A stretch of DNA of 63,090 bases, filler included, from Octopus bimaculoides (Eukaryota), in the NCBI RefSeq assembly GCF_001194135.2. It is 3 parts of 3 records of this genome, joined end to end, with 100 filler letters (N's around TTAATTAATTAA, not from the genome) between each part and the next. Parts side by side here need not be neighbours in the genome. Positions count along the whole stretch, not along the records: positions 24,867 to 50,873 come from NC_068991.1; 2 more parts are not named here. The stretch is one strand, 5' to 3'. Positions 1 through 63,090 of this stretch are shown one piece after another (positions within the stretch are counted from its first letter, which is position 1; every line of letters begins with the position of its first letter). Position numbers and translations under genes: made by a program. The notes under the pieces are model-generated. The model saw nothing but the letters and a program-made list of their open reading frames with translations, searched no databases and was not told where the DNA came from.

Positions 1-479
1 TGCCAGAGGGGTGGAGAGGAGGAAAATTAAAATTTCTAAAACATGTTTTTGAGGTTACTTTACCTCTGCCTCAATTTACATTAAATTATTACTTACGATT
101 AGCTAAGGCAAACAAGTAAAACGCAAATTCTTTTCACTTTAATGTTTTTGTATTTAATTTCGATTTGCATATATTCGTCAATTCGCTACGATCTCTTTGA
201 AGTAAACAAAATCAAAAATCTAAATAGGGGAGGGGGGGTAGATTGAATTTTTGTTTTGCATATTCATAATCTCCGACATCTAAAACGTAGGAATCCGAAA
301 AACATGCATTTTTCAACGGAAGTGCGAAACTGCATTGGCCCCTTATTAAACATTGCTTCTCATAAAATGGTGTATATTTAATTTACATCAAATATTTACG
401 GCAAACACAAATTCTTTTTATTTTAATGTTTTTGTCTGAGCTCCTTACGTAATATCCCTTATATTCTCAACAGACCAGT

Positions 480-1240
480 CACTAACAGATGGCGTGCTGG
501 AACGTTTTGCGTCCAATAAGCTGCTAGTCGCCTTAAACTGGTGATCGCAACGGCGGATGTTGTTTTTATTTGATGGCCCTTCATGAAACACGCGTCGCAA
601 GTTCCAATTTCGCAAGCCGAAAAATTGCATTCTCCAGACTGATGCTTGGCGTCAACCTCACGTGACTAGCTACGCGCACATCTCGCGTTTTCTTCATCCA
701 TCCGACTGGAGCATCGATTGTCTAAGGCAACAAATGGAAACTACATCGATCTGCACTAAACTGTACGTAGAGTTTATTAGTTGGTCTCATATTCAACATA
801 TGAAATATGTAGTGTTGAAAGTTACATCAATAAATAGCTTTGAAATCCCAGTATGACTTTATGGACACACTATATATAACATTCTGCTGGCAATACATTT
901 ACCAGTACATACGTGTAAGTCTAAAAATGATTTCTAGCTCTGGCACAATGCCACAAGTTGATGGAAATGGATAGTCGTCTGAATCGACCGACGCGCCTTT
1001 GGTTCTGAGTGCTACCGTCTTTGCAAACATGAGAATAATCATTGTTACTACCAAAAATAATTCCAATCTTTCGAAAGTGTGCATGGCTTTTAGTAAACTT
1101 TTTTTCGAATTTGTGTTCTACAAATTATTCGTACGCCCTACTGAAATTCTCAAACGTCTAAGGATAATTTGGGACATGCTTCGAGTAGAAATTCGGCGAT
1201 ACCACCAGTAATGCGCTCACGATTCGAATCGCTAATTTCG
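480..1240 (-). mobile_element. Possible decayed DNA-transposon (piggyBac-like) coding relic
   Basis: The ORF 899-1084 fragment ELFLVVTMIILM...CGIVPELEIIFRLTRM loosely recalls the piggyBac 'ELKAFIGLL...GVEIFRLTM' region. Many stops; no termini identified. Confidence 0.25.
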
Positions 1241-1708
1241 GTATTGCAAAATACCGTCTAACCACGAGCCAATGATGGATAGATACGATGTGATCGCTTA
1301 AACTGCTGGAAAGAGCAGTCAAATTTCCCAAAAGCTGTACATTTACGATACATTAGATAAGTGGATCCGAGGGGTATTGTAGCTTGGGAAAGAATCGGAG
1401 CTACTCATAAGTAGTACCGAAACGGGATGAGAAAATGTCTGCGGCTAAACAAAACCCCTTCATCTTATCCGCAACAAACAAGCTTTATCATAAATGATTT
1501 TAATAAAGGCAGTGGAATCTTTTCAATGACATCCGGGGCTGAAAAGATTAAAAATAAAAATAGCATTCATCTCTCGATAGATAATTAATATGCGAGATGA
1601 GTGCGGCCCATACTTGTTCGGCGCACACATTCCAAACAAGGCCGTTGCTATAAAAAGCAGAACCGCTCTTTTTCTCCATATTCACTCACCTTCCGTGATT
1701 GGTTATTT

Positions 1709-1787
1709 GGCGGAGGTAAAGAATACGTACACCACCCGTTTTCAGCGTAACACTAAACACCTGATGTGCGTATTCTTTACGCTTGCC
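1709..1787. repeat. ~80-bp hairpin mini-element (copy 1)
   Basis: Arms GTAAAGAATACGTACA / TGTGCGTATTCTTTAC. A close second copy is at 47667-47750. Confidence 0.75.
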
Positions 1788-3214
1788 GGTTATTTTGCAC
1801 TGCATTTATAATTTGCTCTTTTCTTCTTCATTAACGTCGTAGCAAACGCAGTACAATTGCCATATTAGGGAGGAAATTACTTCAGATACAATCGGAAGCA
1901 CGCCAAGCTTCAGTTAAAAGTAACATTTATAATTTTTCGCTGAAAACCTGAAAATTAATTCACAAAGATGTCCAAATAATTTCATCTGGAGTACTTCCAC
2001 CACGAAAAGAACCCATAAAATGCAGATAAATTTATAATTAAACGAGGATTGTTTGTTTTAACATGGCTGCGTATCAAGTAGCCATGTTAGTTCAGTTTTA
2101 TCTTCTTCACAGAAGCATTTTCCTGAAAACACTAGAACCAAAACTAATCTTGATTGATTAAATGAATAAAGAAAAAAAATCGATCATCATGAAGTTGTTT
2201 AGCTATTGAAAGAATTTTATTATCACTAATTCTAAACTCTTCAAATTACTAAGCAACATAAAGATTGCAGTTTAAAAAAAATGGTATGGATAATTTTCAC
2301 GATAGAAAAATTATCATTGAAAAATCTTATTCCTTTAGTTTTGAGAATTCTATTAGATTTTGCTGTCAGAGGAAATCGGGTTATAAGTTATAGAAATAGG
2401 CAAGTTGCTCAAAATATATCTTGGCACTCGATTCATTTCAAGTTTAGCNNNNNNNNNNNNNNNNNNNNNNNNNNNNNNNNNNNNNNNNNNNNNNNNNNNN
2501 NNNNNNNNNNNNNNNNNNNNNNNNNNNNNNNNNNNNNNNNNNNNNNNNNNNNNNNNNNNNNNNNNNNNNNNNNNNNNNNNNNNNNNNNNNNNNNNNNNNN
2601 NNNNNNNNNNNNNNNNNNNNNNNNNNNNNNNNNNNNNNNNNNNNNNNNNNNNNNNNNNNNNNNNNNNNNNNNNNNNNNNNNNNNNNNNNNNNNNNNNNNN
2701 NNNNNNNNNNNNNNNNNNNNNNAAATTAAATTTTTAAAAAATGAGAAAATTATTAAATTATTTCTGAGAGAATGAAAAGTTAAATCAGGTAACTCGAAAA
2801 ATTATGTGCCGTCATATACCTATAATTAAACCCCAACAAATTTTTTCTTCGAGTTAAACGGCACGCTTTTTTTTCAGCTAACGATTGTACAACTCAGATT
2901 TTTCTAGAAGAAACAAATGGAAGAAACTTTTTCAATAAGAGCATTTAAATTTAGTAACAAGTTGCATATTTTGACATGATCAGAAAATCTTTAAAAAAAA
3001 AAAAATGCTTACCCATGTTAGAATCGAAGAGCTAAAGTGAGGGCACTACAGAAGAAACAGTCAGTTTACTAATAATATCGCAAATGGTTACAATTGCTGC
3101 ACTGCTTTAAACAGTTGCCTACAACACTATAAACCATTCACGTGTGCCAATACGGGAGAGGGGGATACGGTATTTTTTTAATTATTATTATATTACGCTT
3201 TCTTTCTCTTAATC

Positions 3215-3550
3215 TTTGCTTTTTTCTCTCTTTCTTTCACATCTTTCCTTCTCTAGTCCTCACTCTATTTTCGTTTTTATTTTCCCGACCTTTACTTTCT
3301 CTCTCTATTACACTCCCGCTCATACTCTCACTTTATTACTCACCCTACTAAAATTCGTCCCACTCCTTTTATGCCCCCTCATTCTTTCTTTTAATATTTG
3401 CTTTTTTTTCTCTCTCTTTCTCTCATCTTCCCTTCTCTAGCCCTCTATTTTCGTTTTTATTTTCCCAACCTTACTTTCTCTCTCTATTACACTCCCGCTC
3501 ATACTCTCAGTTTATTACTCACCCTACTAAAATTCGTCCCACTCCTTTTG
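3215..3550 (+). repeat. Tandem duplication, 2 x ~180-bp pyrimidine-rich unit
   Basis: Both units contain ctctattttcgtttttattttccc...attacactcccgctcatactctca...ctactaaaattcgtcccactcctttt. Confidence 0.9.
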
Positions 3551-5062
3551 TCTCCTCTTTCCTCTCACTATCCCTTCCTCCCCACCAACGATTGCCGTCT
3601 TTGCGATGTTTTTCTCGCTGTTTTTTTAATAACTTCACTTTCGCCTTCTCAGCCAACGTGAGTAGGATAAACAGTTAAGGAGGAAGAGGAAGAGTACTAA
3701 TCAGTATTACTTGGGGAGTTAGTAGGGGGGGAGTAGATTGCTGCAGTGACATTTATTGTAGAGGGGAAACGAGATTTTGCTTGAATGCGAAGAATCATTA
3801 AAAAATGGTGATTAATACTATATTAGAATTAGAGATAATGATCTTTCTTTGACATTCGTTGTAATGTGGTTATAAGAAAAATGTTAAATTCTTGAACACT
3901 TTCTGTTCAGGTACAGAATCCCTAAAATTTATTTATAAGACAGTATAAATGGGAATGTGTAACGTTCATACCGTTCTCATAAATAAAATTAGAAAAAAGT
4001 GAAAAGGTTCCGACCATGAATCGTAAGTTTGATGATGTAAAAGTCATTCTTTTTAAATGCTTATAATGGGAGAAGAATTGACTCAATAGAGTATAACAGG
4101 ATCGAAACTCAGAGAATTGTAATGCATAACTAGTTCTATTAAATCTAAAAAGGGGTTCTTGTTAAATACGGTGCTAATCTTAAAAAAGTAGACGGGATCA
4201 AGAATCAAAACCAAGGAATAAATCTAAATCTAGTTTCGATTTCTGATTTCGGTCGTGATGCTAATAAGCTTGAATAACAATTTCTCTGAAGCTAAGTTGT
4301 TTTTAATCTACGTAAAGAATAAAAGGTGCATATATGAGCACTACTACTTCGAGATATAAAACTCTTTTTTTTTTTTACATGACATTTTAAAGGAGAAAGA
4401 AACGGGAAGTATAATGTTCACGCATTTCCCTTTTATTAGTGGCTTCTATTGAGAATTGAAACTATGTCACAATTTCATTTTCATTTGTCAACAAAAATAA
4501 AATCCTAACTCTAATCATCTCGCCGACCATATGAAATTACCTAGTGAGTTTTCCCGCCATAGCTATAGAGTTAATTGCTTGACCTGTCACTAAAAATTCA
4601 TTTCTTTCTTTCGCATTTACTTTAAATGAATCTCGTGTTATTGATATTTGTGAAAGAATATGTTTACGTATGCTTCTGAGTGTTTGTATGCGAATGTACA
4701 TAAGCAATTTTTTCAAAACTGGTTTGCACATTTTGTAGAGTTTATATAATTTATATATTTTCAAGCAAATATCTGAAATTTTAATGGATCGATATGGCTA
4801 TTACACGTATAGATTTGAACTTTTACGATGATACGATTGGGTGATACTGAACAGATTTATTCCTAAATTGACATTTTAGTTAATCAGGTTGCCCTCTTTA
4901 TTCTGAGATAAGTAGTGAAACTATTACTACAAAACAATTTTTTTTATAAAATTGGTTCCTGTTGCAGTATATTGACACAGTTCGGCAGATCAGGGCGCAG
5001 TAGCAATTGTTTTTATTTTGTGTGAAGATGGAATATTATACATATTTTTATTGGTCCAGATG

Positions 5063-5471
5063 GACTATATGTAATCTGAACCTTTCCCCCCTTATTATTA
5101 TTTTTTTTTTACGGAATCCCACGTTTTAGGCTATGGAGATTCCGATTCTGAAAAAAAATTTTCAAAAATCTCAATTTCAAAATTTCGATTCCCCCCCCCC
5201 CGGGTTTTATATAGATCCACAGGGTAAACCTAACCCTAACTCAAACCCTAACCCTAACCCTAACCGTACCCCTGACCCTAAACCTAACACTAGTTTTGTG
5301 AGATTTGGCTGTTATTTTTAGCATGTAAATAGCCTGCTTGGTGGGTGGGGGGAATTGAAATTTTTCAAACAATTTTTTTTTCAGAATCGGAATCTCCATT
5401 GCCTAAAACGTGGGATTCCGTAAAAAAAAATTAATAAATAAGGGGGGGAAAGGTTCAGATTACATATAGTC
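5063..5471. mobile_element. MITE-like foldback element with ~120-bp terminal inverted repeats and internal (TAACCC)-like repeats
   Basis: GACTATATGTAATCTGAACCTTTCCCCCCTT...GGAATCCCACGTTTTAGG is mirrored at 5380-5471. The core at 5225-5288 is a degenerate (TAACCC)n run. No ORF. Confidence 0.85.
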
Positions 5472-7811
5472 GGTCTCCGCCTTTTTATTTACTATCGTAA
5501 TGAAAACTACAAATATTTGTGACTTAGAAAATGTAAAACTGCCAAAATCAAGCGTATTTGCAGGGAATTTTCCGTTTAAGTTGAATAAAATGCTCTTTAT
5601 ACAACAATCATGCCAGCATTTCACCTTATCAACATTGCAACTGTACAATTCAAATTTGACAGAAGTAATTCTAATCACCGAACTTTCGTCTTTTTTTTTC
5701 TCCTCACGTAAATACTTTTAACTAGTGTATTAATTTTCACAATTTAGTCATTATCCTCCTGACCTAGCTTCATACTTTATGGGACTGTTCAAGAAACGAG
5801 ATAAACTATTTACGTTTGAAGTATCTAATATAACTGTTTCGTTTTTGTTTATATTTTCAAGATACAACTTTTAAAACGTGTGGTAAACATTAAATTCGTT
5901 AAAAGCTGGAGAGGAACAAAAGAACTGTTAAACTATGCCATTCATCGTCTAGGCAGCAATTCTCAGTGTGGTTGGAGCCATTTCACTCTTACATATTCAC
6001 ACTACCTGGAAAGGCATTAATGTTAGAAAACTTATCCTATTCCTTTGTCTTTCAAGCAGAAATTTCAGTTTTATGCCGAGATCTGTATAGTAAAAGCCGA
6101 CAACGTCCTGGTTAAAGCTATTTTCACCGACTTAAATCAGGATTGCCTTTGCACAGCTTTACATTGCCTTCCTTTGTTAATTTATATATAAGAAATCCTT
6201 AATATAGTTAAGACTCGGCAAATTTATATAGAGAGATGTATGCAGATTTCGGCATGTAGTTGGTATTTTTAACCAGCCAATTGACATTTGCATATAGAAC
6301 TAAAATGCTGTCCTGTTACGGTAAAATTGGGATCAGCAATAATGTACAGTATAAAAATCTATCTTAGCTTTCTTCAATTACCTAAACGAATAAATGAATG
6401 CAAAATAGGTAATTCAAAGGATCTCTCTTCTATTTTATTTTTGTTCTTGGTGTTTTTTTTTGTTTTTTTTTTCCAAATCAGTCTTCGAATTTCCATGTTT
6501 AGAACATCAGAAATTCCAATTATGCAAAATAGTTATGGATCCAGTTTAAATTTGTCAAAGAACGTATCCGATCTTATTCACCTACATTTATCTTCACTAG
6601 AAATGTAACTGCTCTGCATCAGCCGCAGTTGTGATAATGTGCAAAAGTTTCTCTATCCATTCGTGCTTATCAATTACAGTAGCGACTCCAAAAGTGTGTC
6701 TGACTCCGATACTAGATACCCTTGCTACGCAGCCTGCATGATACGTTGAACAGTACATGTTCGAGTGTTGCTATTTCTAACATTTCTGGTGGTGGTGGTG
6801 TGGTGGGGTGCTTCTTTCATATTTCCATCACTAATTGCTAAGAATAATCTGTTTCTTTCATATTTCCATCAGTAATAGATAAGGGTAATCTGTTTAAAGT
6901 TCACTCTTCATATTTGAACTCTGCTTCAATTGAAAATTCTGAATTGTTGGACTTTTTTTCTTTTATTTCTAATCTTTGCTACTGCTTCCATAAGCCATCT
7001 CTACATGTTCTCTTTAGTTGAAATTATTTTCACTTATAAAAACATTCTTGTTTTGATACATTAGGTAATTGGTATTTCAACTACATCCAGAAAGGTCATT
7101 CTAAGAACTATAGTCATATTGTACTTCAACACAAACTCTACTCTTCTGCACCCTGATTGTCCCTCACCTAAAATATACTTTAAGAAGGACTATCTTATAC
7201 TTGAATCCTCAGTTCGCTTCACCCATCTACATGGGTAAAACCTGGAACAAAGCTGGATAGAAATGTCTACCTTGCATGAATACGTGGTGCAACTGATTTA
7301 AATTTATATCAAATGCACATAATTGCTACATCAAAGGACACTAGTACAGTTATCCATGAGAAAAGTGTCATTAGAATTTAATGAGAATAATGCTTTAATA
7401 AATAACTGGAGCTACTTTGGCATGTGATCTACAACTTAAATGGTGATTACTTTAGTTTACTTTTCAATTTCTAAAAACCCTTCAGATGTTGGCTAAAGAT
7501 TTTTTTAGAGTAAATTATTTGTATATACCTAGCATTGTAAATGTATTTTTTCAAAATTCTTACTATTTTAATAATAATGATGGAACCATGTTTCATTTAT
7601 GTCCTAATAAATAATAAGAAGAAACCAAGAATAAACAATATAATAATTAAAATAAGTGGTGGTGTTGGAAAAAGATTATTGACAGTATGTGCACCCTTGT
7701 CAAGGCACATATGTGCCTGTGAGTATGTTTGTATATGTTCTGGTCAAACTCTTTGCTGAAATCTCAGGAAGTGGTGGTGGAAGAGCCAAAGGGGCATATA
7801 GGTATGACAGA

Positions 7812-7920
7812 ATATACTTCCTTTTATGTGGGTAAAGACTAAAAATTTAACTTCTGCTAAACATCTATCTAAAGAGCAGAAGTGAAATTTTTAGTCCTTC
7901 CCTCATGAAAGAAAGTATAA
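7812..7920. repeat. Imperfect inverted repeat, ~45-bp arms
   Basis: GACTAAAAATTTAACTTCTGCT - short loop - AGCAGAAGTGAAATTTTTAGTC, with looser pairing outside. Confidence 0.7.
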
Positions 7921-8168
7921 ATATATACAAACATTTTGTGAATCTGGGTGGAAGTGATTATGTAGAATTGCATACATTTCAGAGTAAGTACATGTGTAAT
8001 AGAGGTGCAAGAAAGACGAGTATTTTTTGAATATTTTTCAGATAGCTTAAAACATGTTTTGCACTGTTTCAGAGATACAATTGTATTTCCTATCTGAAAC
8101 TTACTCCCAATTCATTTAGTTTTAGATATGTATTAATGTGTGTGTGTTTGTGTACTTATATATCTATT

Positions 8169-8500
8169 TACTAGCAGTATAGCCCGGCTTTGCCAGGGAT
8201 TAAGTTGGGATTATTAAGCTAATCAAGTTCTTTATTTCAAACCAAACTAAGTAACATGACGTCAAATTTGGGCAGAATCAGTGTTGCAACTGGGGCGCAT
8301 GGGTTGGGAGTTTGATCAGCAGAGGTGATCAGGTTACACATGCCATCCCTTTGAAAACATCACCGCCATCATCTAACCCCTCTTTGCCCATGGGTTAGGA
8401 ACCCTTCCAGCAAGGAAAATAGAATGACCAAAAAGGCTCCCGATTCTCTGTCAGAAGCGGTTCTGTTCAGATCACAATAAAGTCTTAAGTATATATATAT
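8169..8500. mobile_element. Non-autonomous Helitron/Helentron-like element fragment
   Basis: Starts ACTAGCAGTATAGCCCGGCTTTGCCAGGG, similar to the terminus at 46681 and to remembered HINE-type ends. Confidence 0.35.
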
Positions 8501-9754
8501 ATGAGGACACGGATGTTACGTAAGTAAAACGTTAATGTTCGAAACTGCAGCAGTTCATAGATAATTTTTTATTCTGTATATTTCTCATTTTGTCCTGTTC
8601 TGACGTTTTGCGAAATTTTTCTGGAGAACATTATTTTTCTTTGTGGTTGGGTCGTTGATGACCTCTTTCTAGCATATCGGATGTCCACCTAGTGGTCATC
8701 CCTTATACACGTGTAATACAATTTTTTCTGAATTTTCAGATTTTTTATATGCTAGGCCACTTGGTTTTAAATTGAATTAATATTCATTTTATCATCCTAT
8801 CTATATAAATATATATATATATATATATATGAGCAACACACACAAACACACACGCACGTATGTACACCAATTGCATACATATTTTTTGTACGCATACATG
8901 TTCGGATGTGTGTGTGTTGTTCGTATATCAACAAAACACATACACACATCTTGCGTTACATATATATATGGATAAATGATTTAAAATAAATATATTTTGG
9001 AAATGGCGATTTACAGTACAATACCTAGAAACATGAAAATCAGACCACATGGGTTTGTTTACATCAATTTGGCAGTTTCCATAAAAAGTGTTGGGAAAGA
9101 GATAGAGAGAGCGCGCTCTGCCTCTCTATCTCTCTTCCTCCCTTACACACACATGCCAGTTATCTCTCTTTCTNNNNNNNNNNNNNNNNNNNNNNNNNNN
9201 NNNNNNNNNNNNNNNNNNNNNNNNNNNNNNNNNNNNNNNNNNNNNNNNNNNNNNNNNNNNNNNNNNNNNNNNNNNNNNNNNNNNNNNNNNNNNNNNNNNN
9301 NNNNNNNNNNNNNNNNNNNNNNNNNNNNNNNNNNNNNNNNNNNNNNNNNNNNNNTGGCATGTGTGTGTAAGGGAGGGAGAGAGAGAGAGAAGGTATTTTT
9401 TTCTTTTTGTTTGTTGCTTTGCTGCCTACCACACAGATGCTGGCAAACAAAATGTATCTCTCCTTCACCCTCCCTCTCACAAACATACAATTTCTCTCTT
9501 TCTCTCTCTCTCTCGCCTTCACGCGCGTACGCACAGATTTGACTTCGCCATGTCAACAAACTTCAAAATTCGTAAAAGTTTATCGATTTTTACAGCTATA
9601 CGCGGGTGCCTCTGAGAGAAAAAATTGGCCAAAATGCACATAAGTTCATGACATATCACCTCCTAAAATTGGAGTGACATGCGTGCTAATTTGTGTACGT
9701 GCATAAACCACATTCACGTACACACACACGCACACACACAAACATCCTCTCTTT

Positions 9755-10080
9755 TATATATATACAGATATAAAGCTGAGAATGTGTGTCTGTATGTGTG
9801 CATCACTAAAATTCGAGAAATACACAACGGATTTCATTCAAACTTTACACATGCCTTATTCAGGGTCCATGCAGTATCATAGGCCAAAAAATTTTCAACT
9901 TCTTGCCTAATGCAAGCCCAGAGTAATCTCTTATCTCTTACACTGTTTCCGTATTATGTGTCAAAAGTGAAACAATAACATCTCTATTAATACTTCCACT
10001 ATTATATGGTTTCAATTTCAATTACTTTCAGTATGTATCTATAAATATTAGTTTCATTTCTATTTAATTTCAATGTGTAT
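9755..10080. mobile_element. Helitron-like non-autonomous element end, same family as 46681-47440 (opposite orientation)
   Basis: aactttacacatgccttattcaggg and gtcaaaagtgaaacaataacatc match the reverse complement of 47340-47400 and 47140-47265. Confidence 0.55.
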
Positions 10081-10103
10081 TTCTGTACATGTTTGTATAT
10101 GTA

Positions 10104-10266
10104 TCATCATCATCATCATCGTTTAACGTCCGCCTTCCATGCTAACATAGATTGGACGATTTGACTGAGGACTGGCGAACCAGATGGCTGCACCAGGCTC
10201 CAATCTGATCTGGTAGAGTTTCTACGGCTGGATGCCCTTCCTAATGCTAACCACTCCGAGAGTGTA
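10104..10266 (-). mobile_element. RTE LINE 3' tail / RTE-derived SINE copy ending in (GAT)n
   Basis: catcatcatcgtttaacgtccgccttccatgct...ctacggctggatgcccttcctaatgctaaccac; at least 10 related copies occur in the window. Confidence 0.85.
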
Positions 10267-10269
10267 TGT

Positions 10270-11080
10270 ATATGTATATAGATATAACAGAATGTTTTCC
10301 CCCATAAGACAGTTAGAATCTCATATTCTACTCTCCCCAATATGGGTACCATCATATCAAGGTTAAATAGAAAGAATATAAAATTAGCAAGAGGTAATAA
10401 TAATATTACTGTCAACACTAATTTAAACCCTTACAATGAGAATAATAATATTAATGGTGTCATAGGAAATAGAAACAGTGGTATTGATGCTTCTAATATA
10501 TACAATATAGACTGTAGCTCCAAGGTCTATACTAGCACAGAGATTACTAATACGCCTGATGATGCTGGGATGAATTTGAATGATATTACAGTTGAAGGAT
10601 GGAGAGATAATAACAGATATGAAAATAATACATATGATAGTAGTAGTAGGATTAATAATGATAATAATGATATGAATATCAATAATACTAACAGTAGTAA
10701 TTCTCCTAGTTGCAATTGTAAAGTTAAATCCCACTCCATTATTAGGCTGATGTCTAATCCAAAACGTAATTTACAAATGTACAATCACAACTGTAGCTGG
10801 TAACTTTATATGTGTATATATAGGATGTTCAATAAATATGAAAAAAACATATTAATAACCATTTTTAATCTTTTAGGCTGAAACATAAAGCCACTTGTAT
10901 GTCTTTATCTAGCAAGATTTGGGAACTGAAGGAAAGCGCAGCCTTATAGAGATAGTCGATATGGGTGCGAGCTGTGATCTATGGAAACTTATGAGATTTT
11001 TAAGTATAGGGACAAGAACAACCTGATTAATAATAGATTAGACCTAAGGGTATCTTGCTTACATAGTGTCACCCATACAT
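10270..11080 (+). mobile_element. Penelope-like element remnant: linker plus GIY-YIG endonuclease (frameshifted)
   Basis: Across frames: TVRISYSTLPNMGTIISRLNRK...SCNCKVK, then NVIYKCTITT...VYIGCS, SLSSKIWELKE, and YEIFKYRDKNNLINNRLDLRVSCLH. These follow the Penelope ISYSxxPN / CNC / GIY-YIG / CxLC order. Confidence 0.8.
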
Positions 11081-11642
11081 TTAAATATTTTCGAAATTAG
11101 CATTTAAAGGTGCTATACTTGAACCTGGATGAGGGAAATTCATTTTTACTGTAGTATCTGATGTGCACTTACCCCCTAGTATTATATATAATAAAATGGA
11201 ATATTGAGTAATATGATGAATTAAAGTGCATTGCATATGTTATAAGCTTTATGGTATGGTATGTGGTACGCTACATATAGTTACTATCATATGAATAATC
11301 CTGCCTAGTTAGTCTTACTTCATGATTTTGGTGATTAAACTACTTCTTCCTTTCTATGATGTTCTACCATACTAATCATATGTATTTTGAATGGCTTTTA
11401 TTTAAGTAAGCCTCCTAATTATATACCCCTGTGAAACTATAATATCATGTATGTAATACCAAATAGCAAAGGTAACTTTATAACTTCTTAAATACCCCTT
11501 CAGTCTGAATACCTTCTACTGCCCTCACTACTACCATACCTATTGCTTCTTCTGTGAGGTTATCTTTATTTCTCCCCTTTACATGTATACATATATATGG
11601 TGGTTGTCTATTCCTTATGAAGAGTTTGACCACCTCCTGTAC

Positions 11643-14600
11643 CTACACCTTATCACCATTATGGCATCTGATGTAGCTTTTTAAACCAGACAATGTTCTG
11701 AAAAGACCCCCACACATACTGCACCTCCAATTTGGACCACCAAGAGCTGTTGATAAGTTCTGCTCTTTGTGGATCTTAAAATGTCTTCTGTGGCCTCCGT
11801 TGGACTTGCAAACTTTCTGGCATACACTGCATTTACAGGTGTGCACAGACATATAGGCAGAATAGTTGGTGGAGGTTCGTTTTCCAGGCATTTGGAGATG
11901 AAATTTGAGGCCAGCAAAAGACAGGCATGGTCTGTCACTGACTGTGCACACAAAAAGGTCATTGTCATTCATCTTCTCGATCATTACATTCTTCTTTAGA
12001 TCTCTTTTGAGTCTTATTTGCATTATCCTGGCCTCTTCCAATGCTTTCACTCCACTCCACACCTTTGTTTGCCATCCAACTCGATCTGAAGCAAGAGATT
12101 CTCTATCTTCTGGAACCATTCCAAGTGACTTCATCGTAGTCCTTATGCCATCCTTAAACCTTTTTTCAAGTTTACACCGATAGCATTTCCCCTCTGCAAG
12201 CTCACTATAAAACAGCTGTTTTGGCATGCGTTCATCTGCCATTCGAACAATATGGCCACACCATCTCAACTGGCTCCTCAAAATCATAGCTTTAATTGAG
12301 GTGATGCTTGCAGAGGCAAGGACATCTGTACTTGGAGTAAAAGAACTCCATGTAATTTTTAAAATGCGATGAAGGCATTTTTGGTGGAATTGTTCTAACA
12401 ATTTAAATGCCTTTCATAACAAGTCCAAGTTTCACAGAATACAACAGGGATGGTAAGACAAATTATTTGTAAAGAGCCAGCTTTGTATTCTTGTTTATAT
12501 GTCGCTGGCACCAAACACGTGACTCCAAGCCACCAAATGCTTTTGCTGCCCTTTGAATTCGCAGGTGTATTTCTGTATCAAGATTTCCATCATTTTGAAC
12601 AGAGCTTCCAAGGTAGATGAACAAATGGACAACCTCAAGTAACTGTACCTTAACAAAAATTTTAGTGGGGATTACAAACAGCACCCTACACAGGCTGATG
12701 CATTACAACTTTTTTTTCAAGTTGAGGTCAAACCAAAATCATCACAAGCTGAGTCAAATGCAGATACAAGAGATTGCAGACCTGTTTCAGAATGATTGAC
12801 AAGATCACAATCGTCAGCTTACAGAAGTTCCCTAATGAGTGAAGTAAAAAACCTTCATTTTGACTTTCAGTCTGGTCACATTAAAAAACATTCAGAGAGC
12901 CTATCACCAACATTAACTCTGGCTTTCATATCTTGATGCAAAGCCCTGATCATGTTTACAAATTTTTCTGGGCAACCTTCATTAGAATTAGCCACAGAGC
13001 ATTTTGATTAACAGTATCGAATGCTTTGCTCAAATCAACAAAGCAATGGTATTGAGCAAGATTCTGTTCAATGCACTTTTCTTGTAATTGTCTGACAGTA
13101 AAGATACAATCAGCTGTGCCCCTGGAGGAACGAAAACCACACTGAAACTCAGACACTATATTTGGAACTATAAAGGTATTTAGATGTTCTAACAAAATGT
13201 GGGCAAGTACCTTTCCAGCCACAGACGAAAGTGAAATCCCACAAAAATTACCACACAGATCCTTTAGTCCCAATTTATACAAGGAGACTAAAATGGCATC
13301 AATCCAGTCCTGAGGCACTTTCTCAGTTCTCCAACAGTGACAAATTAATATATTTAAGAGTTCAAACATTTTGTCACCCCCATATTTCAAGACTTCTGCA
13401 CAGATTCCATCAGACCCTGGAGACTTGTTGTTATTCAGTTTATTCACAGCTAAATAAATGTCATTTAGAGTTGGTTCAAATGCCATCTCTTCTATAACTG
13501 GAAGGTGTTAGTTTTTTTTCTATCGTCTTTATGTCAACGGATGATGGTCTATTCAAAAGTGCAGAAAAATGTTCTACTCAATGCTTATGAATAGAAGTGG
13601 TGTCAGTCAGAATAAAATGTCCATTTGCTGTTCTCAGTGGAGCTATTGAAGAAGATTTTGGGCCATATACCTCCTTAACATAAGATTACAAACCCTTGGC
13701 ATCATTTCTATCAGCTGCTTCTTGTACCCCTTTTGCTCTATCATTCCACCATTCCTGTTTAATTTTCCTTAGAGCAGTCTGCAATTTCCTTTTCAGCTTT
13801 CTGTAAGCTTCATTTGAGTTGGGGCTTAAGGACTAAGAAAGAAGTGTATTGCCTAAGTTTTGTTTTTCTCAAAGTAGATCATGAATTTCTGCTGATCTAT
13901 CTGAGAACACTGGACTTATGTGATTTAAATCCCACTGATGAACTTGCAGCCTGAAATATTTTTGTTTTGAAATCTTCCCATAGATTGTTTGGGTCAAGAT
14001 TGATACTTTCTATAGCATCGTGGAATCTTTGCAAGCTGCTTGATAATTTAAAGTTTGCAACATTTAGCTTTTTGAGTACCTTAGGACCAGACTGTCGATT
14101 TTTGAGCATTATTGAAAAATCTATTTTTCCACGCACTAGATGATGGTCAGTCCAGCTCTCTGCCCCTCTCATGGCTCGAACACTAAAAATGTCTTTCATA
14201 TCACGTTTTCTGATCAGAATATAATCTATGAGATGCCAGTACTTAGATCTTGAGTGCAACCAGGTGGTTTTATATTTATTTTTCTGCTTAAACAGAGTGT
14301 TGGCGACAACCAGATTATTCTCAGTACGAAACATCAGAAGAGCTACTCCATTTTTATTGTGTTCTCCAATCCCATGTCGACCTAAAACAGGCCATGAAAC
14401 ATAGTCCTTTCCAACTCTTGCATTGAAATCTCCCAAAATGACCAGCTTGTCAGAAATTGTTACTTTCTTCAATAATTGTGCTAGATCATCATAAAACTGT
14501 TATACAGCTTCATCAGAATGGGACATTGTTGGTGCATAAATACTGACAATGGTAAGAAACCTACCTTTTGTCAGTTTAATACGGCATGACATGATCCGTT

Positions 14601-15400
14601 CAGATATACCACTTGGAAGCTCTGTAATGGAGGAAACTAATGTATTCTTGAGAGCAAACCAGATTCTCTACGCTTCAAAAGATAGTATATCCATAAGTAG
14701 GTTCATTTACTTGACCCTCACTAGAGAGACGAGTTTCAGAGAGCACAACTATATCAAGAGAATATTTCTTAAGCTCACATGCAATAAGTGCAGTATGCCT
14801 TTCTGGCCTCTTGTTGAAATTATCATCAAGAAGTGTGCGCACATTTCAACCAAAATTCAAAGGATGTTTATTTTTACTTTTTCTTGAAGATTGTTTGACC
14901 ACATTGGCAGGATGACGACCAGGTCCAGCCAGTGATACACTGGAACACCTACTGAACTAGACCTGTTCCCCTGACGTTACCAAGCCTTTTTTGACATTTA
15001 TTGAATCTGTTTGAGACATTTTAGAGTAAGTTACAAGTGCATTTTTACGTTTCTACTAACCAACCAATTCAATGATTTTACCAAGATTTGGAGTACAGGA
15101 AGTACCTGTGCAGATGGATAATTTTCAGTGGGTGTAGCTTGCACTGCATTACCCCACCTATTGGCCCAAGAAGACTTTCACCGGTGTGACATAGAAATAG
15201 ACAAAACCAGGAACTCCCAAGGCATTAGGTTTTCTTTCGGAGATTTCCTTCTCCTAGATAGATTACCAACCAAGGTTAAAGAGCTTCTCCCTGCCCATGA
15301 GGTAAGCTATCCAACTCCAGACACTAAACTTACAATCAGACACTCTGTAAAGTGATCAAATATCACTCCGGAGATTGAGGTGGAGTAGCTCTTAAAAACG
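11643..15400 (-). mobile_element. Near-full-length, disrupted RTE-clade LINE (AP endonuclease, RT, C-terminal C2H2-like fingers)
   Basis: EN motifs NVRTLLD, VVLSETR, GDFNARVG, HLIDYI, WTDH. RT motifs KSPGSDGI, QCGFRSSRGTAD, FVDLSKAFDTV, FIYLGS. The C-terminal ORF 11643-12401 has two Cys/His finger motifs. Multiple stops and frameshifts. Confidence 0.92.
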
Positions 15401-15564
15401 AAAAAAGGGTATGATATGTGATTTGAAAATGTAAATAAGAATTACATATAAATATAAAATATAAATATAAAAAAGTAACAGATATGCAATAAGTATATAA
15501 ATATAACATGTATATAAAACTAAAAATATACTTAAAAGACAAAAAGAAAGGATATATATATATT

Positions 15565-15750
15565 TACAGATATTTTGTTAGATGGCCATTCACTGTTGAG
15601 AAGTTCATCCACCCTTTGACGGATCTAACTTTCCATCCTGCAGGGTGTCCAATAACACCCTCCTCACCAAGCAAGCCTCATGGGGTTGCCAGCTTAGTCG
15701 CCGACAATGCGACAGGTTGTGTTGCATTCCATGTTACCAGTATCACTCAT
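15565..15750 (-). mobile_element. GC-richer repeat fragment, possibly an RTE 5' UTR
   Basis: A short GC-richer block beside the LINE 5' end resembles remembered RTE 5' UTRs; no coding evidence. Confidence 0.3.
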
Positions 15751-15872
15751 ATATATATATGTATATATATATGTTTAAATATATTTTTTTCACCAAAAAT
15801 TTGGCAAAAGAATATAGTATCTGTTAACAATCTTAGCAAAAAACTCACAGTTGAGTTTTTGTATATATATAA

Positions 15873-16087
15873 ATATCAACTTTAAATAGAGCTCAAAACT
15901 AATCCGTTGAAAATACTTTATTACAACAATAATAATGATAATAATAATGAAAATTGACCTATGTACATTTCAATAGAGCATCCAGAATGATTAATCGAAA
16001 TATACATAGGTCAATTTCATTATTATTATTGTTGTTGTGATAAAGTATTTTCAATGGATTAGTTTTGAGCTCTATTCAAAGTTGATA

Positions 16088-16088
<1 letters not shown>
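15873..16088. repeat. Long near-perfect palindrome (~95-bp arms)
   Basis: atatcaactttaaatagagctcaaaactaatcc...gaaaattgacctatgta is mirrored by tacataggtcaatttca...ggattagttttgagctctattcaaagttgatat. Confidence 0.9.
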
Positions 16089-16145
<57 letters not shown>

Positions 16146-16227
16146 AATATATAAATAATAATAAAGGAGTTACGACGCAAAAATGTATAAATTCAAAAGA
16201 AAATATTTATCTTCTTCAATATATATT

Positions 16228-16680
16228 TCAGGAATATAGTGTATCAGTGTAAGGTTAAGAGTGATACAGATGTTAGTGTTTATGTGGGTTGTTCTTCGGA
16301 TAAGATTTGTAGGAGAATTTCTTGTCACTTTAATACGTTTAGAGATAGGAGTAAAATAGCTAGTACTAGTCTTAGTAAGTTTATTTGGGGGTTAAAAGAA
16401 CAAAATAAGAACTTTTCGTTAGAATGGTCTGTTATAGGGAGAGATTTCTCATACGATAAGGGTAGGAGGTATTGCAACTTGTGCAATCTTGAGTTGTTTT
16501 TTATTCTATTTTCTAAGCATAAACTAACATATAATGGGTTCAGATGTGTTCACCTTCGCAAACACTTATTTTTGGTTTAGATAATTTCATTGTTTATTTC
16601 TCCTATAGCAGAACTTTGTTATGATCGGGTATTAAGGTTTGGGTTTTAGTATTTTTAGTTCTGCTATTGATCTATTTACT
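16228..16680 (+). mobile_element. Penelope-like GIY-YIG endonuclease remnant
   Basis: NIVYQCKV...VYVGCSS...HFNTFR...STSLSKFIWGLKE...LEWSVI...RYCNLCNLE matches the Penelope EN domain layout. Confidence 0.85.
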
Positions 16681-16924
16681 TATTCGTACATCTGTTCATA
16701 TACATGTGCAAGTGTATATACATATGCATAGGTATACGTGGAAAAATGTGTGTATTTATATGTATGTATATATATGTGTGTGTATATGGATATGTGTATG
16801 TATATGTATGTGTGTATGTATGTATATGTGTGTATGTACTTATATGTAGATATGTATATATATATATATATGTGTATATATGTATGTATGTATGTGTGTG
16901 TGTATGTATATACATGTGTATGTA

Positions 16925-17017
<93 letters not shown>

Positions 17018-17137
17018 ATATGTACATATATGTATGTTTATGTATGTATATATGTGTGTGTGTGATGTTTTGTATGTGTGTGTATATATGTATATATATG
17101 TATATATGCATATATGTGTGTATGTATGTATATATGT
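16680..17137. repeat. Compound (TA)n/(TG)n microsatellite
   Basis: Direct inspection; it generates the spurious YI/CV ORFs. Confidence 0.95.
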
Positions 17138-17420
17138 CATCATCACCATCATCATCATCGTTTAACGTCTGCCTTCCATGCTAGCATGGGTTGGACGATT
17201 TGACTGAGGACTGGTGAAACCGGATGGCAACACCAGGCTCCAATCTAATTTGGCAGAGTTTCTACAGCTGGATGCCCTTCCTAATGCCAACCACTCAGAG
17301 AGTGTAGTGGGTGCTTTTACGTGTCACCCGCACGAAAACGGCCATGCTCGAAATGGTGTCTTTTATGTGCCACCCACACAAGAGCCAGTCCAGGGGCACT
17401 GGCAGCGATCTCGCTCGAAA
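17138..17420 (-). mobile_element. RTE LINE 3' tail copy
   Basis: Same family sequence as 10104-10266, extended. Confidence 0.9.
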
Positions 17421-17797
17421 ACCCTATGTATATGTACATGTATATATGCATATATGTGTGTGTATGGTGGTTTGTATGTGTATAGATTTTTTATGTATAT
17501 ATAATTTTATAATATATTTTAATATGAGGTTTTTTAAACATATTTTTATATATATATGTGTGTGGATGTGTGTGTGTATGTGTGTGTGGATGTATGTGTG
17601 TGTGTGTATGTATGTGTGTGTGTGTATGTGTTTATGATATATACACGTGAGAGTGCACGTGTGTGCGTGCATGAGCGTGTGTGCGCATATGAACGTNNNN
17701 NNNNNNNNNNNNNNNNNNNNNNNNNNNNNNNNNNNNNNNNNNNNNNNNNNNNNNNNNNNNNNNNNNNNNNNNNNNNNNNNNNNNNNNNNNNNNNNNC

Positions 17798-18212
17798 TTC
17801 CGTGCTAATGGCCCGTAAATAGCACCATTTGAGCGTAATCGTTACCTGCATTGCCGTCTAGCACTTGTGCTGGTGGCACGTTAGAAAATCATTCGAGCGA
17901 GGTTGTTGCCAGTGCCGCTGGACTGGCTCCAGTGCAGGTGGCACGTAAAAACACCTTTTTAAGCATGGCCTTTGCCAGTACCGTGTGACTGGCCCTCGTG
18001 CCGGTGGCACGTAAAAGCAGCCACTACACTCTTAGAGTGGTTGGCGTAAGGAAAGGCATCCAGCTGTAGAAACTCTGACAGATCAGATTGGAGCCTGGTG
18101 CAGCCTTCTGGCTTGCCAGTCCTCAGTCAAATTGTCCAACCCATGCTAGCATGGAAAGTGGACGTTAAACGATGATGATGATGATGATGATGCTGATGAT
18201 GATGATGATGAT
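17798..18212 (+). mobile_element. RTE LINE 3' tail copy with (GAT)n end
   Basis: ...cagctgtagaaactctg...gtggacgttaaacgatgatgatgat; inverted relative to 17138-17420. Confidence 0.9.
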
Positions 18213-18555
18213 TTTAGACCTGACGAGTGACTATATTTTTGAATAGATTTAACTGTAGAGCGATTTGATTATTTTAGTAGTTATCTATTTGAAAATATAG
18301 CCACGAAATATGCGTAGTCATTTTATACCATTTACTAGTTATTCTTTTTGTATTTTATTGAATTTTGAATAAGGTTTTTGTGATATATTTGTTTTCTGGA
18401 GGTTGTGAGTTGAATTCTTCTTTGTTGAATTATTTAATAGTGGTTTTTCTTTAAATTATATACATGTTTTATATTGGGAAATTTGATTTAGTATTGCTAA
18501 ATTGAATTTTTCCCTGTAGGTTTTGGAATTATTCCCTAATATTATTATTATTGTT

Positions 18556-18600
<45 letters not shown>

Positions 18601-18629
18601 GAGGAGGGTTATATATATGTATATATAAG

Positions 18630-19012
18630 CATAGCTATGTGTTAAGTAGTTTGCTTCCCAACCACATGTTTCCGGGTGCAACTCCACTGTGTGCCAACTT
18701 GGTTAAATGTCTTCTACTATAGCCTCAGGCAGACCAAAGCCTTGTGAGTGGATTTGGTAGACAGAAACTGAAAGAAGCCTGTCATACATATATATATATT
18801 TATATATTTGTGTGTGTGTGTATCTGTCTGTCTGTCTGTTAGTCCCCCCACCATTGTTGGCTAACTGATGTTGGTGTGTTTACGTCCCCGTAACTTAGTG
18901 GTTTGGCAAAAGCGACTTACAAAGAATAAGTCCTGGGGTTGATTTCTTTAACTAAAAACAATGTTCTAGCATGGCCGCAGAAAATGACTGAAACAAGTGA
19001 AAGAATAAAAGA
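18630..19012 (+). mobile_element. tRNA-like SINE copy
   Basis: Head gtagtttgcttcccaaccacatgtttccgggtgcaactcc (tRNA-like, degenerate box B), central microsatellite, tail ...gaaacaagtgaaagaataaaag. Sibling copies occur in the window. Confidence 0.8.
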
Positions 19013-20829
19013 AGATATATATATATATATATAAAATCAATATCAGACTTATTTTATTAAACCAAAGTTTAATATTTATAAAATGAATGAGATTGGATGG
19101 AAAAATTGGATTAAATTTTCATTTCATATTTCATATTCCCATACAATTGTTTCAGAGAAAAGGACCAAGATTCCCATAAATAGAACATCATAGAACATCA
19201 TAAAGGTCGAATTTGTCATCTTCAGTAGGTGATATTGAGGCAAAATAAAAAATAAACAAAAAGATATTTAAAATATACATCGGATTTTTTTTAGGTATTA
19301 GTATATTCATTATTCTACTCAGCATTATTTGAATCTAGACGGAAATCATTGAAGGACTTGGCTGGTTACATATCTAATATTTAAATTTTTGACTTGCTCA
19401 CTATTAAAGCAAATATATATCTATTTAAAAAACATGCTGTAGAAAATATTGGTCAAGATGTATTTATATGCACATTCATAAATACCAAATAAGGAGGTAT
19501 ATGTTATTCTAAATATATATTTAAAGATTTGCTAATGGTCAACTTTCATTTCTATTATGTTTTTAATTGAATAGGAAGCTAGTACTAGTATGTGAGATTG
19601 ATTAATATTTTTTCATTTAAGAATTACAAAAAGTCAACAATCAATATACAATATAGTTATTATATGTTGCTTACGTTTTCTAAAAACGTTTAGATAAATT
19701 TTCAAAAATAATATAAAAACAGAATAACCTCACGAAATAAAAGTGAACAACTTACTTGATTGTCACAAAGTATAATAATGTGGAATTGATCTGTAGTATG
19801 TGTTAAAGGAAAGTTTTTTTTCAAAAATAAACGATTATTTCCTTGATATATTTATCTTATGGCAAAAATGTGTTAAGCTTTTCATAAGGAAATCTTAAAA
19901 AACATGTATATATTTGAAACTGATGCAGGGGAGACAATCTACACACACACATAACACACGTACATACTAAGATATATATATATATATATGTATATATAAA
20001 GAATTGTTTAGCTTGTATAAAAGCATACACATACATATAAACAGATACACACACATATATATTCATACATTTTCAGATATATATCTATATATACATACAT
20101 TCACATAGAGATATATACATTTTTGAATAAATATGTACCCTTATACATTTGCATATATACACTCCTATGTATAGTGCCGCCCGACTGGCTCCCCATACCA
20201 GTGACATGTAAAAAGCACCATATATANNNNNNNNNNNNNNNNNNNNNNNNNNNNNNNNNNNNNNNNNNNNNNNNNNNNNNNNNNNNNNNNNNNNNNNNNN
20301 NNNNNNNNNNNNNNNNNNNNNNNNNNNNNNNNNNNNNNNNNNNNNNNNNNNNNNNNNNNNNNNNNNNNNNNNNNNNNNNNNNNNNNNNNNNNNNNNNNNN
20401 NNNNNNNNNNNNNNNNNNNNNNNNNNNNNNNNNNNNNNNNNNNNNNNNNNNNNNNNNNNNNNNNNNNNNNNNNNNNNNNNNNNNNNNNNNNNNNNNNNNN
20501 NNNNNNNNNNNNNNNNNNNNNNNNNNNNNNNNNNNNNNNNNNNNNNNNNNNNNNNNNNNNNNNNNNNNNNNNNNNNNNNNNNNNNNNNNNNNNNNNNNNN
20601 NNNNNNNNNNNNNNNNNNNNNNNNNNNNNNNNNNNNNNNNNNNNNNNNNNNNNNNNNNNNNNNNNNNNNNNNNNNNNNNNNNNNNNNNNNNNNNNNNNNN
20701 NNNNNNNNNNNNNNNNNNNNNNNNNNNNNNNNNNNNNNNNNNNNNNNNNNNNNNNNNNNNNNNNNNNNNNNNNNNNNNNNNNNNNNNNNNNNNNNNNNNN
20801 NNNNNNNNNNNNNNNNNNNNNNNNNNNNN

Positions 20830-21697
20830 AAAAGTTGGACCTAAGAAGCATCAGATGTGGTGTGCAACAGAGACGACTGCGCTGGTATGGTCATGTGGCG
20901 AGAATGGATGAGGATAGCTGTGTGAAAAAGTGCCACACCCTAGCGGTTGGGGGACCTGTGGAAGAGGTAGACCCAGGAAGACCTGGGATGAAGTGGTGAA
21001 GCACGACCTTCAAACATTAGGCCTCACCGAGGCAATGACTAGTGACTGAGACCTTTGGAAATATGCTGTGCACGAGAAGACCTGGCAAGCCAAGTGAGTC
21101 CATAACCCGTGACCTATGCCAGGGGTGTAACCAGCCAACTTATGCATACCTTTCCTTCATTGGGCACTAAACTCTGCTTGCGAAGACCTGTTGAGGCAAG
21201 TGAAATCAAAATCAAATTCGATGACAGCACCACATGACTGGCATCCATGCTAGTGGAACGCTAAGAGCACCATCTGAGCGTGATCGTTGCCAGAGCAGCT
21301 GACTGGCTTCCATGCCGGTGGCACATAAAAAGCACCATGTGAGTGTGATCGTTACCAGTGTCGCCTTACTGGCACTTGTGCCGGTGGCACATGAAAAGAA
21401 AATATTTGAGCAAGGTTGTTGCCAGTGCCACTGAACTGGCTCCTGTGCAGGTGGCACGTAAAAAACACCATTTGAGCATGGCCATTGCCAGTACCGCCTG
21501 ACTGGCCCTCGTGCCGGCGCCACGTAAAAGCTCCCACTACACTCTCTGTGTGGTTGGCGTTAGGAAGGGCATCCAGCTGTAGAAACTCTGCCAGATCAGA
21601 TTGGAGCCTGGTTGTAGCCATCTGGTTCGCCAGTCCTCAGTCAAATCGTCCAACCCATGCCAGCATGGAAATCAGATGTTAAATGATGATGATGATG
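20830..21697 (+). mobile_element. RTE LINE 3' fragment (end of ORF plus 3' UTR)
   Basis: Encodes remnants such as GRGRPRKTWDEVVKHDL; the 3' UTR ends atgatgatgatgatg. Confidence 0.9.
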
Positions 21698-23394
21698 AAT
21701 TTAACCCAATTCTGTGTAGATCCAAAACTTGGTCATATCTTGTGCAATTATTGTTGCCTGGTATATTACATTTCTTCTTATGCAATCCCTGTTTAACTTG
21801 CATCTATCTGGGTCTCTGTAATTGCAGTTTATCTTTTGTCTAGATAATGAAATATTATTATGCTTTGTAGATTTATTTAAGTTATTGTCTGTATAGGTAT
21901 TTCTATTGTTATTGTTAAAGGTATTATCTAGTGCTTTTAAAGTTTTTATTTATAATCATTCTAATAGATTTAATAAAATTTGTCTTTAATTGTATAGCGA
22001 AAGGAATTAAGATCCATATGGTTTTATCTGAGTCTAGCTTATTCATACTTTCATTTTTTGTCACAATATCGGTTTTTTTTTCACATATAAGGTATTAATT
22101 TCTTCCTTACAATGTTTTTATTATAATTATCGTAGTTATTATCACTCCCATTATTATTATTATTACTGATCGTACTCATATGATCTATATTTTCCTTTAT
22201 TGTTATCTTATTCTTATTACTCTTGTTCTTTATTTGGAAGTTGTAATAATTAGTTTACCCTAGTAATGTTTTTTGTGTTTATTGTCATTTCTGTTATTAT
22301 TATAATAATTATTAATAATATTAATACACTAACTTTTTGTATTTGTACATACCTGTTGTGTGCATCACACTTACTTCTAAGAAATGGCAAAGCAAGAGAG
22401 AGGAGGACAGAGAGGAAGTAAGAGAGACAGTGAGTGGTGACAGCATTCGTTTTGTTTTTAAATGTTTCAGAGAGGACGTAAGAGAGAAAGAGAGTAAGAG
22501 AGTGAGAAAAAGTGAGAGAGAAAGATAGAGAGTGAAAGAGACAATGAGTGGTGATGGCGTTCATTTTGTGCTTTTAAATGTTTATCACATCGCAAGAGAA
22601 GTAGATACATATACACATTGTTAAATCAAAAGTGAGAGAGAAGAGGGACACAAAGGAAGTGAACGAGAAGGAGAGACAATAGATACATAAATCCAAAGAA
22701 AGGTTCATAACAATCATGGCTGAAGTATAATTTTGGAAGTATTGTTGAAGTTTTTCTTATTTAGAATTAAGAAAGATATGTAAAAATAACTTCTTTTGTG
22801 CGCACACACACACNNNNNNNNNNNNNNNNNNNNNNNNNNNNNNNNNNNNNNNNNNNNNNNNNNNNNNNNNNNNNNNNNNNNNNNNNNNNNNNNNNNNNNN
22901 NNNNNNNNNNNNNNNNNNNNNNNNNNNNNNNNNNNNNNNNNNNNNNNNNNNNNNNNNNNNNNNNNNNNNNNNNNNNNNNNNNNNNNNNNNNNNNNNNNNN
23001 NNNNNNNNNNNNNNNNNNNNNNNNNNNNNNNNNNNNNNNNNNNNNNNNNNNNNNNNNNNNNNNNNNNNNNNNNNNNNNNNNNNNNNNNNNNNNNNNNNNN
23101 NNNNNNNNNNNNNNNNNNNNNNNNNNNNNNNNNNNNNNNNNNNNNNNNNNNNNNNNNNNNNNNNNNNNNNNNNNNNNNNNNNNNNNNNNNNNNNNNNNNN
23201 NNNNNNNNNNNNNNNNNNNNNNNNNNNNNNNNNNNNNNNNNNNNNNNNNNNNNNNNNNNNNNNNNNNNNNNNNNNNNNNNNNNNNNNNNNNNNNNNNNNN
23301 NNNNNNNNNNNNNNNNNNNNNNNNNNNNNNNNNNNNNNNNNNNNNNNNNNNNNNNNNNNNNNNNNNNNNNNNNNNNNNNNNNNNNNNNNNNNNN

Positions 23395-24766
23395 ATCATC
23401 ATCATCATCATTTAACGTCCGCTTTCCATGCTAGCATGGGTTGGACGATTTGACTGAGGACTGGTGAAACCAGATGGCTACACCAGGCTCCAATCTGATT
23501 TGGCAGAGTTTCTACAGCTGGATGCCCTTCCTAACGCCAACCATTCAGAGGTGCTTTTACGTGTCACCTGCACGAAGGCCAGTCAGGCGGTACTGGCAAC
23601 GGCCACATTCAAAATGGTGTATTTTATGTGCCACCCGGACAAGAGCCAGTCCAGGGGCACTGGCAACGATCTCACTCAAAAATCCTTACACATGTCACAG
23701 GCACAAGTGCCAGAAAGGCAACGCTGGGCACAGGTGCCATCCCGATTTCACTTTCGCTTGCTTCAAAAAGTTTCATGTCCAATGAAGGAGACGACATTAG
23801 CATGGGTGCCAGTCATCGAATTTTGTTCGATTTCAATTTCACTTGCCTCAAAAAGTCTTTGCAAGCGAAGTTTCATGTCCAATGAAGGAGACGACGTTGG
23901 CATGGGTGCCAGTCGTCGAATTTAGTTCGATTTCAATTTCACTTGCCTCAAAAAGTCTTCGCAAGGGAAGTTTAGTGTCCAATGAAGGAAAGGTATACAT
24001 AAGTGGGCTGGCTACACCCCTGGCAGAGGCTTGCTGGGTCTTCTCACGCACAGCATATTTCCAAAGGTCTTGGTCAGAAGTCATCGCCTCGGTGAGGCCC
24101 AATGTTCGAAAGTCTTGCCTCACCACCTCAGCCCAGGTCTTCCTGGGCCTACCTCTTCCACTGGTTCCCTCAGCTGTTAGGGTTTGGCACTTTTTCACGC
24201 AGCTATCCTCGTCCATTTTCACCACATGTCCATACCAGCGCAATCATCTCTCTTGCACACCACAACTGATGCTTCTTATGTTCAGCTTTTCTCTCAGGAT
24301 ACTTACACTTTGTCGGGTATGCACACTGACATTACTCATCCATCGGAGCATACTGACTTCATTCCTTGCGAGCTTACGTATGTCCTCAGCAGTCACAGCC
24401 CATGGCTGTTCGTACACAGGTGTCATACAGTCTGCTTTTACTCTGAGTGAGAGTCCCTTTGTCGCCAGCAGAGGTAAGAGCTCTCTGAACCTTGCCCAAG
24501 CTATTCTTATTCTAGCAGCTACACTTTCAGTGCACACACCCCCACTAATAATTTGGTCACCCAGATAGCGGAAGCTATCAAGTACTTCTAGTTTTTCTCC
24601 CTGGAATGACACAGAAGTTGTTTCCTGTTTGTTTACAGTGTTTATTGCACCTGAACATCTGCCACATACAAAGACTAAATTCCTAGTTAACCTGCCTTTG
24701 ATATTGCTGCACCTCTTATGTGTCCATAGCTTGCACTGGGTACATCTTATAGAGTTACTACCTACT
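23395..24766 (-). mobile_element. RTE LINE 3' fragment (RT C-terminus plus 3' UTR with 100-bp tandem repeat)
   Basis: ORFs 24244-24612 (SFRYLGD, RIRIAWARFRELLPLL) and 23848-24243 (RWYGHV, GRGRPRKTW); the tail abuts a gap. Confidence 0.9.
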
Positions 24767-24810
24767 NNNNNNNNNNNNNNNNNNNNNNNNNNNNNNNNNN
24801 NNNNNNNNNN

Positions 24811-24822
24811 TTAATTAATTAA
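24811..24822. other. Assembly linker TTAATTAATTAA inside an N gap (also 50918-50929)
   Basis: An identical 12-mer with stops in all six frames is embedded in N runs twice. Confidence 0.85.
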
Positions 24823-24869
24823 NNNNNNNNNNNNNNNNNNNNNNNNNNNNNNNNNNNNNNNNNNNNCCA

Positions 24870-25233
24870 TACTCCTTACTCTTTTACTTGTTTCAGTCAT
24901 TTGACTGCAGCCATGCTGGAGCACCACCTTTAGTCGAGCAAATCAACCCCAGGACTTATTCTTTGTAAGCCTAGTACTTATTCTATCGTTCTCTTTTTGC
25001 TGAATCACTAAGCTACGTGGATGTAAACACATCAGCATCGGTTGTCTAGCGATGCTGGGGGGGGGGGGACAAACACAGACACACATATACATATATACAA
25101 CGGGCTTCTTTCAGTTTCCTGGTCAGCCCAAGGCTATAGAAGAAGACACTTGCCCAAGGTGCCATGCAGTGGGACTGAACCCGGAACCATGTGGTTGGTA
25201 AGCAAGCTACTTACCACACAGCCACATCTGCGC
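24870..25233 (-). mobile_element. tRNA-like SINE copy
   Basis: Reverse complement of the 18630 family, with the head GGCGCAGATGTGGCTGTGTGGTAAG...CCGGGTTCAGTCCC. Confidence 0.85.
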
Positions 25234-27799
25234 CTATTATAAATGTTATAAATTTATTTCAAACCTGAGCACTCATTGTATGTACTTTATTATCTATATG
25301 TCCTTTGACACCTTCTTACCTATTGTTTACATACACAGACAGACACCATTGGTGTCAAAAAAAATAAACAGAACAGAGACAGAAAATAAGATAATTTTAC
25401 TGGTTCGATTAACATAAACCATTGTAAAATAAATAAATGAAGACAGACCAATTTAACTTGAAATTTTTTTAATAAAATAAACAATCAGATCTACAAAGAT
25501 TGTAAATTTACAAACCTACACATATATTATTGAATAACAGGAAATATCTTGCTTATAAAAAGTAAAACATTTTACATATGAAATATTTTTTATATCTGTA
25601 AATGGTTTGTCAAAGTAGTTCACATTTCCTACTTGAGCCAAAATTACCTCCTCTATTATCATGGCAACAAATATTTAAACCATTTAGCATTCAGCTTATT
25701 CTGTCAAATGAAATGCTTATTTATTCAAATTGCTTTGAACTAATCACACATAACCTCATAACTTCAATGATGTGATTGTTCATTTTTAAAATGACTTTAT
25801 AGGGTAGGTGCAAGAGGCTGGATCTGGTTGGTTTAATTGCTAATGGGTTAAATAAAACATGATCAACAAAACACTTTAAAACAGAGAACCATAATTTTAC
25901 AAAAGTATAAAATGGAATGAGTCGGCACCATAAATTGTTATAAGAATTTTTGTACAAAAGTAGTAAAAATAAACAGAAAATTGTAATTATTTTTTTTATA
26001 TATCAACAGACTGATGTCAATTTTGTTCCTTTTTGTTGTAAAAATAATACTTTGAAATTATAAATGGTAAAATATTGTAATATTAATTGGAATATGAATA
26101 ATTTATTAATCATTGTCAGGTTTATAGGCTTCAGTCTTCTTTGGAATAACTTGCTAGTAAAATATATGTATGATGAAAAGTGAGTAATAAAAATATATGT
26201 ATGATGAAATATACACATGATGAAAAGTGAGTAATTAAGAAATTTTAATTAACCGTGAATCTTGAAATATAAAATCTCACCATCATTGTCAATTAACATG
26301 TTTTCCATACTGGCAAGGGTTGAACCTTTTGACTTGAGCTGACTAGTTGGAGACCTGCACCAGGCACCAACTATCTGTTTTGGCATAATTTCTATGGCTG
26401 GATGTCCTTAACAATGAAATCCATTTCCATAGGATGACAGTAAACACAAATGCAGCTCTGTTATTATGCATAAATTTTTCCAAACAATTACGTTTAAACC
26501 TATTCATGGTCAAATCTAACTTCTCTATATGTCAGTGAAGAGGATTGTTTGTGTATGAAGAAAAATGTAAATCCAACTAGTTTTAGTAATTAATACCACA
26601 AATCGATTTTGTTTTTATATGGAATATTAAAAAAATGAAATATAATATTTAATGATTTCAAAACCTTTCTGATGATAATCAATCTTATAAACATGAATAT
26701 TTATTTTATATGAATCAATATCTTTTAATGTATACAAAAATAAATGCATCATAAGAATGTATATAACCAACCGATATTGGAATTTCTCTTCTTATAGATT
26801 CAGATATGCTTCTGCCCATAATCTCAAGCATAGTATCAAAATTAAAGAATTAATAGATTTCAACATATGTCACAAGTTCATCAAACTAACCTTCAGAAAA
26901 TTAGAAGAATCCAAAGAAAATGAATGAGTATTAAAAACAAATGCTATCAAAATAGAAAGACAAATATTATTATAAAAGATTTTTTACAAAGCAGTAATTA
27001 ATCATTCTTAAATTTAAAAGAATTGTTGTGTGTAGAGGATTTGTTGGAAATAACTGAAAAGAAATCAATATTGTAAGACTGGAATGGCAAACTTCAATTA
27101 AACTCATAAAATCATAATTGATTAGTTCATGAAGAATTTGGTATTTTCAAATAAAAATTTGAATAATTATCATTATCAAGTCTCAGTTTGTAAATAGTAT
27201 GTGAGTGTGTGCGTGCATGGCCAGATGGTGTGAATATGTACACATACATATATATGATTCAGACACACACATACATCCATACATACATCAGATTAGAGTG
27301 GTTTGGTAGCATATTTTACATCCCCGTGAAGAATGAACATGCAAAGTATGATTTAAACAAACTCTTCACTTATATTTTAAACTGCATGAAATGTCCAGTT
27401 TTTTTTCTACATACTTTGGATTTACAAAATACTTATTTTCATTTAACTAATTAATATTCCATTGCTTGTTAATAGCTACTGAATATTACTAGTATTCATC
27501 CTGAGTACTCTATTAGCTAAATATATGTTAGAGTTAATTGCCAGGATGATTGAGATCCTCACAACTTTACACACACACACATACACACATACATGATTAG
27601 TAGTCACTGGGGTAAACAAAACCCTTTTTCTTCAGAGTGAAAGATAGATTGTATGATGTTTTCATGCTCTATTGTAGTGAAACATGGGGCTTGAATACAG
27701 CGGATTTGAGTAACCAGGAAAGAAATGAAGAAAGCATGCTTTGTTGGATGTACATGAAAGACAAAGTACAGATATGCTAAGAGAAAAACTGGGCACAAG

Positions 27800-28060
27800 A
27801 TGAATCAGATGTAGAATGCAAGTAAGATGACTGCACTGGCAGAGACAATTGATGTGCATGGATGAGGACAACTGTATAAACAAAGTACCAGTCATTCAAT
27901 GTAGATAGAGCTTTTGGAAGAGAGATACTTGGAAAGACATGGGAAAAAATTATGAAAGCTGATCTCAAGACCTTGAAACTCACAGAGGATGATACTGGAC
28001 CAAAATGACTGGAAATATGCAGTTCAGATCCACTCATCTCAGTAACACAGATTCTAGAAG
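27800..28060 (+). mobile_element. Degenerate RTE 3' coding fragment
   Basis: cttggaaagacatgggaaaaaattatgaaagctgatctcaagacc resembles the RPRKTW...DL segment of the other RTE copies. Confidence 0.55.
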
Positions 28061-28908
28061 CACAATCTGTATGTACATATATATGTGTATAGGCACAATT
28101 GGGTCCTCTCACCCATTTTCCTTTTGAAGATAACCCCACCACCAATCATCTCTCTAACTGCAGTATTCTACTGTTGTAATTTAATATTAGCTGAACTGCA
28201 TATGTAACCAGCTTTCCTCTGATACTACTTATGTTTTCTCATTATCTGGAATCATTTCTCTTGATATTTATCCTTTATTCTTCATACTACCCTCTCCATC
28301 AATATTTTACATTGATCACCATTCTCAGCTACCATGTTATCTTTCCTTCACCATCGTACATCTCCCACTCTCTCTATTTATTACCCCCTACACTCTTTGA
28401 ACATATCTATAGAAGAAATAATTGCAATGCAGCTTTTTCTGATGCTCTAATGATGCTGTCAGATTGAATATAATTGTTACATTTGCATGAACTGATGAAT
28501 TCAAATTTTCCTCTAACCCTGCAGGAGCCAACAAAAAATGGCATTATCACAAGAAAATCTTAGAGATGCTTCCTATTCAGGGTCATTAAGAGTTCAATTA
28601 ATTCACAATTTAATAAACTGTCTGAATTTTGGAAACTTTGCTCATAAAAATATAACTATTTCTCACAGTAGCATGTCAATGAAATAGGCAAGTGTAAAAA
28701 ATAAGTTGTTTTGTTTTCTAATATTAAATGTGGATTTTGCTGTTTTTGTTTCTATGAGAGAAAGAAGAATACAGAACGTCAGGTAACAAAAGAAGAAAGG
28801 CAGAGTGAAAAGGTAAAAGAAAAGCAGGAAGGATCCAGAATGAGATATAAAAATATAAAAATGGAACCAAATCTTTGTTAAAACAAATGAACCCAACCTG
28901 TGAATCTT

Positions 28909-29588
28909 TTAAAGTGATAATTCATTGTGCTCATTGATCTGTTCCAACATGTAACTTACAGGGACTGAAAAAATACTATGTTCACATCCATCTGAAAAGT
29001 TTTCACTGTAATCAAGCATTTCATTTAAAGACTCCATTTTCTTAGGGCAAATATATTTGTTTTCAAACCAATTGGGACTATTTTCTTCAAAGTTGGTAGC
29101 ATTCTTAATTGTGTTTGTCAAAGAGTTAAATTCATGATTCCCTCTTGTTCCATGGATTTTTTTAATAAGCGAGTTCAACTCTTTTGTGAGAGTGTAACAC
29201 TGGATTGAAGGAAATTCACTGCTGACATTGGAGTTTGGTATCTGAGGAAACTTACAAATGATAAGTTTATTGCTTGCGTTAAGTTCTCTAAGAAGGGAAA
29301 CTGTCAAAAGTGCTGAGTTATCCTCTTTTAAAAAATTTACGTAATCTTGGTTGCTTTTCCACGCCTGAATTCTTTTGTGAAGAGCTTTGGAGTAAACAAG
29401 AATTATAAAATCAGACTTTTGAATTTCTAAACTCAGTCTTAATGGATCACCACCTCTCACTAGCTCAGCAGCAACTTCTAACTTACATTTACTCTTATTC
29501 ATGAAAGATATAAACTTATCAATGGCTTCACAGTGGTAATAATGGTCCTCTGTATAAAATAACAGCCCTTTTTTCTCTTGGATTCTTC
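28909..29588 (-). CDS. IL17R: IL17R-like terminal coding exon: SEFIR domain and C-terminal tail
   Basis: Acceptor atattttcag|GA. Translation GLLFYTEDHYYHCEAIDKFISFM...IQKSDFIILVYSK...YTLTKELNSLIKKIHG matches remembered SEFIR motifs (FIxYSxDxxxHxxxVxxFAxFL; IxxADxVIIVCS; YxLMxxLxxLxxxLHG). Stop TAA at 28909-28911. Confidence 0.9.
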
Positions 29589-32500
29589 CTGAAAATATAA
29601 ATTCACACAATCAATAATAAAATATCAACAATATATTAGAATTAAAGGATTGAATTTCTTTAACTAAATACAAGATCAATAGAATTAATCACACCATTTT
29701 ACATGACACCAGAAAAATAAAATTTCAAAACCAGCCACAATTAAACTTAAATTCAGAAAAGTGAGATTTCAAAATAGACATAATCATCCACAGAGGAAGG
29801 GAAGCTGCTATGTGGTCACTTGACAAGCAAGAACTTTTAAATGTGACCTTAAAAAATGAGGCTGGCTAATCTTAATCTGATATCAGTTATTAAAACAAAA
29901 GGTTATTGAGTTTCTAGAGAAATAGTTCATTCCTTATAATAATAGCTCTAAGTCATGTTCAAAGACACTTCCCTTTACTAACCTAGTCACCTACTTCTTA
30001 ACTTGATTTTTTTGTGTTTCAGTTATTGGACTGTGGCCATGCTGGGGCAGTGCCCAATAGTTATTGTTTAAGTCTGGTACTTATTCTATCAGTCTCTCTT
30101 GCCACACTGCTATATTACAGGGATGGAGACAAACCAACACCAGTTCTCAAGAGATGGAGGGAACAAAGATACACACACACACACACACAGAGTCGACTTC
30201 TTATAGTTTCAATCTTCCAAATGTACTCAGAAGGCCTTAGTTGGTCAAAGGCTACAGTAGAAAACATTTGAACAAGATGTCATACAGTAGGACTGAACCT
30301 AAGATCACATTGTTTGGAAGCAAGCTTATATATCAATAAAAATATTCTCACATTCACACAGACATATAAATAATGATAAGACAGGCTGCAAACTTTCATT
30401 CATCAGGGAATCTAGGCTGTTTTATTTCACTGAACATTTCTGTGAATCTGTTGCAGTCCACCTAGCTCTAATACGTATTTAATAAACCAATATCGCAATT
30501 ATGAAATTTATGAAGATGGAGAAAGCCTTCGGCCCATCAGGAATCACCACTGAGATGCTTAAAATATCTGGTGGTGTGGGCTATGGTTTAGTCACCCATA
30601 TATTTAACCAGCTAATACACAAAAGAGACATACCCAATGGCTGGTGTAGCAGCACCAAAGTCAACTGCTACAAGGTGACACCTTAGAGAGAAATAATTAC
30701 AAAGGCATCAAATTGTTGGATCAAGTGATGAGAGTCATAGAGAGGATCATAGCCCAACTAATTAGGGAGAGAATTGGTTTAGATGAGATGCAGCTTGGTT
30801 TTATGCCAGGGAAAAGGCACCACTGATCTGAAGAGGCAGTTGCAGAAGTACCTAGCCAAAGATAAACCTTTGTACTTGACTTTTGTTGACATGGAGAAAG
30901 TCTTTGAAGGATCCCCTGTTCCCTTATCTGGTGGTCAATGCAGAAACTAGGGATAGATGAGTGGTTGGTGAGAGTAGTACAAGCTATGTACAAGGATGCA
31001 GTCAGTAAGGTGAGGGTTGGCAACAAGTATAGCGATGAATTCAAGGTGGTGAAGTAAGGGTTCACCAAGGATCAGTCCTCAGCTTGCTCCTGTTCATCAT
31101 AGTCCTCCAGGCAATAACAGAGGAATTTAAGATGGGCTGCCCCTTGTAACTCCTCTATACTGATGATCTTGTTCTTAAAGCCGAATCATTACCAGAACTA
31201 GAGAAGAAATTTCAGGTGTGGAGGCAATGCCTAGAATCAAAAGGCCTCAGATGTGTATAGATGAAGACAGCTGTGTAAAGAAGTGCTGATCTCTAACTGT
31301 AGAGATAACCTGTGGAAGAGGTAGACCCAGGAAGACATGGGACAAGGTGGTGAAGTATGATCTTCGAATGTTGGGCCTCACAGAGGCAATGACTAGTGAC
31401 CGAGACATTTGGCAATATGCTATGCTTGAGAAGACCCATCAAGTCAAGTGAAATCATAGTTATGGCCAATGCCAGAATCATGTAACTGGTACCCATGTTG
31501 GTGAAACGTAAAAAGCACCTTTCGAGTGTTGAGCCTCATGGAGGTAATGTACAATGCTGGTGTCACATATCTAACACCTGTGCTGGTGTTGTATAACTAG
31601 CACCTGTGCCTTTCAAGAGTCAGGCCTCACAGAGCAATGACAAATGACCAAGACCTTCAGCAATATGCTGTGCTTGAGAAGAAGACCCATCAAGCCAAGT
31701 GAAATCATAGTTGTGACAGCTACCAGTGTCATGCAACTGGCATCTATGCTAGTGGCACATAAAAGCACCCATTACACTCGCAGAGTGGTAGGTATTAGGA
31801 AGGGCATACAGCTTTAGAAACCATGCCAAATCAGACTAGAGTCTGGTGGAGCCCCCAGCCTGCCAGCCCTGGTAAAATTTCCAACCCATGCCAGCATGGG
31901 CAATGGATGTTAAATGATGATATTTACATTTGATTTGATTGCATTCACTTAACCTTTGCTAGTTCCAAATAGTTTTTTATGAAGAAACAGATGAATATAA
32001 TAATTTACTATACACAACTGTTGTAAGATGACTTTGGAATGGTAAAAATTAATCACAGAATTTTCTTGAACTTCAGCTCAGTATAGCTTTTTGATAGAGA
32101 ATGTCTCTGCTCTGCTGCTATTGGAGGCTGTGGCAACTGGTGTTCTCTGCTATTTAAATGACACAAATGAATCTGAGATGAAAGGGTGAGTCTGGTGGCT
32201 GTGATATATCTATATATGCATTATACACTCATTCAGAGTATATATGACATACACTCAGAGCATATACAACATAGTCTGCAGTAGAAGCTTTCTAGCATAA
32301 TCTTATTTCACTCCTAACTAAATTTCAAACATTATTCATGCAGTGAAAATTTCAACCAACTGGCAAATTCTTCATGTGTTCAGGATTCATAAAAGACATT
32401 GTCACTTGTCTGGAGTTACAGTTTCAACATTTTTCAGATCTTGATGAAAATGCAAAGGCATTAAAAGTCTTTCAGAATCTATTTGACTGCATTATAAGTA

Positions 32501-35500
32501 AATTTCTATCAGATTCTCAACTGGAATATATTGAGTTTCAATCAAATGACAAGTACAAAAGGGAAAACTTGACTGGCTTTTGTTAATGCCTCCAACATGA
32601 AGGATATATTTAAAAATCATTTGCTAGCAATGGATTTCTGTATTTGGCATAACCTATTTATGTAAAAAAAAAAATTTTCAAAGATGAAATATATGAAATT
32701 TATATATACGTTGATATTAACAATGTTAATAAATGCAATCAGTTTCCATTTCAGGAATTACAAAATTTGAACCACAAATTGGCAATATTTTGCATACTCC
32801 CACCTCAAAAATTCCAGTTCTCATTGACAGGTATTTAATTTGTGACAAAATAGGAATTACATCTACAAGAAATATTTCCTGAAATAGACTGGTGTCCTAT
32901 ATGTGAGATTTAACTCATCTGCTTAAGACCATGTAATCAGGGCTAAGCTATCAGATATACAGATAATTTTGGTGATACTACATGAGCATATGTCTGAACA
33001 AAGATTGCATACTCACGTTTGAAATAGTAAAAACTGAGAACAAGAAGCACAAGAATGACAATAGCACCAATAAGAGCAAGGAATATGTGTAATTCAATAG
33101 GTTTTGATGAGCTTTTGTTTCTGAATTTTCTACATGTACCAGTCACTAGAAAATAAAATAGAAATCAAAATTTTGTTATTTTGTCAAAGACAAAATTGGA
33201 AATAATTTTTTAAAATATCAATTTAAACTCAATAAGCAAAAGTATTGTTAAATTGGTTCAATAGATGTTAGTTTCAGTTCATCATATATAAAGAGAGACG
33301 ATTTGTCTGATAACTGACAAGTGGTTGTAACACAGCTAAAATCAACTTGCTGCAGGAATTTATGTTATGAAATTCAGTGACTTCAATAATCCACTATCAT
33401 TGCTGACACACACACACATCTCTCTCTCTCTCATATAATTCATTTGAACTAAACATTTCACCTGAAAGGTTTTCATCCTGAGGGTGTTCTTCAGTACTTC
33501 ATCCTTCATCTTTCTGGGCCTCCCACTTCTATACGTTCCATCCACTTTGAGAGATCAGCACTTCTTTATGGAGCTGTCGACATCCACCCACATCACATAA
33601 TTAAACTAGTACAGTCTTCTCTCTTGCATACAGCAACCAATTCTTCTTAAGCCTAACTTCTGTCTCAGAACACTAGCACTCTGTCAAGTATGTACCCTTA
33701 CACTACACATCCAGCAGAGCATACTTGCCTCTTTCTTTTATAACCTTTGCATGTCCTCTGCATTCAGGGCCTATGTCTCACTACCTGTCTGAAACCAAAG
33801 AACAAAAGGCCAAAGGAAAATGAAAAAAAATGCACTCAACACCAGAGCTGAAGACACCTCCGAAATGGGGGGGGGGGGCTCACCATGTTGACAATGGTAG
33901 AGGAGTAAGAGTCAAAACCAGATGTGGTTCCTCCTGATGATGTCCTTATCCATTGGATCCTATAAAGAATCTGTTGAGATAGCGAACCACGAAACATGGT
34001 CGGAATTCCTCCATGGTCTTCCTTTCACTTGGAGACAGTAACCTTTCATGACCAACAGAGGTAGCACTTCTTTGAATTTCTTCAATCCCATTCTTATTCT
34101 AGCTATCACTCTCTCCATGCATCATCCCCCACTATTAATTTGGTCCCCTAGGTAGCAGAAATGATTTACTACCACTAATGAACCACCAGGGCATTTGAGA
34201 GAATCAACTTCCTGAGTCTCTATAGTTTTTGTGGATCCAGTGCATCTTCCACATACGAAAGCTATCTTCTCTGATAACCTTCCTATTAATCCACTGCACC
34301 GCTTGTGTGTCCATAGCTTATACTGGGTACACCATATGGAATTCTTGCCTATACCTTTCCTACAAATCAAACAGAATCACCCCCCTGACTTGGGCAGGAT
34401 CCTGTCAGTGTTCTTGCTTACTAGGACCTTAGTTTTTACTATGTTAACTTTAAGGTCACACCTAGAATTTCTCATCTAGCTTTGAAATGAAATCCACTAC
34501 GAGAGCAAGACCATCAGCACATAGTTCCCAGGGGCTGCTGAGTTTGAATTCCTCTGTTATGGCCTGAAGGACAATGATGAAAAGGAGGAGACTAAGGATT
34601 GAGCCTTGATGAGCCTCTACTTGTACACTAAATTCTTTACCGTACTCTTGGTTAACTCTCACCTTACTGACAGCACCTTTGTACATGACCTGTACAGCTT
34701 TCATCAGCTACTCATCTATCCCTAGCCCCATCAGAGTCCACCAAATCACACAGTGGGGCACTCTATCTAAGGCGTTCTTAGCTAAGTACTTCTCTTGAAG
34801 TTGCCAGACTGAAAATAGCATCAGTAGTGCTTCTTTCCCAGACAAAGCTGGACTGCATTTCGTCTAGCCTATGTTTGCTCCTAATTGATTGGGCTATAAC
34901 TCTCTCTGTAATTTTTATCACCTGATCCAGGAGTTTGATGCCCCTGTAATTGCTTCTATCATCTGCATTGACCTTACCCTTGTAGCAGCTAACAATTATG
35001 CAGCTATGCCAGTCACTGGGTATTACACCTTCCTAAATGACCGGATCAATTATGCGAGTGACCAGCCCATATACTACCTTACTGGATATTTTAAGCATCT
35101 CAGCTGTGATTCTGGATGAACCAAGGGCTTTCCAGATTTTCAAGTTTTCAATTGCATTATATACCATACTGTTGTCCACTAGGTCTCTCTGTTGGGTTTA
35201 AATGAGGGAGACTCCCTTTATCCCATTCATTCTCTACATTCAACAGTCTTGCATAGTAACTTTTCCATGCTTCTTTCTTGTCCACATCATTAAGTGCAAG
35301 CATATCATTATCCATCTGCACACTTCTCTCCAACAATATTTCATTTCTCACTGACACACTGTCTGGCAATCTGGAAAACTTAAGTTTCTGATCTTCATGC
35401 TATAGGACTTTGGCAAACCTCTTCCTTTATGCTCTTATGCTGAATAGACCTGGCATCTAGCCTCCTTTTTAGCTTTCTGATAAGATTCTTTCATACCCTC

Positions 35501-37817
35501 TTTTCCACTCTTTCCAGGTTTGTCTTTTCTCTTTTATGGCCCTGTTAATGTCACTGTTCTACCAGCACATCACCCTTGGTCTCTGCAGGGATTTTGCTCC
35601 AACCATAAATTTGGTCTGTAGCCCTTAGTAGATTGTCCCCTAAGAACTTCTGTTGTCCTCTACATCATATGTCTCTATCTCTCCTTCCTTCTCATCATAG
35701 GCTTCATTGAGGACATCTCTAAATCTCTACCCATTTGAGGGATCCTTGAGCTTCCACAGCCACCTTTTCCATGTTAGGTTGCATCTCAGGATCTTTCTGA
35801 CCCTAAACCTGAGGTCACTCATCACTAGCTTATCTTGAGTTGTACATTCTTCCCCTGGGAAGGATTTTGCATTTACGAGCATATATCTATCCATGTGTCT
35901 GGTGAGGATGTAGTCGATCTGGCTACTGTGTTCCCCTTATAAAGCAACCCTTTATTTGAAAATAATATTCAATCACTATTTTCAAATTGTGACCTCACTG
36001 TATGTTTTATCTACCACTACTATCTGCTGCTCATCAGAACTGGCTGGCTACCCATCACTCCTAATTCCTCCCAATATATATACTCTGTCTTATTTCCTGT
36101 ACATCCATTAAGCACCTTACTCATTACTTCCACCATCATGCAACTATATTACTCCGAAGCTCCCACAGGTCTTATATCCATACCTCATCAACCTTTTCTT
36201 GCTGATTTCCAAACATTTTATGCAAAATACACAATACATAATCTGCATTTTAATAATGTTTTTTCTTGGGCATTATTTTAGTTTTGCTTACCTATAAAAT
36301 TAGAGGATCTCGACCGATGACAGTCTAAACCACACTTTCCAGTATCTGAGGGACATATACATTTCCCATCATCATTCCAAAATTCATCAAATATTTCAAC
36401 CTTTAAAAAGAAAATAAAAAAAAAACACATCCACTGAATTAATATTTAAATAAACAAACAAAACAAATGAGAGAGAAGCTTCAATATTTTCATCATAACA
36501 TATCCTTGTACTTTAACCTCACATCTTTCTTTCCAGTTGGGGAAGCCACATGTATTCACCTCTTCAGCAAGACACCTGCCCCGTCCCCCTGACACACTTT
36601 CACCTCCCTCAATACAATATTTCACTTGTGATTTCACAAGTGCTGGTGCCACAAAAAAAGCACCCAATACACTTTGTAAAGTGGTTGGTATAAGGAAGGA
36701 CATTCAGTTGTTGAAACCATGCCAAAGCAGATGTAGTTTGGCACAACCCTCTGGCTCATTGGCTCCTGTCAACATGTCCAGCCTATTCCAGCATAGAAAA
36801 AAAGACATTAAATGATGAGGATGATCATCCTAGCAAGCAAATAACGAATGCAAGTAGTCTTAAAGTTATACTTCTTCAGACAACAAAAGAAAGAAAATGT
36901 ATTGTTAGAGCCCAAACAACATTAATCAAGTCCAAAATTAATTTTAAATGATTCCTCAAAATTCCGTAAAAAATATTTTAATGGAGTTCTGAGGGAGATC
37001 ATTTCTAACATGTGCAATAAAAGAAATCTTACACATGGAAATTAATCTGTAGAGGCCAAAGCCAATGGAAGGAAGGAGCACCACATTTAATAACATACAC
37101 TTTACCCACAAACACTTCAAGATAACTCTTACTGGCCTTACAGTTAACCCAACCAACGGACATAACCCCAAGCCTAATCCCCTGACCCTTTTTCACAGCA
37201 GCCACAAACTAGATGAGTTAATTCACCTCTGACAATAGAAAACAGTTGCCATATTCCCTTCCATATCAGCTAACTCTGATGAGCATAAGGTTATATAATC
37301 AGATTGTTACCTAACATTCCATTGTACTCCTTGTGTGAAACCAATTGGTAAGCTCAGCCATGATGGATATATAATACTGTGCATTTCGGATAATATACCC
37401 ACTCTATTAACAAATATGCAAGTGCATTTTTTCCCTGACTTATAGACTCTTAGATGACTTATGTACACACACACACACACAAATATATATATACAATTAC
37501 AGCATGGAAGATGTTTGTAAGCCATTTAAGAACACACAAAAACCATTAGCTTCACTTCAACATTTAAATTTAATTTGTGTCAAAATATTTTTGTCACTTT
37601 GAAATTGTAACCTGTTCACTGACAAAACTTTGTGGACACAAATTAAATTTAAATGTTAAAGTGAAACTAACAACTTTTGTGTGTTCTTAAATGGCTTACA
37701 AACATCTTCCACACTGCAATTGTTTTTGTTTCAGCACACGATCTCAGATCAAGTCACTTAATATGCAAGTACATCTCTGTAATATACATACATACATATA
37801 TATATATACGCAAACAT

Positions 37818-37885
<68 letters not shown>

Positions 37886-40800
37886 TTCATCACCATCATT
37901 TAATGTCCTCCTTCCATACTGGAATGGGTTGGATGGTTTGACAGGAGTTCGCCAGGCTGCAGCCTGTACCAGGCTTCTGTGTCTGTTTTGGCATGGTTTT
38001 ACAGTTGGATGCCCTTCCTAACACTAACCACTTTACAGTGAGGACTGGGTGCTTTTTAAATGGCACCTGCACTGGCAAGGTCACCAAGTAACTTTGCAAG
38101 ATGAAGAATCTTTGAAAGATGAGGGGGCATTGGAGGTGATCTTGTGTCAGATGATGAAAAGTTAGAGTGTGACAGAGAGACAGAAACAGACGTCTTGCTA
38201 CAGAGAAGGTACATGGTTACCCAACAAGAGAGAGGGAGAGAAAGAGAGCAGAAATAGGTGTGCTGCTGAAGTGGAGGGACATGGTTACCTAGAGAGAGAG
38301 AGAGGAGGAGTTAACAAGAAAGAGGTGTGCTGCTGTAAAGGGGATACATGGCTACCTAGCCAGATTTAAGAGCAAGAGAAAGAGGAAGAGAGAGTGATCA
38401 AGAATGAGGGCAGAAACAGGTTTGTTGCTGTAGAGTAGATACATGATTACTCAACCAGAGGGAAGAGCAAGGAAAAGAGAAGGAGAGAGAGTAGGAAACA
38501 GCAAGAGCAGGGGAAGGATGGCAATAAGTGTCAAGGTTTATCACATCCAGCAGAGCATACTGACTTCATTCCTCTCTAGCCTACACATGTCCTCTGCATT
38601 CAGAGCCCATGTCTCACTACCATGGAGTATAGCCATTTGTACACTAGCATCATGCAATCTACCTTTTACTTTGAGAGAGAGTCCTTTAGTTGCTAACAGA
38701 GGTAGTAACTCTGAACTTTCTCCATCTTATTCACATTCTAAAAACAATACACTCAGAGCATCCACCTCACCTAGGTAACAGAAACTATCTACTACCTCGG
38801 ACATTTAAGAGAGTCTAAGTCCCATGTGCTCTTAGTGTTTACTCTTCCTGCACATCTACCACACACAAAGGTGACCTTATCTGTTAATCTATCTGTGATT
38901 CCACTGCATCTCTTATGTGTCCATAGCTTACATTTGGTGCAGTGTGTGGAATTACTTTCTATTCCTTTCCTACAAATTGAGCAGGGCCACTTACTTGACA
39001 GAAATAGAGTCTTATCTGCTTTCTTGCTAACAACAACTTTAATCTTAGCTAGATTAACTTTAAGGCTCTTTGATTCCAGGTTTTGCTTCCATACCTGGAA
39101 CTTCTTCTCCAATTCTGCTACAGATTCTGCAATAAGAGTGAGGTCATCAACATATAGTAGTTCCCAAGGGCATCCAGTTTTGAATTCCTCTGTTATGGCC
39201 TGGAGGACTATGAGGAATAGGAGTGGACTAAGAACTGAGCCCTGGTGAACTTCTATCTGTATTACTAAATTCATCACTGTATGCATGGCTGACTCTCACC
39301 TTACTGACAGCACCTCTGTACATGGCTTGTACAGCTCTAACAAGCTACTTCTCTACTCTTAGCTCCCTTAAAGACCACCACAAAACAGAGCATGGAACTC
39401 TATCAAAAGCTTTCTCCAGGTTAACGAAAGCTAAGTACAGTGGATTACTTTTGACCAAATACTTTTCCTGTAGCAGTCTCACTAGGAAGATGGCATCCCA
39501 GGAACAAAAGAAAACTGCATCTCATTTAGTTTAATTCTATTTCAATCCAATTGAACTATAACTCTCTCAGTGGAATATGCCCAAAAGTTCAGTTGAAAGT
39601 TCGAATATGGCTGAGGGACTAAAACAAAAAAATAAAACATTTCCAGATGTTTTCTCGGAGTAACTGGGCTCTTTTACACTTTCACTCTTTTACTTGTTTC
39701 AGTCATTTGACTGTGGCCATGCTAGAGCACCACCTTTACTTGAGCAAATCGACCCCAGGACTTATTCTTTGTAAGCCTAGTACTTATTCTATCAGTCTTT
39801 TTTGCTGAACCGGGGACGTAAACACACCAGCATCGGTTGTCAAGTGATGTTGGGGGACAAACACAGACACACAAACATATACATATATATATATACATAT
39901 ATACACATATATATGACGGGCTTCTTTCAGTTTCCACCTACCAAATCCACTCACAAGGCTTTGGTTGGCCCAAGGCTATAGTAGAAGACACTTGCCCAAG
40001 GTGCCACGCAGTGGGACTGAACCCAGAACGAGGTGGTTGGTAAGCAAGCTACTTACCACACAGCCACTCCTGTGCCTGTTGCATGAAAAGTAGAAAAGCC
40101 TGTAAAAATGGGTGAGGTGTTAGAAGCCTGTAAAATTTAGAAACAACACTATAAAACAGTAATGAAAAGTCGAGTCAACTTATACAACTAATGCAATGTT
40201 TGGAAAAGAAAAAAGTCCCTAGTTTGGTGAAGAACTGATAGCTGTAAATGTGTGAGTATGTGTAGAAGTGTTTGTCATGGAGGAGACAAGTTTTTTTTTT
40301 TAATTACATAGCTAGTGGAAAGTCCTGAGAATTTGAAAATGTGGAAAATTCCACAAGAAAAGTCAGGGAACACATACAACAACAATTTATGCAATTATCC
40401 AAATTAACAGAATTCCTTTAAAATGTAACAAAATGTAGTAAACAAAGACCAATATGGAGAATAACTTACAGTTATGTAGTAGCTTCCAGGACATATTCCA
40501 AAAAACTCATGGGTTAGATATGGGGTTGTCTGAAAAAAAAAAAAAAAAGATTTATAAAGTTGGACTATGAATAGATTTTCTGAACATTTTTCCACAGTAA
40601 ATCTATAATTTTCAAAGATATTTTTGAAACCTGGTGTAACTGTAAAATAGGATTTAAAAATATGCTAATTATTCTGGTCCCATTAAATTTGGTGAAATGA
40701 TTTATATTTTACTGAATTCAATGGTTAAAATTAGTTTTAGTCAAGACAAAAAACAGTAATTTAATAGTTGAAATAACAAAAAAAATAAAATAAATAAAAC

Positions 40801-43800
40801 AAAATGGATTTTTTTCTAGCAATAGTATTGATGTGCCCAAAACAATCATTCTTTACATAATTACATCATGTAAAACAAAATAGCCACAAACTAATTTTCT
40901 TTGTTTTGTTTTAAAGCCAGACCTAGATCTGATAGAAAAATAGAAAGAAAATTTAAATACTAAGTTTTATGTCTAAAATTCACTGAAAATAATAAGACTG
41001 TGTAGAGTGACAAGACAAGGGAGTGTATTGAAGCAAAGTTACATTTATTACTGATATTACAAAATAGTTAACATCAATATAGTCAAAAATAATTTACCAG
41101 GCAAATTAGTAAAACAATGCAATGGAATAAGTTTTATGTCATTGAGTTTTACTAAAAACTAATTAATGGGTAATATGAATGAAGATAAAGAAATAACGAT
41201 TAGAAAAAGAAGAAATATTTTCTCTAATTACTACTGAGGATTAGAGGAATTTTAAAAACACTGAAATGGTGAAATTTGACAAACCTTGGAAGAATTGACA
41301 GCCGCCATACTTAAAATGGTTGAATTCACATAATAAAGTGTTACATTATATATTTTTATATTACACTTTGAAGGTCCTTGTTTAAAATCCACAGTAATGT
41401 TCTTCCCTTTTATTCGATACTCAACAAGAGTTGTCCATTCACGACACACTGCAAAAGTAAAGGGAAACCATTTATGTGAACATAAACATTACACAGATAG
41501 TAAATGTTAAAGTAGGCTAAGGTTGACAAAATTTAAGCAGGAAAGAAAATATTTAAAATTAAAATTTTCATGTCAATATTTGAATGATTCTTGTTCCCAC
41601 AATATTACAAGAAAATTCCCACCAACAAGCTTCAATATCTTTATTGCTGAATTTTATCTTTAACATTAAAGATCACCATGTCCCCTCAAATGTCAGAAAC
41701 TTGCAGTAGAAATGTTTGTGAATGTTTAGACTCATTAACAACAGAAAGAAGTCCTTATTAATGTGAATGCCAAAATTACTTGCTGCATAAGGTGGTGAGC
41801 TGGCAGAATCCTGATAAAAAAAAGTACCAGTTGAGGACAGATCAATGTAATTGACTTACTCCTTCAACCAAACTTGCAGACTTTGTGGAAATATTTTAAA
41901 CCAATAATATTGGCTACATATGTAGTCCATTTACAAATTAATATCAAAATAAAGAAATAAATAATTTTTCATCAATGACAACATTTACCACCTCATTCTT
42001 CCTACAGCTTCTATGCTTTTGGAACACCCACTTACACAGTAAATTAGGTCAACTAGGTTTTTTGAGCATTTAAAAGACATTATTTTACATAAGCTCTATC
42101 TGCAAACTTCTGTGCATACAAAGTTTACCTTCTCTGTAAGCCAGTGACCCCACTTACACATGTTTTATGTCCATAATTTACATTGGGTGTGCGATATGAA
42201 ATTTCTACCTATTACTTTTTTGCATATCAAAAACTGTCATTTTCCTGATGGTACCAGAATCTGTCTTTCCTTCTTACTAAAATCTTAGTCTGTTACTGGC
42301 TTTTGCAGTATCATCATCATTATCTTCTTGCACATCTCGTCTTTATTGACATTTATCATTATCAACAATATTCATAATTTTACCTGTGTATATTAGAATC
42401 TTGTTGATCCTCTTCACTTCTATCTCAGTTACTTTTCTCATCAAAAATATTAAATTCACAAACACCTTTTCTCAATATTTCTGATTCTACCATTTATTCT
42501 ACCACTGAATGCCTACTCTGTTACATCAAAGGAAATGTGATAATTCTTCTTTGCACACGCTTACTTTAAATCTGCTGTTGATGTTAGTCTTCACTAACAT
42601 CTGGTATAAAATATTAAAATACCTGCAAAATATGTGTAGTCACAGTATTGTGCTGTATTAGCTCATTCCCTCCATCAAATCAACAATGCATATACCTGTG
42701 CCACACATCAGATGTCAAAGTAATTGCAGAGTAACATGAGATGAAGTGCTTTTCTCAAGATCACAATGTGCAACCTGGCAATTCGAAAATATCAAGACTA
42801 TGAAATATGTAAAGTTTGTTTAAATGTATTTATCTGAATCATCAACAAATTTTTAGTTCTTAAGTTAAAGAAAGAGAACCATTTATTTCATATTTCCATA
42901 CACCCCTCTACACCTACCACTAGTCTCTTTAAATTCTATCAATATATACTCCCTTCATAACTAAACTATGCAGCATTAGAGGTACAGCCTTTTTTGTAGA
43001 TTGCATCTATAAACTGTATCCTGTCTACCTACATTATGGAAGCAACATTTTATGCCCAGTAGTTTCAGACTGCCACTATCAGCCCATTGGTAGCTAAACC
43101 TCTTCCCTTTATCAGAGCAATAAATGGCCCCTCAACTAAAAGACTGGTGTAAGATGGAAGGGAATGCTTAGTCTAGTCCCAAACAAACATTCATATGATA
43201 AAATTAACCTGATCAACAATGAGGCTAGCAAAAGAAAGGTGTCTAAAGGTGAAAACCATGCCAAATAAATGAACAGTGGTTTGAAAGTGGGGCTCTCTAA
43301 TCGCACAGCACACAATCCCCCAAGTACCAGTGGCATAATAAATTGCATTGAATCAATGGTATATAAAGTGGTTGTGAGAGAAGAAACTGGTGTTAAAAAC
43401 CTTGCCAAAAAGGAGAAAGAAAGGAACAAAGAAAGATTAGAGAGAATAATTTAGTCCTACATCAAACAATTTCTCTAGTTTCAGTGGTGTGATAAAAAGT
43501 ATTGATGCTGTGGAACAGCTGGTAATGGAAAGAGCATCCAGCTAGCAGTAAGACTAAAAATAACATTATGTACTTAACAACAGCAGAGTTGGTAGATTTT
43601 ATTCTGTTGCTGTAGGTGCCAGATGATGAAGGAGCGTGACATGACACTGTCAAACCAGTCTAATCCATAGGAAAAACATACACAAAACAATATCCGGCGT
43701 TAGGAAGGGCATCCAGCTGTAGAAACTCTGCCAAATCAGATTGGAGCCTGGTGTCACCAGTCCTCAGTCAAATTGTCCAACCCATGCTAGCATGAAAAGC

Positions 43801-46800
43801 GGACGTTAAACGACGATGATGATGATGATATATATATATATATGTACAGACAAATAAGTGTGTATAACACACGTACACATGCATAAACACTTTGTTTAAT
43901 TTCATGTCAGTCACCATTTGCTAATGTCATCACCATTGTTATGCCCACTTTACTATGTTTGTACATCATCATCATCATCATTTAACGTCCGCTTTCCATG
44001 CTAGCATGGGTTGGACGATTTGACTGAGGACTGGTGAAACCGGATGGCAACACCAGGCTCCAATCTAATTTGGCAGAGTTTCTACAGCTGGATGCCCTTC
44101 CTAACGCCAACCACTCAGAGAGTGTAGTACCAACATGTATATCAAAGTCACCAACCATGATAAGTGGATGTCACAGAAATAGTTCTTTTGCTCATCTCTC
44201 AATCCAGACTGAGGTGTCTCAGTTGATGTAACAACTGCATTTGTTTCTCACCTAACTTTAAATTCATTCTGTCACATACTCTGACTACCTCAACCACTCT
44301 ATTCAGTTTCTTCAATTGCAGTATACATTCCCAACCTAGTACCATGTGGTTACCCAGCTAAAAGAATTTGTACCAGTGTTCATTGCCTGTGAAAAGTCTG
44401 GCAGAAGCTTCCCTCCCTATTAACACTTTGAGCCAGCCCACATCTACTTTCTTCTCTCTAACATCACTACAATATCTCCACATCTATTGTTTATCACATC
44501 AATATTAATGATGGCAACCCAAAGGTTCTCTGTCCAATGAGAGTTTCCAAGATAGTAGCTTATGACTGGATTGCTAATGTAAAATAATTGAAAAATGATA
44601 AATTCTATATTTCTTTCAAGATTGTAAAAGAAATAAGGTGCATTAATAAAGATAAATATGATTCTAATATAGTTTTTCAATCTGAAAGGTAATTTAATAA
44701 AAATACTTACATTTTACCTCCTGTGTCTGAAAAGGAAAAAAGAGAGGGATTTTAAAAAATATTTCATTCTTAGGGAATTTAATTTCAATGTTGTGGTTTT
44801 AAACTAGTTTTGAGTCATCCATATTGAAGTTGACTTATAATAAGAGATCAAGCTCATGTCAATCCTATCTTTTATTTAGACATAATATATCTAGAACAAA
44901 ATTACTCATTGTGATCTTCCACTTTAAAGACACTACAGTATGATTTCAGCAAGATTTGGATGCTAATTTTAACAGTTTCAGCAATCATATACTTTTGTGT
45001 TAGTTTCTTGAAAGTAAAATATATGGGTGCAAGAAAATCTCATACCATTAAGTTTTGCATATTCTTTTATTCTTTTACTTGTTTCAGTCATTTGAGCACC
45101 ACCTTTAAGTCGAGCAAATTGACCCCAGGACTTATTCTTTGTAAGCCTAGTATTTATTCAATCGGTTCCTTTTGCTGAACTGCTAAGTTACGGGGACATA
45201 AATGCACAAGCATTGGTTGTCAAGGGATGTTGGGGTGACAAACAAAGACACACACACACATGAACAAAACATTCAAACACTAAGGTTTGAAATAAGATGT
45301 TAATATCATCTGTGGATAAAATTTAAAATTGATGGTATCAAAAGTAGTAACATAGGTGGTTCGCAAGCAAATAGCATTAAGTTAGCTATAAAATACAAAT
45401 TAGACGGGCTTCTTTCAGTTTCCTTCTACCAAATCCACTCACAAGGCTTTGGTTGGCCCAAGGCTATAGTGGAAGACACTTACCCAAAGTGCCACACAGT
45501 GGGACTGAACCCAAAGCCATGTGGTTGGTAAGCAAACTACTTATACAACCACTCCTGTTAGTCGAAACCATAATGATATCCATAGGCAGCTGATGATGAA
45601 GATATGTTGGATTGTTGGTTCAGTTGTTTGTGTATATGTGGAATAGTATTATTGGATTGTTGTTATGGCTCTGGAATAGTATTATAACACATCCATTTGA
45701 TATACATATATAGTCATACATATAAACATATATATATATATATCATCATCATCATCATCGTTTAACGTCCGCTTTCCATGCTAGCATGGGTTGGACGATT
45801 TGACTGAGGACTGGTGAAACCGGATGGCAACACCAGGCTCCAATCTAATTTGGCAGAGTTTCTACAGCTGGATGCCCTTCTTAACGCCAACCACTCAGAG
45901 AGTGTAGTGGGTGCTTTTACGTGTCACCCGCACGAAAACGGCCACGCTCGAAATGGTGTCTTTTATGTGCCACCCGNNNNNNNNNNNNNNNNNNNNNNNN
46001 NNNNNNNNNNNNNNNNNNNNNNNNNNNNNNNNNNNNNNNNNNNNNNNNNNNNNNNNNNNNNNNNNNNNNNNNNNNNNNNNNNNNNNNNNNNNNNNNNNNN
46101 NNNNNNNNNNNNNNNNNNNNNNNNNNNNNNNNNNNNNNNNNNNNNNNNNNNNNNNNNNNNNNNNNNNNNNNNNNNNNNNNNNNNNNNNNNNNNNNNNNNN
46201 NNNNNNNNNNNNNNNNNNNNNNNNNNNNNNNNNNNNNNNNNNNNNNNNNNNNNNNNNNNNNNNNNNNNNNNNNNNNNNNNNNNNNNNNNNNNNNNNNNNN
46301 NNNNNNNNNNNNNNNNNNNNNNNNNNNNNNNNNNNNNNNNNNNNNNNNNNNNNNNNNNNNNNNNNNNNNNNNNNNNNNNNNNNNNNNNNNNNNNNNNNNN
46401 NNNNNNNNNNNNNNNNNNNNNNNNNNNNNNNNNNNNNNNNNNNNNNAGTTTCCGTCTACCAAATCGACTAAAAAGGCTTTGGTCGGCCCGAAGACTCATA
46501 TTGTCATCGAATGCTCAAAATGAGGAGTAGATAGACAACTGACAACTGAGGAAGGGTCATTCTTTGCGTTACTTGTCTTGTTTTCCATTTTTTTCTCTCA
46601 TTGCTTGTGTACTGAACCCATTTGTTTTTGTATTACATATTGTTTACTGTTGGTGACGTCCTGTACGCATATATATATATACTAGCAGAGATACCAGGCG
46701 TTGCCCGTGTTACATGCAATTGAAGGATGAGACTTTTCTCTTATATTTTCGGTAAAGAACTGAAATACATATGAATCGAATTTCATCAAAATTGCACATG

Positions 46801-48365
46801 AGGGTTCTTTCCCTCTTTACACACCCTAAAAAAATTCTAATCATGAGACATGTATCCCATACTATTGATCTTTATGCGCAAATTCCAAAATTTCAGTCTT
46901 TTGGAACCTGTAAAAAGGATTTTGCTCCTGAAAAATGGAGCTCACGGAGCTGTAAAATGTGGGAATGCAGGCCCCTATTGGGGGTGAGGGTGTTAATGTC
47001 AACCAGAGAAGTTGAATTGTTTTTAACTTGGGTCTTATAGTATGCCTGTATATATGTGAGAGTATAGTTTTACTTTAATAGTTTCAGTATGAAATTGAAA
47101 GTATTAAAGTGAAAGTATTTGAAATTACAGTAGCAACATGTTGTTTCACTTTTGACATGTAATACTGAAATAGTGGAATAGTTTCAGTGTTAAAGTGAAA
47201 GTATCTGACATTACAGTAGAGTGATGTTATTGTTTCACTTTTGACACGTAATAGTGAAATAGGGGAGGAGATATGATATTGCTGTGGGCTCGAACTATGC
47301 AAGGAGTTAAAAATTGTTTTCGCCTAAGACACTACATGAACCCTAAGTAAGGCATGTGTTAATTTGGAATGAAATTGGTTGTGTAGTTCTGGAGTTTTTG
47401 GGATTCACACAGACACATTGTCATCTTTATATATGTGATATTTATGCACATATTCGAAAATTCTAGTGTTATGGACTGTGTAAAAAGGATTTTGCTCCTG
47501 AAAAAGGGAGCTCTTGGAGCTGAAAAATGTGGGAGTTAAGGCCTCATTGAACTTCGATTTACCACTAACGGTTATTGAATAGTATCATTGAGCACATAAT
47601 ATATAAAATTATACGTCGACTAATTTAATTACAGTATAATCTAATTATAGTATAATTAAATATTAAGCGGAGGTAAAGAATACGCACACCACCAGTTTTC
47701 GGCGTAACTCTAACCCTAAACACGGGGTGTGCGTATTCTTTACCTTTGCCAAAATATTACTTGCATGTAAATTACAGTTAACTGTATTACTATTAACTTT
47801 TTTTCCCTCAGAAAATATTACTTTTATTAATATTTAGCAGAAGGAATTATAAATTTAAATTTTAGAACATATTTCTTACCAGATTTTCCACCTCAATATT
47901 GGTTTGACAAAAGAAAGACAAAGAAAGGGGGGGGGAAGGAACAAAACCAAATAGAAAAGAAAAAGCGGAACACAAACAAAAAAAAAAGAAGAAAAAGCGG
48001 GGGGAAAAAAGAGAAGAAAGAGAAAAAAATATATAGATTTATATAGAATGGTTAAACAAGTTGAGTTCGGAGAAATAAATCGCTGCTGATTCATTTCCTG
48101 ACTGTCATATTTATAACATAAATGATAAAACAAATTACTTCGGTTTGAAAGGAAAAATCAACTTGAAAAAACAAATGTCATAAAAAGATAGTTATTTCAA
48201 AAGATGAAGCAAAAAAAACTGGATAACGAGATAAAAATACATTAATTGCCAAAGTGAAATTGTTGCATGAATTGTCATACTTACATTATCTGTCCGGTTA
48301 GGGCTCATGGCGAAGTTGCGAATAAACAACAGTGTCAGGGTAACTGCCGTTAAAAATCGTTTCAT
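28909..48365 (-). CDS. IL17R: IL-17 receptor-like (SEFIR) type I membrane protein, spliced CDS join(48285-48365,44711-44726,41285-41448,40470-40529,36292-36400,33017-33145,28909-29588), 412 aa
   Basis: Seven exons with GT-AG boundaries and consistent phases (0,1,0,0,1,1) total 1239 nt = 412 codons + TAA. The domain order is signal peptide, Cys-containing ectodomain with sequons (NRT, NIT, NVT, NST, NSS), one hydrophobic helix, then a SEFIR-like domain. The paralog subtype (RA/RD etc.) cannot be assigned by eye. Confidence 0.8.
30010..30300 (-). mobile_element. Degenerate tRNA-like SINE copy
   Basis: tgtttcagttattggactgtggccatgctgg...gtaggactgaacct resembles the 24870 family. Confidence 0.65.
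30490..31921 (+). mobile_element. RTE LINE fragment (RT plus 3' UTR) in the last IL17R intron
   Basis: KAFGPSGITTEMLK, QLGFMPG, FVDMEKVF, GVHQGSVLS and LYTDD remnants; tail ...gatgttaaatgatga. Confidence 0.85.
32070..32890 (+). mobile_element. hAT (Charlie/SPIN, GTF2IRD2-like) transposase C-terminal relic
   Basis: LELQFQHFSDLD...VFQNLF...QLEYIEFQSND followed by a frameshifted FGxTYLC...FSKMKY dimerisation-domain motif. Confidence 0.7.
33017..33145 (-). CDS. IL17R: IL17R-like transmembrane exon (129 nt, phase 1-1)
   Basis: Acceptor ttttattttctag|TG and donor AAAC|gtgagt. Encodes TGTCRKFRNKSSSKPIELHIFLALIGAIVILVLLVLSFYYFK, a hydrophobic helix followed by FKRR once spliced to the SEFIR exon. 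Confidence 0.9.
33360..36200 (-). mobile_element. Decayed RTE LINE (EN to RT to 3' end fragments), interrupted at about 33800-33980
   Basis: ORF remnants DKKEAWKSYYARLLNVENEWD, HQGSILS, HFCYLGDQINSGG and SGRPRK. Confidence 0.8.
36292..36400 (-). CDS. IL17R: IL17R-like ectodomain exon (109 nt, phase 0-1)
   Basis: Acceptor ttttctttttaaag|GTT and donor ATAG|gtaagc. Encodes VEIFDEFWNDDGKCICPSDTGKCGLDCHRSRSSNFI (4 Cys). Not in the ORF track. Confidence 0.85.
36480..36825 (+). mobile_element. RTE 3' tail copy (degenerate)
   Basis: ggtataaggaaggacattcagttg...gacattaaatgatgaggatgat. Confidence 0.7.
37493..37723. mobile_element. Palindromic MITE (~230 bp)
   Basis: ACAATTACAGCATGGAAGATGTTTGTAAGCCATTTAAGAACACAC...AACATTTAAATTTAATTTGTGTC is mirrored at 37620-37723. 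Confidence 0.85.
37886..38100 (-). mobile_element. RTE 3' tail copy
   Basis: catcaccatcatttaatgtcc...gttggatgcccttcctaacactaaccac. Confidence 0.75.
38480..39560 (-). mobile_element. RTE LINE RT fragment
   Basis: ORF 38792-39286: VHQGSVLSPLLF...ELLYVDDL...KVNLAKIK, plus a Cys-rich CSIC/CTKC/CGRC segment. Confidence 0.85.
39677..40077 (-). mobile_element. tRNA-like SINE, full-length copy
   Basis: Head GGCACAGGAGTGGCTGTGTGGTAAGTAGC...GGGTTCAGTCCC and tail gaaacaagtaaaagagtgaaag. Confidence 0.88.
40470..40529 (-). CDS. IL17R: IL17R-like ectodomain exon (60 nt, phase 0-0)
   Basis: Acceptor (T)n-cag|ACA and donor ACT|gtaagt. Encodes TTPYLTHEFFGICPGSYYIT, resembling the FnIII E-F strand pattern (F-x-x-L/I-x-PG-x-Y-x-I-x-V). 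Confidence 0.85.
41285..41448 (-). CDS. IL17R: IL17R-like ectodomain exon (164 nt, phase 1-0)
   Basis: Acceptor ttacttttgcag|TG and donor AAG|gtttgt (weaker, chosen for phase). Encodes CREWTTLVEYRIKGKNITVDFKQGPSKCNIKIYNVTLYYVNSTILSMAAVNSSK, beta-rich with several N-glycosylation sequons. Confidence 0.8.
43677..43829 (+). mobile_element. RTE 3' tail copy
   Basis: ggcgttaggaagggcatccagctg...ggacgttaaacgacgatgatgatgatg. Confidence 0.9.
43964..44128 (-). mobile_element. RTE 3' tail copy, inverted relative to 43677-43829
   Basis: catcatcatttaacgtccgctttcc...cctaacgccaaccactcagagagtgtag. Confidence 0.9.
44711..44726 (-). CDS. IL17R: IL17R-like 16-nt microexon (TQEVK + 1 nt; phase 0-1)
   Basis: Strong acceptor ctctcttttttccttttcag| and strong donor |gtaagt around ACACAGGAGGTAAAAT. 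It supplies exactly the phase shift needed between exon 48285 (phase 0) and exon 41448 (phase 1). Confidence 0.65.
45060..45557 (-). mobile_element. tRNA-like SINE copy interrupted by ~140 bp (about 45262-45402)
   Basis: Both halves match the 39677 copy. Confidence 0.8.
45743..45976 (-). mobile_element. RTE 3' tail copy (runs into a gap)
   Basis: Nearly identical to 17138-17375. Confidence 0.9.
46681..47440. mobile_element. Non-autonomous Helitron/Helentron-like element with an internal ~100-bp duplication
   Basis: One end ACTAGCAGAGATACCAGGCGTTGCCCGTG, the other ...gacacattgtcatctttatatat. An internal duplication lies at 47080-47270, and a related copy at 9755-10080. The family assignment is from memory. 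Confidence 0.5.
47667..47750. repeat. ~80-bp hairpin mini-element (copy 2)
   Basis: GCGGAGGTAAAGAATACGCACACC...GGTGTGCGTATTCTTTACCTTTGC. Confidence 0.75.
48285..48365 (-). CDS. IL17R: IL17R-like first coding exon, signal peptide
   Basis: ATG at 48365-48363 encodes MKRFLTAVTLTLLFIRNFAMSPNRTDN (basic n-region, hydrophobic h-region). Donor AAT|gtaagt. An acceptor tttattacag| at 48375 implies an upstream non-coding exon. Confidence 0.75.
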
Positions 48366-48404
48366 AGTGTCTTTCTGTAATAAATTTAGTCACGACTGAA
48401 ATAT

Positions 48405-48672
48405 CGATGCAGTAAATAAGAATAGCTTTAGTCAGATCATTGTCAAGATAATAACTCCAACAGCAACATCATATATTGGCGTCTATCAATATAACGATAC
48501 AGTAAACAAAAATAGCTTTAGTCAGATCATGGTTGGTATAATAACATCTCCAGCAGCAACGTCATTATATTGGCGTCTGTCAGTATAATGATACAGTAAA
48601 TAAAAATAGCTTTAGTCAGATCATGGTCAGGATAATAACATCTCCAGCAGCAACGTCATTATATTGGTATCT
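48405..48672. repeat. Minisatellite, 3 x ~90-94 bp
   Basis: Unit cagtaaa...aatagctttagtcagatcat...ataataac(a)tc...cagcaac...tatattggcgtct. Confidence 0.9.
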
Positions 48673-49094
48673 ACCTTTCGAAATAAACCAGAATCAAAAT
48701 CTTCAGAATAAATAGACAGAAAAATGTGCTGCTTCTATGTCCCGGATATATAAAGAAAATATTTTTTTAAACATGCTATTAATATACACTTCAAAAAAAA
48801 AAATGAAAAAAGGAGGTAAAAAAAAAAGTGGGGGAGTAAAGCAGCGGATGATGGATGACATTTCCCAGAAAAAATGGGGAGTTTAGTTGTAGCCCTCGGT
48901 AACCAGGACCAGATTTAAACCATGAGGTGCCCGGGGGATTTTGAATTCGGTGGGCCCCTCTCATACACAAGAATTAAAATCTTGAAAAATAAGCAAATTT
49001 AAATCTCGAAACCCAACTATTGCATATAATTGAATTTGACAAGTTAGTTGAGAGAGTTTCAATAAACAGCCGAAAATGTTTTAGTCTATAATTC

Positions 49095-49345
49095 ATTTTT
49101 TCTTTTACTTGTTTTGCTCATTTGACTGCGACCACGCTGGCACCGCCTCAGAGGGTTTTAGTCGAACAAATTGACCCCAGGACTTATTTTTTAAGCACAG
49201 TACTTATTCTATCGTTGTCTTTTCCCGAACTGCTAAGTAATGGAGGCATCAACACACCAACACCGGTTGTCAAGCGGTGATGGGGAGGAGGAACAAACAC
49301 AGACACAAAGACACGCATGTGTGTGTGTATATATATATATATATA
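49095..49345 (-). mobile_element. tRNA-like SINE 3' half
   Basis: ttcttttacttgttttgctcatttgactgcgaccacgctgg...aacaaacacagacac. Confidence 0.75.
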
Positions 49346-50626
49346 TGTAAGGATCTAGCTTGACCTTGCCTGAAACCAAATCCATCTGCTTGTTGCTTGT
49401 CAAAACGAGCGGTAAATCCTCTCCACACTAGATGATTGATGAGGAAACACTCGACCCCACCCCTCGGGACCTGTGCTGGTCAAGGAAAGGTCAGTCCTTT
49501 GTTTAGGGTTTGATCTACATTACTGACCGTAAGTCTATATAACAGAGAATTTCCTATCTCTTTCTCTTATGTGTCAGCTATGACCAAGGAGCAACACTCT
49601 CTCTTTTGTGTCAGCCAGACCAAGGAGCAGCACCCGCTTTTGCGACAGCCTTAACCAAGAGCAGCACTTCCCGGCACAGTTTCGATTACCTGTTGTTTTC
49701 CGCAGGAACTTCGTAGCGGGCTGTATGAAAGATGTGATATCAGATCGATATGATGTAGCCCACTACTAAATGTAGCGTGTAGATGTAACGCTTGAAGGAT
49801 CTCGCGACGGAGTACCAACAAACATCGAAGAATCAACACCAAGAAGGAAGAAATATTGTTTACATAGATCTGTTCGTTTGCCCGACAAGTAGTTACAGAT
49901 ACAGCAGCAATTCTAGTGATAGTGACAAGGTTGGCTCGCTTGTTAGTAGTTGATAATGTAGAAAAAGGTTGTCTGTCTGTAGAGAGTGAAAGAGTGCGGA
50001 ATGCACGGTGCTGACTAGAAAGGAAGAAACGATAAAGGTGGCATCGCCTTTCTTGTGGCCGAAAGCCTCTCTTCGTATGTCGAGCGACGGGCGAAGGGAA
50101 GTGGGCTATGTTTCGATGTAATGACAATTACTGTCATTGAAGCACATGGCTTTGTTTACATCTAATCGGCCTTTTCCGTAAAGGAGGGATGGGAAATGAC
50201 TGGGGAAGCCTTTCTGCTTTGCATAACCACTGACTAGAGAGGAAGTTTCATAGATACAGAAGAAAGATCCAGATAGTTTCATAGATACAGAAGAAATGTT
50301 AGACAAAGAAAGAAAGAAAGAAAGAAAGAAAGCGATGGTCGGTGACCGAGAGAGAGAGAGAGAGAGAGAGAAAGAAAGTGATGGTCGGTGACCGAGAGAG
50401 AGAGAGACAAAGAAAGAAATAAAGTGATGGTCGGTGACCAAGAGAGAGAGTGTTTCATAAATACTGACTATATTTTTAACAAGTTGAAAGAACGAACCGC
50501 TTTCTTTCTTTCTTTCGATCTATGAAACTATCTGTATCTTTCTTCTGTATCTATGAAACTTCCTCTCTAGTCAGTGGTTATGCAAAGCAGAAAGGCTCAT
50601 ATATATAGATAGATGGCATAACTACA
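49346..50626. mobile_element. Possible solo LTR-like element with an internal foldback
   Basis: Starts TGTAAGG, tentative end ACTACA. TATA-like CTATATAA near 49534, short internal tandem repeats, and an inverted repeat 50207-50290/50515-50597. No TSD found. Confidence 0.3.
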
Positions 50627-51012
50627 GATGTGTACCCCACCCCCATCTTTGTTGCCTCATAACTTCCAGAAAAATAGATATCTTTTAACGAAATTTGGAA
50701 CAAATACCGCTTAGATGCTGTAGATTTAGAGTATATAGAGATTTATGGGAAAGAATTTTTCCGAAATGGTTTTTACCCCTACCTCAATGAGGCGAGGAGC
50801 GCACGTGTGTAAGAAAAAACATTTTCTAACAGAAAAGTATGCTATTAAAATAAATTTTACATACCTGTTTCTTNNNNNNNNNNNNNNNNNNNNNNNNNNN
50901 NNNNNNNNNNNNNNNNNTTAATTAATTAANNNNNNNNNNNNNNNNNNNNNNNNNNNNNNNNNNNNNNNNNNNNTATATATATGCAAACATATATATTTCC
51001 TCATATTAAATA

Positions 51013-51565
51013 TAATCAAAGGACATACAAAGTATGTCTACCTGCTGGAAATAACTGTCAAAATTCTGGTTTAAATCGCCCAAAAAACACTGAAAATAAC
51101 TGCAAAAATCAACCGTCTGCGAGCAAACGCGCTAAGACTATCTTTGAAGTATTTGGACTCACGTGGACCAGTTTCTGAACTGGCATTTTAGCCTCACCTT
51201 CCCCAGCATGTGTTACTAAAATGAAAAGCCCGAACATGTCGCGTTGAAGTCTGCGCTGCAGACTGATTCGTTTTGCGCCAATCTATAGCAGTTACCTGTG
51301 TGAAAATAATTTTAATACGGAGTAAATATTTCAGGAGAAAATATTTGCGAAGATATCATTGACTGTGTTTATCTACTGTAATACCAGTCCAGAAACCAGT
51401 CCACGCGGGTCTACATACTTGTATGTTGAAAGATTTTCATAGCCCGTTTGCTCTTAGATGGCTGATTTCTGCAGTTATTATCAGTGTTCTTTCGGCGATT
51501 TAAATAAGAAATTTGACTGTTACTTCCAGCAGGTAGACATACTTAGTATGTCCTTCGATTAATTT
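51013..51565. mobile_element. MITE with ~140-bp terminal inverted repeats
   Basis: AAGGACATACAAAGTATGTCTACCTGCTGGAAATAACTGTCAAAATT... is mirrored by ...TCCAGCAGGTAGACATACTTAGTATGTCCTT. Confidence 0.85.
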
Positions 51566-51587
51566 TAATCCTTCGATTAATTATAAT

Positions 51588-51750
51588 CCGCTAGAAGCCA
51601 CTTGATGCGACCTTCAGGCATCAGTTTGCCGACCGGAGTCGTCTGTTACAGTAAAACTACCACGTGGTTCGTCATTGTTTAGCACTGCTTCTCTCCTCTT
51701 CGTCGACTTTTGCGATGGAACAGCATCGTTTCGTGAAATTTTATATTTAA
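51588..51750 (+). mobile_element. Mariner 5' fragment
   Basis: Matches 53276-53450 (cgctagaagccacttgatgcga...gtgaaattttatatt). Confidence 0.75.
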
Positions 51751-51926
51751 TATTATATTTTTATATTTAATTTTATATTTATATTTAATGCTTTTTGGCG
51801 GGCGCGGGGCTGCAATAGTTTATATTATTGATTCTGTTGTCATTTTTTCTTGTTACACTAGATAACAGTCAATAATATTTTCGGAAATATTTTCTGAATT
51901 ATTTACTCCATATTGAAATATATATC

Positions 51927-51970
<44 letters not shown>

Positions 51971-52868
51971 NNNNNNNNNNNNNNNNNNNNNNNNNNNNNN
52001 NNNNNNNNNNNNNNNNNNNNNNNNNNNNNNNNNNNNNNNNNNNNNNNNNNNNNNNNNNNNNNNNNNNNNNNNNNNNNNNNNNNNNNNNNNNNNNNNNNNN
52101 NNNNNNNNNNNNNNNNNNNNNNNNNNNNNNNNNNNNNNNNNNNNNNNNNNNNNNNNNNNNNNNNNNNNNNNNNNNNNNNNNNNNNNNNNNNNNNNNNNNN
52201 ATATACATAGTGTGTGTGCGTTTGCATGTATGTATATATGAAATCGAGTTAAAATTTAATAGTTAAGTTATAGATTGTTCTAAATAATATTTGATAGATA
52301 AATCGAAACGTTAAGTTACTCATAGAACTTTATTTGATCGTGTGCTAAAATTCCAGTAAAGATGGAAAACTGACGAACAAAATTTCAATAAAGTTTCCCC
52401 GTGTTTCTATTCTAAGTAAAAATAAATTCAAGACTTCTAAGTAAAAAGAATTCGAAACCGAAAGCAAAGATGAAAACTAAAGATAAGGAGTATCGTAGGA
52501 TTGATGTAATATATTAATTTCAAATAAAAAGAAACACGTTCCTTTGCTTTGCGGATCTAATGAAAGATTAAACTGATAAATCAGAACTGCAGAATCGCTG
52601 CAGGATAATGAGAAATGAAAAATGTAATATTTATCGTAATAAAGCCATTGATGGATTGAAACTTTCTCTTGAAAGATGGTAAAAAGATATGTTGTATTTC
52701 TGAAAAAAGCATATCAAAGAGATATGATCAATATATTCCTTAGTTTTCATAAAGGTGAATTGATATCATACCAGATTATTTTAAAAAATGTCGAAATTGC
52801 TAACATTTTGTAGAATATATACTTGTTCTTGTATTTGCACAAGCGTAAAAATGGAAGAAATTTGTTGA

Positions 52869-52904
<36 letters not shown>

Positions 52905-53199
52905 AGAGGGAGAGAAAGAGAGGTGGAGAGAGGAAAACATATATATAGAGAGAGAACAAATGATTATCTTGATCCAGTGTCACTTCTCTCAGTTTGAAAA
53001 TTAAGTTGTCTATGTTTTATTCCTCTAACCTATAAATGTTACTGAATAACCTTTTTCAATCACCGCATTATTTCAGTGCAGCTGTCAGAAAATACATCCA
53101 AATATGAATAAGTAACGAAATCTGCATATGTTAGGGTCAGATATTTGCGCTGGTGTTAAATGTCTATTCTGATTCTTTTCGTATGTGTGAATTGATGTG

Positions 53200-54190
53200 G
53201 ATTTATTAAACATTCAGCCAAGTTTTTGCCGATACTAAGTAACCGGAAATGTTCTCTGGGTCAAGCCAGAATTCCGCCGCTAGAAGCCACTTGATGCGAT
53301 CCTCAGACATCAATCTGCCAACCGGAGTCAATGGTTGCAGTAGAAATACCACGTGGTGCATCATTGTTTAGTACTGCTTCTTTCCTCTTCGTAGATTTTT
53401 GCGATGACTCAAACAATGGAACAGCATGCTTTTGTGAAATTTTATATTATGCGGAAAAAACAGCGGCTGAAACAGTTGTCATATTTCAAACAGCTTACGA
53501 AGACTAGTTTACGAGTGGTTTTCACGGTTTAGGAATGATATTTTGTCTCTTGAAGTCCAACCATGTTAAGGGCGACCGTTGACCTCCCGAACGAATGAAA
53601 ACATCATAAAAATTGATGAACTGAACTTGGAAGACCATCGCCGAACAATTGACTAACTTGTTGATATGACTGGTGTGTCCTGGAGCGCCTGCCAGCGAAT
53701 TTTGAGCGAGCAATTGCGAATGAAAAGAGTTACAGCAAAATCTGTACCTCGCTTGCCCATAGAAGATCAAAGTAGTCACGAATAAATCTATGCCGTAAAC
53801 TGAAAAAAAGGAGTTTATTCGGATCTTATTCCCAAGGTCATTACTGGTGTTGAAATCTGGTGCAACGGCTAAGACCTGTAAGCATTTAATTGAAGCATTT
53901 AATGTCACCACATCCCAACAAGCGCGTCAAGTGACGACCAAAGTTAAACGATGTTGTTTTGTTATGTGGTAAAATGGAGAGTAGTGGTTTCATTATAACA
54001 ATGTGCCTGCGCACACCGTCTTGGTTGTGAGAGAGTTTTTGACTAAAAATCTTATGTCCCCGCATACCCACACTCCCTATTCACCCGATCTTGCTCCTTA
54101 CGAATTTTTTTCCTCCACCGAATGAAAAGTCCTTAAAGGAAAACGTTTTACAAATGTTGAAAGAGGTGAAGAAGACACGAGTTAAAAGGC
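53200..54190 (+). mobile_element. Tc1/mariner transposase pseudogene
   Basis: Remnants YEWFSRFR, GRP...RTNENI, RMKRVTAKSVPRL (WVPREL-like), ITGVEIW (ITGDETW-like) and HTPYSPDLAPYEFF. Confidence 0.88.
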
Positions 54191-54899
54191 ATTATTTCGT
54201 ACACACGCAGACACAAACGCACACATACACACACGCGAACAAATAAATCTGCAAACATGCGCACACAAACACCCTGACAAATACTAATCACACACATACA
54301 CTCACATGCATACACACAGCGTCCACGCATTTACTAACACCATCCTCCCAAATATGAAACACAAGCACATGTATATACGAACACACACATAAAGACGTGC
54401 ACAGACACACACACTCACACCATTCTGACCTCTAAAACCACTCCCCAAAACCACTGAACCATGACAAACTAGCCCAGAAACAAAAAATCCCTTAAATACC
54501 ACATTGCTCTGACTCCCCATCAACCAACCTCTCACACTGTTGCTTAAGATACGAAATATTCCTTCGCTTCACACAAGAGAAAATGTCAGAAAGACAAGTC
54601 AGTTATTCCTCTACAATGTTTTGTAAATTCTTAAATATATCTCCTTCTGTGTATATATATGGTAATAAACAAACATGATTTTTATTGAACTCTACTTTTT
54701 GGTGTCCCGTTCTGATTACTTTCTTAAATACTTTCTTTTAAAATGTTTTTAACATTTTCTTATTATTATCACCGAATGTATTTCTATTTTTAATACTTTT
54801 GTGATAAGCAGTACTTAGCACAAAGCTCATACAAAACCTTTACATTTTACTATTGTCAATCTTTTTCTAAAAATGTGAAACCGGTCCAGTGAATAAACA

Positions 54900-54947
54900 T
54901 CTTTAAAATTGCTTTTTCAAATCTTCTTCCATATATGTGTTTGTGTT

Positions 54948-54992
<45 letters not shown>

Positions 54993-55016
54993 GTGTGTGT
55001 ATGTGTTTGTGTGTGG

Positions 55017-55065
<49 letters not shown>
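54900..55065. repeat. (GT)n microsatellite
   Basis: Direct inspection. Confidence 0.9.
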
Positions 55066-58000
55066 TATGTAAAATACAAAAATGGAACAAGAACGCAAAA
55101 CATCCAGACTGTTAGGTGATACCAAAAAGGGAAAACAAGACATGCAAACAGACGATACAAAGAAAGCAAGGACGGGTTATTCGGAGTTTTCTTTCTTCAG
55201 TCGAGCTCCAGATTATCTTTGCAATTTCGGCTGATTATACTCGAGATTTCTCCAATCTGGTCAGCCCCCAAGGAAAAACTAAGCTAGGAGCATTAGATTC
55301 TTTGGAAGAATGCAGCGAATGTATACGAACACAAGGAGGAAAAAAGAGAGAAATGTTACACAAATACAAATGCAAATTAACAGGACATAACAACAGGTGT
55401 CTTTCGACTAAGGACGAATTAAATTAAGCTGGCGTGTGTGGAAATAAATACTTACGGCAGGGACATAAGATTTGTTAGGCACAGGGAGGAATATAGATGT
55501 TGCACGGATAGTAGTCGAACGAAGACAGGTCAGATTTGGTCGAACAACGGTCACGTGGGGAGAGAAGAGAGAGAGGTAGAGGCAGAGGGAGAGAAGAATT
55601 AAGGACGAAGGAGAAAAGATGATGAGGGCAGTGCCACACACACACACACACACACATACATATATATATAAATATACTATCGAAGCGAAATAGAAATATT
55701 AGAATTTCTACTATCAGTGGCCTAGAGTGTCAAAAATTAGTCTTTCTCGCGTGAGGGAATCCTATGATAGATGCCTCCTTTGTGTTTANNNNNNNNNNNN
55801 NNNNNNNNNNNNNNNNNNNNNNNNNNNNNNNNNNNNNNNNNNNNNNNNNNNNNNNNNNNNNNNNNNNNNNNNNNNNNNNNNNNNNNNNNNNNNNNNNNNN
55901 NNNNNNNNNNNNNNNNNNNNNNNNNNNNNNNNNNNNNNNNNNNNNNNNNNNNNNNNNNNNNNNNNNNNNNNNNNNNNNNNNNNNNNNNNNNNNNNNNNNN
56001 NNNNNNNNNNNNNNNNNNNNNNNNNNNNNNNNNNNNNNNNNNNNNNNNNNNNNNNNNNNNNNNNNNNNNNNNNNNNNNNNNNNNNNNNNNNNNNNNNNNN
56101 NNNNNNNNNNNNNNNNNNNNNNNNNNNNNNNNNNNNNNNNNNNNNNNNNNNNNNNNNNNNNNNNNNNNNNNNNNNNNNNNNNNNNNNNNNNNNNNNNNNN
56201 NNNNNNNNNNNNNNNNNNNNNNNNNNNNNNNNNNNNNNNNNNNNNNNNNNNNNNNNNNNNNNNNNNNNNNNNNNNNNNNNNNNNNNNNNNNNNNNNNNNN
56301 NNNNNNNNNNNNNNNNNNNNNNNNNNNNNNNNNNNNNNNNNNNNNNNNNNNNNNNNNNNNNNNNNNNNNNNNNNNNNNNNNNNNNNNNNNNNNNNNNNNN
56401 NNNNNNNNNNNNNNNNNNNNNNNNNNNNNNNNNNNNNNNNNNNNNNNNNNNNNNNNNNNNNNNNNNNNNNNNNNNNNNNNNNNNNNNNNNNNNNNNNNNN
56501 NNNNNNNNNNNNNNNNNNNNNNNNNNNNNNNNNNNNNNNNNNNNNNNNNNNNNNNNNNNNNNNNNNNNNNNNNNNNNNNNNNNNNNNNNNNNNNNNNNNN
56601 NNNNNNNNNNNNNNNNNNNNNNNNNNNNNNNNNNNNNNNNNNNNNNNNNNNNNNNNNNNNNNNNNNNNNNNNNNNNNNNNNNNNNNNNNNNNNNNNNNNN
56701 NNNNNNNNNNNNNNNNNNNNNNNNNNNNNNNNNNNNNNNNNATATATTTCCACTCGTACGGTATTCCACAACTTTACTTTATTATATATATATATATATA
56801 TATATAAGCAATGTTAATTCTCTAAATGAGGTATTAACAGTAACTGCACGATAAAGTGAAGTATATTGCCACTTAAATGTGGCTGACCCCCAGGGGTGGA
56901 TGTTACTGTTGCTTTTAGCCCCAGGAGGACATCTCCTCCAGCTGGCTTATCGACACACTCCTGTGTCCTGTTTGTTTTGCCAAGGGAAGTTATCCCTCTC
57001 ATCGTGATCTGTAGCACGAACGGACCCGAGTTTCAGGGTTATTTCCCTTCGTCAGCGTCCAATAGCCACCGATCTGCGATGAGAAGGATAATTCTTGGCA
57101 AACCTTATGTATCATATATCGATAGATCGGGAGAGAGAAAGTGAGACACTGAAATCAAATATCAAATGTTTTTTTTTTATATACGTATATGTATATTTCC
57201 AGCATCCTGCATCTCACAATCGGATACAGGATCGGGTGTTTCAGGATTTTGGGTGGTGTGGAATCATGTATTAACTACTGTTGTTCCCAGGTCTATTCTG
57301 ATAGACCTGCGAATAATGGGCTCTTATCTCGGAGCAACAGCGCTTGACAACGTTTCAACTATGCATTATTTATAGCATGTAAATACAAACCATCGGGTGT
57401 GATGGAGCGCCTGGCAGTTAACACTGTTTTCTTCTAGGAGAGGGGCACTGATGTAAAACGTTCGCTTGCGCGCACTTACTGGTCACCTTACTTCAGCCTT
57501 TTTCTAGGTAATAATTACAGATATTCTGAGAGTTGTACTCGTGTTGTGCAAGAGTTTATCACCATAAACTAATGGTGTATAAACGTTTTTTATAGTGACA
57601 TATTTTTTTCATTTGTCATTCCATCTGAAAGTTTTATGGCGATGGTGAAGTGGCTTCATATGCAGACGTAATCAGCTGAAATTACATAGCAGCGAGACTG
57701 AATAATCATCTGAAAGTTCACAAACAGAAAGACCAAAATGCTATTGACAACGAGGAAACACAAGGAGACGGCTATCGTCTGTGAAGTTGGAGCAATCAGC
57801 ATGTGTGTATGTACGTATATATGTATGTAGAACTTTATGATACGGATTGCAGTTTACTTCAGTCTCAGCAAATAAATGATAACATATTAAGGTATTCATT
57901 TATTTAATTAAAAAAAAATTGGTAAAATTTCCAATTCTGATCTCAGTAATTACGGCGTACTTCGGAAGCTATAAATTACAATCAACATGCTGCTCTTGGT

Positions 58001-60561
58001 TTTATAATGTTTTAATTTAGAAAATAGGAAAAGAAGAAAGTAATTCCGGTGTTAATGCAATATTCATCTAATTACATGATATACAAACGTAAAATTATTC
58101 GTTAGATGAGAAGAGAAAGAAATGCGATGACATATTTGTTAGTAGTTAACTAACAGAAACAATTTTGATTGAGATACTAAGCAGAAAATTGAGTAAAAAC
58201 AGGAAACAGAATGATTAGTTACGTTTTTCCAGTTCTTTATTGCGACTGAGTGAACGGTAAATAATAAGACGCTATTAGATATAAATAGGAAGCAGTGATA
58301 CAAGTGCATTGATTGGCTGAAATGTCAAGAAAGTTAAGATAGTGAACCAAGTGTTTTGTTCATATTTATATATTATGTTACTAACAATGAAATAATCTAT
58401 TCGTTACACAAGTCTTTACTAATCCAAATAAAATCCAACTAAAGATCAAGAGTTATATCACTGGAGATATTTTATAAGGTAGATGAGTGCGATTTTTATA
58501 GAAATATTATCTAGGGGTGGAGTAAGTTTCGATAGTTATAGACTGGTGAAAACGACGTCAGTATACTACGTTGTATTATATTAACCTAATTATTATACTC
58601 TTAAATTTCCAATTAATTTCATGATTATTAAAAGGAAAATACTGAAGGGAGTGGAAACTACCCTTTTGAATTTAGTATTATTTACCTGTTCGGATTACGA
58701 AAATAATGTACTTAAAATTGGAATTTTATAGAATATATTAGAATAATAATTTAATATTTTGATCATATAAATGAATAGAGGTGGACTGGCATAAATTGAT
58801 TGAAGTATAATTTTAAAAGAGTTGATTATCTTTCTGTATCTCCTTATAACTTGCAAATTCCCAGGCATGTATTATGGTTTCAGGTTTTTCGTTTGAATTA
58901 TTTTTAGCAGAAATAGAGAAAAAGTCGAATAAATTTGTAGCAAATATCACTAGTTTTATAATATGCATTTTTCAGAAACAAATTCAAATTGATATTAAAA
59001 AATCTTAGATCGATAAACGAAAATGGACTAAAGGATTAAGTCTCATAAACAATAATTAAAACAAAAGGATCAAAACTGATTTTAAGTAATTATGATTTAC
59101 TCGCAGTGGAAATTGTTGTACGATAAAAAAGAATTTACACATATTTAGTTAGGAATAAATCAGACATTTAAAGATGATAATTAAAACGAAAAGAGAAAAT
59201 AATAGTAATTTTAGGAAGGAGAAAAAAAAAAAAGAAAAGAAAATATGGATTCAGACGGAAATAACGACTGAAGTGGAGAGATGAAATGAAATTTTATTTA
59301 GATTTTGGTTGTTTTGCTTAATACAAAAACAAGGAAGAGCGGTTAAAACCACAAAATATCAAGTGAAAAAATGTTTGTGTAATGAAACGGTGCTGTTACA
59401 CTGATAGTTGTTGAACTTACGCTGTGATTTAGGTGGAGAATGTCAACAGGAAATTGATTAAATTATGAAAATTATTTCAAAATCCTTGTTTAATACTCGA
59501 AAAGTTAAATTTTAAAATTTAATATGTTCTATGGAGTAGATTTATATGTATCGGTGCAGATTATTTTATGATATGAAGATAAATTAATTAGCGTTTATAT
59601 GAAATGTGTTGGCTAATATGTATTTCGGAATTAGACGCTCAATTTCATGATACTCAATGCACTTGGATGACGTAGAAAATTGTGGAGTTGATGATAGCAA
59701 ATTAGAAACCAATAAATCATGTTGACGATGTTATAAAACGGCAAGATTATAACGACAGCCATAGAGACATATACATGTGTTGTTTGTGTGTTTGCATTAT
59801 ATTTAAGCTTCTACATCTTCGCGTTTCCAGTGGAAGTGGTACTTCAATGTATACTTATGTGTGGTTTTTTAATCACTGCTTTATAAGAAAAGTAATATTT
59901 CAATGTGCTCTCACGATACTTACATAGTGTGTATTTCGGTTAAAATCTTTCAAATTCGTAGTTATTAGACTTATATAGCTGTGGTTAATTATTTCTTGTT
60001 CTAATATTACAATATTACATTTAGCAATTTCCACCATTAGTACGTCATTTATAGTTAAAGTTTTGTATTATCGACAAACACTCACCTCAAGGGATATAAA
60101 AAGCTGTGCAAATCTCTTCTTGATAAGAAGAAAATTAAACCTCATATATATAACATGCACTTTGAATTTTGATTTACTGTTATACTTCAATCACATGACT
60201 CTCTCTATTCATATATATTCGTAAAATAAAGCATCAAATGAATGATTAGGATGTAGAAGTAATTACATCTGCATGTAAATTGATACTAAATTGACAAGGT
60301 TTCGCCAAGTTTGTTGTCAGTAAATATCTCGGAGAGCAAAATTTTTAAGTATTAACGTAATACAAGATACATCAAACACACAAATGCGGGCCTGTACATA
60401 TATGTGTGCGTGTGTGAGTGCGTGTTTATGTATATGTGAATATATATANNNNNNNNNNNNNNNNNNNNNNNNNNNNNNNNNNNNNNNNNNNNNNNNNNNN
60501 NNNNNNNNNNNNNNNNNNNNNNNNNNNNNNNNNNNNNNNNNNNNNNNNNNNNNNNNNNNNN

Positions 60562-60600
<39 letters not shown>

Positions 60601-60700
60601 ATATATGTATTTACATATATACCTTTCTATGTATATGTGTGTGTGTGGTGACGCTTTCATTTTTAAAGACATACTATTGTAATTCATAAATTTCACTCAC

Positions 60701-60870
60701 CTGTTATAAGGAGAAATTTTAGATCATAACAATAGGAACTAAATAACGACCAGTTTAAGAATCTGCCTTAACCAAAACAAAAAGTATTTTAGGGACACTC
60801 ACTATAAGCGGAAACTTCAATTTAACAAAAGACATAAAAACAGTGTATCCATAACTGGGGAGAACCCCTC
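60701..60870 (-). promoter_or_regulatory. Candidate non-coding first exon / promoter of the IL17R-like gene
   Basis: Consensus donor ACAG|gtgagt (exon ends 60701) in non-repetitive DNA. A kB-consensus-matching GGGGTTCTCC lies at 60859-60868 on the minus strand. The exon start is unknown. Confidence 0.3.
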
Positions 60871-61170
60871 GCTGAGTAACTATTAATTCTTATGTTCTGC
60901 TATGAGACATATGTTGGCTGGATCCTGGAGTTTACCTGCCCCATTCCCTCTTTCATTCATTTCTCAAACTTGTCAAATAGAATTTTGTGAATGTACAAAC
61001 AGCTTGTTCATTTATATAAAGCAGATGATTTGGGGGAGGGGTAAGCTTCCATGACAATGGAGATAGATAGACAGAAAGATAGGCAGGTAGATAGGTTGAG
61101 AGAGAGAAAGAGAGAGAGAGTTAGTCAGATAGATAGACACATAGACAGATAGAGAGAGGGTGAGACAGGC

Positions 61171-62823
61171 GAGGAAGGGGATCATCCTCCTTATTCAGCG
61201 TTCATTTATGTATTTAGTCATTTACCATTCTATTGATATTGGTTTAAGAATGGTGACCTCTTCAAGAAAAAATAAAATAGATGTGGTGTGGTCATCACTG
61301 AAAGTCTTTTTGCTTTTCTCTCTCTTTTTCCCTTCTTTTCTTTTCCCCTCCTTTTCTTCTTTTCTTATCTTTTTCCCCTTCTTCCATTCTTTCTTTTTCC
61401 TTTTCTTCCTTTTTACCTTTCTTCTCCTTCCTTTTTTTCCTCTTTTTTCTCCTCTTTGAATTATATTTAGAATACAAAATGTACTGTCTCCGATTTTCTT
61501 TCAAACATTCAATTTTGGAGATAATTTTTTGATGAAATATAGTTCCATTGCTTTTCGGTATTTCGGTTTGTCTCGTACACATTTGTAAAAGCGACAAATT
61601 TTGAATTTTTCGTCGCAGCATGTTTCCAGATGCTTACTTAATGGAATCTTGCACAATTCTTGTTGTCGGATATGTTGCCTGTGGATTCTTGCACGTTCGC
61701 AGAAGGAATTATTTGCAGTTTGGGCTGCTAATGCAATACATGAGGTCTTGCGTTTTGCAGTTCCTATCTGCATTTATTTTGAAAAGGGATCTGCTGTTGA
61801 ATTTCATGTCGGAGCCACTTTCTAAGTATTTAAAGTTGTTGTTGCGTGTTTCACATCTATCTTCACATTATTTTACTAAGAATTCTAATTCATTCTCCGA
61901 TTTGAATTCTGTCCTTGTGAGGTGTGTTTAAGGTGTTTCAGTTCACGTCTACTATTCCATAAGGTGGTTTTTTTTTCAATCAGATTTGTTTCATTTTGGG
62001 GCTTTGTATGAGTATAGATAAGTTCGCTTTTATGGCGTCAACGATGTAGGTTATTCCAGGACTGTGTGTGTTAAAGAACGGAATCATTTCTTCTTTAACT
62101 TTTTCTTTAGGTGTCCTTAGTTGAGTGATGTTCAGTTTCATCGACTTTTTAATTCCTTCATTAATTAATTCTAAGTGGTATTTCTGCATCTGAATTCATT
62201 GAGGCAGATTACACGTGTTATGGTGTCAGTCACTATAACATAGATGCGTCTTGCCATGCTCTATGGAATGTTTCTTTCTATGTGTGATGGATGGAAGGAG
62301 TAGAAATGTAAATATTGGTGTCAGTTTTCTTTTGTAAAATATGCCTGTTGTGATTGTGGTATTCTATATTTTTATGTGGATATCCAGGAATGGTAAATCA
62401 TTGCAACTAGATTCTGTCGTTAATTTGATGGCTATTTGTAGAATATGGGTTTCTAGTCTGTTCTTCGAGTGAGATGGTGGTCATTTCCGCGTATTCTCTT
62501 GGGTAATTAGAGGTTAGATACCTTTGTCCGGTTCCTCTGGGATTGCTGTCTATGTTTTCGATTTCCTCGTTCTTATTTTTCGTGGTTTCTTTTTCATAAT
62601 GAATTTTTCTCCATAGTTTTTTTTCCATAGTTAGTGATCCACTCTTGTTTTGTTTCCACATCTAAAAGAAGAGAAAAAAAGCAAAAAGGATTTGAGTGAT
62701 GACCACACCATACCTGTTTTTTTTGTTTTTCTTAAAGTGGTCATTTTTAAACCAACTCCAATACAATGGTAAATGACTAAATAAATGAATGAATGGTGAA
62801 TAGGAAGTGGGATCCCCTTCCTC
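61171..62823 (-). mobile_element. Penelope-like element (RT thumb/linker plus GIY-YIG) bracketed by ~150-bp inverted repeats
   Basis: Minus-strand remnants LPFLDI, RKNIP.SMARRI, IPFFNTHSP, HRQHIRQ...PLSKHLETC and RKAMELYFIKKLSPKLN. Arms 61171-61320 and 62670-62823 are reverse complements, with (TAGA)n/(TATC)n outside each. Confidence 0.8.
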
Positions 62824-62835
62824 TCCTCTCTTTCC

Positions 62836-62897
<62 letters not shown>

Positions 62898-63090
62898 ATC
62901 TCTATGGACAGACGGTAGACGTGTCGGCTCCGTAAGTTTTGCCTTTTTCATGTTTTAAAAAGTTTGTCTGTAAAGTTTATTTTATATAGAAAGTTGTATA
63001 ACAACTTATAGACTCTGTGGTGCAAGTTTTTTGCGACGGAAATCTGCCCTGTGTGGCACATTTCCAGGATTTAAAAATCAATTTCGGCTT

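What the first reader, a model, noticed from the sequence alone, without database searches (positions are those of the whole stretch)
28909..48365. Compact IL-17 receptor-like gene with an apparently single-FnIII ectodomain
The hand-spliced model gives 412 aa with only ~140 residues between signal peptide and TM. Vertebrate IL17RA-RE ectodomains have two FnIII-like domains (~290 aa). Octopus is known for a large expansion of IL-17-like ligands, but the receptor side is poorly described. A minimal one-domain receptor with 7 ectodomain Cys could be a lineage-specific receptor or co-receptor class. Most exons are too short for ORF callers, so the gene may be mis-annotated as a SEFIR-only ORF.
Basis: partly seen in the sequence, partly recalled or inferred. 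Interest (0 to 1): 0.8.

Follow-up and report, generated by a model that had tools for sequence, protein, structure and literature searches.

The report
Octopus IL-17 receptor paralog lacking D1
This is a real, already annotated but uncharacterised Octopus bimaculoides gene for an IL-17-receptor-like membrane protein that lost its outer (ligand-gripping) domain by deletion of three exons, and whose remaining outer domain is evolving unusually fast.

Summary
Seven minus-strand exons with canonical splice sites (48365-28909) translate exactly to RefSeq XP_014779801.1, LOC106875972 isoform X2 of Octopus bimaculoides (412 aa).

Domain layout: signal peptide, one Ig_ILCR1/FnIII-like domain (75.9 bits), a Cys-rich stalk, a TM helix and a SEFIR domain (27.7 bits, cut-off 23). 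The gene is not mis-annotated as SEFIR-only. The ectodomain has 8 Cys, not 7.

Its neighbours in a tandem cluster are about 150 aa longer and carry a membrane-distal domain, D1. An AlphaFold model of one neighbour hits human IL-17RA, IL-17RB and IL-17RC ectodomains first. Here the three exons that encode most of D1 (360 nt, frame-neutral) are deleted from fully sequenced intron 2. Exon 2 survives as a 16-nt micro-exon.

The assembly gap lies in intron 1, where the D1-bearing paralog has no coding exon. The gapless O. vulgaris ortholog has the same seven-exon, D1-less structure.

The ORF is maintained in both species. Yet the ectodomain exons are only 74-85% identical, against 94-96% for most flanking intron. 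D2 dN/dS is about 2.8.

Best reading: a derived, D2-only accessory or modulatory IL-17R subunit under diversifying selection.

The parts
48285..48365 (-). Coding exon 1 (81 nt). Starts at the ATG at 48365 and encodes MKRFLTAVTLTLLFIRNFA|MSPNRTDN, i.e. the signal peptide plus 8 residues. Donor is GTAAGT. An AG acceptor at 48376-48375 (coding exon starts 48374) shows that a 5' UTR exon lies further upstream, outside the piece.
   Evidence: Sequence read. Homologous to exon 1 of the long paralogs (tblastn E=2e-7). Part of the exact-match model.
45977..46446 (.). Assembly gap (N) inside intron 1. It is flanked by interspersed repeats and is not in coding sequence.
   Evidence: The homologous intron 1 of the D1-bearing paralog (L005 3100-13562) holds no coding exon. 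No D1-like coding was found in the gapless O. vulgaris intron.
44711..44726 (-). Exon 2, a 16-nt micro-exon (ACACAGGAGGTAAAAT, encoding TQEVK plus the first base of L33), phase 0 to 1. It is the homolog of the 28-nt exon 2 of the long paralog (EPYYLYPTN), shortened by 12 nt, with the same acceptor and donor.
   Evidence: alignment A5. Conserved as a 16-nt exon in O. vulgaris at L003 32820-32835.
41449..44710 (-). Intron 2, fully sequenced. This is where D1 exons e3-e5 of the long paralog (129+113+118 = 360 nt) would lie; they are absent.
   Evidence: Collinear blastn blocks skip L005 19055-20697 and 20972-22273. tblastn with eight D1 queries finds nothing in this interval at E<1. Smith-Waterman scores of e3-e5 are at shuffle level, while the control Ig exon scores 133 against about 20. 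No N in the interval.
41285..41448 (-). Exon 3 (164 nt, phase 1 to 0). First half of the D2 / Ig_ILCR1 domain (CREW...AVNSSK).
   Evidence: The exon alone hits Pfam PF23608 at 34.5 bits..
40470..40529 (-). Exon 4 (60 nt). D2 strand TTPYLTHEFFGICPGSYYIT. The acceptor follows a T16 tract.
36292..36400 (-). Exon 5 (109 nt). End of D2 and the Cys-rich segment VEIFDEFWNDDGKCICPSDTGKCGLDCHRSRSSNFI.
33017..33145 (-). Exon 6 (129 nt). Stalk (VTGTCRKFRNKSSSKPIE) and the TM helix LHIFLALIGAIVILVLLVLSFYYF (residues 162-185).
   Evidence: AF2 predicts a helix at 159-188.
28909..29588 (-). Exon 7 (680 nt, stop included). SEFIR domain (residues 195-329) and an acidic C-terminal tail.
   Evidence: Pfam PF08357: 30.1 bits for the exon alone and 27.7 bits in the full protein, cut-off 23.
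38792..39286 (-). Reverse-transcriptase/PHD fragment of a decayed retrotransposon inside intron 4. Not part of the gene product.
   Evidence: Pfam RVT_1 at 45.6 bits.

Best explanation
LOC106875972 encodes a derived, D2-only member of an octopod-specific tandem cluster of IL-17-receptor/ILCR-type receptors.

Shown:
- In a duplicate of a two-domain receptor (D1-D2-TM-SEFIR), a genomic deletion removed the three exons that make most of the membrane-distal domain D1. Together they are 360 nt, and the exon before them and the last of them both end in phase 1, so the frame is kept.
- Exon 2 was also shortened by 12 nt. It now splices straight to the first D2 exon.
- The event predates the O. bimaculoides / O. 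vulgaris split.
- The ORF, all splice sites and all 8 ectodomain cysteines have been kept in both species.
- The remaining ectodomain exons diverge 4-5 times faster than most adjacent intron sequence (D2 dN/dS about 2.8), whereas the SEFIR exon is about as conserved (93.8%) as its upstream intron (93.0%).

Inferred mechanism:
- The protein is a glycosylated type I membrane protein. Its SEFIR domain can engage SEFIR-containing partners, either an Act1/CIKS-like adaptor or the neighbouring full-length receptors.
[quoted passage not shown] Lacking D1, this protein cannot build the canonical IL-17R ectodomain assembly.
- It therefore most likely acts as an accessory or modulatory chain. It would join or tune complexes nucleated by the full-length paralogs, contacting a fast-evolving partner through the D2 'site-3-like' surface. 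That partner could be one of the roughly 31-36 expanded octopus IL-17-like ligands, or a pathogen factor.
For: - Gene model: an exact match of the 7-exon translation to XP_014779801.1.
- Domains: Ig_ILCR1 75.9 bits and SEFIR 27.7 bits. The AF2 model shows one beta-sandwich (strands 41-110, pLDDT 82-90), a TM helix and a SEFIR-like alpha/beta fold.
- Paralogs P0007, P0008, P0006, P0009, P0010 and P0011 carry about 130 extra residues before CREW (alignment A2).
- The AF2 model of P0007 has two beta-sandwiches. Its best PDB matches are IL-17RA (4hsa_F 8e-11, 3jvf, 7uwm, 5n9b), IL-17RB (7wg3, 7uwk) and IL-17RC (7uwn_F).
- Exon structure and phases of the long gene. Homology of the micro-exon with long exon 2. 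Absence of e3-e5.
- The O. vulgaris ortholog is syntenic (the long gene in L002 lies immediately upstream of the short gene in L003), gapless, and has the same 7 exons.
- ORF maintenance: 7 indels, all in frame. Only 0.5% of neutral simulations with 150 substitutions stay stop-free.
- Selection: short-pair D2 has 59 non-synonymous against 6 synonymous differences, omega 2.8, Fisher p=0.015. The long-pair D2 omega is 0.59 at the same overall dS, about 0.11.
- Short-gene ectodomain exons are 74-85% identical against 94-96% in most 300-nt intron flanks. Long-pair exons are 87-96%, similar to their introns.
- The roles of D1 and D2 in vertebrate complexes are taken from PMC9477748.
Against: - Expression and use of the 16-nt exon rest on two independent annotations.
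- SEFIR scores only just above Pfam's cut-off. SEFIR omega is 0.65 and whole-gene omega is 1.24, neither significantly different from 1.
- Foldseek with the short model returns only generic FnIII/Ig folds, not IL-17R specifically.
- The omega test is a single pairwise comparison on 105 codons.
- The intron contrast is not uniform: the 300 nt downstream of exons 2 and 6 are only 74% and 79% identical.
- Exon-limited gene conversion from an unsampled paralog cannot be fully excluded.
- No binding, partner or signalling data exist. The function is inference.
Confidence: 0.55

Rival explanations
1. Autonomous single-domain receptor. The D2 domain alone binds a subset of the expanded octopus IL-17-like cytokines, or a non-IL-17 ligand. 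The protein then signals on its own through SEFIR homodimers, without any D1 tip-to-tip contact.
For: - The strong excess of non-synonymous change is confined to the ectodomain, as expected for a surface that directly engages a co-evolving ligand.
- D1-less ILCR-type receptors recur in cephalopods: P0028 in O. vulgaris, and the P0049 cluster of short Logan contigs plus a cuttlefish protein. This suggests that a D2-only ectodomain can be functional.
- In IL-17RB the D2/linker 'site 3' is the largest single cytokine contact, at 760 A2 (PMC9477748).
Against: - In all solved vertebrate complexes, sites 1 and 2 and the signalling-critical tip-to-tip interface are on D1.
- No binding data exist.
- The gene sits in a cluster with full-length paralogs that could supply D1 in trans.
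Confidence: 0.2
2. Decaying duplicate. After losing D1 the gene is non-functional or nearly so. The high dN/dS reflects relaxed constraint, on the way to the truncated or broken states seen in other cluster members.
For: - Whole-gene omega is 1.24, not different from 1 (p=0.39). SEFIR omega of 0.65 is not significant.
- Sister loci are visibly eroding. LOC106875973 lacks SEFIR (P0012, 340 aa). The LOC128251274 locus lacks the Ig exon. O. vulgaris P0013 is a short-type ectodomain copy whose predicted protein starts with unrelated sequence and has no SEFIR.
- No Logan transcript-derived copy is present in P0004's cluster.
Against: - Relaxation predicts exon divergence equal to intron divergence (about 5%), not 15-26%.
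- All 7 coding indels are multiples of 3.
- The ORF is stop-free where only 0.5% of neutral simulations are.
- All splice sites, and the Cys and core residues of D2 that are invariant across paralogs, are retained in both species.
Confidence: 0.15
3. Annotation or assembly artefact. The real transcript carries D1 exons that are hidden in the gap or elsewhere, so the receptor is an ordinary two-domain one.
For: - There is a 470-N gap of unknown true length in intron 1.
- O. vulgaris has about 13 kb where O. bimaculoides shows about 2.3 kb.
- No reads could be laid on the locus.
Against: - D1 exons e3-e5 of the paralog lie after exon 2, in an interval that is gap-free here and lacks them.
- The gapless O. 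vulgaris ortholog also lacks any D1-like coding sequence between exon 1 and the Ig exon.
- Both RefSeq isoforms and the O. vulgaris models are D1-less.
Confidence: 0.04

Closest known systems
Octopus bimaculoides LOC106873178 (XP_014775896.1, 566 aa) and LOC106875974 (558-573 aa), the neighbouring full-length paralogs on CM046611.1
   Same: Same signal-peptide exon, D2 exons, TM exon and SEFIR exon, with identical exon phases. About 65% protein identity over the parts they share. Same chromosomal cluster.
   Different: The paralogs have 10 coding exons, including e3-e5 (360 nt), which with exon 1's tail and exon 2 encode D1. Here e3-e5 are deleted and e2 is 12 nt shorter. Their orthologous pair evolves at omega about 0.5, against 1.24 overall and 2.8 in D2 for this gene.
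Human IL-17RA, IL-17RB and IL-17RC ectodomains (PDB 4HSA, 3JVF, 7UWM, 7WG3, 7UWK, 7UWN)
   Same: Type I topology and a cytoplasmic SEFIR domain. The two-domain ectodomain of the long octopus paralog has these structures as its top Foldseek matches, so the family is IL-17R-like in fold.
   Different: No sequence-level PDB match. This gene keeps only the membrane-proximal D2-like domain. It therefore lacks the domain that carries cytokine sites 1-2 and the tip-to-tip interface (PMC9477748). The short model on its own matches only generic FnIII domains.
C. elegans ILCR-1 (Pfam ILCR1_N PF25519 + Ig_ILCR1 PF23608 + SEFIR)
   Same: A full-length Ig_ILCR1 match (2-114 of 114, 75.9 bits) plus SEFIR.
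   Different: There is no ILCR1_N-type domain. Even the long octopus paralogs match ILCR1_N only weakly (15-16 bits, below the cut-off of 27).
Other D1-less cephalopod ILCR-type proteins: O. vulgaris CAI9729820.1 (528 aa), and the 17-member P0049 cluster (Logan contigs of about 3-4 kb, 547-565 aa, plus one Acanthosepion pharaonis protein)
   Same: The layout is signal peptide, then directly an Ig_ILCR1-type domain, then TM and SEFIR (P0028: Ig_ILCR1 44-141, SEFIR 218-360).
   Different: They belong to a much more divergent, older lineage (E 1e-34 to 1e-17 against the cluster profile) with a stronger SEFIR match (about 45 bits). Their D1 loss, if it was a loss, was a separate event from the exon deletion documented here.
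Mussel IL17R isoforms with short ectodomains (Mytilus IL17R-C, TM at 13-35; IL17R-A, TM at 221-243; PMC8353272, Table 3)
   Same: They are invertebrate SEFIR receptors whose ectodomain is much shorter than the vertebrate two-FnIII layout.
   Different: They are different lineages. No exon-level account of domain loss and no selection analysis has been reported. IL17R-C has essentially no ectodomain.

Membership tests
IL-17 receptor family (SEFIR-containing type I receptors) | Cytoplasmic SEFIR domain | tested here: met
   PF08357 at residues 195-329, profile positions 4-148 of 150, 27.7 bits against a cut-off of 23. The exon alone scores 30.1 bits. The margin is small.
IL-17 receptor family (SEFIR-containing type I receptors) | Single-pass type I topology: N-terminal signal peptide, one TM helix, SEFIR inside the cell | tested here: met
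   MKRFLTAVTLTLLFIRNFA is homologous to the paralogs' signal-peptide exon. The hydrophobic segment 162-185 is followed by KRR. AF2 predicts a helix at 159-188. SignalP and TMHMM were not available.
IL-17 receptor family (SEFIR-containing type I receptors) | Ectodomain with two FnIII-like domains (D1 membrane-distal, D2 membrane-proximal) | tested here: not met
   Only one beta-sandwich is present. D1 exons e3-e5 are absent from the gene and from its O. vulgaris ortholog. The long paralog does have both domains.
IL-17 receptor family (SEFIR-containing type I receptors) | Binds an IL-17 cystine-knot cytokine and recruits Act1/CIKS through SEFIR-SEFIR contact | not testable with these tools
   No binding or complex prediction was possible. 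Octopus IL-17-like ligand expansion is known only from the literature (PMC8353272).
ILCR1-type receptors (Pfam Ig_ILCR1 / ILCR1_N) | Ig_ILCR1 domain (PF23608) | tested here: met
   75.9 bits, E=3.4e-21, residues 36-142 covering profile positions 2-114 of 114.
ILCR1-type receptors (Pfam Ig_ILCR1 / ILCR1_N) | N-terminal ILCR1_N domain (PF25519) | tested here: not met
   No hit in P0004 or P0005. The long paralogs P0010 and P0008 give sub-threshold hits of 15.2 and 15.8 bits.
IL-17R fold (structure) | The predicted ectodomain structure is most similar to solved IL-17R ectodomains | tested here: inconclusive
   The long paralog model has IL-17RA, IL-17RB and IL-17RC as top hits (4hsa_F, E=8e-11). 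The short protein's model has only generic FnIII/Ig hits at E of about 3e-4 or weaker, with no IL-17R in the top 50.

The most novel reading that the evidence does not exclude
D2-only IL-17R-type chains are a functional, recurrently evolved cephalopod receptor class. They would recognise fast-evolving partners (members of the expanded IL-17-like ligand set, or pathogen factors) with a single membrane-proximal FnIII domain. They would signal or modulate signalling without the D1 'tip-to-tip' architecture thought to organise all IL-17R complexes. On this reading, the exon-specific hyper-divergence seen here is the footprint of an arms race.
Probability: 0.25. Interest if true: 0.65.

Novelty: new variant of a known kind. 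Interest (0 to 1): 0.4.

Why it matters
Octopus has one of the largest IL-17-like ligand repertoires known. I found no paper in the held library that describes its receptor side.

This locus gives a clean, exon-level example of how a lineage-specific immune-receptor cluster diversifies by modular loss:
- here, D1 is deleted;
- a neighbour (LOC106875973) has lost SEFIR;
- other neighbours are intact.

In the D1-less chain the remaining ectodomain then evolves several times faster than most neighbouring intron sequence.

Suppose the D2-only chain is functional. It would then be a natural experiment on whether IL-17R signalling can work, or be tuned, without the D1 cytokine sites and the tip-to-tip contact that structural work on vertebrate receptors treats as the family's organising principle.

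If it is not functional, this is simply an ordinary eroding paralog in an expanded family.

Tried and rejected
1. A 6-exon model that used the alternative donor at 48281 (…RTDNVM|CREW, 408 aa). Rejected once the RefSeq protein showed TQEVKL and the 16-nt exon was found with a perfect acceptor and donor.
2. The idea that the micro-exon is the tail of the last D1 exon (…AQEVDTF). Rejected: the direct alignment showed no convincing flanking homology, whereas the flanks align at 84% to exon 2 of the long paralog, with shared splice sites.
3. The extended ORF upstream of exon 4 (GFKNIFENYRF…), which LOC128251274's model P0001 reads as coding. Rejected as intron read-through: the T16 tract plus AG is the acceptor, and the phases only fit from ACA at 40529.
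4. D1 remnants. tblastn with 8 D1 queries against the window, L003 and L004 found nothing beyond exon 1. Smith-Waterman scores of e3-e5 were at shuffle level.
5. Gene conversion as the cause of exon hyper-divergence. The O. bimaculoides exon 3 is closer to LOC106875974 (84.8%) than to its ortholog (75.6%). However, the O. vulgaris copy is uniformly about 10% further from all paralogs. That pattern fits a lineage rate increase rather than a conversion tract.
6. A PDB search with a sequence profile gave no meaningful hit.
8. An Rfam scan of the piece found nothing.
9. The search for homologous proteins with the family profile added only one more distant relative. The exhaustive representative search gave 111 relatives.

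Full report
WHAT IS THERE

The finding lies on the minus strand. A 233-codon ORF at 28909-29610 hits Pfam SEFIR, and a short ORF at 41252-41449 hits the 'ILCR1 Ig-like domain'.

A search with the SEFIR exon found only about 75%-identical octopus proteins. These were paralogs, not the gene itself. I spliced the exons by hand and searched with the product. The top hit was P0004 at 99% identity and 100% coverage. P0004 is XP_014779801.1, XP_052827762-4 and UniProt A0A0L8GMZ8: 'uncharacterized protein LOC106875972 isoform X2', Octopus bimaculoides, 412 aa.

The one difference from my first model was a 16-nt micro-exon. I then located it at 44726-44711, with a polypyrimidine/CAG acceptor and a GTAAGT donor.

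The final seven exons are 48365-48285, 44726-44711, 41448-41285, 40529-40470, 36400-36292, 33145-33017 and 29588-28909. All internal boundaries are AG/GT, and the translation matches P0004 exactly. It was also already in RefSeq and UniProt, so the suggestion of a SEFIR-only mis-annotation is wrong.

Isoform X1 (424 aa) only adds MYCMFSFDMKDT, from a 5' exon that lies outside the piece.

THE PROTEIN

- Signal peptide: MKRFLTAVTLTLLFIRNFA.
- Mature ectodomain: 142 residues, with 8 Cys and 6 N-glycosylation sequons.
- TM segment: 162-185.
- Pfam: Ig_ILCR1 at 36-142 (75.9 bits, whole profile) and SEFIR at 195-329 (27.7 bits, cut-off 23).
- AlphaFold with a 15-sequence alignment: mean pLDDT 67.5. 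It shows one beta-sandwich (strands 41-110, pLDDT 82-90), a lower-confidence Cys-rich segment, a TM helix and an alpha/beta SEFIR-like domain.
- Foldseek against the PDB with this model returns only generic FnIII/Ig domains such as IL-13Ra1, gp130 and integrin beta4.

WHAT IT IS A VARIANT OF

The same searches returned longer relatives of 549-570 aa from O. bimaculoides (LOC106873178, LOC106875974), O. sinensis, O. vulgaris and Argonauta. All carry about 130 extra residues between the signal peptide and the CREW motif that opens the Ig_ILCR1 domain.

An AlphaFold model of LOC106873178 shows two beta-sandwiches. Its best PDB matches are human IL-17RA (4hsa_F E=8e-11; 3jvf, 7uwm, 7uwn_C, 5n9b), IL-17RB (7wg3, 7uwk, 7uwj) and IL-17RC (7uwn_F), aligned over 230-300 columns, which covers both domains. 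No sequence-level PDB match exists.

The family is therefore IL-17R-like in fold and architecture (D1-D2-TM-SEFIR). The gene in the window keeps only the membrane-proximal D2.

An exhaustive profile search found 111 relatives at E<=1e-3. Those looked up by name come from gastropods (Haliotis), bivalves (Mytilus, Potamilus) and cephalopods, and most listed proteins are 500-860 aa.

HOW D1 WAS LOST

The long paralog LOC106873178 (locus L005) has ten coding exons of 99, 28, 129, 113, 118, 164, 60, 109, 165 and 716 nt. D1 is encoded by the tail of e1, e2 and e3-e5. Both e2 and e5 end in phase 1, and e3-e5 sum to 360 nt.

The window's micro-exon and its flanks align to e2 of the long gene at 84% over 790 nt. 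The acceptor and donor are the same, and the exon is 12 nt shorter.

Downstream, collinear blocks continue but skip two intervals: L005 19055-20697 (e3 and e4) and 20972-22273 (e5). Smith-Waterman scores of e3-e5 against intron 2 (44710-41449, no N) are at shuffle level, while the control Ig exon scores 133 against about 20. Protein-level searches with eight D1 sequences find nothing in that interval either.

So most of D1 was removed by genomic deletion of three exons. The deletion happens to preserve the frame, and e2 now splices directly to the first D2 exon.

THE GAP

The N run at 45977-46446 lies in intron 1. No frame crosses it.

The sequence on both sides is collinear with intron 1 of the O. 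vulgaris ortholog, and the bases abutting the gap are multi-copy repeats.

In the D1-bearing paralog the homologous intron holds no coding exon. The gapless O. vulgaris locus (L003) has no D1-like coding sequence anywhere between exon 1 and the Ig exon.

The gap's real length is unknown, since O. vulgaris has about 13 kb there. Nothing suggests that it hides an exon.

ORTHOLOG AND AGE

O. vulgaris CAI9729974-6 (P0022, P0005, P0019) lies immediately downstream of the O. vulgaris ortholog of LOC106873178. This is the same order and orientation as in O. bimaculoides. It has the same seven exons, including a 16-nt exon 2 with near-identical flanks.

A neighbour-joining tree places the two short proteins as sisters. 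They sit inside the Octopus paralogs and after the Argonauta branch. The deletion therefore predates the O. bimaculoides / O. vulgaris split and is specific to the octopus lineage.

The cluster on CM046611.1 reads:
- LOC106875974 (+, full length)
- LOC106875973 (+, D1-D2-TM but SEFIR lost)
- LOC106875972 (-, this gene, D1 lost)
- LOC106873178 (-, full length)
.

IS IT ALIVE?

Between the two species the coding sequence differs by about 150 substitutions and 7 indels. All 7 indels are multiples of three. Only 0.5% of neutral simulations with 150 substitutions stay free of stop codons. All splice sites are canonical in both species. The D2 residues that are invariant across all paralogs, including seven of the cysteines, are kept.

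The substitution pattern, by the Nei-Gojobori method:

| Region | Short pair | Long pair |
|---|---|---|
| Overall dS | 0.114 | 0.108 |
| Overall omega | 1.24 | 0.50 |
| D2 omega | 2.8 (59 non-synonymous vs 6 synonymous; Fisher p=0.015) | 0.59 |
| SEFIR core omega | 0.65 | 0.43 |

.

A second observation does not depend on codon models. The short gene's ectodomain exons are 75%, 80%, 85%, 74% and 80% identical between species (e2-e6). Most of their 300-nt intron flanks are 94-96% identical; the exceptions are the flanks downstream of e2 (74%) and e6 (79%). The SEFIR exon (94%) matches its upstream intron (93%). In the long pair, exons (87-96%) are about as conserved as introns.

Relaxed constraint cannot make exons diverge several times faster than most of the surrounding intron. 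That leaves positive selection, or exon-limited gene conversion. A per-exon identity matrix against five paralog loci gives no conversion signature: the faster copy is uniformly more distant from all paralogs.

MECHANISM (INFERENCE)

[quoted passage not shown] D2 and the linker form site 3 (PMC9477748).

A D2-only chain cannot build that assembly. My best reading is an accessory or modulatory subunit. It would pair, through D2, TM or SEFIR, with complexes nucleated by the neighbouring full-length receptors or with an Act1/CIKS-like adaptor. Its D2 surface would meet a rapidly changing partner.

The rivals are:
- an autonomous single-domain receptor;
- a decaying duplicate, disfavoured by ORF maintenance and by exon divergence exceeding intron divergence;
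- an annotation or assembly artefact, which is very unlikely.

NOVELTY

The protein sequence is public but uncharacterised. Two full-text searches found no paper on cephalopod IL-17 receptors. The one paper that mentions both octopus and IL-17R treats only the ligands for octopus, and lists mussel receptors with short ectodomains.

D1-less ILCR-type proteins also exist in a separate, older cephalopod lineage. This comprises O. vulgaris CAI9729820 and a 17-member cluster of short Logan contigs plus one cuttlefish protein.

So this is a new variant of a known kind, not a new class. The new points are the exon-level account of the domain loss and the hyper-divergence of the remaining ectodomain.

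LIMITS

- The selection tests rest on one species pair.
- No binding or signalling evidence exists.

Noticed in passing
window 48401-48667: A 94-nt tandem repeat, 2.9 copies at 87% match, sits immediately upstream of the ATG-containing exon, inside the 5' UTR intron. The same repeat is present at the homologous place in the O. vulgaris ortholog (L003 about 17476-17870). One to two copies occur upstream of exon 1 of the long paralog (L005 2871-2979). This conservation may mark a regulatory element or may be a shared satellite.
   Followed up: partly
window 38792-39286 (-), also 34122-34704 (-): Intron 4 holds decayed retrotransposon ORFs. One fragment has a reverse-transcriptase domain (RVT_1, 45.6 bits) followed by a PHD/C1-like zinc finger. 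Similar fragments with the same 'KCSGL…CGRC' motif recur at 34122-34370.
   Followed up: partly
window 44034-44231 (+) and 45814-45976 (+), running into the gap: Two copies of an interspersed element whose + strand reads MKPDGNTRLQSNLAEFLQLDAL…. One copy abuts the assembly gap. The element matches several places in each of the paralog loci searched with this stretch (L002, L003, L005), so it is probably the SINE-like repeat that broke the assembly.
   Followed up: partly
L006 (O. bimaculoides LOC106875973, CM046611.1 52.70-52.745 Mb), about 22 kb from the 3' end of this gene, convergent orientation: This neighbouring paralog, P0012 (340 aa), has D1, D2 and TM but ends shortly after the membrane (…KQSFQEKREFFHIKDHSTTKV). 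It is the complementary modular loss: SEFIR gone, ectodomain kept, so it looks like a decoy. It was not analysed further.
   Followed up: no
L001 (O. bimaculoides LOC128251274, CM046630.1) and O. vulgaris P0013/P0023: Further family copies look broken or chimeric. The LOC128251274 locus lacks a detectable Ig exon, and its RefSeq model reads intron as coding. O. vulgaris P0013 is a predicted protein whose first ~190 residues are unrelated sequence of unknown origin (not scanned), joined to a short-type ectodomain (TQAEVSCREW…) with no SEFIR.
   Followed up: partly
window 40533-40548 (-), upstream of exon 4: The acceptor of exon 4 is preceded by an uninterrupted T16 tract. In LOC128251274's RefSeq model P0001 the homologous stretch is translated as 'FFFLSFCHFQ', an example of intron read-through in automated models of this family.
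   Followed up: yes
window 50307-50450 and 49563-49668: Two tandem repeats lie upstream of the gene: a 46-nt unit (3.1 copies) and a 34-nt unit (3.0 copies). They create long spurious ORFs on the minus strand (49651-50441). No Pfam match was found for the one such ORF scanned (49651-50127).
   Followed up: partly
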